In this document: piece after piece, positions 1 through 64,000 of the stretch
How positions within the stretch are numbered: position 1 is the first letter of the stretch
How the letters are laid out: the number at the start of each line of letters is the position of its first letter
Source: an uncultured Haloferula sp.
Lineage (GTDB): Bacteria; Verrucomicrobiota; Verrucomicrobiia; Verrucomicrobiales; Akkermansiaceae
Reading direction: 5' to 3'
Length of the DNA stretch: 64,000 bases
Assembly (NCBI GenBank): GCA_965652295.1
Contig: CBFGTS010000004.1
Span: 64,001 to 128,000 of the forward strand
The notes under the pieces: model-generated
What the model saw: the letters and a program-made list of their open reading frames with translations, nothing else
The model's database searches: none
Told to the model about the DNA's origin: nothing
Translations under genes and position numbers: made by a program

Positions 1-344
1 GGGATTCGATCTTCTGGGTTCACGGAGCTCCGGTCGGGATTGAGAAACAATATGCCAGGGTCATAGGCCACATGGTGGAGCTCGCCTTGGCAACCGTTGC
101 GGATGCAGGCCTGAGGAGTCCGGAGTTTCGGGAGCTGGCCGAGGGCTTCCGCCGCAGGGCGGAGGAAGTGGTTCGATACCACGTGTCGGCCGCCGAATAC
201 CGCGAACTGCGGGAGCGGAAGACGTGGTCGAGCTGGTTCCAGTGTCAGAGGATCCGTCGCGAAAGACGGGCGATCCGCCGACGGACGCTGGCCTTCCGGG
301 AATCAGCGCGGGAGTTGCTCAAGAACCTCCCAAAAGGCGCCTGA
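1..344 (+). CDS. 5'-truncated CDS, C-terminal part of a probable glycosyltransferase/LPS-cluster protein
   Basis: Frame is open from position 3 to TGA at 342-344. The function is guessed from context only. Confidence 0.45.
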   Translation, partial: DSIFWVHGAPVGIEKQYARVIGHMVELALATVADAGLRSPEFRELAEGFRRRAEEVVRYHVSAAEYRELRERKTWSSWFQCQRIRRERRAIRRRTLAFRESARELLKNLPKGA

Positions 345-996
345 GTTTCGACTTCTTGCGCTTCTGGTGTTTCCGGGCGTCGCCTGCGACCTTCAGCCAA
401 TCGACGCCATGACGATGGACATGATCGGCAAGCGGCGCGCGGAGTGCTTCCGGATAGAAGGCGATGATGTCGTCGAATACGGCGAGCCGGTGACCGTTTC
501 CGATCGCGATAAGAGCTAGAAAAATCTCATGAATATCCGGCCAGTCGCTGACATGATGGGGTGCCGGTGGAGTGGAGAGGTAGAGGCGTGCGTCGTCGAT
601 CAGCACCACGCTCTTCGGGTGCAGCGTGCCGATTGCCGCGATCTCTTCCAGCAGCGGGCTTTGGGAATCTTCCCCTGCGGTGTTGTCCGCGCTGCACCAG
701 TGAGCATCCAGCCAGTAGAGAACCGCCCGGTCTTGGAGGGTCGGCGATAGCTCCATGAGCATGTCGGGTGAGGAACCCAGCATCAGGTGGATGCCGGGTT
801 GGTTCGCGAAGCGCGCTTCCGCCGCGGAATGAAGCTCGGGCGAGAGTTCGACCGAATGACACTCTGCAAAATGTTGGCGGGCCATATCGAGCGTGTCGCC
901 ACGGAAGGTCCCGGTCTCGACGAAACAGGAAGGCGAGAGGTGGGTCTTGACCAGCTCGACCAATCGTTCGTCCAGAGAAAAGTGAATCGCGCCCAT
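319..996 (-). CDS. Class I SAM-dependent methyltransferase-like protein
   Basis: Motifs FVETGTFRGDT, SVELS, WLDAH, VLIDDAR. Start placed at ATG 996 (MGAIHF). Confidence 0.75.
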   Translation of the reverse strand: MGAIHFSLDERLVELVKTHLSPSCFVETGTFRGDTLDMARQHFAECHSVELSPELHSAAEARFANQPGIHLMLGSSPDMLMELSPTLQDRAVLYWLDAHWCSADNTAGEDSQSPLLEEIAAIGTLHPKSVVLIDDARLYLSTPPAPHHVSDWPDIHEIFLALIAIGNGHRLAVFDDIIAFYPEALRAPLADHVHRHGVDWLKVAGDARKHQKRKKSKLRRLLGGS

Positions 997-1093
997 GAGG
1001 GCGGCGACGCTAGGCGGCGGCGGGGGCGATTGCAAGTCGGGTGAGAAAATCCTCTTGGTCGAGCCACGGCGGCCGTCTTAGATTTCGGGCTCG

Positions 1094-1711
1094 ATGAATT
1101 GGCTCAGAGAGTTCAAGGAGCGGAGGAAGTTCCGCAAATGGAAGGCCGAAGGCCGCCCGGATCCGCCGCCACCACTCGCCAAGCGCGAGATGCTGGTGGA
1201 TTACGCCACACGCCATGGCCTCCGCTATTTTGTGGAGACCGGCACTTTCAAGGGGGACACGGTGGAGGCGATGCGCCGGCACTTCGACGGCGTGTGGTCG
1301 ATCGAACTTGCTCCTCATTTCTACCAGGACGCCGTCCGGCGTTTTGAAGGGGCTTCCAACGTCAAACTCCTCCAAGGCGACAGTGGCAAGAAGATGGCGG
1401 AGATCGTGGTCCAGCTTCAAGGGCCGACCTTGTTCTGGCTCGATGGCCACTATTCCGGTGGGAACACCGCTCAGGGTGACCTCAAGTGTCCGGTCTGGGG
1501 GGAACTTGAGGCGATCTTCGCCGGATGCGCCCATCCGTTCGTCGTTTTGATCGACGACGCCCGCTGCTTCGTCAACGAAGGGGCCGAAGATTATCCAGCT
1601 GTCGGCGACATTGAGAAATGGGTAGAGGGTCGCCGCCCTGACTTGGGAATCGAAGTGGCGATGGACTGCATCCGGATCGCTCCGCGGGAGAGAGTCAGGA
1701 GTGGCTCCTGA
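1094..1711 (+). CDS. Class I SAM-dependent methyltransferase-like protein (paralog of 319..996)
   Basis: FVETGTFKGDT, SIELA, QGDS, WLDGH, VLIDDAR. Confidence 0.75.
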   Translation: MNWLREFKERRKFRKWKAEGRPDPPPPLAKREMLVDYATRHGLRYFVETGTFKGDTVEAMRRHFDGVWSIELAPHFYQDAVRRFEGASNVKLLQGDSGKKMAEIVVQLQGPTLFWLDGHYSGGNTAQGDLKCPVWGELEAIFAGCAHPFVVLIDDARCFVNEGAEDYPAVGDIEKWVEGRRPDLGIEVAMDCIRIAPRERVRSGS

Positions 1712-2564
1712 GTTCGCGGAGGAACGCCTCCAAGGCTGACGGCTGGTCCAGTTGGTCCCTCGTCAGCCACCCACGGAGGCACGGATGCCAGAAGGGTTCG
1801 TAAATCACCCTGCCTCCGCCGATCACTCCCGCAAGGTAGCTGAAGGTGCTCTTGGCGGTGAAGAGGATGTCGGCCGTCGCAAGGTGGTGGAAGGTGGTGA
1901 AAACATCCTCATCCAGATGCAGGGCGGCATCTCGGGCGAGGTATGCAGAAAAGTCGTCCTCGCGCCCTTGGGAATAAACCTCCACCTGCACTTTGCAGGA
2001 ACCCAGGGCCTCCACCAGCCGGTCCAGTGCCGCAAGGGTGTCGTCATCGGCGGTGAATCGTTCGGCGTGTTTGCCGTGCGCACTGACATCGCCCCGACGG
2101 AGGTGCAGTGCGATCGAGACCGTTCTCTTCGGGCGAGACAGCCGGGGTTTCGGGCTTGAGTGGTATTTTTTCCTCAAGTCTCCAGCGATCAGCCGCCATT
2201 GGTCCGGCAGGTGGTCGGTGACCTTGTGGCAGTGGGCGATCTGGTGGAGGGTCCGCGAGCGGGGAAAGAAACCGCGATGAGGTTTCCGAACTTCCCGAAT
2301 GGCGAGGCCGCGTGCGATCAAGTCGGACGCTGGGGTCTCTCCTTGACCGAGGTTGAAAAATCTTTCCCAGGACGCCGCCCACTCGCCGGCCGGGATGTCA
2401 TCCGGACGATGCGCGACGTCGCACAGCGGCGTGTGTGCGTATGTCAGGCCCGTGCTGCGGGCGAAGATCATGGTCGAGATCTGGGCCGCTATCTGAGCCC
2501 CCCCTCCGTCGGTTCGTCCGGCGCAGGTGACGTAGGCGTGCTTGGGTCGTAAGAGGCGGAACAT
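1695..2564 (-). CDS. Alpha-1,2-fucosyltransferase-like (GT11/GT-B) glycosyltransferase
   Basis: N-terminal DGGGAQ loop, HLRRGD GDP-sugar-binding motif, STFSY motif. Confidence 0.65.
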   Translation of the reverse strand: MFRLLRPKHAYVTCAGRTDGGGAQIAAQISTMIFARSTGLTYAHTPLCDVAHRPDDIPAGEWAASWERFFNLGQGETPASDLIARGLAIREVRKPHRGFFPRSRTLHQIAHCHKVTDHLPDQWRLIAGDLRKKYHSSPKPRLSRPKRTVSIALHLRRGDVSAHGKHAERFTADDDTLAALDRLVEALGSCKVQVEVYSQGREDDFSAYLARDAALHLDEDVFTTFHHLATADILFTAKSTFSYLAGVIGGGRVIYEPFWHPCLRGWLTRDQLDQPSALEAFLRELRSHS

Positions 2565-2579
2565 GGCGGCAGGAAATTC

Positions 2580-3434
2580 TCAGCAATCCAGAATGCCCGC
2601 GTCGATCAGACGGGAGAGTGCCAGCGGCATCAGGGCTTGGGAGAGGTGGATTCGGTCCGGAAGAAATTCCAAAGAAGGTCTGGTTTGAAGATCGTGCCAC
2701 TGATTCGCCAGCGAGACCGCAGGAATCCCTTCCGCCCGGCACTGGGCTTGGAGCACTTGAATGTAAGCGAGCGTAATATCACGGCGGAGTTCCCAACTCC
2801 CGACGAAAGGAAAGTCGCCGATGTCGAGCCGCTCGTCCTGCGGAACCACGGTGGGAGGACCCCAGACGGCCGGACGGAAGCCGAGATCGCGAAGCATGCG
2901 CGGGAGCTTGAGGAAGGAATCGGCCGTGGATTTCACCACTTTTTCCTGGGGTTGACCTTCCTTCACGAGCCGCGGCAGGTGAACTCGGCAATCGATTTCA
3001 CCGAAGCAGAGGAGGACCGTTGAGCCCGGGGGAATGCTCGTCTTCAGCAGCTTCCGGATTTTTTCCAGTGAGCGGCTGGTTGATCGAGGAAATGCTGCCC
3101 GGAAGGCAGTGGCCGGGCCGAGGTGCCAGGTGCGGAAACAGGGAAGCAAATCCGGTCCTCGGTTGATCCACCGTTTGCGGAAGACGCCGATTTTCACCTC
3201 TCTCGTCAGGTGGAACCGCTCGGCTCCGGCAAAAAAGAGTGTGTGGCTATCGCCCACGCAGTGGACGGCTCTGAGAGGTCTTCGGGGCGGGCGGCCCAGA
3301 TGATGTTCAAGCAGCCTCATGCCAGCCTCGCGGAAGTCGGCATCTTGGATTCTTCGGGCGCATGATTCCTGCCGGCTGGCAAGAGTCTCGATGACCTCGG
3401 CTAGATCTTTCGACAGCGGAGCAACTGGGATCAT
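2580..3434 (-). CDS. SGNH/GDSL hydrolase-family protein (possible glycan O-acetyl modifier)
   Basis: VGDSH block I, GEID block III, DRIHLS block V. ATGA overlap with the upstream gene at 3431-3434. Confidence 0.7.
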   Translation of the reverse strand: MIPVAPLSKDLAEVIETLASRQESCARRIQDADFREAGMRLLEHHLGRPPRRPLRAVHCVGDSHTLFFAGAERFHLTREVKIGVFRKRWINRGPDLLPCFRTWHLGPATAFRAAFPRSTSRSLEKIRKLLKTSIPPGSTVLLCFGEIDCRVHLPRLVKEGQPQEKVVKSTADSFLKLPRMLRDLGFRPAVWGPPTVVPQDERLDIGDFPFVGSWELRRDITLAYIQVLQAQCRAEGIPAVSLANQWHDLQTRPSLEFLPDRIHLSQALMPLALSRLIDAGILDC

Positions 3435-4354
3435 GCAACGACGGTCCAGCCCGGAGCGAGCCACTCCGGCCCATTCTGTTTTCCCACCAGAACCAGATCC
3501 ACGTGGACCCGTTCGGCGTCACCATGCAAGTTGGGAAGGTCGGTGAAGCGGGCAACTTTCGTGAGTGTACGGCCCTTGATCGAGACCACTCGGAAGGTTT
3601 CGAAATGCTGCTGGAGCCAGGAGAGGTAAGCGTCGGGGTCTTCGCCCGCCCATCGGATGTATTGGCCGTCGAACTCGATGAAGCCGATGACGAGGGAGGC
3701 GTTCGAGAGAGTCTGCACGAAGCCCTTGAGCGCACGGCTTTCGTAACCCTCGATGTCCATTTTGAACAACAGTCTCGCTCCATCCGCAAGGTCGGCCGGA
3801 ACCACTGAATCGACGGTTCTCGCGGGTAGCTTGAATTCCAGCGATTCGGGGCGGTCGTTGAGTTCCTTGACCGCCGATGAGCTGCCACTCCAGTCGGGGT
3901 TCACGAGAAAGGGGACGTTTTCGGCAGGCTCGTCGGAGACGAGGCAGTGGGTGATGGTCATCCTCTCCCGAGCCGGATGGGTCTCACGGCTTCTCATCAA
4001 ATGAGGAATCAGCCGCGGGTTGGCCTCGAATCCGTAAAGACGGGTGGCTTGCGGATAGTCGGTGCCGAAGAGGCACTCACCGTAATTCAGACCGACATCG
4101 ACCACGAGGCTGGGTTGCAGGTGGGGCACGAAATCACGCCAGAAGACCAGGTTATCGGAGACTTTTCCCCGCAAGGGCTCTTCCACCACCTTTTTCCGAG
4201 CGCAGGGGTCGCCGGGATCGATGTAAATCCAATGCGGGCTGCCGTGAAGCCGCGCCCTCTTGGGCTTGAGGGTGCCATATCGAATCAGGGTGAGCGGCTT
4301 GAGGTAGGCGCTCTTGAAGGCCTTTTCGAAGCGTTTGGACAGGCTGACTTTCAT
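3431..4354 (-). CDS. FkbM family methyltransferase
   Basis: VDVGLNYG, GFEANP and KMDIEGYE motifs. Start placed at ATG 4354. Confidence 0.85.
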   Translation of the reverse strand: MKVSLSKRFEKAFKSAYLKPLTLIRYGTLKPKRARLHGSPHWIYIDPGDPCARKKVVEEPLRGKVSDNLVFWRDFVPHLQPSLVVDVGLNYGECLFGTDYPQATRLYGFEANPRLIPHLMRSRETHPARERMTITHCLVSDEPAENVPFLVNPDWSGSSSAVKELNDRPESLEFKLPARTVDSVVPADLADGARLLFKMDIEGYESRALKGFVQTLSNASLVIGFIEFDGQYIRWAGEDPDAYLSWLQQHFETFRVVSIKGRTLTKVARFTDLPNLHGDAERVHVDLVLVGKQNGPEWLAPGWTVVA

Positions 4355-4407
4355 CGGACGGATTGCGCAGCGTGTGGGGGGCGGATCAGTGTGTCGAGGG
4401 GGAACCA

Positions 4408-5475
4408 TCAAGTTGGAGCGGGAGCCTCCGGTTCTTCGGGAGGGCGTGATTTCGTGATCCCGCAAAGGCTCGCACACCACCAATCTTCGTTGGTGAGATA
4501 CCAACGGACAGTATCCCGGAGGGCGGAATCAAAGTCCCGGCGGGGGCTCCAACCCAGTGCGGTTCGAATTTTTGAGGTGTCGAGACCGTAACGCCGATCG
4601 TGTCCCGGGCGGTCTTCGACAAACTGGATGAGCTCCTTGTAGGAGGAGAGGCCAGGGGGACATTGGTCCAGAACGAATTCGTCGAGGATGCCGCACAGCT
4701 GGGTGACCAGATCGAGATTTCGCATTTCATGGCCGCCGCCCACATTGTAGGTTTCGTCGGGTTGTCCACTCTCAAGGATGAGCGCCAATGCCTCGACGTG
4801 GTCGGCTACATGGAGCCAGTCCCGGATTTGTTTGCCGTCGCCGTAAATGGGAAGGGGCTGACCTGAAATGGCACTTAGGATCATGCGAGGAATCAGCTTC
4901 TCGGGATGCTGACGAGGGCCAAAACAGTTTGAGCTGTGGATAACGACGGCAGGGAGACCGTAGGTGTTGGACCATGCGCGTACGAGGTGATCGGAACCGG
5001 CTTTGCTTGCAGAGTAGGGCGAGCGTGGCAGGTAGGGGCTGGACTCGGTGAATGCCGGGTCTCTGGGGCCCAGGTCGCCGAAAACCTCGTCGGTGGAGAC
5101 ATGAACGAGGCGGAAGGTGGAGTGTTCAGCGAATCGGCTACGCGAAACTTCGAGAAGCGTGTGGGTGCCCAGGATGTTGGTGCCGATAAACTCGCGCGAG
5201 GCCATGATGGAGCGGTCCACGTGAGACTCGGCGGCGAGGTGGATGACGGCGTCTGGCTGAAAGTCCTGAAAAGCACGGTTAAGACCGTCGAAGTCCGAGA
5301 TGTCGACCTGCCGGAACTGGTAGCGGGGGTGTTCCCCGTAAACCGCGAGGGATGCCGGATTGGCCGCGTAGGTCAGCTTGTCGATATTCAGGACCTCATG
5401 CCCAGTGCGTTCCAGAAGATGGATCACCAAGGCACTGCCGATGAAACCGCTGCCGCCGGTGACGATCACTTTCAT
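4408..5475 (-). CDS. rfbB: dTDP-glucose 4,6-dehydratase
   Basis: TGGSGFIG, DKLTYA, HLAAESHVDRSI, STDEV, YSASKA, DRPGHDRRY. Confidence 0.95.
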   Translation of the reverse strand: MKVIVTGGSGFIGSALVIHLLERTGHEVLNIDKLTYAANPASLAVYGEHPRYQFRQVDISDFDGLNRAFQDFQPDAVIHLAAESHVDRSIMASREFIGTNILGTHTLLEVSRSRFAEHSTFRLVHVSTDEVFGDLGPRDPAFTESSPYLPRSPYSASKAGSDHLVRAWSNTYGLPAVVIHSSNCFGPRQHPEKLIPRMILSAISGQPLPIYGDGKQIRDWLHVADHVEALALILESGQPDETYNVGGGHEMRNLDLVTQLCGILDEFVLDQCPPGLSSYKELIQFVEDRPGHDRRYGLDTSKIRTALGWSPRRDFDSALRDTVRWYLTNEDWWCASLCGITKSRPPEEPEAPAPT

Positions 5476-6599
5476 GGAGAAACCGAGTTGGCTGATAGGC
5501 TCAGATGCAGCCTTGCGATCACATCCTCCATTTCCGGCAGGCGCTTTTCGATGGCGCTGACGAGGGCGAACTGGGCGCGGCAGCGGTCGAGATTGTGGCC
5601 GGGGCGGTGGGTTTTGAAATAGCGGTCGCCGTCGAGGAAATCGGTCAGAAAACGGATGCCGCATTCCAAGGCGAGAAGCTTGCCGGAGAAGGCGAGGTGG
5701 TCGATTTCCTCCGGGAGCAGAAACGAGGAAGCCGTGGCCAGATAACCACGGGTGAGCGCCTCGAAGCGGTTCATGCGAAGGTCGATGCGCGCGAGTTCGG
5801 CCTCGTCCTCACGGGTGGTCGGGCAGGTGGTGCGGACCATGTCGCCGAAGTCGTACAGCACCGAGCCGGGCATGGTGGTGTCGAGGTCGATCACGCAAAT
5901 CCCTTCCGCCGTGACTTCATCCAGGAGGACGTTTCCGAGCTTGGTGTCATTGTGGGTGACGCGTTCGGGGATCCGCCCGGCGGCGATGAGGTCGGTGATG
6001 ACCCGGCAATCCGCCTCGCGCGCGACCGCGAAGTCGAGCTCGGCTCCTACTTTTGCCAGTCGGCCGGGCTCCGCATTCGCTGCGGCTTCCCTCAGCGCAG
6101 CCAGACGCTTCGGCGTGTGGTGGAAGTCGGGGATGGTCTCCCGCAGGCGTTCGCCGCCGAGATCAGCGGCCAATTTCTGGAATTCGCCAAAAGCTTTGGC
6201 GGCCTCCTCCGCCTGGCGCAGGTTCTCGATTTCGTCATAGCCTCGCGCACCCTCGATGAAGGGGAAGGTCCGCCAATACCGCCCTTCGGCATCGATCGCC
6301 CACGGTCGGCCTTCCGCGGAGGGCACAAGAACCAGGGTCCGCCGGTGGGCTTCGGGATGGCCTTCATCAAGGAGCCGGGCGAGGGAGTGGCGGGTGACCC
6401 GGTCGATGTTCTCCATGAGCCCCTCCGGGTCTTGGAAGACGTGCGAGTTGATCCGCTGGTGGATGAAGCGGACCTCGCGACCGGATTGGTTGTAGGTGGC
6501 GCAGAAGGTGTCGTTGATGTGACCGGAACCATACGGACGGGCTTCGATGAAATCCGCGCGCATGTCGAAAAGGCCGGCGATCGCTTGCAAGTCCTGCAC
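5472..6599 (-). CDS. Aminoglycoside-phosphotransferase-fold sugar kinase (N-acetylhexosamine 1-kinase/NahK-like)
   Basis: GSGHINDT, HNDTKxxN and IDLDT motifs. GTG start; stop overlaps the rfbB ATG. Confidence 0.8.
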   Translation of the reverse strand: MQDLQAIAGLFDMRADFIEARPYGSGHINDTFCATYNQSGREVRFIHQRINSHVFQDPEGLMENIDRVTRHSLARLLDEGHPEAHRRTLVLVPSAEGRPWAIDAEGRYWRTFPFIEGARGYDEIENLRQAEEAAKAFGEFQKLAADLGGERLRETIPDFHHTPKRLAALREAAANAEPGRLAKVGAELDFAVAREADCRVITDLIAAGRIPERVTHNDTKLGNVLLDEVTAEGICVIDLDTTMPGSVLYDFGDMVRTTCPTTREDEAELARIDLRMNRFEALTRGYLATASSFLLPEEIDHLAFSGKLLALECGIRFLTDFLDGDRYFKTHRPGHNLDRCRAQFALVSAIEKRLPEMEDVIARLHLSLSANSVSP

Positions 6600-6705
6600 G
6601 GCCCGGATCGTCGGCCGGAGACGCGGGAGATCACAAGAGAAACCGAGCGGCCGGGTGGGGGTGTTTTCGATTGCTTCCCGCCGCCGGGCGCGGGAATTTT
6701 CACGG

Positions 6706-7371
6706 ATGTTTCTGAAAGGCTTCCGAGATCTGGTGAAAGCGTCCTGGGTGAAAATCCTGGAGGAGTTGAAATACTCCGGCGGGCTGCCGGTGCCGGAGTT
6801 GCAGCGGCGGCTTGGGGGCAGCTACATGGGCATCAAGGACCAGTGCGAGGCATTGAAGGCCCGCGGCTATCTGGAAACGTGGCGGGTGCCCCGGACCGAG
6901 GTCGGACGCCCGGAAATCATGTACCGGCTGGCGCTGAAGGCGGACGGTCTTTTTCCCCAAGCGGGCACGGAAGTGTCGATGGATCTTCTTGATGCCGCCC
7001 GGAAGATCTATGGGGACACCGCTCCGGAGCGGCTGTTGCTCCAGTATTTCGAGAATTTGAGGGAAAGCTGGCAGCCACGGCTGAGCCGGGCGAAATCCCT
7101 GGTGGAAAAGGCCACGATCCTTTCCTCCCTGCGGGAAAAAACCGGCTGCTTCAGCCGCTGCAAGTACGATGCCGACCGGGGTTTCCGAATCGAGGAATAC
7201 CATCATCCGCTCCACGAAATCCATCAGGCGTATCCCAATGCCATCCAGTTCGAGCTGCGGATGATGGAGGAGCTTCTCGGAAGCCGCGTGGTGCGCCGCG
7301 AGATTCCCGGCGGCCGCGGCGGACCGGCGAGGGTGGACTACGAAGTGGCGACGCTGGGAGTCCGTGAATAA
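6706..7371 (+). CDS. Winged-HTH transcriptional regulator, SufR/COG2345-like
   Basis: N-terminal wHTH with 'GRP..Y.L...A..LFP' signature. Start placed at ATG 6706. Confidence 0.75.
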   Translation: MFLKGFRDLVKASWVKILEELKYSGGLPVPELQRRLGGSYMGIKDQCEALKARGYLETWRVPRTEVGRPEIMYRLALKADGLFPQAGTEVSMDLLDAARKIYGDTAPERLLLQYFENLRESWQPRLSRAKSLVEKATILSSLREKTGCFSRCKYDADRGFRIEEYHHPLHEIHQAYPNAIQFELRMMEELLGSRVVRREIPGGRGGPARVDYEVATLGVRE

Positions 7372-7415
7372 AGTGATCCTTCCCCGGGTCTGACGAACCG
7401 AACCTTGTTCCGCCT

Positions 7416-9959
7416 ATGAAACATCCGATTTTTCCCATCCTCGCCGGAGCGCTGCTGCTCGGAAGTTGCGAGCGCCCTGCCGAGCAGGCTGATTCGACCG
7501 CCGGTTCCGAAGCGATGGTTGCCGCATTGGAGGAAGCACGCGATGCGCTGGAAGCCGAGCGACGGCAGCTGGAGGCGGAGCGGCAGGCGCTGGAGGATAC
7601 CCAATCGATCGATGAAGCCGCCCTGGCCGATGTGGAGCCCGTGGAATCCGTCCCCGTGGCGGTGACCGCCGATGAGGACGATCCCGAAGCCCAGCGTGAG
7701 ATGCTCGAAGCCTGGGAGGACGAGTTGACCGCCCGCGAGAAGGAGCTCGCTGGGCAACAAGCGCTGGAAGCCGAGATTGAGCCCGTTCCTGAAACCTACG
7801 ATGAGCCGGTGGCGGACTACGGTCTCTTCTACGATTCCCTGGATGACCACGGCGATTGGTTCGAAACGCCGGACTATGGTTACATTTTCCAACCCCGGGT
7901 CGTGGTGCAGGACCGCAGCTGGCGTCCCTATACCCGTGGCCGCTGGGTTTGCAGCGATCGCGGATGGCTTTGGGTTTCCGAGGAACCCTTTGGTTGGGCC
8001 ACCTACCACTATGGTCGCTGGGTGCTCCTCGCGGGGAGAGGCTGGTGCTGGGTGCCGGGCGGTGAATGGGCACCGGCCTGGGTGGCATGGCGTCATGGCG
8101 GCGGCCACGTCGGCTGGGCACCGCTGCCTCCGGAAACCTTGAGCGTCAGCGGCCATGGCTGGGGCGTAAGCGTGGAGGTCGATTTCGGGATTTCCGAGGT
8201 CTGGTTCACCTTTGTCGAGGAGCGCTACATCGCTGCTCCGATCTGGCGGCATTGTCTTCCGGTCGGGCACTACCGCCGGTTCTGGAACAAGGCCCGGCCG
8301 TGCACGAATCTCTACTATTTGCGCGGTCGTCCGATGGCATGCGGTCCGAGCTATGCGGCTCTTCGTCCCCATGTCCGGGGGGCTTGGCCGGTGCGTCGCA
8401 TCGAGATCGATCCGGTCGTCGGCATTCGCCGTCCCGGCATGCGTATGCCTCACCAGCAAGGGCGGGCGGTCCGCGTCTTCGCGCCCACGCTGGACGCGAG
8501 GTGGAATCCTGCCATCCGGCCTTCGAACGTTGCCAGCAGGCTGAAGGATATCCGCGTGGAACGGGCCGTGGGCGGCGTGAATCGCGAATGGAGAGAGCGC
8601 TTCCAAGACCGCCGTCGTGAGCGGGAACAAGCCCAGCAGCAATGGGCAGGCAAATTCAATCAGGTGCGCCAGAAGGAACTCCGGGAGAACCGGCTCGCCG
8701 CGGTGAAGGGCCGGAACAGGCAGATCAATGAGCGGCTGAATCGCTGGAAAGCGGCCCAGGCGGGCACACCATCCGGACGGGATCCGCGGCAGGAAAGGCC
8801 GGAAGCGAGGCCGCAAACGGGTCGGGTCGACGGCGTCGAGACCCAGCGGAATCGTCAACCCGACATGGTCGAACCGGCTCGACCCACGCGACCCTCCGGC
8901 CCCACGAATCCAGCTGCTGATAGGCTGCGGGCGGCGCAGCAAGCCCAGGCGGAAAAGCTTCGTCAGCAGCAGGAAAAGCTGCGTCAAGCTAACCCGCGGA
9001 ACCGCACGTCGGAGCCTCGCCCTCAAGATGTTCAGCGACAGCAACGAGATCGCTCGGCCGCTGAAGAGCGGGGCCGGCCACAGCGGGATCCGCGCCGCGC
9101 TAATCAGGAGCGGATGCAGAATCCGCAGGAGAACGCCCGTCGCGCCGCGCAGGAAAAGATCCGCCAAGCCCAAGAGCAGCAACGTCGCGGAAATGAACAG
9201 CGCCAAGCGCAGGAGAATACCCGCCGTGCCGCGCAGGAGAAAGCCCGGGAGGCTCAAGAGCAGCAGCGTCGCGGAAGTGGACAAGGCCAAGCGCAGGAGA
9301 ACGCCCGTCGTGCCGCGCAGGAAAAAATGCGCGAGGCCCAAGAACAGCAGCGTCGCGGGAATGAACAGCGCCAAGCACAGGAGAATGCTCGTCGTGCCGC
9401 GCAGGAAAAAATGCGCGAGGCCCAAGAACAGCAGCGTCGCGGGAATGAACAGCGCCAGGCACAGGAGAATGCTCGTCGTGCCGCGCAGGAGAAGGCCCGT
9501 GAAGCTCAAGAGCAGCAACGTCGCGGGAATGAGCAGCGCCAGGCACAGGAGAACGCCCGCCGCGCCGCGCAGGAGAGAGCCCGGGAGGCTCAAGAGCAGC
9601 AACGTCGGGCTAACGAGCAGCGCCAGGCACAGGAGAACGCTCGTCGTGCCGCGCAGGAGAGAGCCCGGGAGGTTCAAGAACAGCAGCGCCGCGCCAATGA
9701 GCAGCGCCAGGCACAGGAGAATGCTCGCCGTGCCGCTCAGGAACAGGCTCGCCGAGCACAGGAGCAGCAACGTCGGGCAAGCGAACAACGCGAACAGCAA
9801 GAACGGCAGCAACGTGCGAATCAGGAACGGATGCGGCAGCAGCAGGAACGTGCCCGCCAGCAGCAGGACCAGGCACGGCAGTCCGGACGGGAGCGACAAA
9901 GGCAACAGCAGGAACGAGTGCGCGAGCTTCAGGAGCAGAGAAACCGCCGGGGGCGCTGA
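7416..9959 (+). CDS. DUF6600-domain lipoprotein with long Q/E/R/A-rich repeat tail
   Basis: Lipobox LLLGSC; Trp-rich domain WRPYTRGRW...WVSEEPFGWATYHYGRW...WAPAWVAW...GWAPLPP; repetitive charged C-terminus. Confidence 0.8.
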   Translation: MKHPIFPILAGALLLGSCERPAEQADSTAGSEAMVAALEEARDALEAERRQLEAERQALEDTQSIDEAALADVEPVESVPVAVTADEDDPEAQREMLEAWEDELTAREKELAGQQALEAEIEPVPETYDEPVADYGLFYDSLDDHGDWFETPDYGYIFQPRVVVQDRSWRPYTRGRWVCSDRGWLWVSEEPFGWATYHYGRWVLLAGRGWCWVPGGEWAPAWVAWRHGGGHVGWAPLPPETLSVSGHGWGVSVEVDFGISEVWFTFVEERYIAAPIWRHCLPVGHYRRFWNKARPCTNLYYLRGRPMACGPSYAALRPHVRGAWPVRRIEIDPVVGIRRPGMRMPHQQGRAVRVFAPTLDARWNPAIRPSNVASRLKDIRVERAVGGVNREWRERFQDRRREREQAQQQWAGKFNQVRQKELRENRLAAVKGRNRQINERLNRWKAAQAGTPSGRDPRQERPEARPQTGRVDGVETQRNRQPDMVEPARPTRPSGPTNPAADRLRAAQQAQAEKLRQQQEKLRQANPRNRTSEPRPQDVQRQQRDRSAAEERGRPQRDPRRANQERMQNPQENARRAAQEKIRQAQEQQRRGNEQRQAQENTRRAAQEKAREAQEQQRRGSGQGQAQENARRAAQEKMREAQEQQRRGNEQRQAQENARRAAQEKMREAQEQQRRGNEQRQAQENARRAAQEKAREAQEQQRRGNEQRQAQENARRAAQERAREAQEQQRRANEQRQAQENARRAAQERAREVQEQQRRANEQRQAQENARRAAQEQARRAQEQQRRASEQREQQERQQRANQERMRQQQERARQQQDQARQSGRERQRQQQERVRELQEQRNRRGR
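9122..9796 (+). repeat. Coding tandem repeat, 84-nt/28-aa unit, about 8 copies
   Basis: '(g/a)caggagaa(c/t)' recurs at 9125, 9209, 9293 ... 9713. Unit is AQENARRAAQEKAREAQEQQRRGNEQRQ. Confidence 0.95.
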
Positions 9960-10000
9960 CGCTCTTGCATCGGGCCGCCGGGCGGTGAAGGCTCGGCGGC

Positions 10001-10480
10001 ATGAAACCTGAAGTCGGTCAGCCCGCCCCGGATTTCGGAGGCCTATTGGTCTATCCCGATGGCGCGGCCCGCAAGATCCACAACTCCGATTTCCGCGGGC
10101 GACGGGTGGCGCTCGTGTTCTACCCGAAGGACTCCACGCCGGGCTGCACCACCCAGGCCTGCGACTTGAGGGACGGCTGGGCGGATCTGAAGGATCGGGT
10201 GGAGGTCATCGGCGTGAGCATCGACTCCGACAAGAGCCACCGGAAGTTCATCGAAAAGCAGGCGCTGCCTTATCCTTTGCTCGTCGATGAAGACCGGCGG
10301 GTCGTCGAGGCTTACGGCGTGTGGGTGGAAAAGTCGATGTATGGCCGCAAATACATGGGCACCGAGCGCACCACTTTCCTGATCGGCTCGGATGGCAGGA
10401 TCGAGGCGGTGCTGGAAAAGGTGAAGCCGAAGGAGCACTTGGCGCTTCTGCTGGCTGCGGTGGGTGAGGCGGAGGGGTAG
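10001..10480 (+). CDS. bcp: Peroxiredoxin BCP/PrxQ
   Basis: FYPKDSTPGCTTQAC; YGVWVEKSMYGRKYMGTERTTF. Confidence 0.92.
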   Translation: MKPEVGQPAPDFGGLLVYPDGAARKIHNSDFRGRRVALVFYPKDSTPGCTTQACDLRDGWADLKDRVEVIGVSIDSDKSHRKFIEKQALPYPLLVDEDRRVVEAYGVWVEKSMYGRKYMGTERTTFLIGSDGRIEAVLEKVKPKEHLALLLAAVGEAEG

Positions 10481-10514
10481 AGAGACTGCCGGTTGCGGGA
10501 GGGTGAAACACCTC

Positions 10515-11180
10515 CTATTCCGGGAACTCGAAGCGAGTGAGCAGATCCCGGATGACCTTCGCCGAGGAGGTCATGCCGGCGTGAAGAAGGACCGGCACCT
10601 CGACGTTGACCGCGCGCTCCCAGAGGGAGCTGGTGGAAGGAACGATGATGAGATCCATCGGCGTGCGGTAGGAAAGGATCGGCATGCCTCCGAGGCGGCT
10701 TTGGCCGGACTCGAGCTCGTTGAGAAACACGCTGCCGGGCCTCATTTCGGCGGCACCCTTGCCGTAGTGGAGGAATGCGGTGCGGGTGCCGTGGTGGGGG
10801 GTGGAGAGGGTGACGAGGGCATCGCAGCGGGAGGCTCCTCCGAGGTCCTGCAGATAGCTGCGCGCGACCAAGCCGCCCATGCTGAAGGCGACGACGACGA
10901 AGCGCGAATCCTGCGGGAGGTGGTGTTCGATTTCCTCTTGCAGCTGGAGGGCCATGATTTCGAGCCCGTCGCGGCCGTCGGCCGGTTTCAAGCTGGGCGA
11001 AATGCATCTCACGCCACGGGCTTCAAGGCTGCGGCGCAGCCTGCCGAAGGAGGTGGTCTCGTTCTGCCAAATGCCGTGGACGAGCACGACGTGTTCCGCC
11101 CTGACCGGCTGCCAAACGGGGGCGGCCGGGGCGGCATGAAGCACGCCGCAGAGGGCGAGGTAGAGAAAAATTCGGATCAT
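10515..11180 (-). CDS. Secreted alpha/beta-hydrolase (lipase/esterase)
   Basis: Signal peptide, VVLVHG, AFSMGG nucleophile elbow, TPHHGT, C-terminal D and H. Confidence 0.85.
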   Translation of the reverse strand: MIRIFLYLALCGVLHAAPAAPVWQPVRAEHVVLVHGIWQNETTSFGRLRRSLEARGVRCISPSLKPADGRDGLEIMALQLQEEIEHHLPQDSRFVVVAFSMGGLVARSYLQDLGGASRCDALVTLSTPHHGTRTAFLHYGKGAAEMRPGSVFLNELESGQSRLGGMPILSYRTPMDLIIVPSTSSLWERAVNVEVPVLLHAGMTSSAKVIRDLLTRFEFPE

Positions 11181-11185
11181 GCCGT

Positions 11186-11533
11186 CTAACCGGGTGGCCA
11201 TGTCATCGAGCGCCCGGCGAGGACGTGGATATGGAGATGGGGAACGGCTTCACCGCCATCGGGGCCGTTGTTGATCACGATTCTGAAACCGTTTTCCACG
11301 AAGCCTTCTTTCCGCGCGATTTCGCCGGCGATGAGCAGCATATGGCCCAGTACCGCCTGATCGTCGATGGTGGCCTCGGCCACGCGGGGGATGGTCTTCT
11401 TCGGAACGATCAGGAGATGGGTGGGTGCCTGCGGGTCGATGTCGCGGAAGGCGAGACATTGCCCGTCTTCGTGGACGATGTTGGCCGGGATCTCGCGGTC
11501 GCGGATTTTCTCGAAAAGCGTCTTTTCCGCCAT
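11186..11533 (-). CDS. hinT: HIT family nucleotide-binding protein
   Basis: AFRDIDPQAPTH, HLHIH triad, WPPG terminus. Confidence 0.92.
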   Translation of the reverse strand: MAEKTLFEKIRDREIPANIVHEDGQCLAFRDIDPQAPTHLLIVPKKTIPRVAEATIDDQAVLGHMLLIAGEIARKEGFVENGFRIVINNGPDGGEAVPHLHIHVLAGRSMTWPPG

Positions 11534-11577
11534 GGCCGGAGACTGCCATGAGGCCCGGACCGGTGCAAGCGGGGGAG

Positions 11578-12153
11578 CTATTCGATCCGCTCGCCTTCGA
11601 GATGGCAGGCAATGCGGGCGGCTCCCTGCCGTTCGCGTTCCTGAAGGCGAAGGAAGGCGCGGACGTCGGCCAGCAGCGTCTCGCAGCGCTTGTCCCAATC
11701 CGGGGCATTGCAAAGGTGCAGAACCGATTCGCGGAGGTGGATGAAACGGACTTCCTCAGCGCCGACGTGCCGGAGGGCGTCGAGTTCCTCGCGGAGCCGC
11801 GTGAAGAAGGCGAGTTCGAAGCCTTGGCCGGCTTCGCGGGCAAGCGACTCCAGGCTCAGGGTCACCGGCGGAGCGAGCGGCTCGAGCTTTTCGGCGATCA
11901 GCTGACAGCCGATGGTTTCCAGCATGCGGCGCAAACGGTCGAACAGGTCCTGGATGGGCAGGAGCTGCAGGGAGCAGCGGGTTTCGAGGTAGTGCTCGAT
12001 GCCCTGCTGGATCTCGTCGAGGCAGGGGAAATCCTCGCGGTCGGCGGCGCGGGCGGCGCGGCGGAGGGCGTCACCGAGCCAGCCGGTATCGTAGTCGTGG
12101 ACCTGATGGCGGCCGACTTGGATGACGGGGCGGTTGCCTAGGATGGCGATCAC
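11578..12153 (-). CDS. Hypothetical protein
   Basis: Co-oriented between nrdR and HIT, with protein-like composition. No motif recognised. Confidence 0.65.
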   Translation of the reverse strand: MIAILGNRPVIQVGRHQVHDYDTGWLGDALRRAARAADREDFPCLDEIQQGIEHYLETRCSLQLLPIQDLFDRLRRMLETIGCQLIAEKLEPLAPPVTLSLESLAREAGQGFELAFFTRLREELDALRHVGAEEVRFIHLRESVLHLCNAPDWDKRCETLLADVRAFLRLQERERQGAARIACHLEGERIE

Positions 12154-12226
12154 TCGGGATTGTCGGAAGTGGAGGTGGGGCGGGGGAGAAGCGGAGCAGG
12201 TGAGGGTGATGGGCGGGGGGAGTGGG

Positions 12227-12712
12227 CTAGAAAAGTCGCCGCTGCATCGGATCGCGGGCCGCGCGACGCTCGAGCGCTTGAATTTCGCGGATGAACTCGC
12301 CGACGTCCTCGAACTGCCGGTAGACCGAGACGTAGCGGACGTAGGCGACGGGATCGATCTGGTGCAGCTTGTCCATGACTTTGGCTCCGATGTTCGAGGA
12401 CGGCACCTCGGCGACGTGGTCGCGATGGAGTTCGGAAAGGATCTCCTCCACGGCCCGGTCGATTCGGTCCATCGACACCGGGCGTTTCTCGCAAGCTTTG
12501 ATCAGGCCGCTGCGGATTTTTTCGCGGTTGATGGCTTCCTTGGTGCCATCGCGCTTGGCGACCCGCAGCTCGGTGCGCTCGATCGTCTCGTAAGTCGTGT
12601 AGCGATAGCTGCACGCCAGGCATTCCCGGCGTCGGCGGATCGAGGTCCCGTCCTTGGTCATCCGGGAATCGAGCACCTTGTCCTTGAGAGAGCCGCATTG
12701 GACGCAACGCAT
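12227..12712 (-). CDS. nrdR: Transcriptional repressor NrdR
   Basis: MRCxxC...IRRRREC..C Zn ribbon, ATP cone, VAYVRY.SVY. Confidence 0.95.
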   Translation of the reverse strand: MRCVQCGSLKDKVLDSRMTKDGTSIRRRRECLACSYRYTTYETIERTELRVAKRDGTKEAINREKIRSGLIKACEKRPVSMDRIDRAVEEILSELHRDHVAEVPSSNIGAKVMDKLHQIDPVAYVRYVSVYRQFEDVGEFIREIQALERRAARDPMQRRLF

Positions 12713-12880
12713 GGTTTGGAAGAGCGATGACGGGGACGCTATCGCAACATACGGTATCGCGTGAAGCAAAATGCTAGCTTATTTGGTGGTCGAGGGTGGA
12801 TGATGAGCTTGCGCGTAATGGCTTTTTTCAAAATCCGGAGAAAGAGGGGGGAGGCGCCGGCAAAAGTTTGGAGCGGGCAC

Positions 12881-12912
12881 AAAAAAGCCGGCGAAAGACA
12901 TCGCCGGCTCTT
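12881..12912 (-). terminator. Intrinsic terminator after sdhB
   Basis: Stem gccggcga/tcgccggc followed by a T6 tract on the minus strand. Confidence 0.8.
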
Positions 12913-12940
12913 GGAGTGAGAGAAAAACGCGCAGCGCTGC

Positions 12941-13708
12941 TCAAGCGGAGGCGAACTGCTCCTTGAGCATCGCCACGCCGTAGTCGCGGTTGAGCCGCGC
13001 GATGTGATCGACGCTGATCTCCTTGGGGCAGGCGGCTTCGCACTCGTATTGGTTGGTGCAGCCGCCGAATCCTTCCTCGTCCATCTGGCGGACCATGGCC
13101 AGCGCCCGGCGTTGGCGCTCGGGCTGCCCCTGGGGCAGGTGGCCGAGGTGGGAAACCTTGGCGGCGGTGAAAAGCATGGCGGAGGCGTTTTTGCAGGCCG
13201 CCACACAGGCACCGCAACCGATGCAGGCGGCAGCGGAGAAGGCGGCATCCGCATCGTCCTTGGGAACCGGAACGGCATGGGCATCGGGAGCCCCACCGGT
13301 CCGAACGGAAATGAACCCGCCTGCCTGCTGGATGCGGTCGAGCGAGTTGCGGTCGGTGACGAGGTCTTTGATGACCGGGAAAGCGCGGGAGCGGAACGGT
13401 TCGATCCAGATGGTGTCGCCGCTGCGGAACTTTCGCATGTGAAGCTGGCAGGTGGTGATGCCGCGGTCCTTGCCGTGTGGGATGCCGTTGATGGTCAGCG
13501 AGCACATGCCGCAGATGCCCTCGCGGCAGTCGTGGTCGAAATGGATCGGCTCCTGCTCCTGGTCGACGAGTCGCTCGTTGACGATATCGAGCATTTCAAG
13601 GAACGAGGCCTCTTCGGGAATGTCCCTGGCGTCGTAGGTTTCGATTTTTCCGGCGGTATTGGGTCCGGCCTGACGCCAGACCTTGAGGGTGAGTTGAAGC
13701 TTCGCCAT
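12941..13708 (-). CDS. sdhB: Succinate dehydrogenase/fumarate reductase iron-sulfur subunit
   Basis: [35 protein letters not shown]. Confidence 0.93.
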
Positions 13709-13873
13709 GGTCGCAAAAGTCGCTGGGGCCAATCTAGGGAACGGGAAAGGGTCCGCCAGCCAAAAGCATGGGTGCAGGCCGCATGGCTTGCGTTTTGGTG
13801 TGCAGATCGGATGGAGAGGAACTTTCCGGGAATGCCGTTTGCCAACCGGAGGCCGGGGCGGTAGGGGACGGGC

Positions 13874-14305
13874 ATGTCGATGCTAGCTGATGACTCCGCC
13901 GTGATGACCAAGGTCCGCGAACTTTGCGCGGCGATTGCCGAGGATACCCGTTTCCAATCGCTCCAAGGCGATGTGGAAAAGTTCATGGACGATGAACAGG
14001 CGACGCTGATGTACCGCGGCGTGCATGAGCGGGGCAGCGAGCTGCACCAGAAGCAGCACGCAGGCGTGGAGCTGAGCGACTCCGAGATCCGCGAGTTCGA
14101 ATCGGCTCGTGAGCAGCTTTTGTCGAACTCGGTGGCACGCGGTTTCATGGATGCACAGGGCGAGCTGGAGACGCTCCAGCGCTCGATCATGAAGTACGTG
14201 AACATGACCATGGAGCTGGGCCATGTGCCTTCGAACGAGGAGATCGCCGCTGCGGAAGGCGGTGGCTGCTGCGGTGGTGGTGGAGGCGGCGGCTGCGGCT
14301 GTTGA
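13874..14305 (+). CDS. YlbF/YmcA (RicAF-like) family regulator
   Basis: Helical YlbF-like sequence with a C-terminal GGGCCGGGGGGGCGC tail. Confidence 0.75.
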
Positions 14306-14326
14306 TCTCGGGATAAGCACTTGGCA

Positions 14327-14437
14327 GTGGCACGACCGTCCCGGTCGTGAACGCCGGTGCGGTTCGCGCCGTCAGATTTTTCGCGCCCGGCGGGCTTGAA
14401 GCGTCTCGGTCTTTCACGACCGGGACGGTCGTGCCAC
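14327..14437. repeat. REPIN: two inverted 25-bp REP units
   Basis: gtggcacgaccgtcccggtcgtgaa (14327-14351) and its exact reverse complement (14413-14437). Each unit is GTGG plus a hairpin. Confidence 0.9.
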
Positions 14438-14456
14438 GGGCAAGGTGGGCGGGGTT

Positions 14457-14942
14457 TCAGTTGTTCTGCGGATCCGGATGGGCGGTGAGGCCGGCGGGGC
14501 CGTGCTCAAGAAGGTAGACCTCGCGGGTAAGCCGTCCTTTCTCCGCGCCACGCTCAATCGTGGCGCGAAGCATGGACCCGCGGTGCTCCAAAGCCACGAG
14601 GCGGAAGAGCGGCTCCCGGCGCATGCGGAAAAAGCAGTGCAAGGGGACGTCCGGGTGGGCGGCATTCCAGAGGTAGCGGGCGTGGCTGTATCCGGGGAGC
14701 CGGGAGAGCGCCAGGAGGACGTGACGGATGCGGCGTTCGCCGTGGCGATGGGTCAAGCGGGCGGCGGCACGCTTGGCGAGCATGGTTTCCCACCAGGTGG
14801 CCACGGGGTCTTCGACCGCTTCCTCGACCTCTCCGATCAGTTCGCGCGCATGCCACGCCATGGCGGCGTGGAGCTGTTCGCGGGTGATGGCTCCGGCTTC
14901 GAACTCCTCGAAAAGCCGGGGTGGAATGAGCGGTTCAGGCAT
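14457..14942 (-). CDS. Hypothetical protein
   Basis: Protein-like ORF downstream of plsX on the same strand. Confidence 0.6.
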   Translation of the reverse strand: MPEPLIPPRLFEEFEAGAITREQLHAAMAWHARELIGEVEEAVEDPVATWWETMLAKRAAARLTHRHGERRIRHVLLALSRLPGYSHARYLWNAAHPDVPLHCFFRMRREPLFRLVALEHRGSMLRATIERGAEKGRLTREVYLLEHGPAGLTAHPDPQNN

Positions 14943-15026
14943 GGGTTTGGAGGACGGGTCATCCTAGGACCTATCTCCGCCGAGGCAAATGCCGGGTAGT
15001 GGCGGAATCTCGCTGCTCGTCGTCGC

Positions 15027-16064
15027 TCACGCAACGATCTCATCCGACAAGGCCGCCAGCGCCTCGCGGATGTGGTCGTTGACCTTGTGATCGACGCTTT
15101 CCACAGCCACGCGGATCGCGTTGCGGATGGCGACATCCGTCGAGCCACCATGGGCGATGATCACCACGCCGTTGACGCCGAGAAGCGGGCTGCCGCCGTA
15201 GCTTTCGGCGCTGGCGCGTTGCTTGAGATCGGCGAAAGCGCCCTTGGCGAGCAGCGCGCCGGCCTTGCGGACCGGGCTGGCCATGATCGCCTCCTTGAGC
15301 CACTTCGACATCGCCTTGGCGGTCGCCTCGGCGGTCTTGAGCACGATGTTTCCGGTGAAACCGTCGCAGAGGCAGACGTGGAGTTCCTCGTCGAAAAGGT
15401 CATGGCCTTCGACGTTGCCGATGAATTCGAAGGGGGCCTTGCCCGTGGCGGAGAAATTTTTGACCAAGGCGAAGGTTTCCTTGGTGAAAGCGGTGCCCTT
15501 TTCGTCCTCCTCGCCGTTCGACATGATGCCGACCTTGGGCCGCTTCACGCCGTAAACGCCGCGCGAGAAGGCGGCGCCCATGATGGCGTAGCCGAGCAAG
15601 TGGGAGGGTTTTGCCTCGGGGTTGGCCCCGGCGTCGAGCAGGTGGCAGACGCCGTGCTCGTTGGGGAGGCCGGAGGCGATGCCGGCGCGCTCGATGCCGG
15701 CGATGAGGCGCAGCTTGATCTGGGCGGCAGCGACACAGGCACCCGTGTTGCCGGCGGAGACGAAGGCGTCAGCTTCGCCCGCCTTCACCAGATCCATCGC
15801 GATCGAAATGGAGGAGTGCTTTTTCCGTCGCACGGCGGTCGCGCCGGGCTCGCACATGGCGATCACCTCGGTGGCTGGCACCAGTTCGATCCGCGGATCT
15901 TCGAGCGACAGGCCGTGGCTGGCGGCTTCGGCACGGATGACGGCCTCGTCACCGACGAGGAGGAGCTTCTTCAGGGTGGGGAAATCCGCCAGTGCGGCTG
16001 CGGCACCGGCGAGGTTCACGGCGGGGGCTCGGTCGCCCCCCATGACGTCTAGAGCTACTTTCAT
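15027..16064 (-). CDS. plsX: Phosphate acyltransferase PlsX
   Basis: ALDVMGGD, SAGNTGA, DAGAN, CDGFTGN, YGGSPLLGV, HG.S. Confidence 0.95.
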   Translation of the reverse strand: MKVALDVMGGDRAPAVNLAGAAAALADFPTLKKLLLVGDEAVIRAEAASHGLSLEDPRIELVPATEVIAMCEPGATAVRRKKHSSISIAMDLVKAGEADAFVSAGNTGACVAAAQIKLRLIAGIERAGIASGLPNEHGVCHLLDAGANPEAKPSHLLGYAIMGAAFSRGVYGVKRPKVGIMSNGEEDEKGTAFTKETFALVKNFSATGKAPFEFIGNVEGHDLFDEELHVCLCDGFTGNIVLKTAEATAKAMSKWLKEAIMASPVRKAGALLAKGAFADLKQRASAESYGGSPLLGVNGVVIIAHGGSTDVAIRNAIRVAVESVDHKVNDHIREALAALSDEIVA

Positions 16065-16153
16065 CAGAGGGCTTTGCCTGGATACAAGAAATCACCGCTC
16101 CGGCGATGCGGAGCGGCGACTCGGAAAAAATCCATGTGAGGCGCGGAAGCGCT

Positions 16154-16336
16154 TTAGAACGCGTCCACCTCAAGCACCTTGCGGCCGGCGTAGTAACCGC
16201 AGGACGGGCAGGCGATGTGCGACGGGATGCGGCTGTCGCACTCCGGGCAGGTCTTGAAGATGGGTGCGCGCCAGCGGTTTGCGCCACGGCGCATTTTCTG
16301 ACGGCTCTTGGATTGACGACGCTTGGGTACTGCCAT
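16154..16336 (-). CDS. rpmF: 50S ribosomal protein L32
   Basis: MAVPKRRQSKSR...CPEC...CPSCGYY. Confidence 0.97.
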   Translation of the reverse strand: MAVPKRRQSKSRQKMRRGANRWRAPIFKTCPECDSRIPSHIACPSCGYYAGRKVLEVDAF

Positions 16337-16348
16337 GACGAGAAAAGG

Positions 16349-16852
16349 TTAACGGTCTGAATCGGTGTTCTTCAGCGCGTCGAGGGCGGCCCATCGGTCG
16401 TCCCCTTCCACGCGGGGGCGCGTCTCTACAGCATCGTCGGAGGGTTTGTCCACTGCCAAATAGCGAGGATCGATTTCGCACTGCTGGGGCTCGTCCGCAT
16501 CGTCGCACCGAGGGTCGGCGGGAAAGTTGATCAGGATCTCCTCGCGCAAGGCATCGGTGGCGTTGATTTCCTCGCCTTCGGTGATCTCCAGGGAAATGGC
16601 GGCGGGGTCGACTTCGATGGTCTGAACGAAGGGGTGGAGCGTGCGAACGCAGGTGAACTCGAACGGTGCGGAGATCCGGCCGGTGAGCAGGAGTTCGGAG
16701 CTGAATCGCTGGACGTGGAGGTCGTATTCGAGGTCGCCGGCTGGTCTGGCGTCTTCCTCGGGAAGGTCGAAGACGCTGCCGGGGAGGGCACCGGAAATCG
16801 ACTTTCCCTCGTCCGGCAAACTGGCGAGGTCGATGACAAGCTTGTGGGGCAT
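16349..16852 (-). CDS. yceD: YceD/DUF177 family protein
   Basis: CVRTL, LREEILI.FP..P.C, DDRWAALDALK; canonical position upstream of rpmF. Confidence 0.85.
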   Translation of the reverse strand: MPHKLVIDLASLPDEGKSISGALPGSVFDLPEEDARPAGDLEYDLHVQRFSSELLLTGRISAPFEFTCVRTLHPFVQTIEVDPAAISLEITEGEEINATDALREEILINFPADPRCDDADEPQQCEIDPRYLAVDKPSDDAVETRPRVEGDDRWAALDALKNTDSDR

Positions 16853-16859
16853 GGGGTGA

Positions 16860-17705
16860 TCAGGTTGGTTCGGGAAACGGGGGAAGCATAGCGTGGATTT
16901 CCCCCGGGGATAGGCCGGATTCGCGGTAGGCGCGGATTGAACGGGCGTTGTCGCGCTTCGCCAACCGGCGGCCGGAATCATCGGTGACCAATGGGTGGTG
17001 AAGGTAGGTGGGCTCCGGGAAGCCGAGGAGTTTTTGCAGGAGCCGGTGGAGGTGGGTGGAGCCGAGCAGATCCTCACCGCGGGTGACGTGGGTGACGCGC
17101 TGGGCGGCGTCATCGGTGACGACCGCGAGGTGGTAGGAGGTGCCGATGTCGCGGCGGGCCAGCACGGCGTCGCCCAGGAGGAGAGGATCAACCTCGATCG
17201 TGCCGAAGCGCAGGTCGTCAAATGTCAGCTTCCCGCAACGCGCGGCGGCGGCGGTGGCATCGAGCCGCCAAGCGGGCTCGCGTTTCTCCGCGAACCGGTT
17301 CTGGATTTCCCGCGGGCTCAGGTGGCGGCAGGTGCCGGGATAGAGGGGCCCCTCGGGACCCTGCGGGGCGGAAGCCATGGCGGCGAGCTCGGCTTCGATC
17401 TCGCGGCGGGTGCAGAAGCAGGGGTAGAGGACGCCGAGGGCTTTGAGCGCTTCCAGTGTCGAGTCGTAGACCGGGCGGCGGTCCAGTTGACGCCAGGGGG
17501 GGGCGGTGTGGCGGATGTCCAGCCAGGCGAGGTCATTGATGGCGGCCTCATAATATTCGGGGCGGACGCGGGTGTGGTCGATGTCTTCGAAGCGGAGTAG
17601 ATACGTTCCTCCATGGCGTGCCGCCAGCTCCGCCGCGACCCATGCCGCGTAGGCGTGCCCCAGGTGGAGCGGCCCGGTGGGGCTCGGAGCGAAGCGGGTG
17701 ACCAT
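16860..17705 (-). CDS. gluQ: tRNA glutamyl-Q(34) synthetase
   Basis: RFAPSPTG.LHLGH, CFC...YPGTC, RLAKR; no anticodon-binding domain. Confidence 0.92.
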   Translation of the reverse strand: MVTRFAPSPTGPLHLGHAYAAWVAAELAARHGGTYLLRFEDIDHTRVRPEYYEAAINDLAWLDIRHTAPPWRQLDRRPVYDSTLEALKALGVLYPCFCTRREIEAELAAMASAPQGPEGPLYPGTCRHLSPREIQNRFAEKREPAWRLDATAAAARCGKLTFDDLRFGTIEVDPLLLGDAVLARRDIGTSYHLAVVTDDAAQRVTHVTRGEDLLGSTHLHRLLQKLLGFPEPTYLHHPLVTDDSGRRLAKRDNARSIRAYRESGLSPGEIHAMLPPFPEPT

Positions 17706-17838
17706 GGCGTGGCAAAATGCAGATTTCCCTGAGCGTCGCAAGCGACATGGACGGGCGGGCGGTCTTTCCCGGCTTTGGCATCGGGTTCTCCCGAGGCGTG
17801 CGGCTTGATCGCCGGTCTTCGGGAGCTAGGGTCGCGGC

Positions 17839-19023
17839 GTGATCTACCTCGATGCGAACGCGACGACCCCGATGCTGCCGGAAGTGTTGGAGGCGATGCT
17901 GCCGTGGCTGACCGAGCGTTTCAGCAACCCGAACGCCTCTTATCGGGGCGCGAAGGAAGCCCGGAAGGCCATTGAGACGGCGCGCGCACAGGTGGCGGCG
18001 CTGATCGGCGCGAAACCCGAAGAGATCGTTTTCACCGGCGGCGGGACGGAGAGCACCAACACGGCTCTGAAATGGCTGGCGCGGCTGGTGGGGCGGAAGT
18101 CGGGCCGCGTGGTGACTTCGGCGATCGAGCACAGCGCGGTGCTGAAGGTGATCGAGAATTTCGGCCAGGTGGGGTATGCGACGGAGATCTCCGGCGTCGA
18201 TGCCGGTGGTCGTCTCGACCTCGCTGCCTATGAAGAGGCCTGTGGGCGTGCGACGGAGGGCGGCGGGTTTTCATCGGTGATGTGGGTCAACAACGAGACC
18301 GGAGTGATCCAGCCGATCGTGGAGGCGCATGAAATCGCGAAGTCGAAGGGCCTGGCATTCCATACCGATGCAATCCAGGCGGCGGGCAAGGTGAAGATCG
18401 ACGTGTCCGATGTGCCGGTGGATTTCCTCTCCCTCAGCGCGCACAAATTCCACGGCCCGAAAGGAGTGGGGGCGCTCTACATCCGTTCGGGCTGCCGTTT
18501 CGAGCCGCTGCTGCGCGGGGGCGGTCAGGAGAAGGACCGTCGCAGTGGGACTGAAAACGTGGCGGGGATCGTGGCGATGGGAAAAGCGGCCGAGCTGGCC
18601 AAGCAGTGGATCGACGACGGACGCGACTTGCGGGCGTTGCGCGATGATTTCGAAGCGCGGGTAGTCGAGGGAACCGAAGGAGTGACGGTGAACGGCGACC
18701 TGATCCACCGGGTTTCCAGCACGAGCCATCTTTCCTTCGACCGGTGCGAGGCGGCGGGGTTGCTGATCCTGCTCGATGAGATGGGTGTCGCCTGCTCGGC
18801 GGGCAGTGCCTGCATGACGGGCAAGCAACAGCCGAGCCACGTGCAGAAGGCGATGGGTTTCCCGGATGCGAAAGCGAAGAGCAGCCTGCGGTTCGGCTTC
18901 AACCGTCTGAACACCCGCGAGGAAGCGGCCGAGGCGGCGGCCTGTGTGGTGAAGGCGGTGGAGAAACTGCGCCGGGTGCAGGGAGGGGGAGGCACGGGGC
19001 CGGTGGTGGTTTACACGCCGTAG
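17839..19023 (+). CDS. iscS: Cysteine desulfurase (IscS/NifS family)
   Basis: [30 protein letters not shown]. Confidence 0.9.
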
Positions 19024-19100
19024 CGGCACGCGGAGAAGCCGCGCCCGACCACTCGCTGAAAAAGCGGGCGACAGCCGGAGGCCTGCCTCTAGGGTGCCTC

Positions 19101-21086
19101 ATGGCCAATGCACTCGCGAACGAGACCTCGCCCTATCTCCTCCAGCACAAGGACAATCCGGTGGACTGGGTGCCGTGGGGCGAGGAGGCGTTCGAGAAGG
19201 CGCGCCGGGAGGACAAGCCGGTGTTTCTCTCGGTGGGCTATTCGACCTGCCACTGGTGCCACGTGATGGAGCGCGAGAGTTTCGAGAACGAGGCGATCGC
19301 GGCGGTGATGAACGAGGGCTTTGTGTGCGTGAAGGTGGACCGCGAGGAGCGGCCGGACGTGGATGCGGCGTTCATGGCCTTTGTGCAGGCGACGACGGGG
19401 CAGGGCGGCTGGCCGATGAGCGTGTGGTTGACGCCGGACGGGGAGCCCATTGTGGGCGGAACGTATTTCCCACCGGACGATCGCCACGGGCGTCCGGGTT
19501 TTCCGCGGCTCTGCCGGGAGATCGCGCGGTTGTGGAAGGAGGACCGGGTGAAAATGAAGGAGGCGGCCGAGCGCGTGGCGGCGCACTTGCGGGAGCAAAG
19601 TACGGTGGATGTCGTGGTTCGAGGCCTGCCGGACGCGAAGGTTTTCGGCGACTTCCTCGACAGCTGCGAATCGATGTTCGACTCCGAGTGGGGCGGCTGG
19701 GGGAACGCTCCGAAGTTTGCCCGCCCGGTGGTGCCGCGGGTCCTGCTCCAGCTTTCGGAGCGCTTCGGCTCGGAATCGGACGAGGGGGCGAGCTGCCTGC
19801 AGATGGTGGGACGGACGCTGGACCTGATGGCGGCCGGAGGAATGCACGACCAGATTGGCGGCGGGTTCCATCGCTATTCGGTCGATCGCTACTGGCACGT
19901 GCCGCACTACGAAAAGATGCTCTACGACCAGGCGCAGCTCCTCCATTTGTATCTCGATGGCTGGCAGGCTCTGGGCGAGGCGCGGTATGCCGAGGTGGCG
20001 GGCGGGATCGTGGATTACGTGCTGCGCGACCTGAAGGATCAGGCAGGTGGCTTTCATGCCGCGGAGGACGCGGACAGCGTCGATACCGATGGCGAGAAGA
20101 AAGAAGGAGCCTACTGGACGTGGACGGCCGGTGAGGTGCAGTCCCTGCTTTCTCCGGAAGACGCGGCCCTTGCCTGTGCGGCGTGGGGGATCGAGCTGGA
20201 AGGGAACGCGCGTCCCGCGAGCGATCCGCACGAAGAGCTGAGGGGGCGGAACACGCTCTTCCGGGCGATGGGGGAGGAACGTTTGGTCGAAACTTTCGGA
20301 GAGGATGCGGGGGAGCGCTTGGAACGGATCCGCCAACTTCTGCTGGAGGTGAGGAGCCGACGACACGCACCGCATCGCGACGACAAGATCATCACCGCGT
20401 GGAACGGCCTGATGGTCGGAGCTCTTGCCCGGGCGTCGCGGGTGCTGGGGCGGGATGATGCGGGGGAGGCGGCGCTGGAGGCGGCTCGCTTTGTGAAAAA
20501 GGAGCTGTTCCGGGACGGGAAGCTCTATCGGTCGTGGAGGCAGCGGGGTTCGGAGGTCGAGGCGTTTCCTGCGGATCATGCATTTCTGATCGAGGGCTTC
20601 CTCGAGCTGCATGCGATCGACGCGGGCGGATGGTTGGATGGAGCGGTGGCGCTTCAAGAGGCATTCGATCGAAGCTGTTGGAGCCAGGACAGGATTGGCT
20701 ATGTGATGCGCCCGGCGCTTGGTGACCGGGTGCTGATGAGCATTCGCGAGGATCACGACGGTGCGGAGCCGTCGCCGAACCATGTTGCGGCGGTGAATCT
20801 CCTGAAGCTTGAGGCGTTGACCGGCGAGAGCCGCTTCGGCACGAAGGCGGAGGCGCTCCTGCGGGCGGGCTCACTGGTCCTGGAGAAGCACGCTTTCTAT
20901 AGCCCCGTGCTGCTCGGTGCTCTGGACCTGCGCCTCAGGGGAGTCCGGAAATTCTCGGTGGGCAGTGTGGCGGATGACGCACGGCTCCGCGGTGCCTTCG
21001 AGCCTCGGAGCGTACATGAAATCGCAGACGGCGAGGAAATCACCGTCTGCGAGGGAGAGAGTTGCCGGAGGTGGGTCGCGGGCTGA
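19101..21086 (+). CDS. Thioredoxin-domain protein YyaL/DUF255 (SPATA20-like)
   Basis: [44 protein letters not shown]. Confidence 0.9.
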
Positions 21087-21092
21087 GGCGGT

Positions 21093-21752
21093 TCAGACGA
21101 GACCCTTGCGGATCGCCTTGGAGACGGCCTCGGTCTGCGTGCGGACGTGCAGCTTGCGGTAAACGCTGCGCAGGTGCATGTCGACGGTGTGAAGGGAGAT
21201 GCTGAGTTCGTCGGCGATCTCCTTCTTGATGAGGCCCCGGACCATGGCGCTGAGGACTTCTTCCTCGCGGTTGGTGAGGGGCTCGGTTTCCTCGACCGGG
21301 CCGAGCTTGGCGAAGCCATCGAGGATCATGCTGGCGATCGCTCCGCTGAGCGGGGCGGCCCCGTGCATGACGTCGCGGATGCCGGCGATGATGTCATCGG
21401 GCTCGGCGGTCTTGAGGAGGTAGCCGGATGCTCCGTTGCAGAGGGCGCGGTAAACCCGTTCGCGGTCGTCGAAGGCGGTGAGGATGACGATCTTCTGTTG
21501 GGGATATCGTTCCTTCACTTCCCGCAGGACCTGAAGGCCGTCCTTGCCGGGCAGGCCGAGGTCGAAAAGCATGAGGTCGGGCAAAGGCGTACCGAAGTTG
21601 ATCTCGGAGTAGAGCTCGTTCGGGTGGGTGAAGACCTTTTCGCAATCGAGATCGTCCTCGGCGGAGATGAGCCGCGTCATCTGCTTCGCGAATTGAGGGT
21701 GATCCTCGAGGATCCAGATGCGGATGGTGGGTTCGGTCGATGGTTTGCTCAT
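21093..21752 (-). CDS. NarL/LuxR family response regulator
   Basis: Receiver domain (EDH, D, GYLLK) plus LuxR HTH (LTNREEEVL...KEIA). Confidence 0.92.
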   Translation of the reverse strand: MSKPSTEPTIRIWILEDHPQFAKQMTRLISAEDDLDCEKVFTHPNELYSEINFGTPLPDLMLFDLGLPGKDGLQVLREVKERYPQQKIVILTAFDDRERVYRALCNGASGYLLKTAEPDDIIAGIRDVMHGAAPLSGAIASMILDGFAKLGPVEETEPLTNREEEVLSAMVRGLIKKEIADELSISLHTVDMHLRSVYRKLHVRTQTEAVSKAIRKGLV

Positions 21753-23761
21753 GCCGCGGCTTTGGTTGCGATGAGATTTGCTCTTTTCACCTCCAGACGC
21801 AAGCGCGTCCCTTCGCCGGGAGCAGATTCCACATCGAACCGGCCTTCCAGCACTTCGGCGCGGGCGAGGAGCTTTTTGACAGCAGCGGCTTTGCCGGCTT
21901 GATCGGTGGGAAGACCGACGCCGTCATCCTCGACTTCCATGATCAGCGAGTCGCGGTTGTCGAAAATGCGCACGCGGACGTTGCTGGCCTGGGAGTGCTT
22001 GAGGATGTTGTGGAGGGCCTCTTTGTAGAACAGGAAAAGATGACGTTTGGCCTCAAGGGTGAGCTTGAGGGCGGTGCGGTTCGACTTGCAGGTCATGTCG
22101 AACTGCATGTCGCGCAGCAGCCGGTCGGCGGTATTGCGCATGCGTTCGACGAAGTCGCCGATGCTGTCCTGGTTGCGTTCCAGCAGCCAGACGATGTCGC
22201 GCATGGCGAGGGAGCTTTCCCGGGCGATGGTTTCCATCTCCTCCAGATCCTCGGCGAGGGTGTCGGGATCGTGCGAGCGCTGGAGGTCCTTTTTGGCGGA
22301 GCGGGCGATGAGCGAGATGCTGCCGAGGTTGCTGCCGATGTCATCGTGCAGGTCGGAGGCGATGCGCCGGCGGAGCTGGTCGATGTGCTTGCGGGAAACG
22401 AGGCGGCGGCGTTCGAACAGCGCGACGGGGATGAGGAAGGTGAGGCCGATGGCGACCGAGGCTCCCCAGGTGGCGTTGATTTCCGACTCGGCGGCGAGGC
22501 TCACGCGGGCGGGAAGCAGACGGGCGAGTTCCGCTTCGATCTTCTCCCGCTCGCTGATTTCGTGAAGCCAGGTGCCCACGGGGAAGATGGGCTGCCCGTT
22601 GGCGCGGCCGTCCGTCAGCTCCTGCGAAGCAGGGAGGGTGGTTCCATCGCTCACGCTCAGGATGGGAGTGAGGCCGGCGGCAAGGTTGCGACCGAGCGAC
22701 CAGATCTCGATTTCCGAGAGAGCGGCGATGTGGAGCTTGCCAATGCTGAGGGGGACCGAGCCGCGGATCGTGACGTAGCGTCCGGTTTGGCCCCGAAGCG
22801 GAACGGTGGCCGGGCTGAAGGTCTCTCCGCCGGTGCAGCCAGAGAAATCCGTCTCGTCCGGCTCCGGCGTTTCGCTCACCGCGACCTGGATCACGCCGGG
22901 CAGCGCGGAGGTGCCGCCGACCTCAGGGAGCTCGAAGGGATACAGCGTGGTGCGGTCGATCGCGTGGGACTCCCCGAGATCGAACTGCCAGGTGACGATG
23001 TCGGACGGGCCGGTGAGTTCGAGCAGCTGGCCGCGGGATGCGTTCCATTTGCCGGATTGCCAGGTGCCGAGCGGCGATTGCCCGTCAATCGCGTACTCCG
23101 GCTTCCATTGGAAGGGGCTGTCCATGCTGCCCGTGCCGGAGGCGGTGGCCGTCAGGGAAACGGGTTGGTCGCCGGAAAGGACCATCATTTCCGCGATCAT
23201 CGAGAGGGTGTGGGTGCCGCGGGCATGACCGGCATCCACCGTGAGACGCACGTAGCGGGCATCGAGGTCCCGGGCGTAGGCGCGCAGCGGGTAGCCTTGT
23301 TCCTGATTCTCGATGGTGCCGGCAGGCGTGGAGTAGACCGTGGTGGCGTCGGAGAAATCCGCCGCCCGGGCGGCCTCGATCGTCAGCCGTTGCGGAAACA
23401 AGCGCCGAGTTTCGCCAAAGGGCGGAAGCGCGGGGATCAGGTAGATGTCACTCAGCGGGTAGATTTCGCCGAGGTCGAGCGTGAGGGTCGGCTTCGCCGC
23501 ACCCTGTTCCTGGATCGCCCGCCAGCCAAACTGCTGTTTCACCGGTTTGGGCAGGTAGGGAGCCATCTCCCGAACTCGGTGATTCAGGGAATCGATCCGC
23601 TGTTCGAGCTCCGCGAGCTCGGGGTTGATGATGCGGGCCATCCGGCTGATGGGATCGGTGGACTGGGCCGCACGGTCGGGAAGCGGGGCGCTTCCTAACA
23701 GCGGGGTCACACCGACCAGCATCGCGCCGGCCGTGATCAGGCTGGTTTTGTGGGACAACAT
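21749..23761 (-). CDS. HisKA_3 sensor histidine kinase with discoidin-like periplasmic domains
   Basis: Signal peptide, two 'DLGE...RYV' F5/8-type domains, TM segment, RIASDLHDDIGSNL, EALHN, DDGVG. Confidence 0.88.
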   Translation of the reverse strand: MLSHKTSLITAGAMLVGVTPLLGSAPLPDRAAQSTDPISRMARIINPELAELEQRIDSLNHRVREMAPYLPKPVKQQFGWRAIQEQGAAKPTLTLDLGEIYPLSDIYLIPALPPFGETRRLFPQRLTIEAARAADFSDATTVYSTPAGTIENQEQGYPLRAYARDLDARYVRLTVDAGHARGTHTLSMIAEMMVLSGDQPVSLTATASGTGSMDSPFQWKPEYAIDGQSPLGTWQSGKWNASRGQLLELTGPSDIVTWQFDLGESHAIDRTTLYPFELPEVGGTSALPGVIQVAVSETPEPDETDFSGCTGGETFSPATVPLRGQTGRYVTIRGSVPLSIGKLHIAALSEIEIWSLGRNLAAGLTPILSVSDGTTLPASQELTDGRANGQPIFPVGTWLHEISEREKIEAELARLLPARVSLAAESEINATWGASVAIGLTFLIPVALFERRRLVSRKHIDQLRRRIASDLHDDIGSNLGSISLIARSAKKDLQRSHDPDTLAEDLEEMETIARESSLAMRDIVWLLERNQDSIGDFVERMRNTADRLLRDMQFDMTCKSNRTALKLTLEAKRHLFLFYKEALHNILKHSQASNVRVRIFDNRDSLIMEVEDDGVGLPTDQAGKAAAVKKLLARAEVLEGRFDVESAPGEGTRLRLEVKRANLIATKAAA

Positions 23762-23939
23762 GGGACGAAGGGGTCAGCGCCCATGTGTTTAACTAAATTT
23801 TAAAATTCAGGCAACTTTTTTTGAACGTTTCCTGAATTAGATAGTCGTCCTAATGAATAGGATTTCCGTAGGTCTTTGAAAATACCGCGTTTCCGCCTAC
23901 GGGATCGCGGGGGTAGTCACGCGGATTTTTTCCCGATTT

Positions 23940-25142
23940 CTACAGCGTGTGGCCCATCCGGTCGCGTTTGGTGCTGAGGTAGCGCTCGTTGTGGGGGTTG
24001 GCCGTGAGGCGGATCGGAAGCTGCGCGACGATCTCCAGGCCGTAGCCCTCGAGGCCGATGACTTTTTTAGGATTGTTGGTGAGCAGGCGGATTTTTCCGA
24101 CGCCGAGGTCCTGGAGGATCTGGGCTCCCATGCCGTAGTCCCGGAGGTCTGCTGAAAATCCCAGCTTCTCGTTGGCCTCGATGGTGTCGAGCCCCTGCTC
24201 TTGGAGTTTGTAGGCGTGGATTTTGGCAGCGAGGCCGATTCCGCGGCCTTCTTGGCGCAGGTAGAGGAGCACGCCTCCTTCCTTGGAAATGTGCGCCAGG
24301 GCGGCATCGAGTTGGCCACCGCAGTCGCAGCGCTTGGAAAGGAAGACATCGCCGGTGAGGCACTCGGAGTGGACGCGGACGAGCGTCGGCTGGTCGCGAC
24401 GGATCTCGCCGCGACTCAAGGCGAGGTGGTGGGTGCCGTCGGTTTCGATCCGATAGAGGTGGCAGTCGAAATCGCCATGATCGGTGGGCAGCTTGATGGT
24501 TTCCTCCCGGACCACCAGCTTCTCCGACCGGCGGCGCCATTCGATGAGCTGGGCGATGGTGCAGGCCTTGAGCCCGTGTTTTTTCTGAAATCCGCCGAGT
24601 TCGCCGACGCGGGCCATGGTGCCGTCGTCGTTCATGATCTCGCAGATCACGCCGGCAGGGGGAAGGCCGGCGAGGCGGGCGAGGTCGATGGCGGCCTCGG
24701 TGTGGCCGGCGCGCCGGAGGGTGCCGCCCGGCATGCCCTGGATGGGAAACACGTGTCCTGGCTGGACGAAGTCGTCCGCATTGGCCGCGGGCGCGGCGAG
24801 GAGGCGGATGCAGCGGGCGCGGTCCGCGGCGGAAATGCCGGTGGTGATGCCGGTGGCGGCATCGACCGAGATGGTGAAGGCGGTTTTGTGGCCCTCGCGG
24901 TTGCGACGGGCCATCTGGGGCAGCTCCATCGCCTCGGCACGCTCGGCGGTGATCGGGGCACAGATGAGGCCGCGGGCATGAACGGCCATGAAAGAGACGA
25001 TTTCCGGCGTGCAGAGGGCGGCCGCGCCGATGAGATCGGCTTCGTTTTCGCGCTCGGGGTCGTCGGCGACGATCACCAACCTGCCGGCGGCGATGTCGGC
25101 GATGATTTCATCGATCGGGCTGAAGTGAAGAGCGGTGGCCAT
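23940..25142 (-). CDS. ribBA: Bifunctional DHBP synthase/GTP cyclohydrolase II
   Basis: [22 protein letters not shown]...[18 protein letters not shown]. Confidence 0.96.
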
Positions 25143-25249
25143 GCGAGGCGGGAAGGCTCGACCTTCCGGGTCCCGGGGTCAAGGAAGGGGAGCGCGGCGG
25201 AGCGGATGGCTGCTTGCGGGGACGCCGGGCGGACGTAGGGTGGAGGGTT

Positions 25250-25465
25250 ATGTCCGACCATATTTACAAGAAAATCGAGCTGGTGGGTTCGTCTCCGAAC
25301 ACGGTGGAGGAAGCGGTGAACAACGCCGTGGCGAAGGCATCGGCCAGCGTCCGCCACATGCGCTGGCTGGAGGTGAAGGAGATCCGCGGGCACATCGAGG
25401 ATCAGAAGGTCGCCCACTGGCAGGTGACGGTGAAGATCGGGTTCACGCTGGATGAGGGGGCGTGA
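25250..25465 (+). CDS. Dodecin (flavin-binding)
   Basis: [10 protein letters not shown]...WLEVKEIRG...WQVTVKIGF; preceded by a GGAGG RBS. Confidence 0.92.
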
Positions 25466-25476
25466 GTCCACACTGA

Positions 25477-27507
25477 CTACTCCGGCGCCGTGGCGAGGTA
25501 GTCTTCCATGATCTGCCGGATCTGAAGGGAGAGCGGGTCTTGTCCGCGGTAGGCAGCCATGGCTTCAGGGGAATCGATCCGCTCAGCGGTGGCGTGGGAA
25601 ACGTGGTGGCTCTCAATGAGGCGGTCCACCCCGGTCCAGACGGCAAAGAGGCAGGCGGTTGCGGTGAGCGGACGGGTGAGGGCTCGGAGGGCGGTCGCTG
25701 CCTGAAGTCGGCGGTGGCCGCTGTAAAGCAAGGTGCCGAACGATAACAAAAAGAGCACGAGAAGAAGGCCGAGCATGCCGAAGAACGACAGCCAGATCGG
25801 TTCCGGATCGATATCGGGGAAAAAGCGATCGAGCTGCATCAGTGCGGTTGCGGTGGGAGCGCAGGCCAAGGCGAGAAGTCCGAGGAGCAGTAGCGGAGTT
25901 CGGGCGATCGGCCGAAAACCCAGAGGGGCTGCCCGGCGGGTGAGAGCAAGGCTGATCTCGCGGACGGTGAGGAAGAGGACGGCGACGATGAGTGAGGCGA
26001 GCTTCAAGAGCACGGCTGCGGCGTGGAGGCCGTTCATCGTGGTATCGCGCGGATGGAGAAACGGAATTTCCAGCGTGGCGACGATGAATGCCGTAGGTGC
26101 GAGGATGCCGAGGAGGAAGACCCGGACGTAGTCGCGGGGAAGGAGCACGCTGGAGACCCGGGCCGGGAGCCAGAGGAGGCGGCTGGAGGAAGTGAGGGAG
26201 AGCGTGGACAGGATGCCGAGGAGGATGAGCGTGATGATCATCGCGTAGGTGAGGTAGAGGCTTTCGAACATGCGGTGTTCGGCGAGGCGGGCATAAGGTG
26301 CTGGTTGGCCATGGAAGGATATTGAGGACCTTTGAGTATCCAGACCGGGCACCTTACTGGTGAGACGTATGATCTCCTTCTGGTGGTCTAAGTAGGAGTC
26401 GAAGAACTCCGCTTCGTTCGGCAATCCAGCGTGCTCGCACGCGCGTGCCATGCTTTGAGCGGAAAGCACGGTGAAGTTCCAGTGTTTGGCATCGCCCCCC
26501 ATGGTTTCCGAAACCAATGAGGCCAATGTCGCCCTCCACAGCCTTGCAAGGGATGCGATGTCCCTGGGCTGGTTGGAGGCACGCCAACCTTCCGCCCTCC
26601 CAACGAAAAGATAGGCGAGGCGCGAGAAGCAGAGGGGTGGATTGATGGCTTTCGCATCGGAGACGATGGCCAGGTCGAGGCCGATATCGGAGAATTGTGT
26701 GGGTGCGGGCCAATTCTTGAAACGTGCGTCAAGCCGCTCATCGCAACGATCTGCGATGAATTGTGAACCCAGTGCTTTTTCGAGCAGGAACCAAGCCTGT
26801 TCGTAGCTTTTGGAGTCGACGAGAAGCCTCTCTTTAGGTTCCCAGCGGGGCTCATAACCGACGTCTTCGTCGAAGGCCTTGCCTGTCAAAAGCGTGGAAA
26901 TGACGAGGTGATAGTATCCGTTCCCCGGGTCGATTTTCTCAGCTTGAAGAAGAAGCGAATCGAAGTCGGCGTCGGGCATCACGGATTCCCTACGGAATCG
27001 TTCGGCAAAGGTCGCTGGTTCCGCCGGAGTTCCTTTCCATGCAGCCAGCCACCGCTTGTCGGGCTGGAGCTGACCTGTGTCGCCTAAAACGAGATCGACC
27101 TTTGAGGCGGGAACCCTTGTTGCAAGCGTGGAGTAAAGGGAGAAAGGTCTCCACCGCTGCTCCCAGCTCAATGTCTCAAAGATTCGGAGAAGCCTATCGG
27201 CACGGATGTCGGGTTCCGTAAATCCGATTTGTGAAACGAGTGCGATTCCACGCCATCTTTCAGTCGCTCCAGGACTCGCAACCACAAGCCAAAAGAGTCC
27301 CAGGGAAATGAAGGCGAGGGTGATGGTGAGCAGGTGGCTTTTGCGGGAGCGAGGGGGAGGTGACGGATCCACGGGGTGGCTCTCCAGGGGCACGGCCGTG
27401 GCGGCCTCGAAGAGGAGGTGGCGACGTTGCTCGTTCTTTGGATCGTCATCGGGGTAGGAGTCGATGACGGCGTCGATCCAAGGGTTTTTGGGTGGGCTTT
27501 GTGGCAT
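25477..27507 (-). CDS. Hypothetical polytopic membrane protein
   Basis: N-terminal TM, soluble domain with DPGNGYY, about five C-terminal TMs. Start uncertain because the ATG lies inside a REP. Confidence 0.65.
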   Translation of the reverse strand: MPQSPPKNPWIDAVIDSYPDDDPKNEQRRHLLFEAATAVPLESHPVDPSPPPRSRKSHLLTITLAFISLGLFWLVVASPGATERWRGIALVSQIGFTEPDIRADRLLRIFETLSWEQRWRPFSLYSTLATRVPASKVDLVLGDTGQLQPDKRWLAAWKGTPAEPATFAERFRRESVMPDADFDSLLLQAEKIDPGNGYYHLVISTLLTGKAFDEDVGYEPRWEPKERLLVDSKSYEQAWFLLEKALGSQFIADRCDERLDARFKNWPAPTQFSDIGLDLAIVSDAKAINPPLCFSRLAYLFVGRAEGWRASNQPRDIASLARLWRATLASLVSETMGGDAKHWNFTVLSAQSMARACEHAGLPNEAEFFDSYLDHQKEIIRLTSKVPGLDTQRSSISFHGQPAPYARLAEHRMFESLYLTYAMIITLILLGILSTLSLTSSSRLLWLPARVSSVLLPRDYVRVFLLGILAPTAFIVATLEIPFLHPRDTTMNGLHAAAVLLKLASLIVAVLFLTVREISLALTRRAAPLGFRPIARTPLLLLGLLALACAPTATALMQLDRFFPDIDPEPIWLSFFGMLGLLLVLFLLSFGTLLYSGHRRLQAATALRALTRPLTATACLFAVWTGVDRLIESHHVSHATAERIDSPEAMAAYRGQDPLSLQIRQIMEDYLATAPE

Positions 27508-27786
27508 GACCGCGTCCTACGACGAGTCGGAGGTTCCGGTCATGAAAAGGGGAGCTGCGTCTGAGGGGAAGGCGGATTGTGGTGGGTGGCTTCGGACTGC
27601 CGGGATCATGACCGAGACGGTCATGCCACTGGTAGGGTGAGCGGGCTTGGCGGATGGAATCCGCCGCTACGGAGGGGGTGGCTTCGGACTGCCGGGATTC
27701 ATGACCGAGACCTCCGACTCGTCGGGGCGCGCGGTCATGCCACTGGTGGGGTGGGTGGGCTTGGCGGATGGAATCCGCCGCCACGG
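27501..27786. repeat. BIME-like mosaic of REP elements
   Basis: Long REP (+) 27501-27546 is inverted to 27698-27743. Direct repeat 27584-27672 / 27676-27786 contains GTGG-CATGACCG hairpins and GTAG/GTGG-CGGCGGATTCCATCCGCC hairpins. Confidence 0.85.
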
Positions 27787-29447
27787 TGGAGCTTGGTGTA
27801 GGGACCGTTGTTCTGGAGAAGTTCGGCGTGGGTGCCGGATTCGGCGATGCGGCCATCGACGAGGACGATGATGCGATCGGCGGCCTCGATGGTGCTGAGA
27901 CGGTGGGCGATGACGAAGCAGGTGCGGTCGGCGCGGAGGATTTCGAGGGCTTGTTGGACGAGGCGCTCGGTGCGGTTGTCGAGGGCGGAGGTGGCTTCGT
28001 CGAGAAGCAGGATGGGCGGGTTTCTCAACAGCGCACGGGCGATGGAGAGACGCTGCTTTTCTCCGCCGGAAAACCGGATGCCGCGCTCGCCGGCAAGGGT
28101 GTCGAGCCCCTCCGGGAGCTCGCGGACGAAAACAGCGGCGTTGGCACTTTCAAGAGCGGCCCAGAGTTCATCGTCGGTGGCCTCGGGGCGGGCGATGCGG
28201 AGGTTGGCGCGAAGGGTGTCGTTGAAAAGAAAGCTGTCCTGGGTGACGTAGCCGATGCGGTCGCGCAGCCATTCTTTGGAGATCCCGGCCAGAGGTTGGT
28301 CATCGAGGAGAAGGCGGCCGGCGGTGGGTTCGTAGAATCGGGCGATGAGGTGGAGCAGGGTGGACTTCCCGGCACCGGTGGGACCGACGAGGGCGATGGT
28401 CTGGCCGGGGGCGGCGTGGAGGGAGATGCCGGAAACGGCGGGGTCGGAGCTACTGTTTTCATCGTAGCTGAAGGAGACGTCTTCGAAGCGGATATCGCCG
28501 CGCAGGGAGGCGGGCTGGAGTCCCTCGGTGAGATGCGGCTCGGCGGGACGGTCGAGGATTTCGCGAACGCGGCGGGTGGCGGTGCGACCGCGGTTGAAGG
28601 TCTGGGAGAGGGGGTTGATCTTCGAGACGGGATCAAAGAGAAAGCCCCAGGCAAAGAGGAAGTAGAACAGGGTGCCGGGGGAGATGTCGCCCTGGAGGAC
28701 GCGCCAGGCACCGTAGGCGACCATGAGGATGATGCCGGTCTCGGCGAGCAGGGAAACGAAGGGCCAAACGAGGGCCTGGCCTTTCATGACGCGCAGGTAG
28801 GACCGGCGGGTACGGTGGGAGGCGGCGGCGAAGGAGTCGAGCGTCTCGGGCTCGTGGGTGAAGACCTTGATCTGACGGATGCCGGAAAGGGAATCGTGGA
28901 GCCGTGAGTGGAGGTCGGCAGTGGCTTCGGACGACGCGCGCCAATGCGGGGCGGCGCGAACGGAGTGCCGCCAGGTGATGAGACCGATGAGGGGCAGGGG
29001 GGCGATGGCGACGAGGGCGAGCTGCCAATCGTGCCAGAAGAGTGCGCCGAGGATGGCGAGGAACTGGAACAGGGCGGGCAGGGCGACGTCGAGGGATTCG
29101 ACGAGCAGGCGCTGCATGGCGGGGACGTCATCAGCCACGCGGGACATGATTTCGCCGGAGGCGTGTCGATCAAACCAGCGGACGGGCTGGCGCTGGAGTC
29201 GGTCGAAGAGACGGACGCGGAGGTCGTGGATGAGGCGCGCCTCGTAGGACTGGGCGAGGAACGAGCGGAGCGAAAGCAGGGCCTGGCGCAGGGCGATGGC
29301 AGCGACGCCGATGAGGGTGGTGCGGAGGATCAGGTCGGGCCGGTTTTGGCCGATGATGACATCGGTGAACTCGCGCGCGATGGTCGGGATGACGAGGACC
29401 AGCGAGGTGCCGACGAGCGCGAGGACGATGAGGAGGAGGGCGCGCAT
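27735..29447 (-). CDS. ABC transporter, fused permease/ATP-binding (MsbA-like exporter)
   Basis: TM domain, GPTGAGKST, FSGGEKQR, LLLDEAT, IAHRLST. Confidence 0.92.
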   Translation of the reverse strand: MRALLLIVLALVGTSLVLVIPTIAREFTDVIIGQNRPDLILRTTLIGVAAIALRQALLSLRSFLAQSYEARLIHDLRVRLFDRLQRQPVRWFDRHASGEIMSRVADDVPAMQRLLVESLDVALPALFQFLAILGALFWHDWQLALVAIAPLPLIGLITWRHSVRAAPHWRASSEATADLHSRLHDSLSGIRQIKVFTHEPETLDSFAAASHRTRRSYLRVMKGQALVWPFVSLLAETGIILMVAYGAWRVLQGDISPGTLFYFLFAWGFLFDPVSKINPLSQTFNRGRTATRRVREILDRPAEPHLTEGLQPASLRGDIRFEDVSFSYDENSSSDPAVSGISLHAAPGQTIALVGPTGAGKSTLLHLIARFYEPTAGRLLLDDQPLAGISKEWLRDRIGYVTQDSFLFNDTLRANLRIARPEATDDELWAALESANAAVFVRELPEGLDTLAGERGIRFSGGEKQRLSIARALLRNPPILLLDEATSALDNRTERLVQQALEILRADRTCFVIAHRLSTIEAADRIIVLVDGRIAESGTHAELLQNNGPYTKLHRGGGFHPPSPPTPPVA

Positions 29448-29480
29448 GTCGGGTGAGTGGAAAGGAAAAAGGGGGAAGTG

Positions 29481-29518
29481 AAAAGCCGGGCTCTTCGGGA
29501 GAAGAGACCGGCTTTTTG
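29481..29518. terminator. Intrinsic terminator after bioB
   Basis: aaagccgg-ctcttc/gaagag-ccggcttt hairpin with flanking A and T tracts. Confidence 0.7.
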
Positions 29519-29549
29519 AGAAGGAGGCGGCGGGGCCGTCGCGGCGGCG

Positions 29550-30542
29550 TCAGCAGCTGGGGCAGAGCGGGGCTTCCTCGGTGCGGGCGGGGGCTTCGAG
29601 GAGCGGATTGGGGGCGAGGGTGCCGAGACCGATTTTTCCGAGGAGTTTGCGGTCGCGCTCGATGGCGGGGTTTTTACCGGTGAGCAGTTTTTCGCCGTAG
29701 AAAATGGAATTGGCTCCGGCGTAGAAGCAGAGGGTTTGGAGCTCGTCGGACATGCGCTCGCGGCCGGCGGAGAGGCGGACCTTGGACTTGGGCATGGCGA
29801 TGCGGGCGACGGCGATCATGCGGACGACATCGAGCGGCTCGACAGGAGCGGTGCCTTCGAGCGGGGTGCCGGGCATGGGCATGAGGGAGTTGATCGGCAC
29901 GCTCTCGGGCTGCGGGTTGAAGCTGGAAATGATTTCCAGCATGCGCAGGCGGTCTTTGGTCGTTTCGCCGAGGCCGAGGATGCCGCCGCAGCAGACGGAC
30001 ATGCCGGCGTCCTGCACGTTGCGGATGGTGTTGAGCCGGTCCTCGTAGGTGTGGGAGGTGACGATGTTCGGGTAGTGTTCGGGCGAGGTGTCGAGGTTGT
30101 GGTTGTAGGCGGTGACGCCGGCCTCGCGGAGCCGCTTGGCTTCCTCGGGACCCACTTCGCCGAGGGTCACGCAAACCTCCATGCCGAGGGTGGAAACCTC
30201 GCGGATGATTTCGAGGACCTGCTCGAAGCGCTCGGTGCCGCCGCGGACGCCTCGCCAGGCGGCACCCATGCAGAAACGGGTGGAGCCGGTTTCGCGGGCG
30301 TGGCGGGCGCGCTGCATGACGGCTTCTTTTTCCATGAGGCGCTCGAGCGGGACGCCGGAATTGTAGCGGGCGGACTGGGCGCAGTAGGAGCAGTCTTCGG
30401 AACAACCGCCGGTCTTGATGGAGAGCAGGGTGCAGAGCTGGACTTCGCCCTCGGGCCAGTGGCTCTCGTGAACCTCGTGGGCTTGCTTGAGGAGATCGAA
30501 AAGCGGGAGGTCGTGAAGGGCCTGGAGTTCGTCGAAGGTCAT
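29550..30542 (-). CDS. bioB: Biotin synthase
   Basis: KTGGCSEDCSYCAQS, YNHNLDT, PESVPIN, GANSIFYG. Confidence 0.96.
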   Translation of the reverse strand: MTFDELQALHDLPLFDLLKQAHEVHESHWPEGEVQLCTLLSIKTGGCSEDCSYCAQSARYNSGVPLERLMEKEAVMQRARHARETGSTRFCMGAAWRGVRGGTERFEQVLEIIREVSTLGMEVCVTLGEVGPEEAKRLREAGVTAYNHNLDTSPEHYPNIVTSHTYEDRLNTIRNVQDAGMSVCCGGILGLGETTKDRLRMLEIISSFNPQPESVPINSLMPMPGTPLEGTAPVEPLDVVRMIAVARIAMPKSKVRLSAGRERMSDELQTLCFYAGANSIFYGEKLLTGKNPAIERDRKLLGKIGLGTLAPNPLLEAPARTEEAPLCPSC

Positions 30543-30639
30543 GAGCTTGGTGGGATCGAAGGTGGAGAGAGGCTTACGGCGTCGGCGCGAGCTTGGCTCG
30601 GCGTTCCTTGCTGGATGATGGTTGCGGTTTGCTGGCGGG

Positions 30640-31341
30640 TCAGCGGGCCCAGCGGCCTTTGACGACGGGCATGATGCCGCGTCCGACAACGGTGTAGTCG
30701 GTGGGACCCACAGCCCCTTCGAGCGGCACGCCGAGGTGGCGCTTCCACACCTGGCTCATGCTCTCGCCGGTGTGGCAGCCCCAGCTCTTGCAGTAGGCGT
30801 TCTTGGCGAAAATGGAGCGGCTGATGCGATGGATGTCGTTCTCGTGCAGCCATGCGGTGGAGGCGGCCATGATGTCGTTGCCGTAGTCGAGCATGAAGCA
30901 GAACTTGTTACTATGACCGAAGTAGTCAAAAGTCTGGATCGATCCGCGCGGCCGGCTGTTGAGGGCGTTGACGAAATCACCCGAGGACGAGACCCAGCGC
31001 AGGGTCGCGTTGCGTTTGGCGGCCAACTCGCTGATCCAGGTAGTGTAGGGTTTGCCATCCTCGGCGGAGCGTGACTGATAGCCGGGGCGGTAGACGATCC
31101 AGACGAGCGGAGCGTTTTCGCCGTAGGCCTTGCGGATCTCCACCATGCGCAGCGTGGAGCCGCGGACGAAGTTCGCCCACCAACGATCGTGCTGGTCACG
31201 CTTCACACGCAGGTCTTCCCATTTGCGCAACGCGGGCCCGCCGGTGACGATGACGTGGTCGGCGAGGGCGGTGGGGATCAGCCCGAGAACCAGCAGGGCG
31301 ATCAGAAGGTGGCGGAGGATGGCGGGCATGACGCGGGGCAT
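30640..31341 (-). CDS. Secreted hypothetical protein, possible His-Cys peptidase fold
   Basis: Signal peptide; DYFGHS...SWGCHTG. Start at 31341 or 31329. Confidence 0.65.
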   Translation of the reverse strand: MPRVMPAILRHLLIALLVLGLIPTALADHVIVTGGPALRKWEDLRVKRDQHDRWWANFVRGSTLRMVEIRKAYGENAPLVWIVYRPGYQSRSAEDGKPYTTWISELAAKRNATLRWVSSSGDFVNALNSRPRGSIQTFDYFGHSNKFCFMLDYGNDIMAASTAWLHENDIHRISRSIFAKNAYCKSWGCHTGESMSQVWKRHLGVPLEGAVGPTDYTVVGRGIMPVVKGRWAR

Positions 31342-31378
31342 TGGAAGGTCTGGAGGCGTGATTGGCAAATGCTGGATT

Positions 31379-32524
31379 TCAGCTGCGGGCGAAGGCATTG
31401 GCCATTTTTTCGAGACCTTCGAGCATCCGTGAGCGCGGACAGGCGAAGTTGAAGCGGAGCCAGCCGGGCCAGCCGAAGTAGGCACCGTCGGAAACGAAGA
31501 GCCCGGCTGCCTTCTCGAGATGGAGCGCGGGGTTGTCGTGACCGGTGGCGCGGGCGTCGATCCACTGGAGGTAGGTGGCTTCTCCGATCACCGGCTTCAG
31601 CGCGGGAATGTTGGCGGCGAGGAACTTCAGGAGGGTATCGCGGTTTTCCCGGAGGTAATCGATGAGTTCCAAGCGCCAGGGTTCGCCGTGGCGGTAGGCG
31701 GCCTCGGCTGCGTAGTAGGAGAGGGCGTTGATCTCGCTGAGGGTGTGGCCGCGGGCGGCGGAGAATTTCCGGCGGATGGAGTCGTCTGGGATCACGGCGT
31801 AGGCATAACCGAGGCCGGCGATGTTCCAGGTCTTGCTGGGGGAAAGCAGCGTGATGGTGTGCTGACGGAGCTCCTCCGGCAGGCGCAGCGCGGAGAAATG
31901 GGGCGTGGCGGCTTCGTCGAGGATCAGGTCGCAGTGGATCTCGTCGGAAACCAGGATGAGCTGGTGATCACGGCAGAATTCGGCGGCTTTCCGGACCTCC
32001 TCCTCGGTGAATGCCCGGCCGATCGGGTTCTGCGGGTTGCAGAGGATGAAGACTTTGGTTTCCGGGGTGAGGGCGGCGGCCATGGCCTCCCAGTCAAAGG
32101 TGTAGCGGCCGTCGACAAGGGCGTGATCGACGGTGATCAGCTTCGCGGCGGCATCGTGATGAACGCCGAGGAAAGGCGGATAAACCGGGGTGCAGGTCAT
32201 CACCGCCTCGCCTGGGCGGCAAAAGGCGCGTGCGGCGAGGGAAAGGGCGGGGACCAAGCCTCCAAGATGGATGACGTGTTCAAGCGGCGGGCGCGAGTCG
32301 TGCCGGGCGGCGAGGTAATCGAGAATGGCTTCGTTCAGGCCCTCGTGCGCCTGCGGGTAGCCGAAGATGCCGTGATCGACGCGGCGGTGCAGGGCGTCGA
32401 GAATCTCCGGACAGGAGGCGAAGTCCATGTCGGCGACCCAGAACGGGTCGAGATCGGGACGGCGGTCGTATTTGATGTTACCCGTGCCCCGGCGTGGGAT
32501 CACGGTGTCGAATCGGGAAGACAT
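31379..32524 (-). CDS. patB: PatB/MalY cystathionine beta-lyase (PLP-dependent)
   Basis: WVADMDF, CNPQNP, SDEIHCD, SPSKTWN, RFNFAC. Confidence 0.88.
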   Translation of the reverse strand: MSSRFDTVIPRRGTGNIKYDRRPDLDPFWVADMDFASCPEILDALHRRVDHGIFGYPQAHEGLNEAILDYLAARHDSRPPLEHVIHLGGLVPALSLAARAFCRPGEAVMTCTPVYPPFLGVHHDAAAKLITVDHALVDGRYTFDWEAMAAALTPETKVFILCNPQNPIGRAFTEEEVRKAAEFCRDHQLILVSDEIHCDLILDEAATPHFSALRLPEELRQHTITLLSPSKTWNIAGLGYAYAVIPDDSIRRKFSAARGHTLSEINALSYYAAEAAYRHGEPWRLELIDYLRENRDTLLKFLAANIPALKPVIGEATYLQWIDARATGHDNPALHLEKAAGLFVSDGAYFGWPGWLRFNFACPRSRMLEGLEKMANAFARS

Positions 32525-32528
32525 GGGA

Positions 32529-33470
32529 TTACGGTAGCGGGGCGTCGAGAGCTTGGGTGGCGGCCCCGATCATGCCGGCTTCGTTGCCGAAATGGGCGGG
32601 GAGCAGCTGGAGGGACTCCTTGAAGGGTGCGCTGAGCTGGGAGTCGAGGATTTCGCGCAGCGGTTCGAAAAGCAGCGGGCCCGCCTTGGCGACGCCGCCG
32701 CCGATGATGATGGCCTCGGGGTTGAGGAGCCAGCAGCAGTCCATGAGGACGTTGGCAAGCTGGGCGGCGATGGTTTTCCAGAGGGAAAGAGCGATGGGAT
32801 CGCCCTCCAAAGCCGAGCGCGACAAGGCGGCGGGCGAGAGGTCATCGAACGAGCGATGAAGGCCGCTCGCGTGATACGCCTCGGTGGCGGCCTGGGTGAT
32901 CTGCTGATTGCCGATGTATTCCTCCAGCGCTCCAAGATTGCCGTAGGTGCCGCGAAGGCCCTGCCAGTCGATCGACATCTGACCGACCTCGCCGGCCCCG
33001 AAGCGTGCGCCGCGGACCATCTGGCCATTGACGACGAGGCCGCCGCCCACGCCGGTGCCGAGGGTGATGGCGATGAGGTGTTGGAATCCGCGGCCGGCTC
33101 CGAGTTTCCACTCGGCGTAGGCCATGCAGTTGGCGTCGTTATCGACGACAACGGGAAGGCCGGTGCGCGAAGCGAGTTGTTGTTTGAGCGGGAAATCCCG
33201 CCAGCCGGGGACGTTGGTAAGGTTGTGGACGATGCCCTGCTCGAAATCGACGAACCCGGGCATGCCGACACCGATCGCGGCGATGCCGGGGTGGCGGACC
33301 CTGAGGTCCTCGATGTAGCGGAGCATGGCCTCGAGGAGCGGCTCGGCCCCGTCGAAATCCTGGGTGGCGATGGGTGGGGCGTGGTCGATGACATCGGCCT
33401 CGCGGATGACGCCGAATTTCACCGATGTGCCGCCAAAATCGATGCCAATGGCAAGGGCGTCGGGCTTCAT
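32529..33470 (-). CDS. ROK family sugar kinase (glucokinase-like)
   Basis: GIDFGGT, DNDAN, LGTGVGGG, AGEVG, IIGGGV. Confidence 0.9.
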   Translation of the reverse strand: MKPDALAIGIDFGGTSVKFGVIREADVIDHAPPIATQDFDGAEPLLEAMLRYIEDLRVRHPGIAAIGVGMPGFVDFEQGIVHNLTNVPGWRDFPLKQQLASRTGLPVVVDNDANCMAYAEWKLGAGRGFQHLIAITLGTGVGGGLVVNGQMVRGARFGAGEVGQMSIDWQGLRGTYGNLGALEEYIGNQQITQAATEAYHASGLHRSFDDLSPAALSRSALEGDPIALSLWKTIAAQLANVLMDCCWLLNPEAIIIGGGVAKAGPLLFEPLREILDSQLSAPFKESLQLLPAHFGNEAGMIGAATQALDAPLP

Positions 33471-33525
33471 GGCTGGAGGTGTAGGGAGGGATCCCGGGGA
33501 AGGCACGCCATTTTGCGCGGCGGGA

Positions 33526-34272
33526 TCAGGCGAACACACGGCGGCCTACGAGATCGAGTCCGTGGAGGGTGATGTCGGGATCGACGCGCTGGATTTCCGG
33601 GACCCCGCGAGCGATGAGCGCGGCATCGCCTCCGGTCGCGATCGCGATGGCATCGGTGTCCAGCTCGCGGCGGATGGCGGAGAGGATTTCCCGGACCAGG
33701 CCGCGGTAGCCGATGACGGCACCGGCGCGCATCGCCTCGGTGGTCGAGCGGCCGATGGCATGCTCGGGTTCCTCGAGTTCGACGATGGGAAGAAGGGCGG
33801 TTTTTCTGCCGAGGTAATCGCCCATGGCTCCCAGACCCGGGGCGATGACGCCGCCGAGGTAGGCGGGGGTGGCGGAGATCACGTCGAAGGTGACGGCGGT
33901 GCCGAAATCGATCACCACGGACGGTGCTCCGTGCCGGGCGACCACGCCGACGGCATTGGCGAGGCGATCCGCGCCGATGCTTTCCGGGCTGGGGTAATCG
34001 ATGCCGATCTCCAGCGGGCTGGTGGCCGAGAGCGAATGTAGCGGCGCGTGCGGGGCGAGGGCCGCGGCGATTTCGGTGGCCTTGGTGGGGACGACCGAGC
34101 AGAGAACCGCGGCATCGAAGCGAGCGCCCTCAAGTTTGGCGGTGAGGCGTATCTCGGAGATCTCCGCGGTGGGGATCCAAAAGGTTTCGCGCGCGATCCC
34201 GGACTCGTCGCTGAAGGCGAACTTGGTGCGGGTGTTGGAGTTGTCGATGAGGAGGAGGCGCATGGATTTCAC
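33526..34272 (-). CDS. coaX: Type III pantothenate kinase
   Basis: IDNSNT, GADR, IDFGTA.TFD, GGVIAPG, ATGG. Confidence 0.93.
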   Translation of the reverse strand: MKSMRLLLIDNSNTRTKFAFSDESGIARETFWIPTAEISEIRLTAKLEGARFDAAVLCSVVPTKATEIAAALAPHAPLHSLSATSPLEIGIDYPSPESIGADRLANAVGVVARHGAPSVVIDFGTAVTFDVISATPAYLGGVIAPGLGAMGDYLGRKTALLPIVELEEPEHAIGRSTTEAMRAGAVIGYRGLVREILSAIRRELDTDAIAIATGGDAALIARGVPEIQRVDPDITLHGLDLVGRRVFA

Positions 34273-34730
34273 CAGCGGTGGGTGTGGAAAGTCTGGCTCT
34301 CGTCGTTTTCCATGGCGGGGACACCACTTCGGGATCGGACCTTGAGGCGAGCGGAGCCGGCCTGGAGTTCCAGAGGGCCGGCGAGTTGGGACTCTTCCAG
34401 CCAGAATTTCACGGACAGTGCATGGATTTCGCCCAGGCCCGCGACTTCGGAGGCATCGGTGGCGGGAGTGCCTTCAAGGTCGATTTGAGCGGGTTTGACG
34501 GCTTCCCGGTCCGGAACGAGCAGCAGGAGGGGATCGGGCACGGCTTGGCCCGCTTCGGCCCGAAGGTGCAGATCGAGCCAGAAATACGAATGATCGCGCG
34601 TCAGCCGGGCCGTCTCGATGCGGATGGGCGAGTCGGAGATCCGCCACTGATAGGGGCGGACCCACAGCCAGCCGGCGGCGACGAGGGTGAGGCTGGCGAG
34701 AACGAGGAGCCAAAGGGTGCGGCGCTTCAC
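34269..34730 (-). CDS. Membrane-anchored hypothetical protein
   Basis: GTG start, N-terminal TM, stop overlaps the coaX start. Confidence 0.6.
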   Translation of the reverse strand: MKRRTLWLLVLASLTLVAAGWLWVRPYQWRISDSPIRIETARLTRDHSYFWLDLHLRAEAGQAVPDPLLLLVPDREAVKPAQIDLEGTPATDASEVAGLGEIHALSVKFWLEESQLAGPLELQAGSARLKVRSRSGVPAMENDESQTFHTHRW

Positions 34731-34771
34731 GGGAGAGGGTTATTTCAAAACCGGTGACGCGCACCAGACAC

Positions 34772-34802
34772 AAAAAACAGGCGGCCCGGGAGGGCCGCCT
34801 GT
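34772..34802 (-). terminator. Intrinsic terminator after amtB
   Basis: acaggcggccc/gggccgcctgt stem followed by a T tract on the minus strand. Confidence 0.85.
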
Positions 34803-34837
34803 GGGTCGGAATGACTTCCGTGTCTGGGGGGATCAAA

Positions 34838-36178
34838 TTAGTCCGTGTAAGCCGGAGCGCCGTGCTCGGCCACGTCCAGGCCTTCTTCTTCCTCCTGGGC
34901 ATCCACGCGGACGCCGAGGGTGAACTTGAGGATGAGGAACAGGACGAGGGAGCCCACGAAGGCGAAGGCGGAGATTGCCAAGGTGCCCAAGAGCTGAACA
35001 CCGAAGCTGTGGTCGGGGTTGGTGCTGAAGATGCCGACCGCGAGGGTGCCCCAAACGCCGCAGATGCCGTGGACGGAGACCGCACCGACCGGGTCGTCGA
35101 TCTTGATCTTGTCGAAGAAGATGACCGAGAAGACGACGATGGCTCCTGCGACGGCACCGACGACGACGGACATCCAAGGGGAGATGGAGTCCGCACCGGC
35201 GGTGATGCCGACAAGGCCGGCGAGGATACCGTTGAGACCCATCGAAAGGTCGGGCTTCTTGAGGACGGTCCATGAGGTGAGCATGGCGGCGAGGCCACCG
35301 GCGAAGCCGGCCATGGCGGTGGTCACGAAGACGCGGGACACGGCCTCGGGATCAGCGCTCAGCACCGAGCCACCGTTGAAGCCGAACCAGCCGAGGAAGA
35401 GCATGAACACGCCGATGTTGGCGAGGGGCAGGTTGTGGGGAAGGATGGGCTTGACGCCCTCCTTGGTGAACTTGCCGCGGCGTGGGCCGAGGATGATGAT
35501 GGCTGCCAGAGCGGCGAAACCACCGAAGGCGTGAACGAGGGTCGAGCCGGCGAAGTCGTAGAAGCCTTTGGCGTCGAGCCAGCCCGTGCCCCATTTCCAG
35601 GAGCCCGTGATGGGGTAGAGAAGGCCGACCAGAATCGTCGCGTAGATCATGAAGCTGACCAGCTTCACACGCTCGGCGACGGCACCCGAGACGATCGTCG
35701 CGGCGGTGGCAGCGAACATCGCTTGGAAGATGAAGTCGGACCAAATGGTGTAGCTGGCGTATTCCGCGGTGACGCTCGCCGTCCGCTCTGCTTCGTCGGC
35801 AAAGCCATTGAGGAGGGGGGTGCCCATGGAGAAGAAGCCGTTCCAATCCACTCCCATCTCGCCGGGATACATCGCGTTGAAGCCCCAGGCCATGTAGGTG
35901 AGGGCACCGATGCAAACGATGAACACGTTCTTGAACAGGATGTTCACCGTGTTCTTTTTTTGGCAAAGGCCGGATTCCACCGAGCAGAAACCGAGGTGCA
36001 TGATGAACACCAGAGCCGCCGAAAGGAGAATCCAGAGGTTGTTGACGGTGAACATCGCCGCGTCACCTCCGGCCATGAAGGCCTCGTAGGTTCCCTCGGC
36101 GGGCGGCTCATCCTGGCCGAAGGCCGTGGCCGTCAGCATCAAGGGGATGAGGTATTTCAGTTTGGTCAGCATTCGCAT
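34838..36178 (-). CDS. amtB: Ammonium transporter
   Basis: FQAMFAAT, DFAGSTLVH, WFGFNGGS, DDPVGAVSVHG, EEEGLD..EHG. Confidence 0.96.
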   Translation of the reverse strand: MRMLTKLKYLIPLMLTATAFGQDEPPAEGTYEAFMAGGDAAMFTVNNLWILLSAALVFIMHLGFCSVESGLCQKKNTVNILFKNVFIVCIGALTYMAWGFNAMYPGEMGVDWNGFFSMGTPLLNGFADEAERTASVTAEYASYTIWSDFIFQAMFAATAATIVSGAVAERVKLVSFMIYATILVGLLYPITGSWKWGTGWLDAKGFYDFAGSTLVHAFGGFAALAAIIILGPRRGKFTKEGVKPILPHNLPLANIGVFMLFLGWFGFNGGSVLSADPEAVSRVFVTTAMAGFAGGLAAMLTSWTVLKKPDLSMGLNGILAGLVGITAGADSISPWMSVVVGAVAGAIVVFSVIFFDKIKIDDPVGAVSVHGICGVWGTLAVGIFSTNPDHSFGVQLLGTLAISAFAFVGSLVLFLILKFTLGVRVDAQEEEEGLDVAEHGAPAYTD

Positions 36179-36220
36179 GGTTGGTTGGCGTGGTTGGTTT
36201 TGATGAACGCGGCCGACGAA

Positions 36221-36237
36221 AGCACCTGCCGTGCCAA
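36221..36237 (-). promoter_or_regulatory. Putative sigma-54 (-24/-12) promoter for amtB
   Basis: Minus strand TTGGCAC-GGCAG-GTGCT with exact GG-N10-GC spacing, about 40 nt upstream of the start. Confidence 0.65.
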
Positions 36238-36570
36238 CCTTGGTTTCGCGGTGCAAACGAAGCGCTTGAGCCGGTTCTAGAGAGAATCCAGAGCTGCGGG
36301 GGGGACGCAGAGCGGGCGTTCCCCGGGCGTCCGACGGAGCACAAGGAAATGGCCTTGCCAGTGGCTTTTCTGCTGCCTAACTACCGCCCGGGCGAGTGGC
36401 ACCCCGCCGTGCTTTTCGCTGGACACGTTCGTTAGGATTTCTTAAGCAAGTCCCCGATGAATGGCGTCCGGCAGCCGAAACAGCATGGCGGACGCTAGTC
36501 GCCCCAAGTCTCCCGAAGTCGGATTCGTCCAAGCTCGGGGGTTCTAGCAGCAACCGAAAAATTAAAAACG

Positions 36571-37335
36571 ATGCGCAACTACAGCAAAACCGTTGGCGCC
36601 CTGGCCGCTGCCTCCACCCTCGTGGCTGGCTACGCTTCGGCGGAACTTGAAGGTGAAGTGCACGTTGGCTACGCCAACATGTACGAATTCCGATTCGTGG
36701 ACCTCGGCAACGACCTCATCGAATCCGGTGCGGACGTGGCTTGGTCCATGGGTGACCTGAGCTTCAACGCCGGTGCCTGGTACGCGTCCTATGATGCTCC
36801 GGGTGCTTTTGGTGCTGCGGCCATCAACAGCGACGAACTCGATCTCTACGGTGGCGTGAGCTACGGGATCGGCGACCTCACTCTTGAGCTTGGGTACATT
36901 TACTACTACTTCCCTGACCTCAGCGCCGATACCCAGGAAGTTTACCTCGGTGCTTCCTACGAGCTTCCGTTCGGAATCGCCCTTGGTTCGACCTTCTACT
37001 ACGACTTCGACGCGAACGACGGCTGGTATTGGGACACCAACATCGGCTACACCATCGAATTCAACGACTGCCTTGCCCTTGAGCTGGGTGCTGGCGTTGG
37101 CTTCGCCGACGGCCACGGTCTTCAGGCTTCGGCCCGCCCCGGTTCCGTTGGTACCGCCGACGGTTTCCAAGGTTACTACCTGACCGCCGCTCTTCCGTGG
37201 GAATTCCGCGAAGGTGTGACCCTGTCGCCCTACGTGAAGTACACCAACGGCGAAAGCGACCTCGTGACCGACCTTTACGGTAACAGCGGTCAAGAATACC
37301 TCGTGGCAGGCGTCAGCCTCGCCGTGGGCTTCTGA
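36571..37335 (+). CDS. Outer-membrane beta-barrel/porin (TIGR02001/Gcw_chp-like)
   Basis: Signal peptide, [21 protein letters not shown]-terminal Phe. Confidence 0.8.
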
Positions 37336-37370
37336 TCCCGCGGGGTTCAAATCTGAACCTCAACGATTCT

Positions 37371-37404
37371 GGCGGCCGTCTCCTTGGGAGGCGGCCGCCT
37401 TTTT
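37371..37404 (+). terminator. Intrinsic terminator after porin
   Basis: ggcggccgtctcc/ggaggcggccgcc stem followed by TTTTT. Confidence 0.85.
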
Positions 37405-37426
37405 GCGTTCGGAGGTTTCCAGCAAC

Positions 37427-38326
37427 TCAATCGCCTGCTCTGGGATGGGCTTGATTGTAGGCGTTCCGCAGACGCTCCTTGGTCACGTGGGTGTAGACCT
37501 GGGTGGTGGAAAGCGAAGCGTGACCGAGCATCGACTGCACCGAGCGCAGGTCGGCTCCGGCGTCCAGAAGATGGGTGGCGAAGCTGTGGCGGAGCTTGTG
37601 CGGTGAGATGGGAAAAGGGATCGAGGAGAGCCCGACGTACTTCCGCAGCAAAAGGTCGATAGCCTGTTGGGTGATCCGGGTGCGACGTTTGCTGAGAAAA
37701 AGCGGTCCCGAAGCGATGCCTGCTTCCCGCATGTAGCGGCGAATGGCTTCGAGTGCGGGATTTCCGATCGGGATCAGTCGTTCCTTGGAACCCTTGCCTA
37801 CGACCCGGAGCGTTTCGCCGAGGAAATCGAGGGATGAGACGTCGAGGGACCGGAGTTCGGAAATGCGGAGGCCGCAGGAGTAGAACAGCTCAAGAATGGC
37901 CGCGTCCCGGAAGGGGAGCCACGGAGGAGAGTTGCGGGGAACGGGGGTCTTGAGGGGGAGGGAAAGAAGTTCGTCGATTTGGGAAACATTCAGAACGACG
38001 GGCAGCTTCCGTGGTGCCTTCGGGAGCTGGATGGCGGCGACCGGACTCGCGGCCAGACCGCGGCGGTGGACGAGATATTTGTAGAACGACCGGAGGGCGG
38101 AAAACCGGAGCCGGATGGTGGATCTCGACAAACCGGACTTCATCATGGCGAACAGCCAATCCCGGAAGGGCTGCTCATCAAGCCCCCGCCAATCGGGTGC
38201 ACCTTGAGGAGAGGCGAATTTGCGGAACGATTCGAGGGAGTGGAGGTAGTTCTGAACGGTGCGCGGCGAGCAGTTCTTCTCCGTGGAAAGGAAGGAGAGG
38301 AAGTCGGAGGCAAGGGGATCGGTCAT
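37427..38326 (-). CDS. xerC: Tyrosine recombinase XerC
   Basis: [46 protein letters not shown]. Confidence 0.88.
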
Positions 38327-38559
38327 GGCTGCCTGCGGCGGGCGCGCACGAGACGCACGACGACCAGCACGGTTCCTGCGAGCATCATCACGCCGGCCAT
38401 GATCACCGCCAGATAGCCCATGCGGGTTTCCTGCTGGATCACCTCGGCCATCGATTCCGGATCCAGCTCGCCGGCCTTCTCCAGACGCAGCCTGGCGAGG
38501 ACCAGTAGAAGCGTGGCCGAGAAGAAGAGGGTGAGCGCGATGCGGGTGAGGCGGTTCAT
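38323..38559 (-). CDS. Small two-TM membrane protein
   Basis: Two hydrophobic segments; ATGA overlaps with both neighbours. Confidence 0.6.
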   Translation of the reverse strand: MNRLTRIALTLFFSATLLLVLARLRLEKAGELDPESMAEVIQQETRMGYLAVIMAGVMMLAGTVLVVVRLVRARRRQP

Positions 38560-38981
38560 GCGCAGGCGGGACACGTGCCGAAGAACTCCAGCTCGTGGTA
38601 GAGGTTCCGGTAGCCGGTGGATTCCTTGATTTCCTCTTCCAGTGCGTGGACCGGGCAGGGGGCCTTGATGGCTTCGATGGATCCGCAGCGGGTGCAGATC
38701 AGATAATCGTGATGCCGGTCCGGAAGCAGGAGGGTGAAGTAGGCGGCCCGCTCATGCAGCCCCAAACGGCGGACGATGCCGTGGTTTTCAAGCCGCTGGA
38801 GCAACCGGAAAACGGTGGCCTTGTCGCATTGATCGCTCAGCCTCGGCGACTCCGCGAGCTCGGCAAGGGTCATCGGGCGGTCCGATTCGAGGAGCGTCGC
38901 GAGCAGCTGCTCAAGGGCTTTGGTCCGGCGCAAACCGAGTTCGCGGCAGCGGGCGATCAGGGATGAGACGGCGGTTTCCAT
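38556..38981 (-). CDS. Fur family transcriptional regulator (Fur/Zur)
   Basis: ATVFR.L, HHDYLICTRCG, H.LEFFGTCPAC. Confidence 0.9.
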   Translation of the reverse strand: METAVSSLIARCRELGLRRTKALEQLLATLLESDRPMTLAELAESPRLSDQCDKATVFRLLQRLENHGIVRRLGLHERAAYFTLLLPDRHHDYLICTRCGSIEAIKAPCPVHALEEEIKESTGYRNLYHELEFFGTCPACA

Positions 38982-39060
38982 GAGGCGGTGGAAAAGCCTA
39001 GTCCCGCTGTTTCACCCGTGCCAATGGGAAAACCATGGGAAGCCTTCCGCGGAGAAAGGG

Positions 39061-39093
39061 AAAGCCCCGCCGGACGAGATCCGACGGGGCTTT
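39061..39093. terminator. Intrinsic terminator after the large repeat protein
   Basis: aaagccccg.cgga/tccg.cggggcttt hairpin. Confidence 0.75.
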
Positions 39094-39118
39094 GAGATGA
39101 CGGGTTCCGGGACGGGGG

Positions 39119-42100
39119 TCAGGGTTCCGTGCCTTCGGCGAGACGGAAAAAGGCCTTCAGGTTCGTGGATGCGTCGACTTCCAGAACGCTGACTTCCGTT
39201 TCCCCGGCCGCCGTGAAGCCGGATCCGACGATCGGAGCGAAGTCCGCGAGGTTCACTCCGCCCTCGATGTGATAGGGCTGTCCCGCCGCGAGCCCGCCGA
39301 GGGTGAGGGTCAGCGTGTCCGGGTCGGCGGCGGTATCGAGAGCGACCGCGGTGATGACGGGGTTCGACTCCACCGGCGGCACGACCGTTCCGAGGGGAAG
39401 GATGATCGCCGGAGCGGGATCCGTGCCTTGCTCTTTCATCGTGATCCCATGCCAGCGGTTGGCGTGTGCCGCGTCCATCGCCAGCGTGACCACTCCATCG
39501 GTGTCGCTTTCGAGGAACGAAGTGAGATCGAGCATTGTGGGGTTGGAGTAATAAACCCCGACCGCCGTTGGTTGGATGGTGCCGAGCAAGACCCACTTCG
39601 CTGGATCGCGTGCCCAGATGTTCAGGGTGGAACGTTGCTCTTCGATGATTCCCGGAGCGTTTGCGTAGTTCGTCGTGGATTCGGCCCAATTCTCACCTTC
39701 GTCACCATCGATCAGACCGTAGACGTTGATGACTCCTTGGGTGCCCGATGACCAGGGAACATGGATTCTGAGCACCGCATTCGACAGGTCTCCCATCATG
39801 GCCGAGCGGTCGAAACGGAACATGGGGATATGGAGGCGGCTGACCTGATTGTTACGAATGCTAACCACGCCATCGGCTCCGTGGATCGCGTCGGGGCCGG
39901 TCGTTGCCGTTTGTTCATCGTTGGAGAGTTCGGTATCGGCACCATTGCCCACTGCGGTGGTCGCTTCTCCTGCGGAGGGCACGGAAGACATGAGGGTCGG
40001 ATCGGTGCCCGCGTGGAACTCGATCACGTTGATCACGCCATCGTTGTCGGAATCGTCGGTGCCGACCTGGGTGGTTTCAGTGGTGAAATAGAACCGCTCC
40101 CAGCCTTCGGGCAGGCCGTCTCCATCGGTGTCCGGCGAGGAGAAGGGATCGCTGCCGTTCGTGGCCGCGGCGTATTCCTCCGCGTTGCTAAAGCCGTCCG
40201 AATCGTTGTCGTCGGTCTCTAGCTCGGTGGTCGTCAGGTCACCGAACGAGAACATCTCCCAACCATCACCCAGGAAGTCCTCGTCCGTATCGGGCGAGCT
40301 GGTGCGGAGGGTGGGATCGGTTTCAAAGGGAAGCGCGCTTTCCTCCTCTTCGTTGGTGGCATAGTCGAGATCCGGGTCGTCATCGCCGTCGTAGAGCGCG
40401 ATGCTGGTGAAGTAGGTGATTTCAAACGCATCGAGCAAGCCGTCCGCATCGGTGTCGTCGGGAACGGAGGCCTGGTTGGTAGGGTCGGAACCCGCGAGGT
40501 ACTCGTCGTAATTGGTGACCAGATCGGAATCGGCGTCGGCGGAAGGATCGCTGGCGGTCGCAAGGTCACCGAAGACGAGCACTTCCCAGCGATCGTTGAG
40601 TCCGTCCGGCTCGCTGTCCACGAAGCTGTCCTTGCTCGTTGGGTCGGTGCCGGCGTTCTCTTCTTCCTCGTTGGTGTAGAGATCTCCATCCGAGTCGTCA
40701 GATCCGCTCTGGAAAAGAAGATCGGCGAGGTCATCGTCGAAAGTGTCGAAGTAGGTCAGCTCCCAGGTGTCGTCGAGACCGTCGGCATCAGCGTCTCCGG
40801 GAACCGAGTTGGGGTCGTTCGGGTCGGATCCAACAGGGGTGCCATCGGCTTCCTGTTTGTTGGTCAGTTCATCAAGGTCGGGATCGCCGTCAACGTCGTC
40901 CGTGACCGCGACGTCTGCGAGGGAGACGAGGCCGTCGTTGTCGCCGAAGTAGCGGTCCTCCCAGAGGTCGTTCAGCGTGTCGGCATCGATATCTCCGGGG
41001 ATGGATGCGACATCATTCGGGTCGGAGAGTGCATCGTACTCGGCCGTGTTGGAGAACGTGTCAGCGTCGTTGTCGCCGAAGGCATCGGTGGCAGTGGTGA
41101 GGTCTCCAAAGAAGAAGGTTTCCCACCAGTCGTTCAGTCCGTCGCCGGTGTTGTCGAGGTTCTCGTTGTCGAGATATGAATAGTAGTCGCGAGGGTCGGT
41201 GCCGGCAGCTTCCTCTTCGGTGTTGGTTCCGTGGTCCCCATCGGGATCCTCAAATCCGGTGGCCACGGTCAGGTCGGTTTCGGTCACGATCCCGTCGTTG
41301 TTGCCGAAATACAGATCCTCCCACAGGTCGGTGAGTTCGTCGCCGTCGATGTCTCCGGGGATGGAGAAGGACCAGTTCGGATCCGATCCGGCGGTCTCTT
41401 CAGTCTCGTTGTCGAAGGTGTCGTTGTCCGGATCCCACTCCGCGCCCAAGGCGACGTCCTGGGCTTCGGTTCCGCGCGCCGAGGTGAGATCACCGAAATT
41501 GGCGATTTCCCAATCGTCGGTCAGGCCGTCCCCGTCGGAGTCGTCGCCGACCACGTTGGGGAAGGTGATGACCGGGGCGATCCCGGTCTCCTTGGACGTG
41601 AAGAAGAACGATTCAGAATCGTTGTCCACTTCCGCAAGGGTCACCAAGAAGGTGATCAGACCATCGGTGTCTGCGGCGATAAAGGTGTCGAGGTCGGTGC
41701 TGGGTTCCGTGGTGTTGAGCCCCACCACGCTGGTGGTGGTCCGGGCGACCCACGAGGGAGTCATTTCGGCGGTAAAAATGGGTTCGCTAGCGAGAGGCGT
41801 AGTGGGGTCGACGCCGGCGGCGGTGGCGAAGGTCACGGTGGATTCGTCCCAAGCTTCTCCCTGGCCGCCCGTGGCACCGTCAACGACGCCGTAGAAGTTC
41901 AGAGGACGACCGCGGTTCACGCCTGTTCCGTTGAGGGTGATCGTAGCCCCGGAGAGATCGCCGGAGATCTCGCTGATATCGAAGCGGATGTAGATATGCC
42001 GCATCCGTACGGAGTTGGCTTCCCGGAGGGCCAGGTCCTCGGTGCCGTGATTGGCAGCGGGTCCGGAGTTGGAATCGTTGGACAAGTAGGTGTCCGCGCC

Positions 42101-42205
42101 GCTCCCGAAGGAGGTGGGCACCGAAACGGTGGCCTGGCCGTCCATGGCCAGGGCGAGCAGAACGGCGGGACAAAGCGCCGTCGTGACGGAAGTGGATTTT
42201 TTCAT
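39119..42205 (-). CDS. Large secreted acidic protein: DNRLRE/CBM96-like domain, 9 paired Ca-binding DxDxDG repeats, second DNRLRE-like domain, FFRL C-terminal module
   Basis: Signal peptide; two 'GADT.L...(I/F)RFD.S...W.EST..(F/Y)..A.G' domains; alternating DxDxDGLxDxWE/DxDxDxxxNxxE..AGxDP repeats. No catalytic motif seen. Confidence 0.8.
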   Translation of the reverse strand: MKKSTSVTTALCPAVLLALAMDGQATVSVPTSFGSGADTYLSNDSNSGPAANHGTEDLALREANSVRMRHIYIRFDISEISGDLSGATITLNGTGVNRGRPLNFYGVVDGATGGQGEAWDESTVTFATAAGVDPTTPLASEPIFTAEMTPSWVARTTTSVVGLNTTEPSTDLDTFIAADTDGLITFLVTLAEVDNDSESFFFTSKETGIAPVITFPNVVGDDSDGDGLTDDWEIANFGDLTSARGTEAQDVALGAEWDPDNDTFDNETEETAGSDPNWSFSIPGDIDGDELTDLWEDLYFGNNDGIVTETDLTVATGFEDPDGDHGTNTEEEAAGTDPRDYYSYLDNENLDNTGDGLNDWWETFFFGDLTTATDAFGDNDADTFSNTAEYDALSDPNDVASIPGDIDADTLNDLWEDRYFGDNDGLVSLADVAVTDDVDGDPDLDELTNKQEADGTPVGSDPNDPNSVPGDADADGLDDTWELTYFDTFDDDLADLLFQSGSDDSDGDLYTNEEEENAGTDPTSKDSFVDSEPDGLNDRWEVLVFGDLATASDPSADADSDLVTNYDEYLAGSDPTNQASVPDDTDADGLLDAFEITYFTSIALYDGDDDPDLDYATNEEEESALPFETDPTLRTSSPDTDEDFLGDGWEMFSFGDLTTTELETDDNDSDGFSNAEEYAAATNGSDPFSSPDTDGDGLPEGWERFYFTTETTQVGTDDSDNDGVINVIEFHAGTDPTLMSSVPSAGEATTAVGNGADTELSNDEQTATTGPDAIHGADGVVSIRNNQVSRLHIPMFRFDRSAMMGDLSNAVLRIHVPWSSGTQGVINVYGLIDGDEGENWAESTTNYANAPGIIEEQRSTLNIWARDPAKWVLLGTIQPTAVGVYYSNPTMLDLTSFLESDTDGVVTLAMDAAHANRWHGITMKEQGTDPAPAIILPLGTVVPPVESNPVITAVALDTAADPDTLTLTLGGLAAGQPYHIEGGVNLADFAPIVGSGFTAAGETEVSVLEVDASTNLKAFFRLAEGTEP

Positions 42206-42296
42206 GGGTCTTGGGTGGCGAGGTCTGGCCGAGGAGCGGATTCCTCAGCGTCTCATACCTAGCCTCATCCAATCACCCATGCGCACTCCGGGAGAA

Positions 42297-42339
42297 TACC
42301 CCTTGGGGGTTAAATCCGGGGGTTACCCGTCCGGGGGAT
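42297..42339. promoter_or_regulatory. Two NarL-type 7-2-7 inverted-repeat boxes
   Basis: TACCCCT-tg-GGGGTTA (42297-42312) and TACCCGT-cc-GGGGGAT (42324-42339). Confidence 0.55.
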
Positions 42340-43001
42340 CAAAGATTCCACGGTCCCTGCTCTTTGGAATCGCGGAACTTCATCGCGGCTTCCGTTCGCG
42401 AGCGGACGTGAAGCTTTTCGTAGATGTGCTTCAGGTGGACGCGGACCGTTTCAGTGGAGATGCCAAGACGATGGGCGATTTCCTTGTTGGCCAGCCCCTC
42501 GCAGAGCAACTCGAGGATCTCGGTTTCGCGGGGGGAAAGGTTGATTTCCTCCTGCGGTTCGCGCGCCGGCTGGTGGAAGGCTTCGACGACGCGGCGGGCG
42601 ATCTCGGCACTCATCGGAGCTCCGCCGCTGAGCACGTCGCGGATCGCGTCGCGGACTTCGGCCGGCGTCGAGCGTTTGAGCAGGTAGCCGGATGCACCAG
42701 CTTTGAGCGCTGCGAAGATTTTGTCGTGATCCCGGTAAACCGTGACCATAACGACCTGCGTTTCCGGAAGGTGCTGTTTGAGCCGTGCCGTCGCCTCGAT
42801 TCCGGACATGCCGGGAAGGTTGATGTCCATGAGGATGACCTGGGGCCGGAAGGCGTCGATCTTCGGCAGGGCGTCCTCACCGCTGGTCCAGACGCCGAGG
42901 CATTGGAAGTCGTCCGAGGATTCGACGATTTTGCGGAGACCGTTGGCGAGCGCTGCGTTGTCTTCGACGATGGCGACGGTGATCGGTTTGGTTTTGCTCA
43001 T
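42339..43001 (-). CDS. NarL/LuxR family response regulator
   Basis: VEDN, MDINLPG, GYLLK, LSPRE...NKEIA...HIYEKLHV. Confidence 0.93.
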   Translation of the reverse strand: MSKTKPITVAIVEDNAALANGLRKIVESSDDFQCLGVWTSGEDALPKIDAFRPQVILMDINLPGMSGIEATARLKQHLPETQVVMVTVYRDHDKIFAALKAGASGYLLKRSTPAEVRDAIRDVLSGGAPMSAEIARRVVEAFHQPAREPQEEINLSPRETEILELLCEGLANKEIAHRLGISTETVRVHLKHIYEKLHVRSRTEAAMKFRDSKEQGPWNL

Positions 43002-43018
43002 GGCGTGGAGGAAGAAGC

Positions 43019-45787
43019 TCAGGCTTGGGGAAGGGGCAGGCTGATGGTGACCACCGTGCCCTCGCTGGGCACGCTGTGGAAACGACAATCTCCGCCGGAA
43101 TCCTTCAAACGTTCCTTCAGGTTGAGGAGGCCGTGGCCCGACGAGTGCAGCGCGGAGTCGAAGCCTTTGCCGTTGTCGGTGATCCGGATGAGAAGTTCTC
43201 CCTGCTCGATTCCGATTCTCAGGGAAATGGTGTCGGCCTTGGAATGTTTGACGGCGTTGTTGAGCGCTTCGCGGGTGGCGAGGAAAACGTTGTGACGTCG
43301 GCGGGGACCGATGATGAGATCCGGGACCTGCCGTTCGATTTCGGCATGGAGCCGGATTCGGGCCGAGTCGAGAAACTCGCGGGCGAAGGCGGCGAGGTAC
43401 TCGATGAGTGACTTCAGGCTGTCCTCGCGGGGTGTCGTGGCCCAGACGATCTCATCGAGGGTGGTGACGACTTCGCGGGCTTTCGAGGAGAGGGTGTTGA
43501 CGGCCTGTGGCAGATCGTCGTCGTCCGGCTTCTCCGCGATGAGAGCGGATAGGATCGAGAGCTCGGTGAGGCTGGCACCGAGATCGTCGTGGAGGTCGCG
43601 GGAAATCCTGGACCGTTCCTTTTCCAGCAACTCCCGCAGGTGGAGTTCCTCCATCTTTCGGCGGAGCCTGCGTCGGGTCAGGAGCATGCCAACCGCCACC
43701 GCGAAGAGCGCGATGGCGACACCCGAAGCCGCCCAGAACCAAGGTAGCTGCCAGAAGTAGGGCCGCACTTTCAGCTGGATCGAGGCGGGAGCAGCCGAGG
43801 CACCATCGCCATTGGTCGCGATCACTTCGAACCGGTAGCGGCCGGGGGGGACCGACTCGTAGCTCATTTCGCGGCGTGCTCCGATGGGTTGGAAGGTGTC
43901 GTCGAGACCGACCAATCGGACCCGGTAGGTGACCTTTTCCGGGGCGGAGAGACAGACGCCCGTGTAGTGGAACTTCAGCCGCACGCGGCCGGGCCCTGCG
44001 GAGATGGTGTCGGGATGAAGTGGCACGGGAGTGCCGTTGATTTCCACCGGGCGGAACAGCAAGGTCGGGGGGAGGTTCTGGAGATCGATCTCCGAGGGCT
44101 GCACGCCCACCGGACCGCTGGTGGTGGGAAACCAGAGGGAACCATCGGGTTCCTGCCAAACACCCGGCTGCGAACCGCCGACGCATTCACGGGTGCTGAG
44201 CCCGTCGGAGCGATCAAGGCGTAGCCAGCGGGTGGGTTGACCGGGCTGGGTGAGGGAGCGCAGCAGGGAGTCTCTGCTGGCGCGGAGGATGCCACCGAGA
44301 GAGCCGAACCAGAAGTGGCCCTCGCCGGTTGCCACCATCCCCGTGAGACGGTCGTCCGGAAGCCCGGCCTCCGAGTCGAAGTTGTGCCACCGGCCCCCAT
44401 GCCACAGCCATAGGCCGGAGCCGATCGTAGCCACCCAGAGTTCATCGGGTCCCTGTGAATGAATGGCGGAAACGCGGCGGCCACCGTTCGCTGCGGGCAC
44501 GCCTAGATCGACGAATTCTCCGTTGCGCAGGGCGAGCACCCGGCCATCGGTCGTGCCGGAGTAGACCGTGCCGTCGGAACCGACTGTCAGGACCGAGCAC
44601 TCCGCCGGACGGGCCTCGGTCCCGATCTTGTAAATCTGTGGAAGTCCCTCCACCCAGCGGGCAATTCCGCGGCCGCCGCCGAACCACAGGGTTCCGTCCG
44701 CATCCTGAATGATCGAGTTCACCTTGGAGATTTCATCCAGCCCCGCGAAGGGTCGCGTGAAGCTCTTGCCGTCCCACTGAAAAACCGAACCATCCGTCGA
44801 GCCCGCCCAAAGCCGTCCGTCGCGATCCTCGAAAAGGCAGCTTACCGGCCGTTCGTAACCTCCAGCCACCAGCTCCAGGTGCTCGATTTCAGTCCCTCGC
44901 AGGCGGTCGAGCCCGCCTGCCCGGCCTGCGAGCCACCAACTGCCGTCGCGGGTCCGGATCAGGGTGCGGATGGCTTGATCCTCCAAGGATGAGCCGGGAG
45001 CCAGCTGCATCACCCGGCTGGGTCTCACGCGGATCACGCCCTGGACGGGACTGGCGATCCACAGGTTTCCCTCGCGATCCTCGAACATGTCATTGGCGGT
45101 GACCAAACCGTCGAGCAGCTCCACCGTGGCATCCGGCTGTTCGTTGTCTGCGGGACGGTGGAGAAGCTGCCGGCCGACGATTTCCCAGATGCCGCCGTCG
45201 CGCTTGACCAGCCTGCCGGAGCAGACCGGCGAAATCGTCCTGCCCCTCGCCGCTTGTTCCCGGATTTCGTCCAACATCACCTGCTCAAGCGCATCCGGAG
45301 GCGGATCGACCAGTTCCTGCCCATCAAGGCCGATGCGGAACAGCTTGTCTCCCTTGAGATAGTGGACCGTTTCCTCGAAGAGGACCAAATGGGTGACCAG
45401 CGGCGGGTTGGGTTCGCCATGATCTTCGACGACCCGGACGAGTCGGTCGCCCTGAACCTTCAGCAGCCCGCCTTGGAAGGTGGACACCCAGACGCTGCCG
45501 TCGTCAGGAGTCATCAGGCGGAAGAAGCCAAGCCGCCGGCCCCGGTACCCGGTGGTCCCGCTGATGAGCTTGAACTCGAAGCCGTCGAACCGGGCGAGGC
45601 CTTCCGCCGTCGCCACCCAGAGCAGCCCGTCTGGCGTCTGACCCAGCGATCGGACCACGTTTCCCGGCAGTCCTTCCTCGGATTGCCAGTTGCGGACGAG
45701 GAAATCTTGGGGGCGGTCGGCGGACTCCGCGCTCATGCCCGAGACGATCAGGGCAGCCAGGCAGGCGAGGAGGCGAAGCATCGTCAT
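43019..45787 (-). CDS. Sensor histidine kinase with Reg_prop beta-propeller and Y_Y_Y domains
   Basis: GLPGN.V...G.LWVAT repeats, YRVRLVG...Y..VPPGRYRFEV, RISRDLHDDLGA, EALNN, DNGKG. Confidence 0.92.
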   Translation of the reverse strand: MTMLRLLACLAALIVSGMSAESADRPQDFLVRNWQSEEGLPGNVVRSLGQTPDGLLWVATAEGLARFDGFEFKLISGTTGYRGRRLGFFRLMTPDDGSVWVSTFQGGLLKVQGDRLVRVVEDHGEPNPPLVTHLVLFEETVHYLKGDKLFRIGLDGQELVDPPPDALEQVMLDEIREQAARGRTISPVCSGRLVKRDGGIWEIVGRQLLHRPADNEQPDATVELLDGLVTANDMFEDREGNLWIASPVQGVIRVRPSRVMQLAPGSSLEDQAIRTLIRTRDGSWWLAGRAGGLDRLRGTEIEHLELVAGGYERPVSCLFEDRDGRLWAGSTDGSVFQWDGKSFTRPFAGLDEISKVNSIIQDADGTLWFGGGRGIARWVEGLPQIYKIGTEARPAECSVLTVGSDGTVYSGTTDGRVLALRNGEFVDLGVPAANGGRRVSAIHSQGPDELWVATIGSGLWLWHGGRWHNFDSEAGLPDDRLTGMVATGEGHFWFGSLGGILRASRDSLLRSLTQPGQPTRWLRLDRSDGLSTRECVGGSQPGVWQEPDGSLWFPTTSGPVGVQPSEIDLQNLPPTLLFRPVEINGTPVPLHPDTISAGPGRVRLKFHYTGVCLSAPEKVTYRVRLVGLDDTFQPIGARREMSYESVPPGRYRFEVIATNGDGASAAPASIQLKVRPYFWQLPWFWAASGVAIALFAVAVGMLLTRRRLRRKMEELHLRELLEKERSRISRDLHDDLGASLTELSILSALIAEKPDDDDLPQAVNTLSSKAREVVTTLDEIVWATTPREDSLKSLIEYLAAFAREFLDSARIRLHAEIERQVPDLIIGPRRRHNVFLATREALNNAVKHSKADTISLRIGIEQGELLIRITDNGKGFDSALHSSGHGLLNLKERLKDSGGDCRFHSVPSEGTVVTISLPLPQA

Positions 45788-45845
45788 GGTTTGGCGGGTC
45801 CCGGTGATCCTGTCGAGTCCGGGGAGCGGTCGGCCGAAGCGTATA

Positions 45846-45873
45846 AAAGCCGCCTTCCCACGAGGGAAGGCGG
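45846..45873 (-). terminator. Intrinsic terminator after PEP-CTERM gene
   Basis: gccgccttccc/gggaaggcggc stem followed by a T tract on the minus strand. Confidence 0.75.
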
Positions 45874-45898
45874 CCGGATGCCGGGTCGGCGAGAAGTG

Positions 45899-46696
45899 TC
45901 AGCGCCGGCGACGGAAGAAGCCGAGAATCCCGAGTCCGCCGAGGAGGGCGATCGAGGGTTCCGGAACCTCTTGAATCGCGATGTCGTCAAAGAAGGCTTC
46001 GGAGCGGCTGTTGGTGGTGTCCGAGTCAAAATAGCGGATTTGCATGTAGACGGTGCTTCCGGCGCTCACTCCGGAGCCGCTGAGGTCGAAATCCATTTGC
46101 CAGCTCTCCGCAAGCGCCTGCCCGACCGGATTGAGGGTTGTGAGATCGATGTCGAGCGTGCCGCTCTGCGGGGAAAAGGTACCTCCAGCACTGGCTCCGA
46201 CCGTCATCGCACCGATCTGGGTGAGACCCACGGTGGCGTCCAGCGAGCTGCCATTGGCGAGCGTCGCCGAGCCATCGTCATACCAAAGACTGAGCTGGAT
46301 GATCGCGGCGTGACGTCCGGTTCCCGCGCGGTCGCCGCGGTCGGACGAGATGCCCGTCACCCTCAGGTCGGACACACCCGGCGAAAGCGTACCGAGCGAC
46401 TGATGGAAGTAGATGTCACCGATGGTTCCGGCCGAGTTGCCCGACAGAGCCCCCCAGTTGTTGCCGGCTCCGCCTCCCAGGCCGTCACTGTCTTTGAGCC
46501 ATTCGACCCAGCCTCCCGTGGGGGTGGATTCAAACCAGGAGGTGACGTCGACGGTGCTGCCCTCGGAGTTGTTGGAAACCGCGTCGGCTTCGAAGTCGCC
46601 GTTGGTGACAACGAGGGCGGCGGAGGCGGGAAGTGCCGCGCCCAAGGCGACGAGGGCGGCCAGCATTGGTTGTTTTTTCATAGAGGTTTTCTTCAT
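45899..46696 (-). CDS. PEP-CTERM sorting-domain protein
   Basis: Signal peptide; C-terminus VPEPSIALLGGLGILGFFRRRR. Confidence 0.9.
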   Translation of the reverse strand: MKKTSMKKQPMLAALVALGAALPASAALVVTNGDFEADAVSNNSEGSTVDVTSWFESTPTGGWVEWLKDSDGLGGGAGNNWGALSGNSAGTIGDIYFHQSLGTLSPGVSDLRVTGISSDRGDRAGTGRHAAIIQLSLWYDDGSATLANGSSLDATVGLTQIGAMTVGASAGGTFSPQSGTLDIDLTTLNPVGQALAESWQMDFDLSGSGVSAGSTVYMQIRYFDSDTTNSRSEAFFDDIAIQEVPEPSIALLGGLGILGFFRRRR

Positions 46697-46860
46697 GAAG
46701 CTAGGGGTAGGCTACAGCGGCATCTTCGTTAGAGTGGCTGCGGGATGGCTATAACCCGTTGGGGTAAATCGCTGATTTGGAGGAGGTCGCGATGCTGAGG
46801 CGGCGAGGACAGGCGGCTGCGGCGGACGTCCCGGCTCTTCTCCCGAAGCGCGGCGTTCCA

Positions 46861-46897
46861 AAAGAAGGCGCCGGCTTCCGAAAGGAGGCCGGCGCGC
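46861..46897 (-). terminator. Intrinsic terminator after PEP-CTERM gene
   Basis: gcgccggcttcc/ggaggccggcgc hairpin with an A-rich flank. Confidence 0.7.
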
Positions 46898-46923
46898 ATT
46901 GACTCTGATGCGTGAATCAGAAA

Positions 46924-47679
46924 TCAGGACCTCCGGCGATGGAGCAGCCCGAGTACACCGAGGCCGCCGAGGAGAGCGACGGAAGGTTCGGGGACGTAGT
47001 CGACCGTCAGCGTCGGAACTTGGACGTCGGTGTTTTCGCTGGAAGCGAAAGCCATCCCGCGGTTGGCGGCGCTGTCCGGGTTGAAGAACATGAAGGTCAC
47101 CAGGCCATTGTCCGAAAACCGTGTCTGGACGAAGGCTGTGACTGCGGCTCCGGTCAGGTCCACCGTGGTACCCGAAGTCACTGTGTCCAAACCTGCAAAG
47201 CTCGTCGAACGGCTGTCTCCAGAGCTGAAGGGATCGGTAATGGTCGCAATGGAGGTGGCTGTCAGTTCATCCCCGGTGGTGGAGAAAGTCAGGGTGGATT
47301 CGTCCCAGTTTTGGGGCGTGTTGCCTGCCGTGCTGTTCAAACCGAAGATATCGATCCGGCCGGTCACGAGCGTGTCACTCCGGTCCGAACCGGTGAGGCC
47401 GTTGCCGGGGTTTGAACCAAGTTTGGTGAGAGTGAAGTTGACGGAGGTGATCGAGGAGCCTACGGGAATCGTGGAGAGGTCGAACTGGACGTAGGACATC
47501 GCGTTGAGGTTCCCATCGAAGCGATAGATGTCGAGGTCGACATCGGATCCCGTGTTCGCTTCGGTGTAGCCGGTGTTTCCATCCCGGTGCCAGACCGTCG
47601 CGTCGTGGACGGGGGTCAGGTTGGTCGTCGCTGCCAATGCTGGAGACGCCAGGAGTAGCGTATAGGGGAGTCGTTTCAT
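46924..47679 (-). CDS. PEP-CTERM protein with DNRLRE/CBM96-like domain
   Basis: DATV...YVQFDLS...WDESTLTF...FASSE...PTL; C-terminus VPEPSVALLGGLGVLGLLHRRRS. Confidence 0.88.
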   Translation of the reverse strand: MKRLPYTLLLASPALAATTNLTPVHDATVWHRDGNTGYTEANTGSDVDLDIYRFDGNLNAMSYVQFDLSTIPVGSSITSVNFTLTKLGSNPGNGLTGSDRSDTLVTGRIDIFGLNSTAGNTPQNWDESTLTFSTTGDELTATSIATITDPFSSGDSRSTSFAGLDTVTSGTTVDLTGAAVTAFVQTRFSDNGLVTFMFFNPDSAANRGMAFASSENTDVQVPTLTVDYVPEPSVALLGGLGVLGLLHRRRS

Positions 47680-47835
47680 CGGGTTTTGTGGTGTTGGATT
47701 GCGTTGTGGGTTCCGGGGGAGAAACCGGTTCCGGGGAGAGCTGACCGTCTAGACAAAGTGGTCAACGTGCCTGGGTCCATGGAGACTGCTGGGAACCTAC
47801 TAGTGACGTTAGGGAGAGAGCGGCCGTCGGTGCCA

Positions 47836-47888
47836 TACCTCTTAGGGGGTAGAATCCGATTCTTGGCTGAGCTACCCCATCAGGGTGA
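47836..47888. promoter_or_regulatory. Two NarL-type 7-2-7 boxes in a divergent promoter
   Basis: TACCTCT-ta-GGGGGTA (47836-47851) and TACCCCA-tc-AGGGTGA (47873-47888). Confidence 0.6.
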
Positions 47889-47924
47889 ACAACCGCGGTG
47901 CAAGAACCGGGTTGGACGGCGGTA

Positions 47925-49769
47925 ATGAGAGGGATGATCCGGATGGGACGAGCGATGGCGGTGTCGGGAATGATGGCGGTGACTCCTCTTCACGCATGGC
48001 AACCCGCGGAGACGCTCGACCGCGGGCTCGTGGCGGTCCGACAGGATGACGCGGTGTTCCTGAGCTGGAGGCTGCTGGCGAGCGATCCGGACGATGCGGC
48101 TTTCGAGGTTTTCCGGCTCGGCGGAGCAAAGCCGCTGCGGCTCTCGCCCGAGCCGCTGACCTCGGCCACGTGCTTCCTGAATCCTGAAGGCGGTGACCGC
48201 TATGTGGTCAAGCGGGCCGGGAGCGACGAACGGTGGGAAGTGGAGGTACGGGAAAGACCGTATTTCGACATCCCGATCGACCCTCCCGAGGGCTACCGTC
48301 CGGGCGATTGCTCGGTCGGGGATCTGGATGGCGACGGCCAGTGGGAGATCGTGGTCCACATGGTCGGCCGTGGCCGTGACAACGGATCGCCGGGAATGAC
48401 CACGCCGCCGGTGCTGGAGGCCTACAAGCTGGACGGGACCAAGCTTTGGCGGATCGACCTCGGCAAAAACATCCGGGAGGGGGAGCATTACACCCAGTTC
48501 ATGGTCTATGATCTGGATGGGGACGGCCGGGCCGAGGTGGCCTGCAAGACCGCGGATGGCAGCATGGATGGAAAGAGGAGAGTGATCGGAGACCCTGACA
48601 AGGACTGGAGGAACCTTGAGGAGGGCACGCAGCGATACGGGCGCATTCTGACCGGTCCCGAGTTTCTCACCGTCTTCGAGGGGAAGACCGGGGCCGCTCT
48701 TGCGACGACCGACTTCATTCCGGGGCGGGAACCGATCGGCGGCTGGGGGGGAGTCGGTGGAAATGGCGGCAACGACGTTTATGGCAACCGCTGCGACCGG
48801 TTTCTCGCCTGCGTGGCCTATCTCGATGGGGAGCGGCCGAGCCTGGTGATGACCCGCGGCGTGTATGGCAGGATCGTGATGGCGGCATGGGACTGGCGTG
48901 GCGGGGAACTGACTTCCCGTTGGGTTTTCGATAGCGGAAGCGGCCTTGGGCCCGATCCGTCACCTTTCGCCGGGATGGGCGGCCACTCGCTTTCCGTGGC
49001 GGATGTGGATGCGGATGGCAGGGACGAGATCGTCTTTCAGGCGATGACCGTGGATGACGACGGGCAGGGTCTGTACTCGACCGGTCGCCGTCACGGCGAC
49101 TCGATGCACGTCAGCGACTTCGATCCGCAGCGCCCCGGGATGGAGCTTTACCTGATCACCGAGAATGAAGATGACACCGTGCGCTGGCGGACGCCGGGTG
49201 CCGGCTTGCACGATGCCCGGACCGGCGAACTCCTGTGGAGCCACAGTCCCGGGGTGGACATCAGCGAGGGCGTGGTGGCGGACATCGATCCCCGCCACCC
49301 CGGAGCGGAAGTCTGGGGCGGGCCCGGCGGGCTGCGGACGATCAGGGGCAAGGAAATCGGGAGACGGCCGAGACTGTCTGAATGGGTGATCTGGTGGGAC
49401 GGAGACCTGCTCCGGGAGATCTACGGAGGATACCGTATTTTCAAATGGGATTGGGAAGAGCAGGTCGAAAAGGAGGTATTCGAAGCGGAGCGACCCTTTC
49501 CCGACCGGGGTCGGCGCTGGGGGTTCGGCGGAGCCCGGCCGAGTCTCACCGCCGATCTGATCGGGGATTGGAGGGAGGAACTGCTGCTGGTGGGTCCCGG
49601 GGCGAAATCCCTGCGTCTCTATACCACCACGATGCCGACCGATCACCGGATGGTCTGCCTGATGCAGGAGCGCCAGTACCGGCTTTCGGTGGCGTGGCAG
49701 AACGTCGTTTACAACAAGCCGCCGCACACCTCGAAGTTCATCGGGGAAAACGAGGTGCCGGGGGATTGA
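47925..49769 (+). CDS. Rhamnogalacturonan lyase, PL11 (YesW/YesX-like)
   Basis: LDRGLVA, SWRLL, DLGKNIREGEHYTQFMVYDLDGDG.AE, YGNRCDRFLA, AWQNVVYNKPPH. Start uncertain (47898-47954). Confidence 0.9.
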   Translation: MRGMIRMGRAMAVSGMMAVTPLHAWQPAETLDRGLVAVRQDDAVFLSWRLLASDPDDAAFEVFRLGGAKPLRLSPEPLTSATCFLNPEGGDRYVVKRAGSDERWEVEVRERPYFDIPIDPPEGYRPGDCSVGDLDGDGQWEIVVHMVGRGRDNGSPGMTTPPVLEAYKLDGTKLWRIDLGKNIREGEHYTQFMVYDLDGDGRAEVACKTADGSMDGKRRVIGDPDKDWRNLEEGTQRYGRILTGPEFLTVFEGKTGAALATTDFIPGREPIGGWGGVGGNGGNDVYGNRCDRFLACVAYLDGERPSLVMTRGVYGRIVMAAWDWRGGELTSRWVFDSGSGLGPDPSPFAGMGGHSLSVADVDADGRDEIVFQAMTVDDDGQGLYSTGRRHGDSMHVSDFDPQRPGMELYLITENEDDTVRWRTPGAGLHDARTGELLWSHSPGVDISEGVVADIDPRHPGAEVWGGPGGLRTIRGKEIGRRPRLSEWVIWWDGDLLREIYGGYRIFKWDWEEQVEKEVFEAERPFPDRGRRWGFGGARPSLTADLIGDWREELLLVGPGAKSLRLYTTTMPTDHRMVCLMQERQYRLSVAWQNVVYNKPPHTSKFIGENEVPGD

Positions 49770-49779
49770 GCCTGTCTTC

Positions 49780-50832
49780 TCAGGCCGTAGGGAAAAACCT
49801 CCGCTTCAAGGCGAAGGAAACGTGAACGAGGCCGATCAACGCAGGGACCTCGACCAGCGGCCCGACGACCGCCGCAAAGGCCACACCGGATTCGATGCCG
49901 AAGACCGCGATGGCCACCGCGATGGCCAGCTCGAAGTTGTTGCCCGCTGAAGTGAAGGCAACGCTGGCGGTGCGTGGGTAGTCGGCACCGAGCTTGGCTG
50001 CCATGACGAAGCTGATCAGGAACATCACGGCGAAGTAGATCACCAGGGGAATCGCGATCCGCAGCACATCCATCGGCAGCTTCACGATCGCATCGCCCTT
50101 GTAGGTGAACATCACCACGATGGTGAAGAGCAGCGCCACCAGAGTGAGCGGTGCGATCCGGGGAATGAACTTCGTCTCGTACCACGCCACGCCATTGAGC
50201 TTGGTCAGCACCAGCCGGGTCAGCATTCCGGCGAAAAACGGGATGCCGAGGTAGATCATGACCGAGGCGAAGATCTCGGACATGGCGATTTCCACCACCG
50301 CGCCCTCCAGCCCCACCAGAGGCGGAAGCACGGTGATGAACAGCCAGGCATAAGCGCCGTAGAAGAGGATCTGGGCGATGCTGTTCAGTGCCACCAGGCC
50401 GGCGGCATATTCCGAAGAACCCTTCGCGAGATCGTTCCACACCAATACCATCGCAATGCAACGGGCGAGACCGACGAGGATCAGGCCGACCATGTAGTCC
50501 GGCTGGTCGCGCAGCAGCAGGATCGCCAGCACCCACATCACCACCGGCCCGATGAGCCAGTTCTGCACCAGCGAGAGACCGAGGATGCGCGGGTTGGCGA
50601 AGACGCGGGGCAATTCGCCGTAGCGGACCTTGGCCAAGGGCGGATACATCATCACGATGAGCCCGATCGCCAGCGGCAGGTTCGTGGTACCGACGGTGAA
50701 GGGCGCGAAAAACGCCTCAGGATCCGCGATGAGGAAGCGGCCGATCAGGATCCCCATGGCCATGGCGGCGAAAATCCAGACCGTGAGGTAACGGTCTAGA
50801 AACGACATGCGCGCGGCGATGTGCTCGGACAT
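49780..50832 (-). CDS. acr3: ACR3 family arsenite efflux transporter
   Basis: [40 protein letters not shown]. Confidence 0.95.
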
Positions 50833-50845
50833 GATTCGAGAAGAG

Positions 50846-51265
50846 TCAGCGTTGATCGAGGCGTCCGTCGGCATAGGCCGTGAACACCTGCAGGATTTCG
50901 TCGCGCACCCGCCGGAACACGGCGAATTGCTCCTCCTCCGTGCCCTCGGCGTGCGCCGGGTCATCGAAGGGGTAGTGGTGCCGGTTCATCTGGCCGGGGA
51001 AAGCCGGGCAGGCTTGGTCGGCGTTGCCGCAGACGGTGATGACTGTTTCGACGTCCCGGTCGAGGAAAGTATCGAGGTGCTTCGAGGTATGGGCGGAGAT
51101 GTCGATGCCGATTTCGGCGAGGGCGCGGATGGCGAGCGGGTGGACGTAGCCTGCTGGCTTGGAGCCGGCGGAGGCGACTTCGAAAGCCGGGCCGAGCGCC
51201 CGTTGGAGGATGCCTTCGGCCATGTGGGAGCGGCAGGAATTGCCGGTGCAGAGGATGAGGATCAT
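50846..51265 (-). CDS. arsC: Arsenate reductase (LMW-PTP/thioredoxin type)
   Basis: [10 protein letters not shown]...DQACP, DDP. Confidence 0.93.
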
Positions 51266-51282
51266 GGGAGTGGTGGTGGAGA

Positions 51283-51759
51283 TCAGCAGCAGCCGGAACC
51301 GGGGGTGCAGAGGTTCTTTTGGCCGGGCAGGGGCGGCAGGCTGAAGTCCGGGATGCAGAGTTCCTTGGCGAGGCAGTCGGTGTGTTTCAGCCCGGTATGG
51401 AAACGGAGGACGTCATCGAGGACCTCGCAGCGGGTGATCGGAAGCTGCGTCAGCACGGGAGCCTCGTGCTCAATCTCCACGGGAAGTTCCGTACTTGGCA
51501 GCAGGCCGTCGGCGCGGTCGAAAATGGCGAGCAGTTTCAAGGCTTTGAGGCGGTGATCGGTATCCTCGGCAATCCACACCTGAAGCAGGCAGGAACCTAC
51601 GGTGTGGCGCTTGCCGCCGCAGTCGATGAAGGATTTGGCGAGGTGCCCGACTTCGGTGATGTGGAAATGGGCGGGCACGTCCGAGCCATCGGGAGTGGCG
51701 AAGATGATCCCGTGATCAGGATGCCCGCGGAGGAGGTCGAGGAATTGTTTCGTGGTCAT
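51283..51759 (-). CDS. DUF6428 family protein
   Basis: HFHITEVG...FIDCGG...TDCLAKELC...CTPGSGCC. Confidence 0.8.
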
Positions 51760-51779
51760 GAGGAGAGAGGAAGGGGGGC

Positions 51780-52079
51780 TCAGCAGCCGCAGTCGGAGTC
51801 GCAGCCGCCGATGTCTTCGATGCAGCGGAGGAAGGTCGGGAGGCACTCGCAGGCGATCCGGTAGCGGACCTGTTGGCCGCATTTCTCGCAGTCGATCCAG
51901 CCCGCCTTGCGCATCAGGGTGAGGTGCTTCGAAACCGTCGACAGGTCGCCGCCGACCAGTGCCTGGAGCTCGGAAACGCAGCGCGGCCCGGCATTCAGCG
52001 CCTGGATGATCTCAAGGCGCGCCGGGTGGGCGAGGGCCTTGATGATCTGAACTTTGCGGTCGAGGCTCAGCGCGTTCAT
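51780..52079 (-). CDS. arsR: ArsR/SmtB family repressor
   Basis: KALAHPARL.I, CVSEL, STVSKHL, Cys-rich C-terminus. Confidence 0.9.
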   Translation of the reverse strand: MNALSLDRKVQIIKALAHPARLEIIQALNAGPRCVSELQALVGGDLSTVSKHLTLMRKAGWIDCEKCGQQVRYRIACECLPTFLRCIEDIGGCDSDCGC

Positions 52080-52081
52080 TA

Positions 52082-52116
52082 CTTGGCGAAAGTGCCAAGC
52101 TTGGCGATTTTGTCAA
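52082..52116 (-). promoter_or_regulatory. ars promoter with tandem ArsR operators
   Basis: Minus strand TTGACA-N16-CACTTT, overlapped by inverted repeats CTTGGC-N6-GCCAAG and (C)TTGGC-N6-GTCAA. Confidence 0.75.
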
Positions 52117-52125
52117 ATATCTTGG

Positions 52126-55100
52126 TCAGGAGCCGGTGTGGAAGCTCAGGACGGTCGAGCGGGTCCTGGTGCCGAGGGCATCGGTGGCTTCGGCGGTGAC
52201 GCGGTGGCTGCCGGCGTCGATTTCCCAGACGGCCTCAAAAGGTGCGGTGTCGTCGGTGCCGATGATGTCGCCGCTGTCTTCGTCGCGGAACTCGACGAAA
52301 GTCACCGAGGCTTCGGTGCCGCTGGGGGCGGCGGTGAGCCGGACTTTGAAATCGAAGGGGTCGCCGCCCGGGATCACGCTACCTGCCGGGGGAGGCGCGA
52401 CCGGGCTCTCGTTGGTGAAATAGGCCGTGAAGCGCCCGCCTGCGGGGTTGACGGTGAAGGTGGAAAGGCTGTCGGTGGTGAAAATCCCGCCGTCGGAGTC
52501 TTTCCAGTTGATGAAATTGTGGCCGGTATTGGCGAGGGCCTTCAGGGTGAAGGTGACGCCCTCGGGCATCTCGGTGGTGGGAGTGACCTGGCCGGCGACC
52601 GTGCTGTTGGCGCGGGTGACGATAGGGTACTGCGGCTTGAGCCCGTTTTCGAGATCTCCGACACGGGGATCCCCGGCGAGTTCGCGGAACCCGGCGGCGA
52701 CGAATTTCGCCATCATCAGTGCCCCCATCTCCTGGAAATGGGTGCCGTCGGAGTTTCCGGTGGGATAGTTCGGATACTCACCGGCAGGGTAGGTGTTGTA
52801 AAAGAAGCGGGAGTTGGAACCGGCCGTGCGGACGCGGAAGAAGTCGAAGGACTTCAGGTTGAGATCGATGACCGGAACGTCGAGGGTCGCGGCCACTTCC
52901 TTCATCCAGCCGGCGTAATTGTTGCTGGATTCGGTGAAGACGTTGCGCATCGTCGAGCCGTTCCAGGCGTTCATGACCATGGGCGTGACGAAGACCGGGG
53001 TGACATCGAGCGCTCGGGCTTCGGCGATGTACTGGGCGAGGTAGGTGCGGAATTCGGTCTCGGTGGTGTATCTCTCCGGTTTGGTCCAGTCGCGGTCGTT
53101 GTGTCCCCATTGGATGAGAAGGTAGTCGCCGGACTGCAGCTCGGTTTTCAGGGTGTCCCAGCGGCCTTCCACGATGAAGCTCTTCGAGCTGCGTCCGCCG
53201 ATCGCGCGGTTGTGGATGGTGATTCTGGCGGGGTCGACGAAGTGCTGCATCACCTGACCCCAGCCTCTCATCGGGTAGGCGCTTGCGCTGTAGTTGGCCA
53301 CGGTGGAATCGCCGATGATGAAGATGCGGGCGGTTTCGTAGGGGGTGATTTCGGTGGTTGCCACCCGGACTACCGGGCCGTCGGTGGCGAGGAAACGGGC
53401 GGTGACGTCGAGGGCGTCGATGTTGGCGAGGTCGTTGCCGTTGCTTTCGAGGCGGATGGTGTTGGTCGCGGCTTGGGCGAGAGAAACCACGACGTCCATC
53501 GTACTCCATGAGTTCCAAGCACCGGTGGGCGGGAAGGTGATGTCGCGGGCGATGCCGTTGACGCGCAGCACTCCGGTGCGCGGGCCGGTGGCACCAAGGG
53601 CGAAGCGGAAGCTCAGGGTCGCCGGGCCGCCGACGCCGCCATCAATGCCGGTCCATTCGATGAACGACCCGGTGGTGTCGAAATTGATGAAGCCGGTTCC
53701 GCCAAACCCGCTGTGGTTGCTTTCCAGGAACCCCTCGAAATCGACGTCCTCCGCCTGCGAGGTGGTGGTGACTTCATACACCTGAGGAAACGTGGTGGAC
53801 GTGGTGAGGCGGAAGAACTCCTGGGCCGGTCCGGTGGCAGGGGCGAATTCCAGAGGCTCGCCTCCTGGAAAGGTTCCGAGGGGCGTCCAGGAAGCGAGGT
53901 CGGGCGAGCTTTCGAGCGTGTAGTCGAGCTCGGTGCGGACCGCGGGCAGGGTGACGAGCGGGCCTGCCGGCTGGGGCGCGACTTCGAGGCGATGGCCTTC
54001 CGTCAGACCGAAGGCGTATTCCTCGAAGAGCGTCGGGCCATTGCTGTCATGATCGAGATCCGGCGGCGAATCGGCGGACAGGCCGCGGTCGGTGAGCCAG
54101 GTGGCAAAGCGGCTCGCGGTGGGGGTGGGCGATCCCGCCGGAGGGATCACGGTGATTTCCGGGACGGGGGCCGCGCCCATGCCCTCGGCAAGATAGTAGC
54201 CGGGATGGGGCGGCTGGTTGTAACCGACGTTCTGCCAGGCGATCGCCAGGCGATACTGCCGGTCGTGCATCAAGGTTGGCAGGCGGTGTGGAGTCGGGTG
54301 GATGGTCGAGTAGACGCGCAGGGCGGAGTTGTCGCTTTCCCGCCAGATGATCTCTTCGCGCCAATCGCCGAAGAGGTCGGCGCTGAGCGCGGGTGTGGCT
54401 TTGGAGCCATTGTTGGAGGAGATGCCGGTCGGCGAAAGCAAGTTGGCGGTGGCGCTGTTTTCCCAATCCCACTTGGCGATGGTGGTTCCGTTGAGGAGCT
54501 CGCGCAGCAGGTCGCCATCCCACCAGCAGAGGAAGTTCATCGAGCCCGGCCGGGTGGAGGCGATCTCGCTTCCCTGCATGTCGTGGAGATTGGCGCGGGA
54601 CGACCACGCTTCGAAGCCGGGGGTGCGAGGATCGATGTCGGCGGCGATGCCGCGGCCGATGTCGTCCGAGGCCGCGACGCCGAAGATGATCTCGCCGGTG
54701 GCCGCGTCGTGGAGTTCCGAGCCGTTTTCCCCGTAAGAACTTGGCGATTCGTGCACCATCCAGACTTCCATGCCCGGCCGTGTGGGGTCCATGTCGGAAA
54801 GATGGAGGGCGTCGCCGTGGGCGAGGCCGGTCGAGTAAAGCCCGCTGCCGTCGTCGTCGATGGTGCAGGCCCCGAAGACGATCTCATCGCGCCCGTCGTC
54901 ATCCACATCACCGACGGTGAGGCTGTGCGCCCCCTGCCCGGCGTACGCGCTGTTGCCGCTGACGTTGCTGTCGAAAACCCAGCGTCGCGTCAGATTTCCC
55001 TCCCGCCAGTCCCAGGCCACGAGGAAGGTCCGCGTGTAATAGCCACGGGTCATCACCAGGCTCGGGCGGGTGCCATCCAGATAGGCGGCACCCGCGAGGA

Positions 55101-56088
55101 AGCGGTCGATGCGGTTACCGTAGTTGTCGCCCCACACCTGCTGGATGCGGGAAGTGGAGGGCGAGGCGTTGCTGTTATCGGGATCGCGGAGAGGGACGAA
55201 ATTTGTTGAGACCAGTTCGGCTCCGGTTTCCCCATCGAAGAAGGTCAGGAACTCAGGGCCGGACAGAATGTAGCCGCCGCCGGTGCGGTAGTCGTCGGTC
55301 GGGGAAAACGAAGGTCGCGCGGGGCCGCCGGCGTCCTGCCAACGGACGGGATCGCCGATGGCTTGGCCGAGCCCATCGAGGGCACCCGGCGCGGTGCGGC
55401 AGGCGAGTTCAGCGCGGCCATCGCCGTCGAAGTCATAGGCGATGAACTGGGTGTAGTGGGCACCGGCGCGGATGTTCGGGCCGAGATCGAGCCGCCACAA
55501 CCGGCTCCCATCGAGCTGATAGGCGTCGATCAACACGCTACCGGTGTAGCCGCTCTGGGAGTTGTCCTTCGCATTGGACGGGTCCCATTTCAGAATGATC
55601 TCGTAGCGGCCGTCGCCATCAAGATCGGCCGCCGAGGCATCGCCAGCGGTGTAGGTGTAGTCTCCCACCAACGGATCGGAGACCGCCGCAGGTGGATCGA
55701 GCGGAATCCGCAGGTATTCGAAAGGAGCGCTTCCGGCAGGGATCGTGGCTGCCTCGCTGGTCTCGTCCGCCCGGCCCCCGGCGACGGCTCGCACGCGGTA
55801 ACTGATGGTGTGCGAGGAGTCGGCGGTGGGATCGATGTAGGAAGTTGGCCCGATGAGGGGGAAATCGGTGATCCGCTCCGCCGCGCCGCCATCGATGCTG
55901 CGGTACACGTGGAAGGTTGTCTCCGGCGGGTCGGTTCCGAGCAGCCGCCAGCCGAGCATCACCCGCCCGTCGTCGAGCCGCATGGCGATGAGGCCGCGGT
56001 CGAGAAACTCCATCTGATGGGCGGCATGCACTGTCGCGACGGAAAGGCAGGCCGCCGCGCAGAGGATCGGGCGGAGGGGGAGGAACAT
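52126..56088 (-). CDS. Multimodular PL11 rhamnogalacturonan lyase - internal FFRL module - CBM35 - CE12 rhamnogalacturonan acetylesterase - Ig-like domains
   Basis: PL11 motifs (NIRAGAHYTQF, AWQNVGYNQPPH); CBM35 (QAED...GFGGTGFINF...TGAWNSW); SGNH (GDST, GWGQ, GGRSS, GHND, DGTH). Confidence 0.9.
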   Translation of the reverse strand: MFLPLRPILCAAACLSVATVHAAHQMEFLDRGLIAMRLDDGRVMLGWRLLGTDPPETTFHVYRSIDGGAAERITDFPLIGPTSYIDPTADSSHTISYRVRAVAGGRADETSEAATIPAGSAPFEYLRIPLDPPAAVSDPLVGDYTYTAGDASAADLDGDGRYEIILKWDPSNAKDNSQSGYTGSVLIDAYQLDGSRLWRLDLGPNIRAGAHYTQFIAYDFDGDGRAELACRTAPGALDGLGQAIGDPVRWQDAGGPARPSFSPTDDYRTGGGYILSGPEFLTFFDGETGAELVSTNFVPLRDPDNSNASPSTSRIQQVWGDNYGNRIDRFLAGAAYLDGTRPSLVMTRGYYTRTFLVAWDWREGNLTRRWVFDSNVSGNSAYAGQGAHSLTVGDVDDDGRDEIVFGACTIDDDGSGLYSTGLAHGDALHLSDMDPTRPGMEVWMVHESPSSYGENGSELHDAATGEIIFGVAASDDIGRGIAADIDPRTPGFEAWSSRANLHDMQGSEIASTRPGSMNFLCWWDGDLLRELLNGTTIAKWDWENSATANLLSPTGISSNNGSKATPALSADLFGDWREEIIWRESDNSALRVYSTIHPTPHRLPTLMHDRQYRLAIAWQNVGYNQPPHPGYYLAEGMGAAPVPEITVIPPAGSPTPTASRFATWLTDRGLSADSPPDLDHDSNGPTLFEEYAFGLTEGHRLEVAPQPAGPLVTLPAVRTELDYTLESSPDLASWTPLGTFPGGEPLEFAPATGPAQEFFRLTTSTTFPQVYEVTTTSQAEDVDFEGFLESNHSGFGGTGFINFDTTGSFIEWTGIDGGVGGPATLSFRFALGATGPRTGVLRVNGIARDITFPPTGAWNSWSTMDVVVSLAQAATNTIRLESNGNDLANIDALDVTARFLATDGPVVRVATTEITPYETARIFIIGDSTVANYSASAYPMRGWGQVMQHFVDPARITIHNRAIGGRSSKSFIVEGRWDTLKTELQSGDYLLIQWGHNDRDWTKPERYTTETEFRTYLAQYIAEARALDVTPVFVTPMVMNAWNGSTMRNVFTESSNNYAGWMKEVAATLDVPVIDLNLKSFDFFRVRTAGSNSRFFYNTYPAGEYPNYPTGNSDGTHFQEMGALMMAKFVAAGFRELAGDPRVGDLENGLKPQYPIVTRANSTVAGQVTPTTEMPEGVTFTLKALANTGHNFINWKDSDGGIFTTDSLSTFTVNPAGGRFTAYFTNESPVAPPPAGSVIPGGDPFDFKVRLTAAPSGTEASVTFVEFRDEDSGDIIGTDDTAPFEAVWEIDAGSHRVTAEATDALGTRTRSTVLSFHTGS

Positions 56089-56166
56089 GGGTTTGCCAAC
56101 CAAGTTGACAGCGATCCCTTCTTTGGTCCTTCCCCCAAAAAGGTTAGCGCGGGAGATGGGCCGAGG

Positions 56167-59094
56167 CTATTCCTCCTCGACGCGGAAGAACCCCTTCGGC
56201 GCGCCATCGAGTGGCGGGGGGAAGCCGAAGGTGTGCTCCGTGGTGATGCCTTGGGAATCGACGCCGGTAGCGGCCTCATAGGGGAAGCTCATGAGGTCGC
56301 TGGATGCGGCGATGCGATAGGTCCTGCCGGGGGAGGAGGACCACTCAAGCGTCGCGGAGCCCGACTCGAAGATGTAGGACTGGATCTTCGGCTCGTTCTC
56401 AAGCAGACCGAGCACGCTGGTGCTGAAGCTGGTGTAGGTACTGTAGGTGCCGTGGAACCAGAGGAGCGAGCGGTCGTAGCCGTGGTCCGCAGGGACAATC
56501 GGACGAAGGTTGTCGGCGGGCGACGCGGTGGTGAGCTGCTCCCATTCGAAGGTGAGCCCGCCATCGGGGGTGACGCCGCGCCAAATCTCGTAGCGTTCGT
56601 TCTGGCGCAACGGCACGGTGCTGATGCTGGACAGATCGAAGGGATTCGCGGCGTTCGACGAGATGTAGATGACATTCGGATTCTCCGGATCGATCGTCAT
56701 GCCGCCGCCGTAATCGTCTTCTCCGGAATAGAGCGGTCGACCGGCCTGGGCGATGAAGCGTTTCTGCCATTCCGTGCCGGTCCAGCGGGCGTAGTAGTAG
56801 TAGATGCGGTCGTGGTTCCAGCCGCTGCCGGTGACGTTGTCCACCTGCACCTGGAAGACGCAGACGGGGTGGCCGTCTTTTCCGTAGTGGACGTCCCAGG
56901 TCCAGCCGCGGCCGGTAGGAATCCAGTCGTCGGGTCCGTCGCCGGGGCCCCAGGCGCTGTTGGAGTATTGGTAGATCACGGACCCGCGCTCGCCGGCCTC
57001 ATGATCGAGCGGGAGGTTGTCGTAGGCGTCGATGACCGTGCCGTCGGTCTTCAGGAAGTTTCCGCCCTGATAGTACATGTGGTAAACGGAGTTGTTCACG
57101 TCGCGCGGGTGACCATCGGTATAGATGAGGTCGATGCGGTTGGTGCCGTTCGAGCAGTAGCGGGGATAGGGTCGGACGCCGCCGGCACCCACGCTGATGA
57201 ACTGGACGGAAGGGAGCCACGAATTCCCCAGGTCATCGGAGACGGTGATCGTGGGATTGAAGTTGATGCACCGGTGGAAGTTGTAGATCCGGTTCGACTC
57301 GTCGCTCAGCAGGTAGGTGTTGTTGTAGGTGTTGTTCGCCGGGACGGTGCGGGGGATCTCCGGACCCCAGTCCGCGAGGGTCGAGGGCAGGGGGACGAGG
57401 GAAGTGCGTTGGTAGAAGCGCGGCTCGGCGATGTGCTTGGTGTAAAGTGCGAGCAGCTTTCCATCCGGAAGAACGGTGATGGAGGGGTTGTTGTGATCGT
57501 CCTGCTGCCTTGAGGCGCTGGTGCTGATGATCATGTCGTAGCTGGTGTTCGTATCCGGGTCGTAGCGGGTGATCCCGTACTGCCCGTCGCCCTTCACGTA
57601 GCCGGCGAAAAGCGAGCCTTGGTGGAAGATGGCGCGCTCGTCGTTGAACCAGGTCCACGCGCCGTCTGGAGCGATCGGCAACGCGTTGCCGGGCAGCGGC
57701 GGGACGGAACCCGCATCGAGCGGATCGGAGTCTGCCTGGATTTCCGCGAAATCGCTGTGGCTGTCGCCGTCGGTGTCGACGAGGTAGGGATCGGTGCCGG
57801 CGGTTTCCTCTTCGGCGTTGGTGAGGCCGTCGCCGTCTTCATCGGCTTCGGGTTCGAGCGCGATGGCGGTCTTGTAGCCGACTCCGTCGTACCAGACCCG
57901 GCCGCCTTCGCCGATGCCGGCGACGTCGTCGATGTAGATGGTGAGATTGCCCGAGGTATCGCTGGTGAATTTGCCGAGCGAGGCCTGGCGCAGGACCCGG
58001 TTGCCTTCGGTGAGGAGCGGGCTTGTCGCGAAGTCACCGGCGGCGGCTTCGGGGGCGATGGTGGCGGTGCCGCCGGCGTTGTCGGTGGCGGCGAAATTCG
58101 TCAGCGGCGAGGAGGGTAGGAAATCGTCGGCGGGAGCGGCGGGGGAGCCATTGTCATTGATGTCGGCCAGATCACCGGAAGCCTTGAGACGCCAGTTGCG
58201 ACCGTCGTTCCAGAAGTAGGCGTAGAGGACGTAGTCGGTCTCGGGATCAAGGCCGGTGATGGTGGTGGCGAGGAGGGGGGCGTCCTCGCCGCCATCGGCG
58301 TTCGATTCAAGGACGTTGCTGTTGTTGCCGAGCGAACGGGTCTCCCAGTTGTTGTCGATCGTGGTGTTGCCCTCGGCCGCCGGGGTGAAGGTCGAGCCAT
58401 CCCAGCGGACGGTGTTCGAAAGAGAGGCATCGAGATAGGTGATGGGGTTGCCCGGCGGGGGAGTGGTGGTGGATTCGTAGGAAATGCCGTCATACCAGGT
58501 CCGGTTGTTGGCGGAAATGGTGGGTGGGAGGTCGTCGATGAAGACCGCGATTTCACCGCTGCCGTCTGCGATGGCGGTGCCGATCAGCCCGGCGTACATG
58601 GTGCGGTCGCTCTCCACGAAAACGGTAGGAGCGATGTCGTAGGAGAGTCCGCTGGCCGCAGTTCCCGCGGTGGCTCCCAGGTCCGGGGCGTCGGCCGGGT
58701 TGGCGAAGATGGTGTTGGTGTCGGCGGCGGAGGTGAATCCGGCCCGGACGCTCCAGTCGGGATCCGTGCCACTGCCGTCCCAGAAGTGGACATAGACGGT
58801 GTATTCCGTGCCGGGCGTGAGACCGCCGATCGTGGTCTTCAGCTCGGGCGCGTTTTCCACCGCTTCTCCGCCGGATTCATAGATGGTGCCCGCCGATGCG
58901 AACCCCGTGCGTTGTTCCCACTGGTTGTCGGCACCGGTGGTGCCGTTGAGGGGTGGCTCGAACGTGCTGCCGTCCGCCAAGGTGGTGTTGCCGCTGGCAC
59001 CGGCCGTGGCATCGACGTAGGTCAGGCCAGCGAGAATGGTGGAGCAAGGCAGCAGGGTGAGGCTGGCTGTGATGAGGCGAAGAGATCTGAACAT
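56167..59094 (-). CDS. Secreted BNR-4 repeat beta-propeller protein with two tandem N-terminal domains and FFRV C-terminal module
   Basis: Signal peptide; GAWTWFND.RA, DDHNNPS, SDD.G.SW Asp-box, RPYPRY; two DxDGD repeats. Confidence 0.82.
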   Translation of the reverse strand: MFRSLRLITASLTLLPCSTILAGLTYVDATAGASGNTTLADGSTFEPPLNGTTGADNQWEQRTGFASAGTIYESGGEAVENAPELKTTIGGLTPGTEYTVYVHFWDGSGTDPDWSVRAGFTSAADTNTIFANPADAPDLGATAGTAASGLSYDIAPTVFVESDRTMYAGLIGTAIADGSGEIAVFIDDLPPTISANNRTWYDGISYESTTTPPPGNPITYLDASLSNTVRWDGSTFTPAAEGNTTIDNNWETRSLGNNSNVLESNADGGEDAPLLATTITGLDPETDYVLYAYFWNDGRNWRLKASGDLADINDNGSPAAPADDFLPSSPLTNFAATDNAGGTATIAPEAAAGDFATSPLLTEGNRVLRQASLGKFTSDTSGNLTIYIDDVAGIGEGGRVWYDGVGYKTAIALEPEADEDGDGLTNAEEETAGTDPYLVDTDGDSHSDFAEIQADSDPLDAGSVPPLPGNALPIAPDGAWTWFNDERAIFHQGSLFAGYVKGDGQYGITRYDPDTNTSYDMIISTSASRQQDDHNNPSITVLPDGKLLALYTKHIAEPRFYQRTSLVPLPSTLADWGPEIPRTVPANNTYNNTYLLSDESNRIYNFHRCINFNPTITVSDDLGNSWLPSVQFISVGAGGVRPYPRYCSNGTNRIDLIYTDGHPRDVNNSVYHMYYQGGNFLKTDGTVIDAYDNLPLDHEAGERGSVIYQYSNSAWGPGDGPDDWIPTGRGWTWDVHYGKDGHPVCVFQVQVDNVTGSGWNHDRIYYYYARWTGTEWQKRFIAQAGRPLYSGEDDYGGGMTIDPENPNVIYISSNAANPFDLSSISTVPLRQNERYEIWRGVTPDGGLTFEWEQLTTASPADNLRPIVPADHGYDRSLLWFHGTYSTYTSFSTSVLGLLENEPKIQSYIFESGSATLEWSSSPGRTYRIAASSDLMSFPYEAATGVDSQGITTEHTFGFPPPLDGAPKGFFRVEEE

Positions 59095-59237
59095 CGGTGT
59101 GGTGGTGAGACGGAGAGATGGCCCAGACGCCACCGGAGCACCGGATGGGGCCGATGGAGCTGATGGGAAACCGGCCCGGGCGTTTCGACCCGGAAGAAGT
59201 CGCGACGGAGATGGAGGGCCGGATGGGCCGAGGACAG

Positions 59238-59272
59238 AAAGCCCGGGGACGATGCTTGATCCTCCCCGGGCT
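59238..59272 (-). terminator. Intrinsic terminator after PEP-CTERM gene
   Basis: agcccgggga/tccccgggct stem followed by a short T tract on the minus strand. Confidence 0.6.
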
Positions 59273-59288
59273 GGGTGAAGGGGTTGAA

Positions 59289-60026
59289 TCAGCGACGGCG
59301 GCGCAGGAGGCCAAACAGGCCAAGGCCACCGAGGAGCGCGATGGACGGCTCGGGGATAGGAGCCACCGTGCCGTTGACCACGATGTTGTCGAAGCGGAGC
59401 TGTTGATCACCGGACGACAGGTCGTCCGAACCGACGAGGCGGAAATACAGCGTCGAGGAGCTGGAAACGGTGGAGTTGAGACTCCCATTGGTGACCGGAC
59501 CCCAGCGGCTGTTGTCATTGCCGGTGCCACTGTTGGTGGCGCTGAAAACGGACGACTGGGCGAGCACGTTGTTGAACGCGGAGTCGGATGCGACGATCAT
59601 CTTGGTGTAAACCGTGTAAGGTGTGGAGTTGATCGACCCATCGTAGGAAAGAAATTGCCAGGTCACGGCGTTGCTCAGATCGAGCGTAATTGCCTGTCCC
59701 ACGTCGGGAGTGAGGTTGAAATTGACCACGTGGTCTGAGACTGCGGGGGCTGCGGTGTTACTGATGCTCGCGCCAAAGGTGAAGACCGAGCGTGTTCCCT
59801 CGATCGGATTCAAGCCCGAGGTGCCTCCACCGGTTTGACTCGAGCTGGTGGGATAGGTCAGCGTGGCGCTGGAGGCGGTCAAACCACTGGCGGGGGAGCT
59901 GACGTCGCCCGGAGACGAACTGTTGTTGAAGCCATATTGGGCAAGGACAGCCGCAGAGGCCGGAGTGCTGACCAGTGAAACGAAGGCGAGAGCCGACCAG
60001 GACGAGCGAGGGAAGGGGTTCTTCAT
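59289..60026 (-). CDS. PEP-CTERM sorting-domain protein (Ser/Thr/Asn-rich)
   Basis: Signal peptide; C-terminus IPEPSIALLGGLGLFGLLRRRR. Confidence 0.9.
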   Translation of the reverse strand: MKNPFPRSSWSALAFVSLVSTPASAAVLAQYGFNNSSSPGDVSSPASGLTASSATLTYPTSSSQTGGGTSGLNPIEGTRSVFTFGASISNTAAPAVSDHVVNFNLTPDVGQAITLDLSNAVTWQFLSYDGSINSTPYTVYTKMIVASDSAFNNVLAQSSVFSATNSGTGNDNSRWGPVTNGSLNSTVSSSSTLYFRLVGSDDLSSGDQQLRFDNIVVNGTVAPIPEPSIALLGGLGLFGLLRRRR

Positions 60027-60206
60027 GTTTGATGTCGATAGGTGAGTGGAGTCAGGATGGAGTCGGGATGCCGCTCAAACGCCGGAAATGGGCTTGATGA
60101 CGGCTTCCATGCCACCTGATGAGAGCGAGGGCGGTTTCCTTAGCAAAAGTCGGTGGGACTTTTTTTCGTGGGGGTGCTAAGATTTCAGCTGATCCGGACA
60201 TCGGTG

Positions 60207-60782
60207 ATGAAGATGAGGAGGGAAGGAAACGCCAACGAGACGGGAGCCGACAGGTTTCAGAGTCACGCTGGCGGGGAGGCGGTCGCCGAGGTCCACGCCT
60301 TGTTCATCCGGCACATCGACGTCATCCGTGGATTCATCCGCGGGCTGCTGCGGGATCAATCACTGGCGGATGATGTGCTGCAGGAGACCTTTCTCACGGT
60401 CGCTCGGAAAGCGTCGGACTACGAACCGGGCACCAGCTTTCCCCGTTGGGCGTGCGCGGTCGCGCGGTTCAAGGTGCTGGAAATGACGCGCCGCGAGTCG
60501 GGTAACCTGAGGTTTTTCTCGGGCGAGACTCTGGAGGCGCTCGCGGCGAGTCATTCACCCGAAGCCGAGGACATGCGGCTGCATTTCCTGGACGGCTGCG
60601 TGCGGGAGCTGCCGCCGACGATGCGGAATATGGTCGAGCGGCGCTACGTGGGTGAGCAGAAGCCGGCGGAGATCGCCCGTGAAGTAGGCTGGACGGTGGA
60701 ATCGGTATACGTGACGCTGTCGCGCGCCCGGGTTGCGATCCGGGAGTGCTTGCGGATGAAACTTCGCGAAGCGAACGACTGA
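60207..60782 (+). CDS. ECF RNA polymerase sigma-70 factor (Rhodopirellula/Verrucomicrobium-type)
   Basis: ADDVLQETFL, F..WA..VARF, VYVTLSR.R..IREC. Start uncertain. Confidence 0.88.
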   Translation: MKMRREGNANETGADRFQSHAGGEAVAEVHALFIRHIDVIRGFIRGLLRDQSLADDVLQETFLTVARKASDYEPGTSFPRWACAVARFKVLEMTRRESGNLRFFSGETLEALAASHSPEAEDMRLHFLDGCVRELPPTMRNMVERRYVGEQKPAEIAREVGWTVESVYVTLSRARVAIRECLRMKLREAND

Positions 60783-60790
60783 CCCCCCCG

Positions 60791-62455
60791 ATGGAAACCG
60801 ACGACGAGCATCGTTTCGAGCAGCTCCTTGACCTCTATTTCGAGGGGGAGCCTGGTGACGCGTCGATGTCGGAACTCGACAGGATGCTGGCGGGAAGTCC
60901 GGAGCTGCGTGGACGTTTCTGGGAACGGGCCACTTTGGAAGAAGGTCTCGGTAGCTGGGGCAACCAACAACGCGGGGAGGCGATCGCTTGGATGAACAAC
61001 CTTCAGACGTCCGGGCCGCCAGACAAACGGATGATGTATGGCGGGTGGGCGGCCGCTTGCGCCCTGCTGGTTGCATGGGGTGTGCATGTCCTCTGGAATG
61101 CGGAAGACACCCGCGGGCCCGCGCCGAGCGTCGAGCGACAGCAGGTCGGTCCGCAGGTCGGTCCGCAGATCGGCCCTGCAGACGCCGGCGGCTATCCGGT
61201 GGCGTATTTGTCCCGCTTGGTCGGGGTCGAGTCCCCGGTCCGCTATCTGGGTGGTCAGGCGCTCGGTGCCGGTGAGGAGGTGATGCTCGACGAGGGCTTG
61301 ATGGAGGTGGTGTTTTTCAGCGGCGCGCGCCTGACGGTGAAAGGGCCGGCCCAGTTTGTGGCGAAGAGCGACTTGGAGATCGAGTTCCTCAACGGTGGAG
61401 CGGAAGCGGTCGTCCCGGAAAGTGCCATCGGCTTCAAGTTGGTCCTGCCTGACGGCGTGATCACGGATTTTGGCACTAGCTTCGATGTCAGCGTGGAAGA
61501 GGGAGCCACCTCCCGCGTGCAGGTGCTGGACGGGGAGATCGAGTTCGACCCGGCAGGCAATGCGGTGGGACCGAAGCGGATGTTCGCGGGTGAAGCGATT
61601 TCGGTGGTCGCAGGCGGACGCATGGAGACCGCTGAGTTCCGCCCGCAGGACGTCGGGGCCTCGCTGGAAACGCTTTCTGCGGCCGAAGACCGGGTGCGGA
61701 TGACGCGGTGGATGGAGGTCGCCGGGAAACTCGACGAGGACCCTGGCCTGCTGGTCCACTTCAGCCTCTTGCCGGACGAAGCGGGTTCGATCGTCATCAA
61801 CAACCACGCCCGGCACGCCGTCGCTCCGCGCAGCGGCACGGTGATCTCCGCCGATTGGTCGAAGGGTCGATGGAAGGGTAAACCCGCGCTGTCTTTCCGG
61901 CGGCCGTCCGACCGGGTCCGGATCGATATCCCGGGTGACTACCCGACGGCGACCTTCATCGCGTGGGCGCGGGTGGACGGGCTGCCGCGCGAGTACAACG
62001 GACTGTTTTACAGCGAATGCGGCATCAATGGCGAGGTGCACTGGCAGTTTTCCTCCAGCGGTGCCTATCAGTTCGGCGTGAGGCCGCTCGGCGCTCCGAT
62101 CGTAAGTCCTTTTCACCGCGCCTTCAGCCCGCCTGTCATCTCGTCATGGGCGTTCGGGAGCTGGCGGATGTTCGCCACCACCTACGATGCGGAGGCGCGC
62201 GAAGTGGTCCACTACGTCGACGCGGCGGAAGTGAGCCGCACCACGCTGCCGGACTCGATTCCGCTCCGCTTTGGCCGGGCCACCCTCGGGAATTTCTTCG
62301 ATCCATTGGCAGAACAGCACGCCGATGACGACGCGCTCAGCCATGAATGGAGTTTCCGGAACTGGACCGGTGCCATCGACGAATTCCTGATCTTTTCCCG
62401 AGTGGTATCGACCGAGGAATTGAGGGATCTCTACGAGATCGGAAAGGTGGACTGA
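60791..62455 (+). CDS. FecR-like anti-sigma factor with C-terminal LamG/ConA-like domain
   Basis: TM segment, FecR motifs (GARL.V.GPA, D.GT.F.V, V.DG.I), LamG-like end (W...A.TYD...YVD...G.IDE..IF.R). Confidence 0.85.
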   Translation: METDDEHRFEQLLDLYFEGEPGDASMSELDRMLAGSPELRGRFWERATLEEGLGSWGNQQRGEAIAWMNNLQTSGPPDKRMMYGGWAAACALLVAWGVHVLWNAEDTRGPAPSVERQQVGPQVGPQIGPADAGGYPVAYLSRLVGVESPVRYLGGQALGAGEEVMLDEGLMEVVFFSGARLTVKGPAQFVAKSDLEIEFLNGGAEAVVPESAIGFKLVLPDGVITDFGTSFDVSVEEGATSRVQVLDGEIEFDPAGNAVGPKRMFAGEAISVVAGGRMETAEFRPQDVGASLETLSAAEDRVRMTRWMEVAGKLDEDPGLLVHFSLLPDEAGSIVINNHARHAVAPRSGTVISADWSKGRWKGKPALSFRRPSDRVRIDIPGDYPTATFIAWARVDGLPREYNGLFYSECGINGEVHWQFSSSGAYQFGVRPLGAPIVSPFHRAFSPPVISSWAFGSWRMFATTYDAEAREVVHYVDAAEVSRTTLPDSIPLRFGRATLGNFFDPLAEQHADDDALSHEWSFRNWTGAIDEFLIFSRVVSTEELRDLYEIGKVD

Positions 62456-62508
62456 GGCGTCGTGGTGGCCGGAGAGGAGTCACGGAGGTGGCGGTCCGGA
62501 TGGCCCGC

Positions 62509-63684
62509 TCAGAACAGGTGGGCACCTCGGGATGGACGGGATGCGAAGATCTCCGGCTTGATCCCGGTGGCCTTTTCATACTCGGTCGCCATGGTTTCCG
62601 CGATCTCGGCGGCGCGGCCGGACTCGCAGAGGGTGACGGTGGAGCCGCCAAACCCTCCGCCGGTCATGCGGGCGCCGATGACGCCGCCGGAACGGCCGAT
62701 GGCGCGGGCGATTTCCACCATGATGTCGAGTTCCTTGCAGGAGACCTCGAAGTCGTCCTTGAGGGAATCGTGGCTGGCGGCCATGAGCGGGCCGAGCGCT
62801 TCGAAGTCGTTCTGTTTCAAGGACTGCGCGGCACCGATGGTGCGGGCGATTTCTCCCACCACATGGCGGGCGCGGCGATTGACGGGGTCGTTGAGTTCGT
62901 CCCAGCGGCTTTCGACGTCCTCCGCGGTCACGTCGCGCCACGATGCCTTTCCGAGGAGAGCCAGGCCGTCCTCGGTGTTCTTGCGGCGCGCGGCATAGCC
63001 GCCGTCGGAGAGTTCGTGGTGAACCATGGTGTTGGCGATGAGCACGGTGAGGTCCGGGTTTTCAAACGGAATCAGCTCCGGTTCGCCGGTTTGGCAGTCG
63101 ATCAGGACGAGTCGGTTGGGCTGGCCGAAAGCGGACGCGAACTGGTCCATGATGCCACAGGGCACGCCGGCGAAGTCGTGCTCGGCCTTTTGGGCCAGCA
63201 GGGCCTTTTCCTTGGTCTCCAGCACCGTATCGAGCAGGCCTTCCAACAGCGTGGCGGCGGCGCACTCAAGGGCGGCGGAGGAGGAAAGCCCGGCACCGAG
63301 CGGGACGGATGAGACGATCCAGGCGTCGAAGCCCGGAATGTGATGGCCGCGGTCCTGAAAGCCGCGGATTACGCCGCGGATGTAGTTGGCCCATTTCGGC
63401 TGGCCGGGCTCCTTGCGCTTGGTGAGATCAAGCGTGACGACGTCCTGGCCGGTCGAGCCCACGTGCGCCTCACTGGTGCCGTTGGCGCGGGCGGCGATGA
63501 CGATGTAGCGCTCGATGGCGAAGGGCAGTACGAAACCATCGCAGTAGTCGATGTGCTCACCGATCAGGTTGACCCGTCCGGGCGCTGCCGCATGAAGGGC
63601 GGGCTCGGCATTGAACTGCTGGCGGAAAGCGGCATCGGCGTCGGAGGCGAGATCGGCAAGAGGTGGATTGAGCGGAAGAGCCAT
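62509..63684 (-). CDS. galK: Galactokinase
   Basis: APGRVNLIGEHIDY, GAGLSSSAA, CGIMDQ, GARMTGGGFGG. Confidence 0.95.
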   Translation of the reverse strand: MALPLNPPLADLASDADAAFRQQFNAEPALHAAAPGRVNLIGEHIDYCDGFVLPFAIERYIVIAARANGTSEAHVGSTGQDVVTLDLTKRKEPGQPKWANYIRGVIRGFQDRGHHIPGFDAWIVSSVPLGAGLSSSAALECAAATLLEGLLDTVLETKEKALLAQKAEHDFAGVPCGIMDQFASAFGQPNRLVLIDCQTGEPELIPFENPDLTVLIANTMVHHELSDGGYAARRKNTEDGLALLGKASWRDVTAEDVESRWDELNDPVNRRARHVVGEIARTIGAAQSLKQNDFEALGPLMAASHDSLKDDFEVSCKELDIMVEIARAIGRSGGVIGARMTGGGFGGSTVTLCESGRAAEIAETMATEYEKATGIKPEIFASRPSRGAHLF

Positions 63685-63780
63685 GAGAAAAAGGGCGCGG
63701 GTCGTTTGCGGTGGAGGTTGGCGGATGGGGTCGCGGGAGCAAAGGGGAAATAGGGTCAACCACTCCGAATGGGTGAAAGA

Positions 63781-63811
63781 AAACCCCGCCCGGAGCGGTC
63801 CGGGCGGGGTT
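63781..63811 (-). terminator. Intrinsic terminator after SSS transporter
   Basis: aaccccgcccgga/tccgggcggggtt hairpin with a T tract on the minus strand. Confidence 0.8.
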
Positions 63812-63838
63812 GGAAGGGGAAAGGGGCTTGGCGCTGGT

Positions 63839-64000
63839 TTACCAGAACATCGCGTAGAGGACGATGGTGAGGATGATCACCCCGACGCCCACGAACTTGG
63901 CCCCCGTGGAAGTTTCCAGAGAGATCTGGTCGTTCACCGGCAGTACGACCGGCTTTGCCAGCGGCTTGGCGATGGTTATGATGATCCCCAGTACGATCAC
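63839..64000 (-). CDS. 3' end of a sodium:solute (sugar) symporter, truncated by the window edge
   Basis: Minus-strand translation ends ...KFVGVGVIILTIVLYAMFW*, a typical SglT-type C-terminus; lies next to galK. Confidence 0.7.
   Translation of the reverse strand: MIVLGIIITIAKPLAKPVVLPVNDQISLETSTGAKFVGVGVIILTIVLYAMFW

Follow-up and report, generated by a model that had tools for sequence, protein, structure and literature searches.

A shared module in three large secreted proteins

Three large proteins encoded in the window analysed here, a 64,000-nucleotide stretch of DNA, carry a similar module on otherwise unrelated bodies, which raises the question of what one module does on such different proteins and whether it directs them out of the cell. 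The initial annotation had proposed an export or surface-attachment tag, resembling the C-terminal domain (CTD) of the Bacteroidota type IX secretion system (T9SS) and acting in parallel with PEP-CTERM. The features of the locus that bear on this question are listed by position.

39119..42205, minus strand: carrier 1 (1028 aa), with a signal peptide, two CBM96/DNRLRE domains, TSP3-like acidic repeats and the module
39122..39361, minus strand: C-terminal module copy of carrier 1 (aa 949-1028), ending in KAFFRLAEGTEP and the stop codon
45899..46696, minus strand: PEP-CTERM protein
46924..47679, minus strand: PEP-CTERM protein with a CBM96/DNRLRE domain, the same domain family as at the N-terminus of carrier 1
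47898..49769, plus strand: second PL11 lyase, bearing neither tag (internal contrast)
52126..56103, minus strand: carrier 3 (1325 aa), a PL11 rhamnogalacturonan lyase plus GDSL esterase with an internal module
53800..53991, minus strand: internal module copy of carrier 3 (aa 705-768 of 1325), followed by CBM6/35, the GDSL esterase and Ig domains
53992..54108, minus strand: TSP3-like helix / DxDxD loop / helix element that precedes the module in its long form
56167..59094, minus strand: carrier 2 (975 aa), with a signal peptide, a TSP3-like repeat, a BNR_4 propeller and the module
56170..56394, minus strand: C-terminal module copy of carrier 2, short form (aa 914-988), ending in KGFFRVEEE and the stop codon; six-stranded AlphaFold model
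59289..60026, minus strand: PEP-CTERM gene directly upstream of carrier 2, in a PEP-gene-then-carrier layout, not a sequence twin

We found the three module segments at the positions that the initial annotation had given, and a pattern search located the DxDxDG..E..G repeats in all three carriers (five, one and one copies); the acidic repeat directly abuts the module only in carrier 3 and lies about 470 aa upstream of it in carrier 2, whose database protein has 975 aa and begins at a later ATG. The three small proteins of the locus do end in PEP-CTERM, scoring 23.9, 22.5 and 19.1 bits against a Pfam cut-off of 20.7, with one just under it, and the second PL11 lyase (47898) carries neither the module nor PEP-CTERM, as had been noted.

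Compared with one another, the three window segments show weak likeness (phmmer E 0.002-0.07 among three sequences). An HMM built from these segments alone and iterated over all 20,536 stop-to-stop ORFs of the 4.37-Mb genome, with the reversed ORFs as control, converged on about 100 domains. The refined HMM found 109 domains in 109 proteins (iE<=0.01), a single copy in each, with at least one false positive among them (an F5/8 domain) and a few borderline internal matches. The predicted C-terminal bias was recovered, with 97 of the 109 matches within 20 aa of the C-terminus, while the reversed ORF set gave no match to the refined HMM. Five-fold held-out recovery returned 93 of 94 members, and about nine further divergent copies were recognised by eye below the HMM threshold. 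The module of carrier 1 scores E 4.2e-12 with profile A1, of which its own sequence is part. The module is a real, large, unmodelled domain family. Among 61 aligned members we obtained no convincing Pfam or NCBIfam match, the best being DUF3999 in four members at E 0.002; the nearest ESM Atlas clusters are unnamed, come from Verrucomicrobiota and have no Pfam domain in common; and a full-text literature search, mostly of papers available without subscription, returned no published description of the module.

A predicted incomplete FN3-like fold

AlphaFold predicts a six-stranded sandwich for the isolated module (pLDDT 91). In structure comparison FN3 chains ranked at the top, with neuroglian FN3 aligned over 69 residues at an rmsd of 2.0 and a Z of 7.8, values of Z<8 being in the range of common arrangements, and a profile search of the PDB reached a cytokine-receptor FN3 at E 0.001. 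Foldseek against the PDB gave no match at E<=0.001, and none of the 61 members matched Pfam fn3 (PF00041) at E<=0.1. The structural alignments end before the end of the FN3 chains, and most carriers stop 4-7 residues past FxR. On the strength of this model, we read the module as FN3 strands A-B-C-C'-E-F with strand G absent and 'FFR' as strand F. A test for strand G was negative, given the few residues after FxR and an array period of 70-90 aa.

The module resembles FN3 domains, including the bacterial S-x-D-G..W / YYRV type, in its predicted A-B-C-C'-E-F topology and its conserved residues, but FN3 domains have strand G and match Pfam fn3, and in this genome the module is single and terminal instead of an internal spacer. 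Bacteria of other phyla conserve the module's S-x-D..W and Y-R-V residues too, in ordinary internal FN3 domains. Because the 'FFR' and 'SxDL..W' residues are common to ordinary FN3, their conservation is no evidence for a receptor patch, and they may be structural. The most conserved motif of the module sits in the C-C' loop.

In a long form of the module, seen in carrier 3, a helix / DxDxDG loop / helix element precedes the sandwich, and the whole was modelled as helix-loop-helix plus sandwich at pLDDT 85.9. Structural relatives of this long-form model reached only Z<=4.7, and we set aside the SpyCatcher and PorZ rows as background. In 72 of 109 carriers a loosely defined pattern places a TSP3-like acidic element, which would presumably bind calcium, 55-150 aa ahead of the point where the module ends.

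Passengers, position and relation to PEP-CTERM

Signal peptides were called by a permissive heuristic in 90 of 103 carriers, compared to 638 of 1917 other ORFs of at least 300 aa (33%), and no transmembrane segments were found in carriers. These genome-wide HMM counts bear out the earlier picture of a lineage-specific, terminal module present once per protein on signal-peptide proteins. Carriers make up 52 of the genome's 176 ORFs of at least 1000 aa; the module marks about 110 exoproteins in this one genome, and its profile offers an immediate route to predicting the exoproteome. Across the 79 carriers scanned, the passengers are unrelated and include lyases, GH31/98/115, S8 and M12 proteases, CotH/LTD, nuclease, cadherin and PATR domains, with kinases also among them. 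Eight of the ten autotransporter-type PATR passengers end in the module by HMM and a ninth by eye, and the single autotransporter barrel of the genome lies on another gene, not on a carrier. Homologues of carrier 2 (BNR_4) keep the terminal module in 99 of 120 cases by HMM and in about 12 more by eye, the rest being mostly incomplete records, and the short and long forms interchange among them (56 versus 43). Sulfatases are not cleanly partitioned by the module, which 2 of 11 carry by HMM and one by eye.

We then surveyed the tails of PL11 proteins, scanning 42 long tails among 80 loci. Nineteen end in Por_Secre_tail, all Bacteroidota-titled and 15 of them over the Pfam cut-off; three end in dockerin (one clostridium, two planctomycetes); and the module is terminal in two by HMM and one by eye and internal in two, all of Verrucomicrobiota type. 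Like the type A CTD of T9SS (Por_Secre_tail, PF18962/TIGR04183, Bacteroidota), the module is a predicted beta-sandwich of about 75 aa that terminates signal-peptide proteins, one to a protein; it takes the corresponding position on PL11 homologues and occurs dozens to more than 100 times per genome. However, PF18962/TIGR04183 matched none of the 61 members, TIGR04183 found nothing over its cut-off in this genome, and the likeness of fold that had been suggested did not hold, with six strands in the AlphaFold model compared to the seven (3+4, Ig-like) that the accessible part of PMC11285876 describes for CTDs. The CTD is also strictly C-terminal and belongs to another phylum, whereas the module can be N-terminal, internal or arrayed. 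Of the proposal of a T9SS-like export or attachment tag, then, the tag slot survives, and a strictly C-terminal, cleavable peptide is not supported, given what looks like an FN3 derivative with internal, tandem and N-terminal copies.

Internal copies precede catalytic domains in carrier 3 and in L005 and L007, and six genes place the module immediately behind the signal peptide, with an insertion splitting it in four of them, and have swapped C-termini. Small secreted genes lie downstream of these N-terminal carriers, and six of them form one family. Homologues of one N-terminal carrier have the N-terminal module in 90 of 120 cases, as counted by an HMM that started from two such copies (the general HMM also matched 22 of the 90), and 0 of the 90 have a C-terminal copy. 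Among 88 of these toxin-like homologues we counted 14 C-terminal families. The layout is that of a polymorphic toxin, with a constant N-terminus, a swapped C-terminus and an immunity-like gene downstream, and polymorphic toxins carry their trafficking domain N-terminally. Pfam toxin domains gave no match in the N-terminal carriers at 1e-5. A zincin HExxH motif occurs in some of them.

The module appears to be a G-less FN3 derivative. Verrucomicrobiota enzymes, adhesins and toxin-like proteins of the Sec-exported type generally have one copy, placed at the end that is free, in the slot that a T9SS CTD, a dockerin or PEP-CTERM takes in other phyla. We consider it probable that it is a sorting or targeting tag of some kind.

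The suggestion that the module acts in parallel with PEP-CTERM is supported by their lack of co-occurrence (none of the 81 PEP-CTERM-like ORFs has the module) and by their use of the same slot on homologous passengers. A homologous carrier exists for 22 of the 81 PEP-CTERM ORFs, across several unrelated domain families, and for 13 PEP-CTERM genes the carrier that shares homology with their body is no more than 8 kb away, at 43-76% identity in 10 of the 13. Among 98 terminal carriers, 17 have a PEP-CTERM gene as their immediate upstream neighbour, 7 of them in true twin pairs; among other large secreted proteins the figure is 5 of 203. In the Akkermansia-like genus g2 a PEP gene directly precedes 8 of 14 carriers, in several cases orthologous, with no BLAST homology within pairs. 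Outside this genome, 20 loci with 6 PEP genes contained one clear adjacent twin pair (36% identity), and BLAST detected no twins in 20 further loci or in G078, a genome of genus g2; close PEP-CTERM/carrier twins may therefore be lineage-specific. The PEP-CTERM/exosortase system (TIGR02595, PF07589), as described in the accessible part of PMC1569441, likewise uses a C-terminal homology domain on many unrelated signal-peptide proteins, and it occurs here in the same loci. In contrast to PEP-CTERM, the module is folded and has no PEP motif, transmembrane helix or basic tail, and its carriers are large (52 of 103 ORFs of at least 1000 aa) compared to PEP-CTERM ORFs of 119-601 aa.

Candidate machinery and competing explanations

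Verrucomicrobiota, which include Akkermansia, are described in the accessible text of PMC13174399 as major degraders of complex polysaccharides, and our literature search yielded no description of the way in which their large enzymes pass the outer membrane or remain attached to it. Beyond this genome, the module profile matched 43,882 cluster representatives at E<=0.001, some of them true FN3. Among the best 150 of these representatives, a set that favours multi-copy proteins and in which some matches are true FN3 arrays, 115 end in a copy and tandem arrays reach seven consecutive copies with a 70-90-aa period. Of 151 Verrucomicrobiota genomes, 75 have the module, in a patchy pattern: genus g2 has it in 5 of its 14 genomes, family f6 in 2 of 8 and f12 in none of 24. 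The long-form profile is positive in 76 of the 151. Eight of the 50 genomes reached via PL11 loci hold 50-96 module matches; six of these bear Verrucomicrobiota titles, and the two others, titled Bifidobacterium, nevertheless have a Verrucomicrobiota-type secretin match. Two Opitutaceae have 0 and 2 matches, and the other 40 genomes have 0-7 weak ones, the best three of which proved on inspection to be FN3 or F5/8 domains.

To judge from the names given to close homologues and from its Amuc_ family scores, the genome analysed here belongs to the Akkermansiaceae. This genome encodes four secretins: a GspD-type T2SS secretin, a type IV pilus secretin and two of the Amuc_1098 family, one of them in the MUL2 operon, which we recovered in 19-20 of 20 loci chosen for MUL2. 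An Amuc_1098-family match (E<=1e-30) is present in 75 of 75 module-positive genomes and also in 68 of 76 module-negative ones, with some of these matches spanning the secretin core only and related genomes not being independent; the eight of 151 genomes that have no such match are all module-negative. Profiling the module against outer-membrane machinery, as had been envisaged, thus places a secretin in every module-positive genome but does not discriminate, 143 of the 151 genomes having it. The 14 genomes of genus g2 each have exactly two secretins and two Amuc_1098-family matches, and the coordinates of the two coincide in G078, where this was shown. Because only two secretins exist in g2, any secretin that g2 carriers use would be of the Amuc_1098 family. 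For the same reason we rejected the genome's own GspD orthologue as the exporter; the orthologue was found in 6 of 151 genomes at E<=1e-60, a cut-off too strict to show absence.

Several other candidates were tried and dropped. The Amuc_1102-family profile (51 of 151 genomes) falls off with distance and fails to discriminate; for Amuc_1099 and Amuc_1102 as homologues of the module, hhalign gave probabilities of 6.8% and 0.1%; and pilin-like Verru_Chthon-type cassettes lie within 1 kb of a carrier in 2 of 8 cases compared to 21% by chance. Neighbour-family enrichment at carriers yielded no machinery gene, only regulators, immunity-like genes and GHs.

We tentatively favour, at somewhat less than even confidence, the reading that the module is a folded export-recognition signal read by a secretin-based machine. 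Carriers resemble secretin substrates in having Sec signal peptides and no translocator of their own. A precedent is offered by the Fn3 domain of PelI/Pel3 (Dickeya, Pectobacterium), a folded domain on a pectate-degrading exoenzyme whose loop 3, between strands C and C', is the T2SS signal binding GspC/GspD in the accessible part of PMC7949064, the same loop that holds the module's most conserved motif. The PelI Fn3, however, is N-terminal, seven-stranded, confined to one enzyme family and equipped with species-specific loops (same source), whereas the module is one conserved domain common to about 110 unrelated proteins. GlyGly-CTERM and MYXO-CTERM proteins likewise require T2SS, according to the part of 10.1101/2023.06.07.544157 that is accessible, and Amuc_1098 is given as the most abundant outer-membrane protein of A. 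muciniphila in the accessible text of PMC4960237. After Sec export, the module would fold in the periplasm and be recognised much as PelI Fn3 loops are by T2SS. A machine built on a secretin would do the recognising and would move the carrier across the outer membrane; the likeliest candidate is the phylum-wide Amuc_1098-1102 (MUL2) type IV pilus/T2SS-like system. More speculatively, this machine would make contact with the C-C' loop or with the edge that stays open where strand G is absent. Since internal copies stand ahead of catalytic domains and others are N-terminal, we infer that the signal would be a folded domain and not a free or cleaved C-terminus, and the module is probably uncleaved.

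Several observations tell against export recognition. PEP-CTERM twins have the same N-terminal domain without the module, and that domain may cross the outer membrane unaided by it; arrays of up to seven copies would be more natural for avidity or a stalk than for a signal used once; the near-universal secretin leaves co-occurrence uninformative; no machinery gene is enriched beside carriers; the conserved residues are those of ordinary bacterial FN3; and MUL2 is described, in the accessible text of PMC13174399, as an attachment and glycan-uptake system and not as a protein exporter. A broader version would make the module the general cargo signal of a Verrucomicrobiota-specific route on the Amuc_1098-family secretin (MUL2), a T9SS counterpart that reads an incomplete FN3 at either end, perhaps by strand complementation, and exports CAZymes, adhesins and polymorphic toxins, with twins splitting one domain between the PEP-CTERM and module routes; we regard this as rather doubtful.

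Alternatively, the module could be a dockerin-like tether that acts after export, binding non-covalently to a surface scaffold, a PEP-CTERM coat or a glycan, possibly with a donor strand replacing G. Tandem terminal arrays, the TSP3-like acidic element near the module, the helix-loop-helix plus sandwich of the long form, dockerin in the same slot on three PL11 tails and the PEP-CTERM genes so often directly upstream of terminal carriers, including those of genus g2, all speak for it, and the acidic loops and arrays suit a tether as well as an export signal. We nonetheless think a tether somewhat unlikely: in this genome the module is strictly single-copy per protein, no repeated cohesin-like scaffold was seen by eye among large non-carriers, and AlphaFold models the isolated six strands confidently with no partner strand present. 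Type I dockerin (PF00404) is likewise terminal and associated with an acidic DxDxDG loop, but the module is a predicted beta-sandwich with no PF00404 match and no duplicated calcium-binding loop-helix, whereas the dockerin fold is a duplicated EF-hand-like helical pair. The module appears to work like a T9SS CTD or a dockerin and belongs to neither; it is probably FN3-derived and not a member of Pfam fn3.

Less probable still is that the module is only a structural cap or stalk, a truncated FN3 that moves with its stop codon in domain shuffling and guards the protein end without any partner. The FN3 fold and FN3-type residues agree with this, as do the internal copies and arrays, and the last residue is proline in 48 of 99 terminal carriers compared to 68 of 446 controls, as edge-strand capping predicts. 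A cap, however, leaves unexplained the move to the N-terminus in proteins with variable C-termini, the exclusion from PEP-CTERM proteins and the retention of interchangeable forms on BNR_4 homologues. We consider quite improbable a dedicated Verrucomicrobiota exporter, not yet recognised and unrelated to secretins, possibly with T9SS-like cleavage: the patchy spread of the module, which none of the secretin, Amuc_1102-family and GspD-orthologue profiles examined matches, would suit it, but internal and N-terminal copies oppose obligate cleavage and genomes with a single carrier, such as G078, would have to maintain the entire exporter for that one protein. A carbohydrate-binding module that targets enzymes to their substrate is highly improbable, for although the conserved Trp and Arg and weak profile matches to CBM32/F5-8 chains (E 0.006-0.03) hint at one, the module sits equally on proteases, kinases, nucleases and toxin-like proteins, and the 61 members matched no CBM family save for one F5/8 at E 0.04.

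The sole module carrier of G078 is a GH18 protein that NCBI names as an Akkermansia muciniphila protein. The locus tag of this single Akkermansia carrier is, we presume, Amuc_2164. That tag is absent from the main text and one supplement of PMC4960237. With one carrier and only two secretins, G078 makes the export question testable.

Twin genes and carrier termini

In the genome containing the window (G000), we found twin genes in which a small PEP-CTERM gene is followed directly by a large gene ending in the FFR module, with an N-terminal domain common to both partners at 52-76% identity. These pairs span several unrelated domain families:

C11:160404-164462, twin genes
C5:177033-180713, twin genes
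C1:582114-585356, twin genes
C1:588319-591796, twin genes
C1:419381-422801, twin genes
C3:209435-212863, twin genes
C1:488860-492564, twin genes

Among the 99 terminal carriers of G000, proline is the final residue in 48 (compared to 15% of secreted controls) and glutamate in 22 (compared to 10%). One carrier, L029 (G000:C3:19575-20402), combines a signal peptide and an Hcp-like (T6SS_HCP) domain with the C-terminal module. The DxDxDG..N..EF..GTDP element found ahead of long-form modules also occurs in the Amuc_1099-family gene at L087:7818-8915, a component of the MUL2 type IV pilus/T2SS-like system.

Toxin-like genes and pilin-leader cassettes in G000

Polymorphic-toxin-like genes carry the module at the N-terminus, together with TSP3 repeats and variable C-termini, some containing a zincin HExxH motif; immunity-like genes lie downstream, and the bodies of the toxin-like genes have no Pfam name. 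Five two-gene cassettes encode a pilin-leader protein of ~1200 aa, whose match to Verru_Chthon A or GspK is limited to the first 60 positions, and a secreted protein of ~240 aa that matches no NCBIfam family.

C1:461677, C5:280821, C14:60666, C3:240146, C7:50982, C8:177452, polymorphic-toxin-like genes (L008-L011, L014, L015)
C1:32553, C2:115287, C5:80679, C6:72064, C13:109097, pilin-leader cassettes

Module distribution

Two MAGs titled Bifidobacterium/Bifidobacteriaceae (L140, L179; G169, G191) yielded 62 and 82 module matches, and each has a match to the Amuc_1098-family secretin; both are probably mislabelled Verrucomicrobiota. The f6/Opitutaceae-titled genomes (G167, G168) are large yet have 0-2 module matches, and may use another terminal domain instead; in related families the module is present in 15/15.

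Window neighbourhood

Regulatory genes flank the carrier and PEP-CTERM genes of the window, and across G000 the immediate neighbours of carriers are enriched in families of ECF sigma factors and Ser/Thr kinases.

42339-45787, minus strand, two-component pair of propeller sensor kinase and LuxR-type regulator, as read from sequence
60153-62455, plus strand, ECF sigma factor with FecR/LamG protein
49780-51882, minus strand, arsenic-resistance-like cluster (Acr3-type transporter and neighbours), assigned by sequence reading alone

The arsenic-resistance-like cluster interrupts the window's pectin locus.
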